Source: a virus. From it: a stretch of DNA of 12,306 bases. The notes under the pieces were generated by a model. The model saw nothing but the letters and a program-made list of their open reading frames with translations. It had not been told where the DNA came from and did no database searches. Made by a program: the position numbers and the translations under genes. The stretch is from the IMG/VR virus record IMGVR_UViG_3300029240_000049. One strand, given 5' to 3'. Numbering within the stretch: position 1 is the first letter of the stretch; each line of letters starts with the position of its first letter. Of the stretch, positions 1-12,306 are shown one piece after another.

Positions 1-95
1 GTAACATATCCGTGACTGACGGACACGTGTCTCCCCACGGTGGACACCATGTGTGCGTGAACGGTGGACACCATGTGTGCGTGAACGGTGGACAC
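1..95. repeat. Left inverted terminal repeat (ITR-L)
   Basis: Bases 1-78 are the exact reverse complement of 12229-12306. Identity continues to base 95 with 3 mismatches (positions 79, 85, 86). Contains a perfect 10-bp palindrome GACACGTGTC at 22-31. Confidence 0.97.
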
Positions 96-96
96 C
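37..96. repeat. Tandem 24-bp direct repeat (2.5 copies) inside ITR-L carrying GGTGGACAC motifs
   Basis: ACGGTGGACACCATGTGTGCGTGA at 37-60 is repeated exactly at 61-84, with a partial third copy at 85-96. The GGTGGACAC core lies at 39-47, 63-71 and 87-95, exactly 24 bp apart. Confidence 0.95.
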
Positions 97-121
97 TGGT
101 ACCGGGAACCAGGTACCGGGC
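95..121. repeat. GGTACC-containing direct/palindromic repeat cluster at the inner edge of ITR-L
   Basis: GGTACCGGG occurs at 98-106 and 112-120. CCTGGT (95-100) can pair with ACCAGG (108-113). GGTACC is itself palindromic, so several alternative hairpins or cruciforms are possible. Confidence 0.8.
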
Positions 122-138
122 AATAAGTTAATCTAATG

Positions 139-207
139 TACCACACAATTTTCATATAAATTTCTTATTTATATAAAAACTATTGTTTTATATGAAATTG
201 TGTGGTA
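139..207. repeat. Long AT-rich inverted repeat (candidate operator) spanning the early promoter
   Basis: TACCACACAATTTTCATATA (139-158) matches the reverse complement of TATATGAAATTGTGTGGTA (189-207). The arms are 19/20 nt with a one-T bulge, separated by a 30-nt AT-rich spacer. The right arm overlaps the spacer and -10 region of promoter P1. Confidence 0.8.
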
Positions 208-211
208 TACT
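183..211 (+). promoter_or_regulatory. Candidate early sigma-A-type promoter P1 (extended -10)
   Basis: -35-like TTGTTT (183-188), 17-nt spacer, TG (203-204) + n + TATACT (206-211). Located about 30 nt upstream of the first RBS and ATG (242) in the only sizeable left-end noncoding region. Confidence 0.6.
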
Positions 212-241
212 TAATAAAACAATTTTACAGGAGATGACACA

Positions 242-445
242 ATGGAACGATACAGGATCATTAACGGGCAGCGGTGTGAGTTGCACCACATGGCAACGGC
301 CCGTGGCTACATCAGTCGTAAGGCGGTCGAGGTGGTGGAGGAGTATACCGGAAGGTTTGGCACGGGATACATAGTACGTTATCCCCGTTTTGATACCACC
401 AACTATCATTATGTGGCCTATTATATTAAGGAGGAAAGTAAATGA
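242..445 (+). CDS. Small early protein of unknown function (67 aa)
   Basis: AGGAG at 229-233, about 8 nt upstream of ATG 242. The stop overlaps the next start (ATGA at 442-445). No motif I recognise. First gene after P1. Confidence 0.6.
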   Translation: MERYRIINGQRCELHHMATARGYISRKAVEVVEEYTGRFGTGYIVRYPRFDTTNYHYVAYYIKEESK

Positions 446-657
446 GCGTTGTGAAGTTTGTCGAGGAGCGTAAGACGTTGCAGAGCGTGTTTTTGGAGCT
501 ACATCCTAATGCCCCAAGAGATGCAGCGGGATTGCTGACAGTATGCCCTAACTATTTAGACCCTGGCGTTAGGTGTGTTGATAATGACACCGAAAGAAAA
601 ATTAAGAGTTGTGATGATTGCTGTCGCGCGTTTTGGATGCAGGAGGTAGAGTTATGA
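442..657 (+). CDS. Small Cys-rich early protein (71 aa), possible zinc-binding
   Basis: Strong RBS AAGGAGG upstream of ATG 442. Five Cys in the C-terminal half (CPNYLDPGVRC...SCDDCCRAFW). The stop overlaps the next start (ATGA at 654-657). Confidence 0.65.
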   Translation: MSVVKFVEERKTLQSVFLELHPNAPRDAAGLLTVCPNYLDPGVRCVDNDTERKIKSCDDCCRAFWMQEVEL

Positions 658-1346
658 AAGTTTTAGTTGCTTGTGAAGAAAGTCAGGAGGTGTGCAAGGC
701 ATTCCGTGCGTTAGGGCATGAGGCATATTCTTGCGACGTCCAGGAACCTTCCGGCGGTCACCCCGAATGGCATATTTGCGGAGACGCCCTTAAGGCGATT
801 GAGGGTGGGGTCGTCACCACCATGGACGGGCAGACACATGATGTTAACAGCTGGGATTTGTTGATAGCACATCCTCCATGTACATACTTGACTATTACAG
901 GGAATCGGTGGTTTAATATTGAAAGGTATGGGAGAAAGGCGGTTATTCGGTGGCAGTTGAGGGCAGAGGCGGCAATTTTTTTTATGTCCTTTATAAAATC
1001 CGATGTCCCTAAAATTGCAGTCGAAAATCCTGTCGGATGCATGTCCACATATTATAGAAAGCCTGACTGTATTATACAGCCGTATGAATTTGGACACCAC
1101 GCAAGGAAAAAGACCTGTCTATGGCTAAAGGGGTTGCCCAGTCTCCAGCCAACAAACATTGTCGATGCTGGAGAGATTATGCCCGGTGGGTATAGCGTGG
1201 GGGCTAACGCTGACTGTGCAAGAGATGAGACGGGAAAAATTTTGCGATGGAATGATCCACGAACGGCCAAGGCAAGAAGCAAAACTTTTCCGGGAATTGC
1301 CAAGGCTATGGCCGAACAGTGGGGAGGTGTGAACGATGCCCTATAA
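654..1346 (+). CDS. Divergent DNA (cytosine-5) methyltransferase-like protein
   Basis: Start taken at ATG 654 (GGAGG 643-647) rather than the ORF-track start at 618. HPPCTYL (Cys codon 879-881) resembles C5-MTase motif IV (PC). VENP (1020-1031) resembles motif VI (ENV). The N-terminus MKVLVACEESQ replaces a canonical FxGxG SAM loop. As I recall it, this layout matches a phage-borne family usually annotated as DNA cytosine methylase. Confidence 0.55.
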   Translation: MKVLVACEESQEVCKAFRALGHEAYSCDVQEPSGGHPEWHICGDALKAIEGGVVTTMDGQTHDVNSWDLLIAHPPCTYLTITGNRWFNIERYGRKAVIRWQLRAEAAIFFMSFIKSDVPKIAVENPVGCMSTYYRKPDCIIQPYEFGHHARKKTCLWLKGLPSLQPTNIVDAGEIMPGGYSVGANADCARDETGKILRWNDPRTAKARSKTFPGIAKAMAEQWGGVNDAL

Positions 1347-1860
1347 ACCGTACCGTAATTTTAAGTGGTCAATATCCACTTACTATCCCGGTGCTTTGGC
1401 CGAACGATCCGAAAAAGAGCTGCGGCAAGAATACGCCAGATTACGGGCAGTTGCCCAGAAGTCAATACAGCGTTTAGGTAAAAGCGAGTTTGCCGGTGGT
1501 GTAACATACCGCAATGCTGTGGGGCGGTTTCCGCAGACCAAGAGCATCAAAGACAAGCGTGAATTGGCTATGGCCCTTGTGGACATTTCCAGATTTTTGT
1601 CTGCAAAGGGGTCGTCGGTCAGCGGCCTTAAAGAGATCAGGGCGGAACAGGTCAACACATGGCAGAATCAGTATGGATACGGTTTCGTAAATGCCGCCAA
1701 TTATTCGGCATGGGTGGATTTTCTGGAGGTAATGAAAGATTCTATCGGTTTTGTATATCAGAAAGTCAGGAATCGCCGGTATATGAATACCGCAGATGCA
1801 CAGGCAAGAAAAGCAGATGTTGAACAAAAGTTCCGTGTTTTTATGAAAGAAAGGGGCTGA
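1336..1860 (+). CDS. Candidate terminal protein (174 aa)
   Basis: GGGGAGGTG RBS; the start overlaps the MTase stop by 11 nt. Lies immediately upstream of the polymerase module, as the TP gene does in phi29-type genomes. The basic N-terminal helix EKELRQEYARLRAVAQKSIQRLGK resembles, from memory, the phi29 TP segment DKAEYARLVKNTKAKIARTKKK. The function is inferred. Confidence 0.45.
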   Translation: MPYKPYRNFKWSISTYYPGALAERSEKELRQEYARLRAVAQKSIQRLGKSEFAGGVTYRNAVGRFPQTKSIKDKRELAMALVDISRFLSAKGSSVSGLKEIRAEQVNTWQNQYGYGFVNAANYSAWVDFLEVMKDSIGFVYQKVRNRRYMNTADAQARKADVEQKFRVFMKERG

Positions 1861-1864
1861 TGCT

Positions 1865-1933
1865 ATGTGGTTTTTTCTTGCGATTCTTGGTACTTGTTTG
1901 ATTTTCTACAAATTCGGAAAGGGGGAATGGTGA
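1865..1933 (+). CDS. Hypothetical hydrophobic mini-ORF (22 aa, MWFFLAILGTCLIFYKFGKGEW)
   Basis: Below the ORF-track size cutoff; read manually. AAAGGGG lies about 8 nt upstream of ATG 1865. One predicted TM-like stretch. The stop overlaps the next mini-ORF start. Confidence 0.3.
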   Translation: MWFFLAILGTCLIFYKFGKGEW

Positions 1934-2025
1934 TGATTTACGACACCGCAACTTTTCCCCTTTTCGGAATTTGCCAAAATAAAGCCGGAAAAGCGAAAAT
2001 CAGGCAATCCAGCCAGCCGGAGTGA
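1927..2025 (+). CDS. Hypothetical upstream mini-ORF (32 aa) preceding the polymerase
   Basis: Strong SD AAGGGGGAA directly upstream of ATG 1927 (ATGGTGATGA overlap with the previous stop). It stops at TGA 2023-2025, 10 nt before the polymerase TTG start. It may serve only for translational coupling. Confidence 0.3.
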   Translation: MVMIYDTATFPLFGICQNKAGKAKIRQSSQPE

Positions 2026-2035
2026 AAAGCGGTAT

Positions 2036-3931
2036 TTGGATATCGTTACCGCTTTTGACATTGAAACAAGCAAGCTGCCGGAACAGGATCAAGCTATTAT
2101 GTATATCTGGCAATGGCATTTTGATGGTATTGGTATACTTATAGGCCGAACGTGGCGGGAGCTGCGCATGTTTATAGAACGGTTGGCACGGATCATAGGA
2201 GATGAATATACATTAGTTGTTTTGGTGCATAATCTCTCATATGAGTTTCAATTTCTTCGTACGATCTATGACTTTACTGCTGATGACGTATTTGCATTAG
2301 ACCGCCGCAAAGTGTGTAAATGCACTATGTATGATAAAGCGTTGGAATATCGCTGCACCTATATACATTCCAACATGTCGTTGGCCGCATACACCAAAAA
2401 GTTTAACGTGGAACACCAGAAGCTATCTGGTGATGAGTTTGACTACAAGGTTATACGCTATCCGTGGACACCGCTTACAGATCGTGAGTTGGAATACTGC
2501 TATAATGATGTTATTGGCCTTGTGGAAGCCTATAAAGCGGAAATGGAAATGGACGGCGACAATCTTGCTACAATGCCGCTGACCTCAACAGGCTATGTAC
2601 GGCGAGACGTGAAGCGGGCTATGCGGGTCTGTGGGACAAAGCGTGTATTAGAAGCACAGCCGACTTTGGAAGTGTACCAGCTTTTAAAAGAAGCGTTCCG
2701 GGGTGGTGACACACATGCAAATAGATTTTACACCGGGAAGATCATACCCAATGTGAAAAGCGCGGACAGGTCATCGTCATACCCTGACGTGTTGGTGAAT
2801 TGCAAATTTCCGTTGACAGAGTTTCGCCCGGCAGGTGGATTGACAATCTCGAATCTGATAAAGGCCAAACGTGCGTTTTTGTTCCGGGCAAAATTTACCG
2901 GTTTCCGGCTGCGCGATCCGTACTGGGGTTTTCCGTACATATCGCGGTCAAAGTGTCGTCAGATCATGAATCCCTATGCGGATAACGGTAGAATTTTAAG
3001 TGCTGACTATCTGGAAACAACTTTGACGGACGTTGACTGGAAAATTGTCAAGAAGCAGTACACATGGGATATGGTGGAGGTGACAGACCTGTATTACAGC
3101 AGATATGGATACCTGCCTAATCCGTTGGTTACGACATGCATCGAGTATTACCGCGACAAGACAACGTTGAAAGGCGCACCAGAGGGCAGCTATGAAGCCA
3201 TGCTATATGGCAAGAAAAAAGCTTTGCTAAACAGCATCTATGGCTGCATGGCACAAGATCAATGTAAACAGGGTATCATTTTTGACGGTCAGAATTTTTT
3301 AATAGACGATAAGCCTATTACAGAGCTGCTGGACAAAAACAGTAAAAGAGCGTATCTGTGTTATGCGTGGGGCGTTTGGATAACAGCATGGGCACGGCTG
3401 CGCTTGCAAGAGGGTTTGGAGCTGGCCGGTGATGGTGCTATATATTGTGATACCGATAGCGTTAAGTATGTCGGAGATGTCGACTGGACAGCATACAATA
3501 CAAAGCGTATAAAATCGTCTACAAGGTCAAGCGCTTATGCTGATGATCCAGCCGGTGAACGTCATTACATGGGCGTTTTTGAGTACGAGGGGTCATATGA
3601 TGAGTTTAAGACCCTCGGTGCAAAAAAGTACGCATATACCCAAAACGGGAATTTGCATATAACAATTTCCGGCGTTGAGAAAAGGAAAGGAGCTGACGAG
3701 TTAAAAGCCGCCGGAGGACTTGAAGCCTTTAAGGAGGGCATGGTTTTTATAAAAGGAGGTGGAACCGAAAGCATTTATAATGACGATACCCCATGCAGCA
3801 CGATACAGATAGACGGCCATGATTTGGAAATAGGGCCTAACATCTGCATCAAAGACAGCACATATACCGTTGGTCTGACTGCCGACTATTTAAGAGTGCT
3901 GGAAAAACCTGACAGAATTTATTGTGTTTAG
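2036..3931 (+). CDS. Family B DNA polymerase, protein-primed (phi29 gp2-like) type
   Basis: Exo I DIET (2057-2068), Exo II YCYNDV, motif A DRSSSYP (2765-2785), motif B KALLNSIYG (3218-3244), motif C YCDTDS (3443-3460), KKYAY motif. The context (ITRs, phi29-like virion genes) implies protein priming. The only in-frame start after the upstream stops (1931-1936) is TTG 2036, with a weak or distant SD. Confidence 0.95.
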   Translation: MDIVTAFDIETSKLPEQDQAIMYIWQWHFDGIGILIGRTWRELRMFIERLARIIGDEYTLVVLVHNLSYEFQFLRTIYDFTADDVFALDRRKVCKCTMYDKALEYRCTYIHSNMSLAAYTKKFNVEHQKLSGDEFDYKVIRYPWTPLTDRELEYCYNDVIGLVEAYKAEMEMDGDNLATMPLTSTGYVRRDVKRAMRVCGTKRVLEAQPTLEVYQLLKEAFRGGDTHANRFYTGKIIPNVKSADRSSSYPDVLVNCKFPLTEFRPAGGLTISNLIKAKRAFLFRAKFTGFRLRDPYWGFPYISRSKCRQIMNPYADNGRILSADYLETTLTDVDWKIVKKQYTWDMVEVTDLYYSRYGYLPNPLVTTCIEYYRDKTTLKGAPEGSYEAMLYGKKKALLNSIYGCMAQDQCKQGIIFDGQNFLIDDKPITELLDKNSKRAYLCYAWGVWITAWARLRLQEGLELAGDGAIYCDTDSVKYVGDVDWTAYNTKRIKSSTRSSAYADDPAGERHYMGVFEYEGSYDEFKTLGAKKYAYTQNGNLHITISGVEKRKGADELKAAGGLEAFKEGMVFIKGGGTESIYNDDTPCSTIQIDGHDLEIGPNICIKDSTYTVGLTADYLRVLEKPDRIYCV

Positions 3932-3946
3932 AAAGGGATTATTATC

Positions 3947-4363
3947 ATGAAAAAGAGCACCAAGAGCACCAAGAGCACCAAGAGCACCAAGAGCACCAAG
4001 AGCACCAAGAGCACCAAGAGCACCAAGAGCACCAAGAAGATCAAGCCGATTCGGGTTTCCAGCATGTCCATTATTCGCGCCACGCCGTATGAGGATATGT
4101 ATTTTTTTGACATGATCCTTAACGGTATCAGCATTTACGGCTGTAAGCTGATCGAGGGCGAAAACGGCCGGTTTATCGGGTTCCCGTCCAAGAAGCCTGC
4201 CGAGAAAGGCGGCAAGTGGTATAATCACTGCTGGGCGCCCCTGTCCGAAGACGATACCGCAGAGATCATCGCTGCGGTGCTGGAAGCCTGTGACGAGGAC
4301 GAAGACGTGGACGAAGACGTGGACGAAGACGAGGACGAAGACGACTTACCTTTTAAGGAGTAA
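3947..4363 (+). CDS. Chimeric nucleic-acid-binding protein: basic (KST)x9 N-terminus + SpoVG-like core + acidic SSB-like C-terminal tail
   Basis: The core [62 protein letters not shown] resembles, from memory, SpoVG ([32 protein letters not shown]..P....KIQ.AVL). The C-terminus is about 22 residues that are almost entirely D/E (two V interspersed), ending DDLPFKE. The N-terminus is MK(KST)9KKIKP. Confidence 0.7.
3953..4033. repeat. Nine perfect tandem copies of a 9-bp unit AAGAGCACC (encodes KST)
   Basis: Units start at 3953, 3962 ... 4025, with no substitutions. A partial tenth unit (AAGA) follows. Confidence 0.98.
4292..4345. repeat. Imperfect 12-bp tandem repeat (GACGAAGACGTG-like, about 4.5 copies) encoding the acidic tail
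   Basis: GACGAAGACGTG at 4298-4309 and 4310-4321, with variants at 4322-4333 and 4334-4345 and a partial copy at 4292-4297/4300. Confidence 0.85.
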
Positions 4364-4365
4364 CA

Positions 4366-5388
4366 ATGGGACTGTATCTGCATAGCGGCTATGTAGATAT
4401 CCCGTGGGTGCTGTCCGGTCACCTGCCATTTGTAATAATGGTGGGTGGCCGCGGCACCGGTAAGACTTTCGGTGTGCTGGAATATTTCCGGCAATCGGCG
4501 GTTGATACCGGTAAGCGGTTTATCTACCTGCGCCGCCGCCCTGATGAGACGCGAACAACGGGCATACCGGAGTTGTCGCCGTTCAAGAAGCTGGATGAAT
4601 ACCACGGCTACAACACATTAACAAAAAAGATGGGTAAAGACTGCTACGGTTTTATTGATGAGGAGAGACAGCAGCTTATAGGTTATAGCATGGCTTTGTC
4701 TACCTTTGCAGATGTCCGTGGTATTGATGCGTCAGACGTACAGGCAATCATTTTCGACGAGTTCATCCCGGAACGGCACCGCAGGCCGATAAAAGACGAA
4801 GCAGCAGCATTTTTTAATGCTGTGGAGACGGTCAACCGTAACCGTGAGCTGTCCGGCGGACCTCCTGTACAATGTGTACTGCTATCCAATGCTAACTTGA
4901 TGGGCAATCCTATTTTTCTGGAATTGGGTATTGTCGGCAGGGCTGTCAAAATGTATAAATCAAAAACGGAGATTTATAAAGACGCGGAACGCGGTCTGTT
5001 TCTGGCAATCTTGCAGCGCTCCCCTATTTCGGAAAAGAAAAAAAAGGAAACAGCGCTGTATAAGTTGACAGCCGGTACAGGTTTTGCGGCTATGGCCGTT
5101 GACAACGACTTTTCGGAAGAATGCACAAATCCAAGAACGGCGGTGTTGAAAGAGCTGCGGCCAATTTCCAGCGTGGGCGAAATTACTATTTACCGCCACA
5201 AATCGGAAAAATGGCTATATGTCTCGAGCCATAAGTCAGGATCACCGGAGGAATACAGCAGCGGGTCTATTGATCTATCGCGTTTTCGCATACGGTATAG
5301 TTGGCTTGTGTCGGCCTATTTTTACAAGCAGGTATTTTTTGAAGATTTTTTGTCTGAACTGCTATTCAAAAAGTACATGGATTTGTGA
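4366..5388 (+). CDS. DNA encapsidation (packaging) ATPase, phi29 gp16-like
   Basis: Walker A GGRGTGKT (4444-4467) and Walker B IIFDEF. The N-terminal context VIMVGGRGTGKTF...GKRFIYLRRRPDE mirrors, from memory, phi29 gp16 FVIGARGIGKSY...GEQFIYVRRYKPE. At 340 aa it is similar in size to gp16. RBS AAGGAG. Confidence 0.9.
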   Translation: MGLYLHSGYVDIPWVLSGHLPFVIMVGGRGTGKTFGVLEYFRQSAVDTGKRFIYLRRRPDETRTTGIPELSPFKKLDEYHGYNTLTKKMGKDCYGFIDEERQQLIGYSMALSTFADVRGIDASDVQAIIFDEFIPERHRRPIKDEAAAFFNAVETVNRNRELSGGPPVQCVLLSNANLMGNPIFLELGIVGRAVKMYKSKTEIYKDAERGLFLAILQRSPISEKKKKETALYKLTAGTGFAAMAVDNDFSEECTNPRTAVLKELRPISSVGEITIYRHKSEKWLYVSSHKSGSPEEYSSGSIDLSRFRIRYSWLVSAYFYKQVFFEDFLSELLFKKYMDL

Positions 5389-5394
5389 AAAAAA

Positions 5395-5423
5395 TTGACA
5401 AATGTGCATGGCTGGTATACAAT
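5395..5423 (+). promoter_or_regulatory. Near-consensus sigma-A promoter P2 (candidate late promoter)
   Basis: TTGACA (5395-5400), exactly 17-nt spacer, TACAAT (5418-5423). Shares the TGGTATAC string (5413-5420) with P1. Located in the 144-nt gap between the ATPase and holin genes. Confidence 0.75.
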
Positions 5424-5429
5424 AAAGGA

Positions 5430-5506
5430 GGTAGTGGCAGCGGCCATGCACAGCCCCGGAAGGGCGGCCATGCGCGGGTGCAGCGCACGAGCTGCCATTA
5501 CCACCA
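5430..5506 (+). ncRNA. GC-rich structured RNA element at the predicted 5' end of the P2 transcript (5' stabiliser, regulatory leader or candidate pRNA-like RNA)
   Basis: A 12-bp helix pairs 5430-5441 (GGTAGTGGCAGC) with 5491-5502 (GCTGCCATTACC), with one G-U. It encloses two predicted hairpins: GGCC/GGCC plus GCCC(5453-5456)/GGGC(5462-5465), and TGCGC(5471-5475)/GCGCA(5483-5487). There is a 10-nt direct repeat GCGGCCATGC at 5440-5449 and 5464-5473. The element is followed by ACCA. Folding was done by eye only. Confidence 0.4.
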
Positions 5507-5532
5507 GACCTATTTTATAAGGAGGATATATT

Positions 5533-5730
5533 ATGGACACTAACGCAATCATTCAGTTGGTCAGTACCCTGGGGTTTCCTATCGTCTGCTGCGGTGCGCT
5601 GTTCTGGCGCATGGTCAAGTCCGACGAGCAGCACAAGACAGAAATGGACAAGTTTTCGGAGGCCCTGAATAACAACACTGTTGTTATGACACGTCTATGC
5701 GAAAGGATGGGCGATGATGGCCACATCTAA
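5533..5730 (+). CDS. Holin, BhlA/UviB-like (65 aa)
   Basis: RBS AAGGAGG 7 nt upstream. A single N-terminal TM (IIQLVSTLGFPIVCCGALFW) is followed by a charged coiled C-terminus (KSDEQHKTEMDKFSEAL), the BhlA/UviB pattern as I recall it. Lies immediately upstream of, and overlaps, the endolysin gene. Confidence 0.75.
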   Translation: MDTNAIIQLVSTLGFPIVCCGALFWRMVKSDEQHKTEMDKFSEALNNNTVVMTRLCERMGDDGHI

Positions 5731-6376
5731 AAAAATTAAGATCGCCCTCAGCCCGTCCGATCAGTACAGAAACTTGTACGCATACGGGGACACCAACGAG
5801 GGCTACCAGATGCACTGTGTAGCGGATAAGCTGGTGGAGCATCTTCTGCGCTGCGGTGTGGATGTTGTGTATCTGCCCAGCGGCTATCTGTCAGATCGTG
5901 TCAGGAAAGCAAATATGGCACATGTAGACGGCTATATTGCTCTCCACACCAACGCTTTTGACGGGTCTGTACAGGGAATCCGGGTGCATTGTTACCCGTC
6001 CGACAAAAGCCGGAAATTTGGAAAGTGCATCATGGCCGCACTTGATACGGTGTATGATGGGTCTACCAAATCTAAAATCGTGGAAACTGACAGCCTGTAC
6101 GAGCTCAAATACCCGTTTGCACCGGCAATTCTGCCGGAAATTGGTTTTCATGACAACATTGACGATGCCGAATGGATTGTCAACCACGTTGACCAGATCG
6201 CCGAAGCGCTGGCAAAGGGCATCTGCGAGCACTTCAAAATGCCGTATGTTGCACATGTAACAATCATGTATCACGTGCAGGTCGGGGCATTTGAGAAGCT
6301 GGAAAACGCGGAAAAAATGCTGGCGACTGTGAAACAGGACTACCCGAATGCTTTTATTAAGGAGGTGAGAACATGA
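5714..6376 (+). CDS. Endolysin: N-acetylmuramoyl-L-alanine amidase (Amidase_3-like) with a short C-terminal SPOR-like module
   Basis: YIALHTNAF...GIRVHCY and AILPEIGFHDN motifs are typical of Amidase_3 / PlyPSA-CwlC-type amidases. The C-terminal YHVQVGAFEKLENAEKMLATVKQDYPNAFIKEV is SPOR-like. It overlaps the holin by 17 nt; the start at 5714 or 5717 is ambiguous. Confidence 0.85.
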   Translation: MMATSKKIKIALSPSDQYRNLYAYGDTNEGYQMHCVADKLVEHLLRCGVDVVYLPSGYLSDRVRKANMAHVDGYIALHTNAFDGSVQGIRVHCYPSDKSRKFGKCIMAALDTVYDGSTKSKIVETDSLYELKYPFAPAILPEIGFHDNIDDAEWIVNHVDQIAEALAKGICEHFKMPYVAHVTIMYHVQVGAFEKLENAEKMLATVKQDYPNAFIKEVRT

Positions 6377-6747
6377 CATACAAGGACATTTTGGCGCTTG
6401 CTCATGCCGGTTATAGCGCCGACCAAATCGGACAGCTGGCTATGCTGGAGCAGATGCCCGCGCCTGCTACACCTGCGACACCTGCCGCGTCTGCCGCGCC
6501 TGCTGCACCTGCTGCACCTGCGACACCTGCCGCGCCTGCTGCACCTGCGACACCTGCTGCACCTGCGACACCTGCTGCACCCGCTGCCCCGTTTGACTAT
6601 CAAGCTATGATGGGTGAGCTGCTGGGTATTAAAAATGCAATCCAGACCGGCAATGTGCAGACCAGCCAGCAGCCGAAGCAGCCTATGACGGCAGATCAGA
6701 TTTTGGCAAATATCATCGCCCCGAAACCTATTAAAAAGGAGGAATAA
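6373..6747 (+). CDS. Candidate scaffolding protein with a central Pro/Ala/Thr low-complexity linker (124 aa)
   Basis: ATGA overlap with the endolysin stop. Lies directly upstream of the major capsid gene, the position of phi29 gp7. Small, with helical-looking N- and C-terminal ends. The function is inferred from position. Confidence 0.5.
   Translation: MTYKDILALAHAGYSADQIGQLAMLEQMPAPATPATPAASAAPAAPAAPATPAAPAAPATPAAPATPAAPAAPFDYQAMMGELLGIKNAIQTGNVQTSQQPKQPMTADQILANIIAPKPIKKEE
6457..6591. repeat. Imperfect tandem repeats encoding a 45-residue (P/A/T/S) tract
   Basis: Reiterated CCTGC(T/C)GC(A/G)CCTGCGACA-like units translate to PAPATPATPAASAAPAAPAAPATPAAPAAPATPAAPATPAAPAAP. Confidence 0.9.
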
Positions 6748-6749
6748 CA

Positions 6750-7979
6750 ATGGCAACTGTAAATGACATGGTGATAAATCAGGCCGGTACAATCCTGACG
6801 AGCCTTGTAAAGCAGGCGACCGGCCAGACGGTTATTACGCCCACTAACTCCACGGAATTTGTCAGTGTGGCGACCACGGCACTAAAAACGGGCGTTGATC
6901 CTATCATCAACGCACTGTCCCAGATGTGGGGCAGAACCATTTTTTCCCAGCGGCCCTATACCAGTCGTTTCAAAGGTCTGGAAATGGATATGCAGCGCTG
7001 GGGTAATGCTACCCGGAAAATGTCCGTGGCTGATAAGCCGGTGGAGGATGACGCACGCTTTACGTGGCCTGTGGGCTACAACGCAGATCAGACCCCCGCC
7101 AGCGGTGACGGTAAGAGCGTGGATATGTACACCCTGAATAAGCCCGATGTTTTGCAGACCAATTTCTACGGTCAATCCGTGTACGAAAACAGCTATACGA
7201 TCTTCCGCGACAACCTCGATACTGCGTTTACCGGCCCGGAGGAGTTCATGCGCTTTGTCTCGATGGTGGGTCAGAATCGCGCCGACAAGCTGGTACAGTA
7301 TCGGGAAACCGTGGGGCGCGGTCTGCTGGCCAACTATGTCGGTTCGCTGCTGGCCGAAGCACAGGAAAGCCGCATTGTACATTTGCTGACGGAGTATAAC
7401 GCCCTGACCAATCAGCAGTTGACCGCGCAGACCGTATACATGCCGGACAACTTTACACCTTTTATGCGCTGGGTGTATGCCCGTATCCGCAGTCTGATGG
7501 AGCTTATGCGCGAGCGATCCCAGATGTTCCAGACGGTTATCAACGCAAAGCCTGTCATGCGTCATACCCCGCCGGATCGTCTCAAGCTGTACATGTACGC
7601 GCCTGCCATGGAGATGGTCAAAGCTATGGTGGCGTCTGAAACGTTCCATGATGACCTGATCCGATACACTGACTATGAATCTGTCACGTTCTGGCAGTCC
7701 ATCGAGAAGCCAGACAGTATTTCCGTCAATCCCGTCTATACCGGCACGGACGGAACGGTAAAGACAAAGGTAGGAGACGGAAGCAGCGCAGGCATTGAGC
7801 AGGCCGGTATTTTCGGCATCATGTTCGATGAGGATGCGCTGGGTTATGCGCAGGTCAACGCGTGGAACCAGCTCACACCGTTCAACGCAAAGGGCGGCTA
7901 CTGGAACGACTTCGATCATGTCAATTTCCGCACTATGCAGGACATGACGGAAAAGGGCCTTATTTTGCTGCTGGATTAA
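6750..7979 (+). CDS. Major capsid protein, phi29 gp8-like (HK97-fold family)
   Basis: Strong RBS AAAAAGGAGG. LDTAFTGPEEFMRFVSMV and YWNDFDHVNFRTM resemble, from memory, phi29 gp8 LKTAFVSWGNFESFVSSI and YWNYYYHVWQTL. Size (409 aa) and position fit. There is strong codon bias. Confidence 0.85.
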   Translation: MATVNDMVINQAGTILTSLVKQATGQTVITPTNSTEFVSVATTALKTGVDPIINALSQMWGRTIFSQRPYTSRFKGLEMDMQRWGNATRKMSVADKPVEDDARFTWPVGYNADQTPASGDGKSVDMYTLNKPDVLQTNFYGQSVYENSYTIFRDNLDTAFTGPEEFMRFVSMVGQNRADKLVQYRETVGRGLLANYVGSLLAEAQESRIVHLLTEYNALTNQQLTAQTVYMPDNFTPFMRWVYARIRSLMELMRERSQMFQTVINAKPVMRHTPPDRLKLYMYAPAMEMVKAMVASETFHDDLIRYTDYESVTFWQSIEKPDSISVNPVYTGTDGTVKTKVGDGSSAGIEQAGIFGIMFDEDALGYAQVNAWNQLTPFNAKGGYWNDFDHVNFRTMQDMTEKGLILLLD

Positions 7980-7995
7980 GAAAGGCGGTGTAATC

Positions 7996-9399
7996 GTGGC
8001 TTTTCCGGTCGAACTGTGGAAAATCTCTAAAAAAACCAACAGCACAATGATTCCCGAAAAAGCTGCTGATGCTGTGTACCAGTGCGTTTCCAACGATACA
8101 TTAGATGTCCTCGCCCCGGTATTACCTCTTAATATCGGGGCGGGGACGTACCCCGCACAATACAACTATGCGCATATAGCAGCTTTTGACCGCTATTATT
8201 TTATCACCAACTGGACGTTTCAAAATGGCCTGTGGTACGCTGTCATGACCATTGACGTATTGGCCAGTTGGAAAGCGGAAATCGGAGCGCAAACGCTTTA
8301 TGTGGAGCGCAGCGCGTCCGATTTTACCGGCACAATACCGGACATGACCTATAACAGGACTGCTGACTTTACGGTGACGAAAATCCCGTTTACACTGGCA
8401 AACGCAGATCAGTCAACGTGGAAAATTACAGGCAGTGCAGCCAGCGGTAGCTATGTGGTTGGAATTGTTGGGCAAGGTGGCATAATCAACTATTGGGGAT
8501 TTACGTATGCACAATACCAAGATTTGATGGCGACAGTTTTTAACTATAACTACGGATTCCAAGACGAGCAGCTTAAAGCAAGTTTTAATCCAATACAATA
8601 TTTCACCACCATAATGTGGTTCCCTTTTTCTGTGGCTCAATCCGGAACGGTGGAGGTGGAAATGGGATGGTGGACGATTACCGGCAGCAGCGGATATAAG
8701 CTGGGTAGCAATACATATGTCAGTTATGGCGCGTCCGTCAATCTGCCGAAACACCCACAGCAAGCCCGTGGAAAATGGCTGAATGCTGTGGATACCGCAC
8801 ATTACACTTTACGTCTGCCTTGCTTTGGCATGCTGGATATTCAGGGGTACGACATGATTGACGCAACATCAATCAATATCGAAGTCAACGTTGACCTGCC
8901 AACCGGCAAAGCGACTTGTCTAATCACCCCAAATTCCGCAGGCACGGCAACGCAAGTTGTAGACTATCAGGTAGGCGTATCAATGCCTATTGCACAGTTA
9001 CAGTCCAATATTTTGGGCATGGGTGCAAATACCCTCCGCAGCGCTGGCGGTTTTGGCGCTATGCTGGGTGATGCGCTTGTAGGGGCTGTGCAGGGTGTCA
9101 GCGGTATTCTGGGCGGTATTCCTAAACTGGGTAATATTTCTTTCGGTGATAAAGTTTCAACGTCCGGCGGGCTGGGTGGCCTGAATGATTGCACAATCAG
9201 CGGTATGCTGATTGCCGCATTCCAGATGATTGCGGACGAGGATTTACCAGACCGGGGCAGACCGTATTGTAAGCGTGTGCAGCTTGATAGTCTGGCGGGG
9301 TTTATGATGATCTCTGACCCCGATATTGATATCCCTTGCACCAGCACGGAAACCGCCCAGATTCAAAATCATATGCGTTCCGGGTTTTTCTATGAATAG
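7996..9399 (+). CDS. Tail knob / distal tail tube protein, phi29 gp9-like
   Basis: N-terminal YNYAHIAAFDRYYFITNWTFQNGLWYAVMTIDVLASWKAEI resembles, from memory, phi29 gp9 YSASYIMFQNADYGNKWFYAFVT...EIDVLQTW. A Gly-rich hydrophobic loop lies at 9016-9183. GTG start at 7996 (the exact start is uncertain). Confidence 0.75.
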   Translation: MAFPVELWKISKKTNSTMIPEKAADAVYQCVSNDTLDVLAPVLPLNIGAGTYPAQYNYAHIAAFDRYYFITNWTFQNGLWYAVMTIDVLASWKAEIGAQTLYVERSASDFTGTIPDMTYNRTADFTVTKIPFTLANADQSTWKITGSAASGSYVVGIVGQGGIINYWGFTYAQYQDLMATVFNYNYGFQDEQLKASFNPIQYFTTIMWFPFSVAQSGTVEVEMGWWTITGSSGYKLGSNTYVSYGASVNLPKHPQQARGKWLNAVDTAHYTLRLPCFGMLDIQGYDMIDATSINIEVNVDLPTGKATCLITPNSAGTATQVVDYQVGVSMPIAQLQSNILGMGANTLRSAGGFGAMLGDALVGAVQGVSGILGGIPKLGNISFGDKVSTSGGLGGLNDCTISGMLIAAFQMIADEDLPDRGRPYCKRVQLDSLAGFMMISDPDIDIPCTSTETAQIQNHMRSGFFYE

Positions 9400-9413
9400 G
9401 AGGTGTAAGCAAA

Positions 9414-10328
9414 ATGAAACCGCCGTTTTCCTATGACGAACAGAACATTTTGGCAAGTCATAATTCACCTGGCACCGTGCACAGCCAAAACACAAATCTT
9501 GTGTACTACTACAAGCGTTATCTGCTGCAAAAAGCTATGTCGGTGTTCGAATGGCGACTGCCGGAGACATGGAGCAGGGATTACTTTCTGTATGTGTTGT
9601 ACTGCTGGGGCAACATTGCGGTTATCAACACGGACAAATATGGTGTGATTCCGCAGGGCGGTACGCTGTCCGGCTATGATATCTACTACCAGCCCACCCA
9701 TATACAGATCAGCAATCCGCTGTTGTCTGGTAATCTCTCGCCCCGTATCGGTGTTGACTGTACACTGTTCAAGTTGCAGCCTGACTATGGCGGGATCCTC
9801 GATCTGGTGGGCGACTATGCGGAATTGATGGCGATTGTGTCAGAGACTATCTCCATCAACCTTTTTAACAGTAAGATGTCGTATGTGTTCGCCGCCAGTA
9901 ATAAGACAGCAGCGGAAAGCCTGAAAAAGCTATATGACCAGATTGGGGCAGGCAATCCCGCAGCGGTCATTGACAAAAATCTGTTTAACGATGATGGCAG
10001 TCCGGCATGGCAGGCGTTTTTCCAAAATATCGGGCAAAACTACATTGTAGACAAACTGCTATCCGATATGCGGAAAATCGAATCTATGTTTGATACTCAT
10101 ATCGGGATTCCCAACGCCAACACCGACAAACGGGAACGACTGGTTACAGACGAGGTCAACGCAAACAATGTTGAAACGTACAGTAAATGCTCTTTGTGGT
10201 TGGAATCTTTGCAAGAATCGTGCCGAAAAGCAAACACCATGTTTGGGCTTGATCTGTCGGTTGACTGGCGAAAAATCCCCACAATTCCCGGAGGAGGTGC
10301 AGCCGATGCGAGCGACAATGTCAATTAA
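9414..10328 (+). CDS. Portal / upper collar connector protein, phi29 gp10-like
   Basis: 304 aa (gp10 is about 309 aa). VFEWRLPETW and GIPNANTDKRERLVTDEVNANNVETYSKCSLWLESLQESCRKANTMFGLDLSVDWR closely parallel, from memory, gp10 LFEWENLPPT and [56 protein letters not shown]. Confidence 0.9.
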   Translation: MKPPFSYDEQNILASHNSPGTVHSQNTNLVYYYKRYLLQKAMSVFEWRLPETWSRDYFLYVLYCWGNIAVINTDKYGVIPQGGTLSGYDIYYQPTHIQISNPLLSGNLSPRIGVDCTLFKLQPDYGGILDLVGDYAELMAIVSETISINLFNSKMSYVFAASNKTAAESLKKLYDQIGAGNPAAVIDKNLFNDDGSPAWQAFFQNIGQNYIVDKLLSDMRKIESMFDTHIGIPNANTDKRERLVTDEVNANNVETYSKCSLWLESLQESCRKANTMFGLDLSVDWRKIPTIPGGGAADASDNVN

Positions 10329-10836
10329 AGGCCTGTATGACTACGACCATTCACTGTTTAACGGTATGTCGTGGCCGTCAGGAGTTACAGAAGACGACGT
10401 ATTGCCGGAAATGATGTTAGAACTTGCAGAACTGGAACTACTGTATCCGGCAGCGGAAACCATGAAAAACGCTATCACGGCATGGTCTAAAAGCAGGGTT
10501 TCCGCGTGGAATCGAATCGCCGCGGCACTGAATGCGGAATACAGCCCCATTGAAAACTATGACAGATACGAGGACTGGAACGACAAGGCCACCAGTGAAG
10601 GCGGCTACCTGAATAAAGTTGCCGGTTTTAACGTGGCGGATCAGATGCAGGATCAATCGTCAAGCGAACAATCTACCAACAGCGGCAGCGAGCACAGCGG
10701 TCATATCCACGGCAATATTGGCGTGACAATGGCCCAACAAATGATTAGTGCAGAATTAGATTTGCGCGCTAAAAATGATATGGTGCATATCATTATCAGC
10801 GAGTTTAAGCAGCGGTTTTGTCTGATGGTATATTAA
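10306..10836 (+). CDS. Candidate lower collar / head-tail adaptor protein (176 aa)
   Basis: Start placed at ATG 10306 (GGAGGAGG at 10291-10298, 7-nt spacing), not the ORF-track start at 10090. It overlaps the portal stop by 23 nt. The position after the portal matches the collar genes of phi29-type phages. The conserved-looking C-terminus is HGNIGVTMAQQMISAELDLR. The function is positional inference. Confidence 0.45.
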   Translation: MRATMSIKGLYDYDHSLFNGMSWPSGVTEDDVLPEMMLELAELELLYPAAETMKNAITAWSKSRVSAWNRIAAALNAEYSPIENYDRYEDWNDKATSEGGYLNKVAGFNVADQMQDQSSSEQSTNSGSEHSGHIHGNIGVTMAQQMISAELDLRAKNDMVHIIISEFKQRFCLMVY

Positions 10837-10850
10837 AAGGAGGTTTAATT

Positions 10851-12143
10851 ATGGCATTTAATCAATTCCCATACAGCAATTTTCACGAACTTAACCTTGA
10901 CTGGCTGCTTAACAAGGTTAAGGAAATTGCAGCTGGCATGAATGATCTGGAAACGGCGTTTAAGGCGTTGAAAGAATGGGTGGACAACTATTTCGAACAG
11001 CACGAAGTTGCGGCCACTGTTACCGATATTTTGACAAAATGGCGGGATGACGGTACACTTAAACGCGCGTTGTATGTGCCATTCAAGGCCAGTTGCTACG
11101 GATGGTTGGGCTTTATGTATGGCACAAACATTGCCAAAAATGACGAAATTTTGAACATGGCAAGTACGCGCTATTGTGCGCTGACCGCTGACAACGTGCA
11201 TAAATTTTCCACCGCTGAATTTTATTACAGCGACCGTTTCACCTTTCCCGTGGACATGCCCATAGACCGGGCTATCATTGTAGCAAATACCGATTCACGA
11301 TTTTTTAGCGTGTATAGCTGCAACTATGATACAACACACGTATCACTGGTGCTTGGTACACCCATCAACTACACGTATCCCCTTAACGTTTCCGCCCGTA
11401 TTATGGTCAATGCCCGCAGGGCACACCCCGCCAAATCCCCGAAAAATGGTATCGTAGACGGGGCGACCGGTAATCGCGGTGCGTTGGACTGTGCATTAAG
11501 TTTTCTCCATGCGCGGGAAAGTGGACGAAAATTTGCATATGGCTTAAATTTCATGTATACCACCAGCAATAAACTTAATAACGGTGATGGTGCCGGATTG
11601 GTGGAATGCGACAACATTGCTATGTTTGCCATATTGGGCATTGACTACGACCATTCACCCTACACCAATGACACAGCCGATGCCACTTTTAACTTTGACG
11701 ACCTGGTGGTCAATCCCAAATCCCTGTATCCGTGGACGTCGGTGACCAAAGCGCTGGTAAAACAATCGGCTGGTGCCTGGACTAACGGACTTAATCAGCG
11801 CATCACCAACACAAGCACACTGGGTTGGTGGTGGTGGGACAACAAACAGGTTTTCAGCGACATCACACAGCTGCATGATGGTGACATCGCTATTTTCCGC
11901 AGACCTCCCGCGCAGTCGTCAGAGGGTGTGTATGACACTTCCGGTTTTGACAATATCGGGCATGTCGGAGTGGTTGGTTTGGAAACTGACGGCACACCGT
12001 ATATCATCCATGCGACCATCGAAGAATGGACAGACGGTAATGTGATCGTTAAAACCCCTCTGTCAGATTTTTACAATTTGGCCCCTCTGCGTTATCGCCC
12101 AGAGGACACGTATTTTGCACGCATTGACTTTAGTGCGACGTGA
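10851..12143 (+). CDS. Tail fibre / receptor-binding protein with a C-terminal papain-like (NlpC/P60- or CHAP-type) cell-wall hydrolase module
   Basis: Start placed at ATG 10851 (AAAGGAGG 8 nt upstream). The N-terminal FPYSNFHELNLDWLLNKVKE is a motif I associate with N-terminal anchors of Firmicute phage tail fibres. The C-terminal half has ECDNIAMFAILGI (DCSG.V......GI-like nucleophile context) and GDIAIFR...GHVGVV...YIIHAT (His region). Confidence 0.6.
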   Translation: MAFNQFPYSNFHELNLDWLLNKVKEIAAGMNDLETAFKALKEWVDNYFEQHEVAATVTDILTKWRDDGTLKRALYVPFKASCYGWLGFMYGTNIAKNDEILNMASTRYCALTADNVHKFSTAEFYYSDRFTFPVDMPIDRAIIVANTDSRFFSVYSCNYDTTHVSLVLGTPINYTYPLNVSARIMVNARRAHPAKSPKNGIVDGATGNRGALDCALSFLHARESGRKFAYGLNFMYTTSNKLNNGDGAGLVECDNIAMFAILGIDYDHSPYTNDTADATFNFDDLVVNPKSLYPWTSVTKALVKQSAGAWTNGLNQRITNTSTLGWWWWDNKQVFSDITQLHDGDIAIFRRPPAQSSEGVYDTSGFDNIGHVGVVGLETDGTPYIIHATIEEWTDGNVIVKTPLSDFYNLAPLRYRPEDTYFARIDFSAT

Positions 12144-12187
12144 TTGTCCGCGTAGCTTTAGCACGGTAAAGTGAATAGTGTGTTTCG

Positions 12188-12222
12188 GTGGTGGACATGT
12201 GACAACGTTACGTGTCCACCAC
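12188..12222. repeat. Near-palindromic hairpin at the inner edge of ITR-R
   Basis: GTGGTGGACA (12188-12197) pairs perfectly with TGTCCACCAC (12213-12222). The pairing is extendable to about 16 bp with two G-T/G-U positions around a 3-nt loop (12204-12206). The 5' arm is an extra, oppositely oriented GGTGGACA motif unique to the right end. It lies 45 nt after the last stop codon, with no U-tract. Confidence 0.8.
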
Positions 12223-12270
12223 TCACGTACACATGGTGTCCACCGTTCACGCACACATGGTGTCCACCGT
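12211..12270. repeat. Mirror-image tandem 24-bp repeats inside ITR-R
   Basis: GTGTCCACC (reverse complement of the GGTGGACAC core) lies at 12212-12220, 12236-12244 and 12260-12268, again 24 bp apart. The innermost copy is slightly diverged. Confidence 0.93.
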
Positions 12271-12306
12271 GGGGAGACACGTGTCCGTCAGTCACGGATA
12301 TGTTAC
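12212..12306. repeat. Right inverted terminal repeat (ITR-R)
   Basis: Reverse complement of 1-95 (92/95 identical by manual base-by-base comparison; the terminal 78 bp are perfect). Confidence 0.97.

Follow-up and report, generated by a model that had tools for sequence, protein, structure and literature searches.

Phi29 and its relatives (Salasmaviridae, e.g., vB_BveP-Goe6) have linear genomes with AAAGTA ends; the 19.3-kb genome of phi29 encodes a family B DNA polymerase (PolB) of the protein-primed type, a gp16-type packaging ATPase, a major capsid protein (MCP), a tail knob (gp9), a connector (gp10), a lower collar (gp11), a holin, and a lysin. Smaller relatives have been cultured: the Amedibacillus phages AD70P2 and AD70P3 (12.3 kb; placed in the Guelinviridae by NCBI), and Astrithrvirus and its allies, that is, Salmonella phage astrithr (11.6 kb), Pectobacterium phage DU_PP_III, Acinetobacter phage Phanie, and Vibrio phage K58 g2 (10.4 kb), the hosts of which are Gram-negative. 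In addition, phi29-like phages of 11–14 kb have been catalogued, including many human-gut genomes of 12–14 kb (2024 review, PMC11476376).

The window, that is, the whole 12,306-nt stretch of DNA that we analyzed (IMG/VR record IMGVR_UViG_3300029240_000049), is a linear phi29-type phage genome with an inverted terminal repeat (ITR) at each end. It shares with phi29 the linear form, the AAAGTA ends, and each of the genes listed above (the collar being gp11-like); however, it is shorter (12.3 kb vs 19.3 kb), its ITRs are longer (95 nt vs 6 nt), and its genes are on one strand only. We count 15 plausible genes, all on the + strand, most of them preceded by AGGAGG-type ribosome-binding sites; the coding density is 94%, and the GC content is 48.5%. 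The first-pass annotation described a self-contained, ITR-bounded genome of the phi29 type with about two thirds of the phi29 length, and the ITRs, the core gene set, and the size bear this out. We assign a probability of roughly 0.88 to the reading that this is a strictly linear phi29-type podophage of the human gut, belonging to a large clade of 12–14 kb genomes that is catalogued and uncharacterized.

The left ITR (1–95) and the right ITR (12212–12306) are 97% complementary: the first 78 nt are exact, and the three mismatches in the 95 nt are at positions 79, 85, and 86. Inverted repeats are, thus, present as first described, but they are not exact. Within the ITR, a 24-nt tandem unit, ACGGTGGACACCATGTGTGCGTGA, occurs in 2.5 copies (37–96, + strand; mirrored at 12212–12270) and contains the motif GTGGACAC; its copy number varies from strain to strain. 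Independent assemblies of the same phage (ENA contigs L141–L143, 99.8–100% identical to the window) all finish at 5′-AAAGTAAC, and the terminus AAAGTAACATATCC is found at four separate contig ends, from same-phage assemblies and a close relative, with none longer. Because these contig ends share an additional AAA, the outermost AAA is missing from both ITRs of the window (the true left end is 3 nt further out), and the length of the genome is ~12,312 bp; the window is an essentially complete genome, with only three terminal A residues per end missing. The terminal six bases, AAAGTA, are the phi29 ITR (phi29 sequence from PMC11476376), and ITRs of 75–299 nt are also present in relatives.

Metagenome assemblers can make terminal inverted duplications, and the linear form is known here from assembled contigs, not reads; the ITR-bounded form might, then, be an artefact of a genome that is really circular, circularly permuted, or concatemeric. 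We consider this extremely improbable: k127, k119, and scaffolded assemblies from different samples stop at the same end base, with no bridging contig; the three differences between the ITR copies and the strain-variable repeat number are unlike a collapsed artefact; diverged relatives have ITRs of their own; and the outermost bases are those of phi29, AAAGTA.

The first-pass annotation also proposed that this may be a lineage of minimal podophages that had not been described before. In a megablast of the window against 50,697 GenBank phage records there was no match, the nearest IMG/VR contig is ~90% identical across 79% of the length, and we found no paper on this particular phage. The proposal is nevertheless very unlikely, and in its strict sense it is ruled out by exact proteins in NCBI nr and the same-phage public contigs: nr lists sequences identical to the window's MCP and ATPase under the name MAG TPA Caudoviricetes sp., and an identical PolB is encoded by ~10 public contigs. 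IMG/VR contains at least 563 relatives, GenBank contains related human-faecal contigs as well as the cultured small relatives (12.3, 11.6, and 10.4 kb), and the group is covered by the 2024 review; the ~300 homologues of the tail knob are, without exception, on contigs of ≤14.3 kb. Close relatives among uncultured human-gut contigs (L001, IMG/VR UViG 3300045988_010493, to L003) have 85–90% nucleotide identity with the window across the core but carry other sequence in place of the left 1.3 kb and of the last gene; the GenBank MT835998 group (54% PolB identity) differs in that the late operon is inverted. The Amedibacillus phages, the nearest cultured relatives, are the same size as the window, with 37% (PolB), 39% (ATPase), and 28% (MCP) identity and a GC content of 27% (vs 48.5%). 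Astrithrvirus and its allies (PolB identity 33–35%) have the same core genes in even smaller genomes, so a genome of ~12 kb is not exceptional. Apart from the conserved RNA described below, the genome is an ordinary member of a large catalogued group of miniature tailed phages.

The early region begins with two small genes to which no function was assigned: one encodes 67 aa (242–445; homologues only in L001–L003) and the other a Cys-rich protein of 71 aa (442–657). The third gene (654–1346, 230 aa) is a DNA methyltransferase-like accessory gene that was absent from the first-pass annotation; it matches phrog_757 (E 2e-62), and its product has no sequence match in Pfam or the PDB. The next gene (1336–1860, 174 aa) is a positional candidate for the terminal protein, located just upstream of the PolB gene and conserved in 38 loci with an invariant Y33; searches of Pfam and the PDB and hhalign gave no link to the terminal protein of phi29. 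The non-coding gap that follows (1861–2035, + strand) contains a stable hairpin and then a U-run, resembling a terminator, and is conserved in L001–L003 and partly in L004. PolB (2036–3931, 631 aa, TTG start) is of the organellar/viral, protein-primed type (PF03175); by analogy with phi29, it would be primed by the terminal protein at the 3′-TTT ends of the ITRs. The downstream gene (3947–4363) encodes a SpoVG-like nucleic-acid-binding protein of 138 aa; its N-terminal part carries a (KST)n repeat, and its tail is acidic. The first-pass annotation found no p5 or p6 equivalent, and none is recognizable here; however, the SpoVG-like protein is a possible p5/p6 analogue. The head fibre, gp12 appendage, and p4 of phi29, already reported as missing, were not found by us either, and gp13 is also absent.

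The gp16-type DNA packaging ATPase (4366–5388, 340 aa; PF05894) precedes the late genes, which start with a holin (5533–5730, 65 aa; phrog_4898), the proposed BhlA family of which was not reproduced by Pfam, and an endolysin (5714–6376) with Pfam N-acetylmuramoyl-L-alanine amidase (Amidase_3) and SPOR domains. Holin and amidase-SPOR lysin would together release the progeny; no spanin was found in the window. A protein of 124 aa with a Pro/Ala-rich repeat (6373–6747) is a positional candidate for the scaffold, its gene preceding that of the MCP (6750–7979; phi29-type, PF25622). The identity of the next product (7996–9399, 467 aa) as the gp9 tail knob is confirmed by its predicted structure (AlphaFold pLDDT 81; Foldseek match to 5fb5/5fb4, E 7e-10, probability 1.0), which includes a disordered Gly-rich loop at aa 336–393. 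The connector, or upper collar (gp10; 9414–10328), matches PF05352. It is followed by a short gp11-like protein (10318–10836; 172 aa vs 293 aa in phi29); a profile match to 6qz9 (E 0.011) and an hhalign match to the Goe6 lower collar (E 2e-4), of marginal significance and confined to ~43 columns of the N-terminal motif region, lend weak support to its assignment as the lower collar. The first-pass inventory was, therefore, correct for PolB, ATPase, MCP, gp9, gp10, holin, and lysin, with the collar and the terminal protein at the lower strengths given here.

The last gene (10851–12143, 430 aa), first called a fibre, encodes a tail appendage with a helical N-terminal anchor, a lectin/fibre-knob-like beta domain, and a C-terminal Cys-His (CHAP-like) peptidase. 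The peptidase domain was not part of the first-pass description. The peptidase is assigned to the window's protein indirectly, via its family: CHAP is recognized in 2/10 members, the E-C-D motif is invariant, and H371/H387 are conserved; the protein itself has no Pfam match and nothing significant in Foldseek. In the assembly suggested by these genes, the ATPase would package DNA via the gp10-type connector into the phi29-type capsid, and the pared-down tail would consist of the short lower collar, a knob of the gp9 type, and a single modular appendage in which the CHAP-like peptidase is joined to a receptor-binding-like beta domain. Protein-primed PolBs are known on linear plasmids too, and phi29-like phage-plasmids are mentioned in the review (PMC11476376), so that one could also envisage not an autonomous phage but a linear plasmid that is not viral, a satellite, or a defective element. 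This has hardly any probability in our assessment, because genes for the capsid, connector, collar, knob, appendage, packaging ATPase, and lysis are all present and the same gene order (terminal-protein candidate, polymerase, small genes, ATPase, MCP, knob, portal, collar, appendage) is found in the cultured 12.3-kb Amedibacillus phages.

The Bacillota host proposed earlier is plausible, and the host is probably a member of the Clostridia; this assignment uses generic features (Shine-Dalgarno sites, holin plus amidase and no recognized spanin, the CHAP-like tail enzyme) and distant relatives of the endolysin (29–33% identity), which are found in Clostridia genomes only.

Between the ATPase and holin genes is the top promoter match in the window, a near-consensus sigma-70-type promoter (TTGACA-17-TACAAT; 5395–5423, + strand), followed by a 79-nt conserved structured RNA (5427–5505, + strand) at the head of the late genes. 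The RNA, a previously undescribed feature, was missing from the first-pass annotation. It is a three-way junction, with a 15-bp outer helix, a hairpin 1 that has a 7-nt 5′ bulge and a CGGAA loop, and a hairpin 2, the loop of which (GUGCA) is complementary to the bulge (UGCAC) of hairpin 1. Among 58 RNA-bearing members, 48 have a promoter with at least 10/12 matches and the RNA directly behind it; a Shine-Dalgarno sequence and start codon follow the RNA (median +28 nt). All of the late genes (5533–12143) would be expressed from this single promoter, with the first 79 nt of the transcript folding into the three-way junction.

A covariance model seeded with clade A only (R1) recovers clades B and F, and a second model (R2) recovers L043 and 60/73 unseen loci, with one copy per genome; the MT835998 group shares the RNA. 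No RNA is recognized by the model in clade D or in AD70P2 and AD70P3, although, judged by eye, the Amedibacillus phages have a similar promoter and three-way-junction RNA 3′ of the ATPase gene; in Astrithrvirus and its allies, there is no match to the model, nor any intergenic space for the RNA downstream of the ATPase gene. In a 56-sequence alignment, 94% of cells pair (~41% in slid controls) and double changes occur at 27/28 pairs, counts that are inflated because the alignment was fitted to the model; the observed score was reached by 0/500 shuffles. The bulge and loop also co-vary: cognate combinations have a mean of 4.2 contiguous pairs (2.6 in non-cognate combinations; reached in 0/5000 permutations), with 20 distinct paired cores.

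Promoter-proximal leader RNAs are known in other phages, e.g., the lambda PR′-tR′ 6S leader and the put RNAs of HK022. Like these, the RNA is structured and would be transcribed at once from a strong promoter that heads a long late operon, so a cis-acting role is plausible; the put RNAs differ in that they are two tandem hairpins, whereas the RNA in the window is a closed three-way junction with a pseudoknot, and no cognate terminators were identified downstream of it in the window. In the reading that we favor, at about even odds, the RNA is a cis-acting leader that acts on the late transcript by controlling its stability, its read-through, or its timing.

The phi29 prohead RNA (pRNA) forms a ring on the connector by pairing between its CE and D loops. 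The RNA described here might be a miniature version, which processing or partial termination would free from the late leader; copies of it would ring the connector by intermolecular bulge/loop pairing and scaffold the gp16-type ATPase. We regard this as a less likely alternative, at about one chance in four. Its topology equals that of the phi29 pRNA (RF00044) segment by segment: in both, an outer helix joins the 5′ and 3′ ends, the helices meet in a three-way junction, the first hairpin (C/E-type) is bulged on its 5′ side only, and the second (D-type) has a loop that is Watson-Crick complementary to this bulge (pRNA architecture, PMC5066667); the bulge/D-loop complementarity co-varies over 20 sequence types, and the RNA is found in phages with gp16- and gp10-type motor parts, adjoining the ATPase gene in most clades. 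The Rfam pRNA model has no match in the window and the new model has none to the Goe6 pRNA; however, the known pRNAs have only ~12% sequence similarity (PMC5066667), so the missing sequence or covariance-model match in both directions is not decisive. The RNA is shorter (79 nt vs 117–174 nt), has no conserved terminator, and forms the 5′ part of the late mRNA, whereas the phi29 pRNA has an early gene of its own close to the end of the genome. The outer helix of the new RNA varies from 10 to 15 pairs among members, and a U-tract is 3′ of the RNA in only 28/58, so that its release as a separate small RNA is uncertain. Its short C and D helices are of similar height (4 and 5 bp), so the bulge/loop pairing could be intramolecular. 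Whereas the N-terminus of the phi29-type connector is basic, those found here are neutral or acidic, and the phi29-like motor of asccphi28 works without a pRNA (PMC7823558). In clade E, the RNA heads the late operon, ~8 kb from the ATPase gene; because the position of the RNA follows the late-operon start and not the ATPase gene, a leader is likelier than a packaging role.

The genome is routine for a well-populated clade, and many assemblies of this phage already exist. NCBI nr contains its exact MCP and ATPase under the title 'MAG TPA ... [Caudoviricetes sp.]' (DAE65614.1, DAE65611.1), ~10 public contigs encode its exact PolB, and a scan of IMG/VR with the ATPase profile identifies at least 563 relatives, nearly all of the best 80 of which are 7–14.8 kb; none of the contigs that carry the ~300 homologues of its tail knob exceeds 14.3 kb. 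Cultured phages that are no larger include Amedibacillus AD70P2/P3 (12.3 kb, with the same gene order), Salmonella astrithr (11,569 bp), Vibrio K58 g2 (10,390 bp), and several others of ~11–12 kb; also, the compilation of Evseev et al. (2024) includes >2000 phi29-like entries, many of them 12–14 kb human-gut genomes (PMC11476376). Given these public proteins, IMG/VR relatives, cultured phages, and catalogued entries, the proposal of the first-pass annotation that the genome represents an undescribed lineage is unsupported. When the whole window is used as a megablast query, no near-identical DNA is identified among the GenBank phages in INPHARED, and the PolB shares 37% identity with those of AD70P2/P3, 34.5% with that of Clostridium HM2, and <60% with that of every GenBank phage record. 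The genome is a new, or at best uncharacterized, species-level member of the catalogued 12–14 kb phi29-like gut clade.

IMG/VR contigs share 85–90% nucleotide identity with the window across ~80% of the genome, with other sequence in place of the leftmost 1.3 kb and of the last gene. Relative to one of these (L001, UViG 3300045988_010493), positions 1–1322 (the early left-end module) and 10994–12143 (the tail-appendage gene) are replaced, and the 9.7-kb core is ~90% identical; these swaps look like modular exchange of host-interaction genes. The feature that alone lifts this genome above the ordinary is a family of structured RNAs at the start of the late genes.

The best match to a promoter anywhere in the window, TTGACA-17-TACAAT (5395–5423), lies in the 144-nt gap between the ATPase gene (4366–5388) and the holin gene (5533–5730). 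The RNA (79 nt, 5427–5505, + strand) directly follows this promoter and folds as a three-way junction that is closed by a 15-bp outer helix; hairpin 1 consists of two 4-bp stems, separated by a 7-nt bulge on the 5′-side and capped by a CGGAA loop, and hairpin 2 has a 7-nt loop on a 5-bp stem. Because MAFFT did not yield an alignment of the RNA between clades, we used iterative covariance models. The first model, seeded only with near-identical sequences from clade A, finds the diverged clades B and F with E values of 1e-5 to 1e-8; the second model (R2) finds the relative L043 (E = 2e-9) and matches 60 of 73 loci that were not used in model building, with one match per genome and always on the strand of the ATPase gene. 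Filter-free searches add L020 (E = 1e-6) and the MT835998 clade (E = 2e-8).

The members of the family are 68–81 nt in length, with an outer helix of 10–15 pairs and a nearly invariant C-N-G-A-A loop. In 56 distinct sequences, 94.4% of the cells pair, compared with ~41% when the partners are slid; both sides change in 27 of 28 pairs, and none of 500 shuffles reaches the observed score, with these counts taken from an alignment that is itself fitted to the covariance model. The bulge of hairpin 1 and the loop of hairpin 2 also change together: in the window the bulge core UGCAC is complementary to the loop core GUGCA, and the 20 distinct combinations include GGUCA/UGACC, GACCA/UGGUC, UAGCA/UGCUA, GUCCA/UGGAC, and AGGCA/UGCCU. 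A shuffle of loop complementarity in single sequences has little power (P = 0.04–0.23 for the phi29 prohead RNA, pRNA, itself), and we replaced it with a permutation of cognate and non-cognate partners: cognate bulges and loops form a mean of 4.2 contiguous Watson-Crick pairs vs 2.6 for non-cognate combinations, and none of 5000 permutations reaches this mean. When fixed columns are counted, double changes occur at three of the five columns. We conclude that the RNA is real and conserved (probability ~0.95); it is a new, strongly co-varying structured family that is absent from Rfam and present in most of the clade. An Rfam scan of the window with E values up to 1 returned only a chance match to a snoRNA, and the window has no tRNAs.

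The fold invites comparison with phi29 pRNA, for which we used a sequence that BLAST shows to be 100% identical to V01155.1 and that is annotated as pRNA in Bacillus phage vB_BveP-Goe6, a phi29 relative. Folded in the same way, both RNAs have paired ends (helix A), a three-way junction, a C-E-type hairpin with a 5′ bulge, and a D-type hairpin with a loop complementary to that bulge; in phi29, which has this architecture, the CE and D loops pair between molecules (PMC5066667). The RNA could be a miniature prohead RNA, approximately one third shorter than the minimal 117–120-nt phi29 pRNA, that oligomerizes through its bulge and loop on the connector and scaffolds the gp16-type ATPase, possibly after processing of a leader; we consider this role unlikely. 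Covariance models provide no homology in either direction, that is, the pRNA model RF00044 has no match in the window at E up to 1, and R2 does not match the annotated Goe6 pRNA, even with filters off. The outer helix of the RNA varies in length among members, and its C and D helices are so close in height (4 and 5 bp) that an intramolecular pseudoknot could form instead of an oligomer. In phi29, a basic N-terminus of the connector (RKR) is the docking site for pRNA. The connector of the window phage starts with MKPPFSYDEQN, in contrast to MARKRSNTYRS in Goe6, and the connectors of the clade have a net charge of −3 to +1 over their first 15 residues, so their N-termini are not basic, unlike those of phi29-type connectors. 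Furthermore, a phi29-like phage, asccphi28, is reported to package with a self-assembling ATPase and no pRNA (PMC7823558). Reviews describe pRNA as unique to phi29 and related Bacillus phages (PMC5066667, PMC11476376), and our literature search found no paper that reports it outside this group.

The genomic context bears on both this role and the one that we favor, a cis-acting late leader that affects stability, read-through, or timing, to which we give roughly even odds. A promoter is located 1–10 nt before the start of the RNA in 48 of 58 members, and the Shine-Dalgarno sequence and start codon of the first late gene follow it at a median of +28 nt. A U-rich tract follows the RNA in only 28 of 58 members, so release of a discrete small RNA, as expected for pRNA, is not assured. 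The same count led us to reject the outer helix and U-tract as a conserved intrinsic terminator in general. In the MT835998 clade (clade E; L005–L015 and L046), the whole late operon is inverted with respect to the replication genes, and the RNA heads the late operon at a distance of ~8 kb from the ATPase gene; because the RNA moved with the late operon and not with the ATPase gene, it tracks the start of the late operon. This contradicts a linkage of the RNA to the ATPase gene and argues further against the packaging role. The MT835998 clade also has a bidirectional-looking terminator after its ATPase gene.

As a late leader, the RNA would be a new, compact cis-regulator that acts on late transcription in phages. 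In a packaging role, it would overturn the current picture of pRNA as exclusive to Bacillus phi29-like phages, would make RNA-dependent packaging widespread in hundreds of gut phi29-like phages, and would be of interest to RNA nanotechnology as a minimal scaffold that occurs naturally and assembles itself. The role can be tested in culture, because AD70P2 (L047) appears to carry an equivalent element: ~33–95 nt after the stop codon of its ATPase gene, a TTGACA promoter is followed by a 62-nt three-way junction (identified by eye and RNAfold) that has an 8-nt 5′ bulge (AUAUCCAA), a GGGA hairpin loop, and UCC/GGA complementarity and that is not matched by the covariance models. A different, larger multi-branch RNA, also without a covariance-model match, is located ~30–180 nt downstream of the ATPase gene in L021–L040 (e.g., ~5420–5570 in L021) and is followed by a clean intrinsic terminator; this may be a divergent or replacement element.

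The inverted terminal repeats (ITRs) are located exactly at the two ends of the window (1–95 and 12212–12306; 95 nt each). They had been described as exact repeats; when both ends are read, the first 78 nt are identical and three mismatches follow (at 79, 85, and 86), for an identity of 97%. Each ITR contains 2.5 copies of a 24-nt tandem unit (37–96 and 12212–12270), and the motif GTGGACAC in this unit occurs three times per ITR and only once elsewhere in the genome; the units may be bound by a protein that acts in replication or binds the genome ends. The copy number of the unit differs between the two ends of L141, an ENA contig of the same phage, and between strains.

In ENA, three assemblies of human-gut metagenomes (L141, L142, and L143) cover the full length of the genome and are 99.8–100% identical to the window. 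Four independent contig ends, from these assemblies and the related IMG/VR contig L003, read AAAGTAACATATCC and yield the consensus terminus AAAGTAAC; the remaining ends are short by 1–3 nt or 29 nt, and none extends past AAAG. From these stops, AAA is absent at each end of the window, and the true length is ~12,312 bp. That different samples and assemblers give the same hard stop is strong evidence that the genome is linear and has fixed ends, and that the ends were not created during assembly. Sliding-back initiation in phi29 uses a reiterated terminal base. The terminus of the window phage starts with AAAGTA, as does the inverted repeat of phi29 (PMC11476376); the relatives carry their own ITRs of 75–299 nt. 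With its termini defined to the base, the genome serves as a clean reference.

All of the long ORFs are on the + strand, with 15 genes, 94% coding density, and 48.5% GC, and AGGAGG-type ribosome-binding sites precede most of the genes. The phi29-type gene set recognized in the first-pass annotation is largely borne out, with PolB, the gp16-type ATPase, MCP, connector, holin, and lysin identified by Pfam or PHROGs and gp9 by structure. PolB is of the organellar/viral protein-primed type (PF03175, E = 4e-8, above the gathering score; phrog_1907, E = 3e-61). The ORF directly upstream (1336–1860; 174 aa) is a candidate for the terminal protein (TP): it is conserved in 38 loci with an invariant Tyr33 and matches its positional counterpart in AD70P2 (E = 9e-4); Tyr33 and Tyr16 are candidates for the priming residue. 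The protein has no match in Pfam or, by profile search, among PDB sequences, and no link to phi29 TP is detectable (hhalign against the Goe6 TP, E = 0.26). The 175-nt non-coding gap between the TP candidate and PolB (1861–2035) contains a strong hairpin and then a U-run (z = −2.5), is conserved in L001–L003, and is absent in AD70P2, in which no space separates the two genes; early termination or attenuation is a possible function. We also considered this gap as an alternative pRNA site and rejected it, with its modest stability and the appearance of a plain hairpin terminator.

One further protein is SpoVG-like, has both a (KST)n repeat and an acidic tail, and may take the place of p5/p6, a suggestion based on inference only. 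Its gene contains a perfect 9-nt repeat (9.4 copies, 3953–4037) that encodes the KST repeats and a GAC/GAA repeat (4292–4344) that encodes acidic residues; the copy number of the 9-nt repeat varies among the otherwise identical strains L141, L142, and L143. A methyltransferase-like accessory gene (654–1346; 230 aa) is assigned by phrog_757 (E = 2e-62), with no sequence match in Pfam, NCBIfam, or the PDB; among the first 47 loci, L044 alone has a homologue. When the unannotated ORFs were scanned permissively against Pfam and NCBIfam, the matches were only noise.

The endolysin has the CwlC-type architecture that had been proposed, with an Amidase_3 domain (PF01520, E = 5e-17) and a C-terminal SPOR domain (PF05036, E = 7.5e-5), both above their gathering scores. 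Its neighbor in the lysis cassette is a holin-like protein (PHROG 4898 'holin', E = 5e-9); the earlier assignment as a BhlA holin was not reproduced: no Pfam family, BhlA/UviB included, matches at E up to 0.01 and NCBIfam provides no match. A monoderm Bacillota host is consistent with the strong Shine-Dalgarno sites, with the CHAP-like enzyme of the tail, and with the holin–amidase cassette, for which no spanin was found. The sole relatives of the endolysin in bacterial genomes, identified with an alignment-based scan, are from Clostridia (Angelakisella and Oscillospiraceae; 29–33% identity), which provides a class-level hint and not an assignment; a single-sequence scan of bacterial genomes gave no match.

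For packaging and the virion, Pfam identifies the gp16-type ATPase (PF05894, E = 1e-23), the phi29-type MCP (PF25622, E = 8e-19), and the gp10 connector (PF05352, E = 1.5e-30); neither Pfam nor PHROGs identifies a terminase small subunit in any ORF. The 467-aa protein encoded between the MCP and connector genes has no sequence-level annotation, and its profile has no match among PDB sequences. Its AlphaFold model, built with 53 homologues (pLDDT 81), matches only the structures of the phi29 gp9 tail knob (5fb5/5fb4) in Foldseek (E = 7e-10, probability 1.0); we therefore assign it as the gp9 tail knob, which structure prediction alone resolved. Residues 336–393 of the tail knob (window 9001–9174) are a long, Gly-rich hydrophobic loop that is predicted to be disordered and that brings to mind the loop with which phi29 gp9 acts on membranes. 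The 172-aa protein encoded downstream of the connector is a candidate lower collar: its profile weakly matches phi29 gp11 (6qz9, E = 0.011), and hhalign with the Goe6 lower collar gives E = 2e-4 over only ~43 columns, with both matches located in the same Y-(N/D)-P-(I/L)-E-N region; it is much shorter than gp11 (172 vs 293 aa). The virion genes assigned by structure show how far the phi29 body plan can shrink.

The last gene had been described as a fibre, which is part of the picture: the N-terminal ~70 residues of its product recur with other C-termini, including SGNH hydrolases, and its central beta domain shows a weak similarity to fibre knobs and lectins; also, an E-C-D motif is invariant in its C-terminal half, in which H371 and H387 are conserved, and two of ten family members match Pfam CHAP. 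Foldseek returned no significant match for the full-length 430-aa model. The protein is best read as a modular tail appendage, with one part for binding and another that is a cell-wall peptidase. Finally, the gene before MCP is a scaffold candidate by position only; its Pro/Ala-rich product is encoded in part by a tandem repeat (6458–6587; period 9/36/45), and its length varies among near-identical strains (124 aa vs 118 aa in L143).

Follow-up and report, generated by a model that had tools for sequence, protein, structure and literature searches.

A SpoVG-like protein encoded between the polymerase and packaging ATPase genes of a phi29-like phage: a candidate counterpart of p5-type SSBs

Introduction

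What does the gene that directly follows the DNA polymerase do in a small phi29-like phage in which neither p5, p6 nor an OB-fold SSB can be recognised elsewhere? The question arises from the window analysed here, the whole stretch of 12,306 nt of IMG/VR record IMGVR_UViG_3300029240_000049, in which the open reading frame at 3947..4363 (plus strand, stop codon included) encodes a SpoVG-like protein of 138 aa. A first-pass annotation made from the letters alone had described this protein as a chimera of a basic arm, a SpoVG-like fold and an SSB-style acidic tail, had suggested that it could be a non-OB-fold analogue of an SSB or of p6, or a decoy for the partners of the host SSB, and had known of no description of the architecture. 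The last of these claims holds in part. SpoVG-like phage genes are already known, having been reported in 2012 in phi29-like Clostridium phages with no function proposed and no comment on the tip discussed below (PMC3362512), and spoVG is listed among the phage-borne 'sporulation genes' in a survey of gut phages (PMC10294663). The architecture of arm and tail and the displacement of an SSB were, however, not found in the literature searched, and it is this architecture, together with its reading in terms of replication, that is new.

Results and Discussion

The gene and its neighbourhood

The 12.3-kb window is a complete phi29-like genome with terminal repeats. An inverted terminal repeat (ITR) is present at both ends (left copy at 1..95, no strand assigned, partner at 12212-12306; 95-nt arms, 97% complementary), which identifies the window as a linear genome in full length, of a type that replicates by protein priming. 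Tandem repeats of 24 nt lie within or near the left copy (37-108), and no counterpart of them was seen at the contig ends of relatives, contigs that are possibly incomplete. Upstream of the SpoVG-like gene lies that of the protein-primed family-B DNA polymerase, PolB (2036..3931, plus strand; PF03175, E=3.8e-8; phrog_1907, E=3.4e-61), and downstream that of a phi29 gp16-type packaging ATPase (4366..5388, plus strand; PF05894, E=1.3e-23). A candidate terminal protein of 174 aa is encoded at 1336-1860. The spacing is tight, the open reading frame starting 16 nt past the PolB stop codon (3929-3931) and the ATPase gene 3 nt downstream of the SpoVG-like stop codon. A putative Shine-Dalgarno sequence, AAAGGGA (3932..3938, plus strand), can be read directly after the PolB stop codon, 8 nt 5' of the ATG. 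The best sigma70-like promoter match of the window, TTGACA-17-TACAAT (5395..5423, plus strand), lies downstream of the ATPase gene and before the holin gene, which would place the SpoVG-like gene in the transcription unit upstream of it, with replication and packaging; this is suggested by a match to the consensus only, in a window with no more promoter-like sites in total than shuffled controls. Pfam, PHROG and HMM scans recognised no p5, no p6, no OB-fold SSB and no other candidate for an SSB or DNA-binding protein elsewhere in the genome, which confirms what the first-pass annotation had stated for p5 and p6 and extends it to OB-fold SSBs, and an Rfam scan of the window found neither a pRNA nor any other RNA family.

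Homologues located between PolB and the ATPase were found in related contigs, where the first-pass annotation had suggested that they be sought. There are 35 close homologues, with 55-98% identity, on phi29-like contigs of 10-13 kb; the counts given below for the close family refer to 36 sequences, and those for the wider family, made up of phage proteins of ~100 aa found on phage contigs, to a profile of 135 sequences. A search of representatives returned 455 clusters with E<=1e-3. A narrow alignment used as query retrieved no more than 5 viral contigs. In the phage collection the complete protein had no tblastn match, for which low-complexity masking is the probable reason, and its core had weak matches only. 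No significant PHROG family was found for the 138-aa protein, and the contig index contained no exact copy of it. The order PolB, SpoVG-like gene, ATPase is kept in loci L003-L006, L010 and L019, with variants in L007, L017 and L018, and the SpoVG-like homologues remain beside PolB and the ATPase even where PolB identity falls to ~30%.

A divergent SpoVG core

The first-pass annotation was correct on the anatomy of the protein, which consists of three modules: MK(KST)9KKIKP as the arm, then the folded core, and at the C-terminus a D/E tail with DDLPFKE as its last residues. The word 'chimeric' was too strong, as the arm and the tail are slippage-generated low-complexity extensions of one SpoVG domain rather than fused domains. 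The core comprises residues 35-115 (4049..4291, plus strand), with four beta-strands and a C-terminal helix (residues 101-119). Searched as a single protein, the sequence matches Pfam PF04026 over residues 61-114 with E=1e-4, at 22.8 bits where the gathering score is 29.6, and in a phmmer search of PDB sequences SpoVG chains are the best matches (2i9z, E=3e-4), the sole other chain listed having E=0.76. Along almost its whole length the 135-sequence family profile matches 2i9z (4.7e-7) and 2i9x (3.1e-6), and it retrieves no PDB family besides SpoVG; furthermore, 101 of the 135 members match PF04026 individually, with a best E-value of 1.2e-9. The AF2 model of the core (pLDDT 87-97) retrieves SpoVG chains as all of the top 10 Foldseek matches in the PDB (probability 1.00, E from 3e-4 to 2e-2), with moderate TM values of 0.52-0.60 and the next match at E=0.58, and the top matches in BFVD are phage 'putative septation/SpoVG' proteins. 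The SpoVG-like fold that had been proposed by eye, with a modelled structure as the suggested check, thus finds support in both the family profile and the Foldseek ranking. Sequence profiles and predicted structure together support the description of the core as a divergent SpoVG domain.

The phage protein shares with bacterial SpoVG (PF04026; 2i9x, 2i9z and 2ia9) the beta-sheet followed by a C-terminal helix, a size of ~80-100 aa and the motif G-x-F-(I/V)-x-(F/M)-P-S-K-(K/R) with its DNA-binding basic doublet. It differs by its Lys-rich N-terminal extension, by extra aromatic residues and by an acidic tail that carries the LPF tip, and its gene lies in a replication/packaging block, whereas the bacterial gene is a chromosomal gene of septation, sporulation or regulation. 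The 'putative SpoVG protein' of the Clostridium perfringens phages (Guelinviridae) phiCPV4 (gp23), phiZP2 and phiCP7R has the same fold in ~100 aa and is likewise encoded in phi29-like genomes, and the phiCPV4 type matches the family of the window protein with an hhalign probability of 95%; gp23 itself belongs to phrog_27338, of 'unknown function'. However, these proteins form a separate SpoVG subclade nearer to bacterial SpoVG, with no basic arm and a short tail, and the phiCPV4 gene is not a neighbour of PolB but belongs to a short early-type block close to the right end of the genome.

The labels under which such genes are deposited suggest a first alternative, namely that the phage carries a copy of the host spoVG as an auxiliary gene that manipulates how a spore-forming host septates or sporulates. 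Databases name homologues 'putative septation protein', and the gut-phage survey cited above counts spoVG as a sporulation gene. Yet identity to bacterial SpoVG is only ~22-25%, and the match of the single protein lies below the Pfam cut-off; the homologues constitute a large family confined to phages and marked by an arm, a KWYN and aromatic motif and a tip of its own, and the gene is embedded in the replication/packaging block, where it alternates with an SSB gene. We regard a sporulation function as very improbable.

The basic doublet is retained. K82 and K83 of the FPSKK motif (codons at 4190..4195, plus strand) align with PSKR of 2i9z, corresponding to K50 and R51 of S. aureus SpoVG, each of which is essential for DNA binding (PMC3688583). 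Both positions hold K or R in 36/36 of the close family, and in the wider family the positions of K82 and K83 do so in 71/135 and 119/135 respectively. The additional aromatic residues that are conserved in the phage family are W/Y91, Y92 and W/Y96. Among bacterial relatives, Listeria SpoVG binds ssDNA (Kd 1.2 uM) and RNA, with no detectable dsDNA binding (PMC4959528).

Bacterial SpoVGs act as site-specific DNA binders and as RNA binders with regulatory phenotypes (PMC3688583, PMC4959528), which favours an alternative role as a regulator of gene expression. Such a protein would recognise specific DNA or RNA sites, in an early-to-late switch or on host transcripts, as an analogue of phi29 p4/p6 or post-transcriptionally, and its charged tails would be generic disordered modulators. 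The location of the phiCPV4 gene in an early-type block would suit this role, as would the fact that no other transcription regulator is recognisable in the 12-kb genome. Against it, the helix to which bacterial SpoVG owes its sequence specificity is not conserved in the phage protein, and regulation leaves the SSB-like tip, the exclusivity with p5-type genes and the shared slot unexplained. We consider a regulator unlikely.

Alternation with p5-type SSB genes

The distribution of the gene among relatives points to the replication module. SpoVG-like and phi29 p5-type SSB genes never occur together in the 22 phi29-like genomes or contigs compared, a small and non-random sample in which some loci are partial. 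In HMM scans, 13 SpoVG-positive loci lacked a p5-type match and 7 p5-positive genomes lacked a SpoVG-like match, although divergent p5 proteins may escape the HMM used; the same kind of scan detected neither gene in CpV1, HM2 and susfortuna, and in the phiCPV4 genome it found no p5-type SSB. Furthermore, the two genes share a location. In close relatives the p5-type SSB (PF17427, phrog_6243, phrog_14995), which is similar in size (~115-145 aa), is encoded in the slot between PolB and the ATPase, as seen in AD70P2 (phrog_6243, 5.6e-10), MT835998 (PF17427, 4.4e-4) and MT836155 (PF17427, 2.7e-3). The p5-type gene of MT836263 (PF17427, 5.9e-9, above the Pfam cut-off) is found outside the slot, and in CPS1 a different annotated SSB comes directly after PolB and the ATPase. 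On the PolB tree the SpoVG-like and p5-type states interleave, which requires at least 3 switches. Like p5, then, the SpoVG-like protein has a position in the replication module and a distribution of one per genome.

This exchange takes place between dissimilar proteins. Homology to phi29 p5 was rejected (hhalign probability 0.1), and the p5 HMM had no match in the window. The p5-type SSBs of relatives have no basic arm and no acidic tail at all, so that an SSB of this replication system can function with no tail. Mutual exclusivity and slot-swapping with p5-type genes speak, as independent evidence, for the earlier idea of a non-OB analogue of an SSB, whereas its p6 half found no profile similarity.

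The p6 comparison nevertheless deserves to be weighed, since a protein that coats dsDNA and organises the origins, or one that condenses DNA for packaging, p6-like or histone-like, would use a lysine arm to wrap the duplex at the ITRs or during packaging. The protein p6 of phi29, of ~100 aa, is basic at its N-terminus and acidic at its C-terminus, and resembles the window protein in these respects and in its early replication-module position. The arm of the latter is very basic and K/S/T-rich, in the manner of histone tails, its gene adjoins that of the packaging ATPase, and the 24-nt tandem repeats of the ITR could be binding sites. However, homology to p6 was rejected (hhalign probability 0.3 over 10 columns), and the gene that is displaced in relatives is of the p5 and not the p6 type. 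Moreover, in the wider family the arm is weakly basic, and Listeria SpoVG, as noted, shows no detectable binding of dsDNA. A protein devoted to coating or condensing dsDNA is in our opinion improbable.

Proposed role in replication

We propose, with a confidence that stays somewhat short of likely, that this phage member of the SpoVG superfamily is a nucleic-acid-binding accessory of protein-primed replication and the counterpart of p5-type SSBs, possibly with some p6-like coating. In this mechanism the SpoVG core would bind single-stranded nucleic acid through the retained K-K doublet and the gained aromatic residues W91, Y92 and W96, and the disordered lysine-rich arm would contribute non-specific electrostatic affinity. 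The acidic tail would balance the arm and probably folds back as a mimic of nucleic acid, as in bacterial SSB, T7 gp2.5 and Hfq, until DNA binding sets it free; the freed tail may then offer its [LIV]PF motif to a partner of host origin, one of the SSB-interacting proteins, or to the polymerase or terminal protein of the phage. The predicted binding of ssDNA has its one indirect support in Listeria SpoVG.

The basic arm and the acidic tail

The disordered lysine-rich arm occupies residues 1-34 (3947..4048, plus strand), with a net charge of +13 and low AF2 confidence (for residues 1-26 the first model gives pLDDT <50, the second 57-58). Its (KST)9 stretch corresponds in the DNA to a 9-bp tandem repeat free of mismatches, AAGAGCACC, present in 9.4 copies (3953..4037, plus strand; TRF 100% matches, score 170). 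Relatives carry 2-6 imperfect units of this repeat, which shows that the array grows and shrinks by slippage. The presence of arm and tail in homologues was a point on which the first-pass annotation had made its architecture depend, and here the two extensions behave differently: the arm is kept in 36/36 of the close family, at variable length (13-34 aa), whereas the acidic tail with its [LIV]PF tip is patchy. In the wider family the arm is usual but weaker (median 17 aa, 21% K, median net charge +2), and that of the window protein is the longest and most basic seen.

The acidic tail comprises residues 116-138 (4292..4360, plus strand) with a net charge of -16, and is encoded by a 12-bp repeat, GACGAGGACGAA, found in 4.4 copies by a tandem repeat scan (4292-4344). 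It closes with the DDLPF tip (4340..4354, plus strand), followed by K137, E138 and the stop codon. The tail varies from 3 to 29 aa in the close family, in which 15/36 members have an acidic tail with a [LIVMT]PF tip and 8 of these end exactly in PF. The tip recurs in the wider family (P0040, P0067, P0122, P0170 and P0183) and in distant phage SpoVG clades, namely in phiCPV4 gp23 (DDGDIPF) and in P0188 and P0189 (DDDELPF and DSDSLPF), and was found in none of the bacterial SpoVGs retrieved. Several distant members with a tip come from contigs that are too short for their gene neighbourhood to be informative. In the full set of retrieved phage loci, with 3448 six-frame open reading frames, SpoVG-like proteins are the only ones to combine an acidic tail with this kind of tip. 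The SSB-style tip pointed out in the first-pass annotation is therefore real and recurrent, and so is its caveat: K and E do follow the Phe, and several close relatives also have 2-3 residues after it. The LPF tip is missing from 21/36 of the close family and from ~95% of the wider family, and is thus not essential to the core function.

Arm and tail appear to be linked by charge. Their charges co-vary in the close family (Spearman correlation 0.52, kinship ignored), and the mean net charge of the arm in the wider family is +6.0 in members with an acidic tail vs +1.8 in those without (p=3.6e-4, kinship ignored); LPF, with 0-2 residues after it, closes six of the nine strongly acidic tails of the wider family. 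By analogy, this co-variation fits the logic of the acidic autoinhibitory tails of T7 gp2.5 and of the Hfq C-terminal domain, which compete with nucleic acid for a basic surface. In T7 gp2.5 the last residue of the tail is aromatic, essential and in contact with the polymerase. The case of Hfq is described in PMC5606850. The folds are unrelated to that of the SpoVG-like protein, in which autoinhibition would be a property that we only infer from this likeness.

The closest likeness of the tip is to the C-terminus of bacterial SSB (SSB-Ct; MDFDDDIPF in E. coli, ...DDDLPF in Firmicutes), which is likewise a disordered acidic D-D-(I/L)-P-F end on a nucleic-acid-binding domain. The SSB-Ct peptide recruits partner proteins, and its canonical docking, as in the ExoI, RecQ and chi complexes, uses the free carboxylate of the Phe. 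Residues placed after the Phe, KE in the window protein, remove this free carboxylate, and the exact D-D-(I/L)-P-F end is accordingly not that of the window protein but that of 8/36 members of the close family and of the phiCPV4 clade. Other differences are a core of SpoVG and not OB type (the window protein has no Pfam or PHROG SSB match, including PF00436), a linker of pure D/E that is not Gly/Gln/Pro-rich, and the dispensability of the tip in many homologues. The SSB-Ct peptide also contacts the DNA-binding core of SSB itself (PMC7145534), in line with the fold-back that we propose for the phage tail.

The same tip could serve another purpose, that of a decoy for host takeover. As a mimic of the SSB C-terminus, the protein would titrate or redirect RecQ, RecJ, RecG, PriA, Ung or DnaE, so that the linear phage DNA is protected or host replication is shut down, and the core and the arm would merely localise it on nucleic acid. 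The acidic stretch and [IL]PF do resemble the bacterial tip, with the exact PF end in the 8 close homologues and the phiCPV4 clade; the tip recurs on separate phage SpoVG clades, and its patchiness is what a host-dependent accessory function would leave behind. Most family members, however, are without the tip and yet keep arm, core and synteny, which argues that the conserved function resides in the core. The KE after the Phe of the window protein does not suit a mimic, and the sharing of a slot with p5-type SSB genes points to a replication role of the whole protein. A decoy function is unlikely to be the main task of the protein.

Implications

A broader reading, which we regard as possible though doubtful, is that SpoVG-fold proteins constitute a class of replicative SSBs, neither OB nor p5, which has repeatedly displaced p5, and whose convergent tails plug into or sabotage the host SSB interactome. 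If so, a new fold would join the short list of SSB architectures, and the PolB-ATPase slot would offer a clear case of non-orthologous displacement within a minimal replication module. The large family of genes now called 'hypothetical' or 'septation protein' in small gut phages would acquire a testable function, and their current reading as sporulation-hijacking genes would need correction. An SSB-like tip on a non-OB scaffold would, furthermore, represent a natural experiment in the use of the SSB C-terminal peptide as a portable docking motif, and would inform the interplay of protein-primed phages with the repair and replication factors of their hosts.

The phages to which this displacement reading applies are the phi29-like phages of gut Firmicutes, with the tails convergent in several lineages. 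Both gene types are found in cultured phages, the SpoVG-like gene in those of the phiCPV4 type on C. perfringens and the p5-type SSB in AD70P2 on Amedibacillus.

The SpoVG-like gene and its neighbours

The ORF at 3947-4363 (+) reads exactly as the first-pass annotation had described it, with an MK(KST)9KKIKP arm, a core of ~80 residues and a 23-residue acidic tail. It is placed between the family-B polymerase gene (PolB, 2036-3931), whose stop lies 16 nt before its start, and the gp16-type packaging ATPase gene (4366-5388), which starts 3 nt past its stop. The window spans a whole linear genome, bounded by 95-nt inverted terminal repeats (ITRs), and its gene set is of the phi29 type: PolB, gp16 ATPase, Phi29_MCP and connector. 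Among cultured phages, the closest to it are of the Guelinviridae type, for example Amedibacillus phage AD70P2 (PolB identity 37%).

The arm is encoded by a perfect 9-bp tandem repeat, AAGAGCACC x9.4, at 3953-4037 and the tail by a 12-bp repeat at 4292-4344, and thus both are slippage-prone low-complexity DNA and not fused domains. The protein had been called chimeric; arm, core and acidic tail are all present, but the two extensions do not fit this term.

A divergent SpoVG core

The core is a divergent SpoVG domain. The single protein matches Pfam SpoVG PF04026 with E=1e-4 and 22.8 bits, below the cut-off of 29.6, and its best matches among solved structures are SpoVG chains. An exhaustive profile search retrieved 455 representative clusters at E<=1e-3, and almost all of the 150 matches listed among them are phage-type proteins of ~100 aa. 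Over almost the whole length, the profile of the 135-sequence wider family matches SpoVG structures (E=4.7e-7), and 101 of the family's members individually match PF04026. In the AF2 model built with the family alignment the core has a pLDDT of 87-97; the first ten places among the Foldseek matches to this model in the PDB go to SpoVG chains (probability 1.00, TM 0.52-0.60), well ahead of the next match at E=0.58. In a viral structure library, phage 'putative septation/SpoVG' proteins came out on top. The SpoVG-like core noticed by eye is thereby supported. Membership of the SpoVG superfamily holds at the level of profile and fold, with a single-sequence score under the Pfam cut-off and a context that is not bacterial.

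The K82-K83 doublet in FPSKK, invariant in the close family (the window protein and 35 homologues), corresponds in alignment to S. aureus SpoVG K50-R51, two residues that are individually essential for DNA binding (PMC3688583). The Listeria SpoVG binds ssDNA and RNA, without detectable dsDNA binding (PMC4959528).

Two further architectures were seen in the representative search. In P0101 a SpoVG-like core follows a PolB exonuclease-motif N-terminus (...AFDIETTS...YIWMF), a fusion that probably arose by mis-assembly or recombination and that again links PolB and SpoVG-like genes. P0053, P0129 and P0131 (180-388 aa) carry two to four tandem SpoVG domains without the phage-type arm, a different architecture with the same fold.

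Probable displacement of the p5-type SSB

Homologues beside PolB, proposed earlier as a check, were found: the SpoVG-like gene adjoins PolB and/or the packaging ATPase even in relatives with PolB only ~30% identical, in the orders PolB / SpoVG-like / ATPase or PolB / ATPase / SpoVG-like. One 13-kb contig carries it within the early block, upstream of a terminal-protein candidate and PolB. The closest relatives without the gene have a phi29 p5-type SSB instead, located in the PolB-ATPase slot in AD70P2 (7468-7842; phrog_6243, 5.6e-10), MT835998 (PF17427 4.4e-4; phrog_14995 7.5e-4) and MT836155 (PF17427 2.7e-3), and outside it in MT836263 (PF17427 5.9e-9, above the Pfam cut-off). HMM scans of six-frame ORFs gave no p5-type match in 13 SpoVG-positive loci and no SpoVG-like match in 7 p5-positive genomes including phi29, CS229P2 and CI55P1. 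In CPS1 a gene annotated as another kind of SSB comes right after PolB and ATPase, and in CpV1, HM2 and susfortuna the HMM scans found neither gene. The two states are intermingled on a rough neighbour-joining tree of PolB, implying at least three switches. The pattern bears the signature of non-orthologous displacement in a single functional slot, and constitutes the strongest argument for placing the SpoVG-like protein in the SSB niche. As claimed from the sequence, no other SSB or DNA-binding candidate is recognisable elsewhere in the window.

Other functions explain the displacement pattern less well. A p6-like protein coating dsDNA or the ITRs is unlikely, and a SpoVG-type regulator is to be doubted to the same degree. 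Although spoVG has been counted among the 'sporulation genes' of gut phages (PMC10294663), an auxiliary role in sporulation is very improbable. The SpoVG-like protein falls outside the OB-fold SSB, p5 and p6 families; we predict that it probably works like an SSB.

The PolB-ATPase proteins of three fetched loci, L002 (AD70P2) 7468-7842, L021 3138-3488 and L023 4205-4558, are annotated as hypothetical or unannotated. Judged by their matches to phrog_6243 and PF17427, they are divergent phi29 p5-type SSBs and may be re-annotated.

Arm, tail and SSB-like tip

Each of the 35 close homologues (55-98% identity, on 10-13 kb contigs) carries an arm rich in Lys, Thr, Ser and Asn (13-34 residues) and an acidic tail (3-29 residues); the window protein has the longest arm and also the most basic one (net charge +13). 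Homologues consistently lacking arm or tail had been named as evidence against the architecture; the arm is universal in this set, but the [LVT]PF tip is found at or near the C-terminus in only 15 of the 36 proteins. Eight of these end exactly in PF and the other carriers add two or three residues (KE, ED, DDA); the remaining proteins have short acidic tails without the motif, and the relative L003 lacks the last five residues (LPFKE). The wider family usually has an arm too, though a weaker one (median 17 aa, median net charge +2), and strongly acidic tails are rare there (9/135), six of the nine ending in LPF plus 0-2 residues. Acidic-tailed members have more basic arms (mean +6.0 vs +1.8, p=3.6e-4, phylogeny ignored), and in the close family the Spearman correlation between arm and tail charge is 0.52 (phylogeny ignored), so that the sequences suggest charge compensation between both extensions.

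Phage SpoVG proteins of other clades also bear the tip. One is gp23 of Clostridium phage phiCPV4 ('putative SpoVG'), which ends in ...EPVDDGDIPF, its relatives ending in GDGDIPF and QDGQIPF; gp23 lacks a basic arm and falls in a subclade nearer to the bacterial SpoVGs. Beside an RNA-ligase-domain gene, a short contig encodes two more SpoVG proteins, with the ends DDDELPF and DSDSLPF. The bacterial SpoVGs that this search also retrieved are all without such a tip. Scanning 3448 six-frame ORFs of all fetched loci for an acidic tail plus [LIVMT]PF and 0-3 residues gave matches on SpoVG-like proteins only. Owing to this recurrence and restriction, the motif is selected and specific to this protein type, yet not essential to it. 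The SSB-style tip originally claimed is therefore a recurrent feature, although a minority one in the close family and followed here by K137-E138. A decoy for the host interactome is an improbable use of the protein, and it also explains the displacement pattern less well.

The novelty claimed for the architecture stands for the link to arm and tail, as full-text searches gave no paper connecting phage SpoVG proteins with SSB tails, replication or Guelinviridae; SpoVG-like genes themselves were reported in 2012 in phi29-like C. perfringens phages, with no function given (PMC3362512).

Proposed mechanism

The best explanation, which taken as a whole we advance tentatively, is that the SpoVG core would bind displaced single strands during protein-primed, strand-displacement replication, with the Lys-rich arm adding non-specific affinity. 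Off DNA, the acidic tail would neutralise arm and core; once freed, it would expose the [IL]PF motif for contact with a partner, which may come from the host (an SSB-interacting protein) or from the phage (its polymerase or terminal protein). The window protein and several other lineages tolerate residues after the tip Phe. For those lineages this speaks against a strict copy of the canonical contact through a free carboxylate, and slightly favours a non-canonical or phage-encoded pocket.

Other genes and elements of the window

Within the ITRs (window 1-120, 12212-12306) a 24-nt tandem repeat, ACGGTGGACACCATGTGTGCGTGA, occurs at 37-108 as two exact copies and a third degenerate one, and is followed by a 14-nt repeat, ACCAGGTACCGGGA x1.9, at 94-120. 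These repeats could be candidate binding sites for an origin-recognition or DNA-binding protein; the contigs of four relatives, which possibly stop short of the true ends, showed none of this type in their first 300-400 nt. No phi29 pRNA or other RNA family was matched by Rfam in the whole window at E<=1, except one chance snoRNA match, and any pRNA, if used, is too divergent to recognise.

The 174-aa ORF at 1336-1860, directly upstream of PolB, is a terminal-protein candidate without any family match; it holds the position of the phi29 terminal-protein gene and is kept in relatives, including p5-type genomes (MT835998, MT836263: 35-40% identity). In the early region, a DNA methyltransferase gene (618-1346; phrog_757, E=6.9e-63) has a listed TTG start that overlaps the preceding ORF, and did not appear among the matches in the loci of relatives, in which alignment reached no further upstream than the homologue of the 174-aa ORF. 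The Cys-rich 71-aa early ORF at 442-657 (CPNY...C...C..CC), with no match in Pfam or PHROGs, possibly encodes a zinc-binding protein.

The best sigma70-type promoter match of the whole window (TTGACA-17-TACAAT, 11/12, by consensus match only) is located at 5395-5423, in the 145-nt gap from the ATPase stop to the holin start, which suggests that a unit for replication and packaging gives way here to one for lysis and structure. Since this match comes after the ATPase gene, it weakly suggests that the SpoVG-like gene belongs to the former. A second slippage-prone low-complexity protein, a 124-aa Pro/Ala/Thr-repeat product (PAAPATPAA...), is encoded at 6373-6747, just upstream of the major capsid gene and at the expected scaffolding-protein position; its repeats derive from 9-, 36- and 45-bp tandem repeats at 6458-6587, and the ORF is kept in relatives with 45-73% identity.

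Follow-up and report, generated by a model that had tools for sequence, protein, structure and literature searches.

In phage phi29, the pRNA docks on the gp10-type portal (connector), and a basic RKR patch at the N-terminus of this portal is needed for pRNA binding. It is chiefly through the pRNA that gp16 is connected to the prohead, the A helix being bound by the C-terminal domain of gp16 without sequence specificity (bioRxiv 10.1101/2020.07.06.188573); the CCA bulge of the A helix is described as required for ATPase docking (PMC3479190). Pairing between a bulge (the CE-loop) and the D-loop has been described for pRNAs (PMC5066667, PMC12670572). In reviews, the pRNA is presented as exclusive to phi29 and to Bacillus phages related to it (PMC11476376, PMC5066667), and the most recent pRNA search reports phi29-, GA1- and DLc1-type pRNAs only (PMC12670572). 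The consensus of the Rfam family RF00044 (Phage_pRNA) runs from the A helix through one junction base, a 9-bp C helix, a bulge of 9 nt confined to the 5' strand and a 4-bp E helix capped by 6 nt of loop, and returns, with no unpaired base on the return strand, through UUU, a 6-bp D hairpin with a 5-nt loop and the second strand of the A helix.

Several other RNAs found in the leaders of transcripts offer points of comparison. The 5'-terminal stabiliser stem-loops of Firmicute and phage mRNAs, such as those of ermC, the aprE leader and the SP82 stabiliser, are simple hairpins. Among riboswitches, a leader built as a three-way junction with loop-loop or loop-bulge contacts is a common design, to which the purine and THF-I aptamers belong. 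The lambda PR' 6S leader with Q, and the HK022 put RNA, are antitermination leader systems, and in the lambda late operon the promoter, a short structured RNA, and the lysis and structural genes follow one another in an order parallel to that of the locus described here.

This locus lies in IMG/VR virus record IMGVR_UViG_3300029240_000049, the full 12,306 bp (12.3 kb) of which are referred to below as the window. The RNA encoded at positions 5430-5502 belongs to a large family of structured phage RNAs of ~65-85 nt (73 nt here), which occurs in considerably more than 100 small phi29-like phages of the gut and rumen; a search of the literature found no earlier description of this RNA family.

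The element and its genomic setting

The window is a complete linear phi29-like phage genome with 95-nt inverted terminal repeats (ITRs), in which all genes lie on the + strand (Table 1), and a megablast comparison with GenBank phages returned no match for it. Both its ATPase and its portal match solved phi29 proteins at the sequence level (phmmer), meaning that the genome encodes homologues of both partner proteins of the pRNA, and the RNA element lies within the 144 nt that separate the ATPase gene from the holin gene. The portal has the N-terminus MKPPFSYDEQ and is without a basic RKR patch.

Table 1. Genes of the window and parts of the RNA element at the ATPase-holin junction.
Feature	Position	Strand	Details
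DNA methyltransferase gene		+	
Protein-primed type B DNA polymerase (PolB) gene		+	
Weakly SpoVG-like protein gene		+	
gp16-type DNA packaging ATPase	4366..5388	+	Pfam Podovirus_Gp16, 1.3e-23; phmmer to phi29 gp16 (7JQQ), residues 24-250, E = 2e-14; directly upstream of the RNA element
Promoter, sigma-70/sigma-A type	5395..5423	+	TTGACA 5395-5400, 17 nt, TACAAT 5418-5423; predicted start ~5429-5431
Possible P1 extension	5427-5429 with 5503-5505	+	
P1, 5' strand (equivalent of the pRNA A helix)	5430..5441	+	Pairs with 5491-5502; 12 bp, one G-U
C helix, 5' strand	5442..5445	+	GGCC
CE internal loop, 5' strand only	5446..5452	+	AUGCACA, 7 nt; 5447-5451 (UGCAC) complementary to 5478-5482
E hairpin	5453..5465	+	GCCC, pentaloop CGGAA (5457-5461), GGGC; best-conserved part of the family
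C helix, 3' strand	5466..5469	+	GGCC; directly after E, zero unpaired bases between
D hairpin	5472..5486	+	GCGC, 7-nt loop GGGUGCA (5476-5482), GCGC; optional fifth pair U5471-A5487
Junction J31	5487..5490	+	ACGA (family consensus A-N-G-A); from the alignment
P1, 3' strand	5491..5502	+	From fold and covariation
A/U-rich spacer	5503..5532	+	RBS AGGAGG at 5520-5525
Holin, first late gene	5533..5730	+	PHROG phrog_4898, 5.2e-9
Amidase endolysin, next after holin	5714-6376	+	Pfam Amidase_3
Major capsid protein gene, phi29-type		+	
gp10-type portal (connector)	9414..10328	+	Pfam Phage_connector, 1.5e-30; phmmer to 1H5W and 7PV2

A preliminary description of this locus had listed a near-consensus promoter, a 12-bp outer helix containing one G-U pair, a GC-rich insert able to form two further hairpins, a self-complementary UGCA within a 7-nt loop, a 10-nt direct repeat and a 24-codon open reading frame beginning at ATG 5446, and every one of these features is present where it had been placed. 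The promoter, an 11/12 match, is the best in the window, where promoter-like matches overall are not enriched (19 observed against 18.1 expected), and the transcript start that it predicts, at the first helix, fits the promoter spacing conserved in relatives. The minimum-energy fold of 5430-5506 is the same three-way junction with two hairpins (-41.6 kcal/mol, z = -3.18), and 2 of 200 shuffled sequences fold as well. On its own, this single-sequence signal is only modestly unusual; it is the data from relatives, not the single sequence, that set the element apart from chance. The direct repeat, GCGGCCATGC at 5440-5449 and 5465-5474, results simply from the palindromic GGCC helix together with AUGC. 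The preliminary description had missed that the internal loop and the loop of the second hairpin hold complementary words, UGCAC and GUGCA. In the closest relatives, AAAGGAGG (5424-5431) reads AAAGGUGG, which lengthens the outer helix there to 15 bp.

A family of covarying phage RNAs

DNA surrounding homologues of the ATPase was gathered from GenBank phages, IMG/VR and metagenomes. Where the encoded ATPase is only 40-57% identical to that of the window, the same layout recurs 3' of the ATPase stop codon: a consensus promoter, ~6 nt, P1, a 4-bp C helix, a bulge of 7-9 nt on the 5' strand only, a 4-bp E helix carrying CGGAA, the D hairpin and a purine-rich junction. The sequence of P1 differs completely between loci. 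A gapless alignment of 27 such sequences, in which 93% of the cells are paired and the covariation score is 0.859 (0.18 in shuffles), served to build a covariance model, R1. This model matches 128 of ~163 relatives' loci, once per locus and on the same strand as the ATPase wherever the two adjoin, and it matches the window at 5433-5499 (74.5 bits, E = 2e-17). The preliminary description had also suggested a second pRNA site at ~131-160, and nothing was found to support it: R1 has no match there, and a leftward run-off RNA from 1-135 does no better than shuffles (z = -1.2).

Covariation across related genomes had been named as a check on the helices, and they do covary. Among 86 distinct model-aligned sequences, 89.9% of the cells are paired (54.3% in shuffles) and double changes occur at 25 of the 27 pairs, giving a covariation score of 0.851 against 0.172, a value that none of 500 shuffles reaches. 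All nine modelled pairs of P1 show compensatory changes, with 93% of cells paired; the C helix is paired in 99.7% of cells, its two inner pairs being freely exchanged; the E helix is paired in 100%, again with compensatory changes, around a nearly invariant CGGAA loop; and the D helix, also with compensatory changes, is paired in 99.4%. RNAalifold independently returns the same four helices, with 20 of 20 pairs compensated. Between the window and its closest relatives, the RNA is identical at 72-73 of 73 positions in pairwise alignment, against 84-92% identity in the flanking coding DNA.

The nature of the substitutions also identifies the molecule that folds. G-U pairs are common (one pair of the E helix alone has 20) and A-C pairs are rare, as counted from the RNAalifold table, our own parser accepting standard pairs only; the structured molecule is therefore the + strand RNA and not duplex DNA. 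This bears on the idea that the region encodes a 24-codon peptide from ATG 5446, or acts at the DNA level as a protein-binding palindrome, its RNA fold being incidental, an idea to which we give next to no credence. The reading frame exists and the region holds palindromic GGCC and UGCA words, but an internal frame of at least 15 codons is found in only 27 of 88 relatives, and substitutions track base pairing rather than codons. The 24-codon frame is thus not a conserved gene, and covariation effectively refutes both the peptide and the DNA-element reading.

The promoter belongs to the conserved arrangement. A -10 box precedes P1 in all 88 relatives that were parsed, mostly by 4-8 nt (mode 6), and most of these promoters have a perfect TTGACA. 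The distribution of the family is that of a phage element: in an unbiased scan of IMG/VR with a degenerate core motif, 57 of the 80 listed matches were R1-positive, all on viral contigs of 5-14.4 kb, and bacterial and archaeal genomes gave one weak R1 match (25.5 bits) among the 80 motif matches listed.

Pairing between the internal loop and the D loop

Complementarity between the two loops, which played no part in choosing or aligning the sequences, recurs among the relatives. In the gapless 27-sequence alignment, the four pairs at the core of this interaction form in 108 of 108 cells and comprise GC, CG, AU and UA types; their covariation score is 1.009 against 0.214, with no shuffle out of 500 reaching it, and registers slid out of place are 18-42% paired. 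More than 20 complementary combinations of bulge and D-loop words occur, among them UGCAC/GUGCA, GGAC/GUCC, UGUCA/UGACA, AAUCA/UGAUU and CUAUCA/UGAUAG. A fixed-register count on the 88-sequence model alignment gives 63% paired, a figure that arises because members with 6-nt D loops sit one column off; owing to this shift, loop-loop pairing was assessed on the gapless alignment and with a register-free test. For the latter, over 69 distinct loop combinations, the longest Watson-Crick run averages 4.43 nt in native pairs of loops and 2.75 nt when loops are swapped between members, and none of 10,000 permutations attains the native value. With C and D stems that both measure just 4 bp, the two loops could also dock within one molecule.

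Position at the head of the late operon

In 87 of the 88 members, an RBS and start codon lie 15-45 nt (median 28) downstream of the RNA, on the same strand and with no terminator. The gene that follows is usually a small holin, and in some lineages it encodes another type of holin, a scaffold-like protein or other products. Four loci (L018, L027, L032 and L093) have an extra gene inserted after the ATPase gene, and in these the RNA is found beyond the insertion, next to the late genes. The genome MT835998 carries its ATPase gene on the opposite strand at a distance of ~8 kb, and the RNA (42.5 bits, E = 2e-9), preceded by a TTGACA-17-TACTAT promoter, still heads the holin-capsid operon; what the element follows is therefore the beginning of the late operon and not the ATPase gene.

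Some members show further complementarity between the RNA and what follows it. In one sub-clade, the spacer contains a motif complementary to the E loop, and the two covary (CCGGA/UCCGG, UCGGA/UCCGA and CCUGA/UCAGG); MT835998 has an 8-nt match of this kind, CGGACGGA/UCCGUCCG. In that sub-clade and in MT835998, the E loop may thus pair in cis instead of binding protein. Within the lineage of the window, the spacer holds no motif complementary to the E loop.

Runs of U also occur downstream of P1. Within 8 nt directly after P1, 30 of the 88 relatives have at least five U residues, and in MT835998 UUUUUG follows P1 immediately. Such runs would suit an attenuator or antitermination leader like lambda PR' 6S with Q, or HK022 put, in which P1 and the U-tract stop most transcripts, and read-through into the lysis and structural genes is made possible either by a phage factor or by an effect of the RNA on polymerase. 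The succession of a consensus constitutive promoter, a short structured RNA, and then holin, endolysin and structural genes resembles the lambda late operon in the same way, a strong promoter and a late operon that begins with lysis genes being common to both. We nevertheless judge an attenuator to be quite improbable. The window has no U-tract adjacent to P1, which is followed directly by ACCAGACC; a terminator scan of the window was empty at the site of the element, including the spacer 5503-5532; two thirds of the relatives likewise have no U-tract, and U-rich spacers are to be expected before any RBS. Unlike the lambda and put systems, the window and most relatives have no terminator downstream of the element, and no Q-like protein was identified. 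The HK022 put RNAs, moreover, are two stem-loops with neither a junction nor a loop-loop helix, and attenuation would leave the loop-loop covariation unexplained.

A purely cis-acting leader of the late operon would account for this position more easily than a pRNA, and we hold it to be a serious possibility and the main rival of a pRNA, though less likely than not. The pairing of bulge and D loop would then be an intramolecular pseudoknot that locks a compact 5' domain, which would keep 5' exonucleases from degrading the late mRNA, in the manner of a 5' stabiliser or of an xrRNA; alternatively or additionally, the CGGAA loop would bind a factor of host or phage origin that adjusts how strongly the holin and structural genes are expressed. 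That the RNA always stands at the predicted extreme 5' end of the mRNA, 15-45 nt before the first late gene, and follows the late operon when the ATPase gene is elsewhere, agrees with such a role, as do the compensatory changes between E loop and spacer and the frequency of this general architecture among riboswitches. The preliminary description had offered a 5' stabiliser as one of two readings of the element, and the leader position fits the cis-acting part of that proposal; a plain stabiliser, however, leaves the CGGAA loop and the covarying loop-loop pairing unexplained. The likeness to the ermC, aprE and SP82 stabilisers would consist in a stable helix at, or a few nucleotides from, the predicted transcript start and ahead of the RBS. 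Those stabilisers have no conserved loops or tertiary pairings, whereas the element has a three-way junction, a nearly invariant pentaloop and a covarying loop-loop helix, and a simple hairpin would suffice for 5' stabilisation.

The resemblance to purine and THF-I riboswitches comprises the site in a 5' leader, a P1 that closes a three-way junction and a long-range contact made by a hairpin loop. The two differ in that the junction core of the element is unconserved and its best-conserved part is an exposed hairpin loop rather than a ligand pocket. No expression platform, whether a terminator or a pairing that sequesters the RBS, was found in the window or in 62 of the 88 relatives. A gene-specific operator is at odds with the variation of the downstream gene between lineages, and the single weak match among the 80 listed from cellular genomes also speaks against a cis-acting regulator of this sort. 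Finally, if the RNA acted only in cis, the occurrence of the exact pRNA layout in a phage with both partner proteins would be chance.

Comparison with phi29 pRNA

The known pRNA family and the one described here do not detect each other by sequence-and-structure models. RF00044 gave no match at E <= 10 in the whole window or in 5400-5535 alone, and the positive control, the pRNA of Bacillus phage Goe15, scored 142 bits. Conversely, R1 had no significant match in the cultured phages AD70P3 and CI461P1, in Cp-1 or in the phi29-type phage Goe15; neither model therefore finds the other family. The GenBank record of Cp-1 has no annotated pRNA with which a position could be compared. The remaining Rfam matches, in both the window and the short region, were sub-threshold and were dismissed as chance, an enterovirus cloverleaf on the wrong strand being one example.

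The architectures nevertheless agree. In both RNAs, a terminal helix leads through a three-way junction to the C helix, a bulge confined to the 5' strand, an E helix of 4 bp whose loop has 5-6 nt, and the D hairpin, in identical order; in both, the D loop can form Watson-Crick pairs with the 3' part of the bulge, and here this complementarity covaries. Either RNA belongs to a protein-primed phage with homologues of the gp16-type ATPase and gp10-type portal, is transcribed from a host-type promoter with a start (a predicted one in the present case) at the terminal helix, and keeps its structure while its sequence drifts. The free variation of P1 fits what is known of phi29, because the C-terminal domain of gp16 binds the A helix with no sequence preference.

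The differences are chiefly of size and detail. The element is ~73 nt long against 120-174 nt for pRNAs of the phi29 family, with a C helix of 4 bp rather than 9 bp and a P1 of 9-16 bp that is unbulged, as opposed to the A helix of ~25 bp with its essential bulge in phi29; the 88-sequence alignment contains no conserved bulge in P1. The strand that joins D to P1 (J31) measures 4-5 nt here and 0 in phi29 pRNA, the loop-loop pairing involves 4-6 bp instead of 2-4, and the E loop, CGGAA, is nearly invariant, unlike that of the pRNA. Whereas the phi29 pRNA is an independent, terminated gene near the genome end, the RNA described here is the leader of a late operon.

A candidate miniature pRNA

The other reading offered by the preliminary description, an analogue of the pRNA, is supported in part: the structure is real and conserved, and its helix order and loop-loop complementarity match those of phi29 pRNA, but it is always a late-operon leader and never a separate gene. 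We consider the single most likely reading of the element to be that the late-mRNA leader gives rise to a miniature pRNA, with about an even chance of being right, because the exact layout together with homologues of both partner proteins is unlikely to be accidental and because a gp16-type ATPase is expected to need docking. Host RNA polymerase, directed by the consensus promoter, would begin at P1, so that the late transcript for holin, endolysin, capsid and portal opens with the RNA. The compact domain with its paired 5' end would either outlast the mRNA or be cut off within the A/U-rich spacer. Pairing of the bulge of one molecule with the D loop of its neighbour would then build a ring on the portal vertex, as in phi29, in which the region of the E loop would touch the prohead and P1 would dock a gp16-type ATPase that has no portal-binding domain of its own. 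In this scheme the observed parts are the covarying structure, the loop-loop complementarity, the promoter arrangement, the restriction to phages and the presence of both partner-protein homologues; the start of the transcript, the release from the mRNA, pairing between rather than within molecules and any role in packaging are what we infer from them.

Several observations stand against a miniature pRNA. The strict leader position is explained more simply by a role in cis; RF00044 is silent, P1 is unbulged, the junction strands differ and the portal is without the RKR patch; and one sub-clade, as well as MT835998, shows complementarity between E loop and spacer.

A miniature pRNA and a cis-acting leader are compatible with each other. 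The domain that opens the late mRNA could be the precursor of a ring-forming mini-pRNA, the E loop of which either docks on the prohead or pairs with its complement immediately before the holin RBS. Although unlikely, such a dual role would mean that assembly of the packaging motor feeds back on translation of the lysis and structural genes, and, as a corollary, that the pRNA is ancestral to phi29-like phages at large and not a peculiarity of Bacillus phages, with a size that goes down to ~70 nt.

The family thus provides a concrete candidate RNA for the docking of gp16-type motors in more than 100 gut and rumen phages with genomes of 10-14 kb, at a time when the pRNA has been thought to be restricted to Bacillus phages. 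Should it be a pRNA, its size would be roughly half that of the minimal phi29 pRNA, its programmable loop pairs would measure 4-6 bp, and it would be relevant to the motor mechanism and to RNA nanotechnology. Should it not be one, it is still a new and very well supported class of structured RNA that heads a phage late operon and carries a nearly invariant loop.

One probable member comes from a cultured phage. The packaging gene of Amedibacillus phage AD70P3 (assigned in its record to Guelinviridae) is followed by an intergenic region that shares the promoter spacing and folds into the same architecture, with the loop CCGAA and the bulge/D-loop combination UAUCC/GGAUA. This single sequence, recognised by eye and by folding and not matched by R1, is probably a distant member of the family, and with it, and with the more than 100 gut and rumen phages, the question of an RNA that docks gp16-type motors can be tested at the bench.

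Possible pairing between the E loop and the downstream spacer

Among the loci of relatives fetched around homologues of the gp16-type packaging ATPase (L numbers), some carry a spacer motif complementary to the loop of the E hairpin of the structured leader RNA, 10-16 nt after its terminal helix P1 (L016, L017, L023, L034, L036, L038-L040, L065, L086, L096, L100, L107, L113, L143, L146 and L157; L380 at 1128-1140). The motif covaries with the E loop, occurring as UCCGG, UCCGA or UCAGG, and in MT835998, a relative whose ATPase gene lies about 8 kb from the RNA on the other strand, there is an 8-nt complementarity (UCCGUCCG against CGGACGGA). Complementarity and covariation together suggest that loop and spacer could form a pseudoknot in cis, or pair in an alternative way, immediately upstream of the ribosome binding site. 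In the window's lineage, the spacer is without a motif complementary to the E loop.

Upstream of the RNA, the ATPase stop codon TGA sits inside the RNA promoter's -35 hexamer, TTGACA, in many relatives (L011, L012-L016, L031, L035, L091, L092 and L096, in the first bases after the ATPase reading frame), so that the end of the gene and the promoter overlap; in the window, stop codon and hexamer are 6 nt apart.

Diverged variants and other structured elements

Two diverged variants occupy the same position as the RNA, in MT837693 (L005, 5590-5735) and in MT838040 (L006, 1325-1425). The first, about 150 nt long, has the C helix, the bulge AUGUGCA and the D loop UCGCACA as in the RNA, but differs from it in a much larger E arm and additional hairpins; the second has kept the CGGAA hairpin and has a weak D stem. 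The cultured phage AD70P3 probably has a distant member of the family: a promoter (TTGACA-16-TATATT) is followed, after 5-6 nt, by a P1 of 6 bp, a C helix of 5 bp, a bulge of 8 nt, an E hairpin with loop CCGAA, and a D hairpin. This candidate was not detected by R1, our covariance model of the RNA built from 27 aligned sequences.

The gap in Clostridium phage CI461P1 may be a different structured RNA beside the ATPase gene: it begins after a TATAAT box, folds stably (-34.8 kcal/mol) and has a U-rich run at its end. L127 and L131 have an additional hairpin of 14-15 bp between the RNA and the holin ribosome binding site, about 70 nt after the RNA and followed in L127 by UUUGUU; this hairpin could be a site of termination or of processing.

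Locations of repeats and candidate structured elements
Feature	Location	Strand	Remark
Inverted terminal repeats, 95 nt	window 1-95 and 12212-12306		97% complementary
Inverted repeat around AT-rich core	window 128-151 and 195-218 (span 128-218)		79%
Candidate distant RNA, Amedibacillus phage AD70P3 (OP172639)	L168 6290-6368	minus	after packaging gene
149-nt gap between polymerase and packaging genes, phage CI461P1	L169 9905-10026	minus

Genome ends and other features of the window

The window is a complete linear genome, as its inverted terminal repeats show; direct repeats of ACGGTGGACACCATGTGTGCGTGA lie within them (37-71 and 61-96). Each arm of the nearby inverted repeat bears an extended -10-like motif of the TGTGGTATAC type, which suggests early promoters in divergent orientation. 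The RNA that would run off leftward (1-135, minus strand), which the preliminary description had offered as a second possible packaging RNA, folded no better than its shuffles (z = -1.2) and gave no match to R1.

The gene directly upstream of the ATPase gene (3947-4363) has a weak match to the SpoVG domain (E = 1e-4) whose score, 22.8 bits, stays below the cut-off of 29.6; because SpoVG proteins bind nucleic acids, one may speculate that its product is a partner of the RNA. The 175-nt intergenic region that precedes the DNA polymerase gene (1861-2035) contains a long imperfect hairpin (about 1908-1975) and folds as a whole at -53 kcal/mol (z = -2.5). A stretch with negative GC skew (6401-6700), GC-rich at 0.60-0.665 compared with a genome value of about 0.48, lies within an unannotated reading frame (6373-6747).
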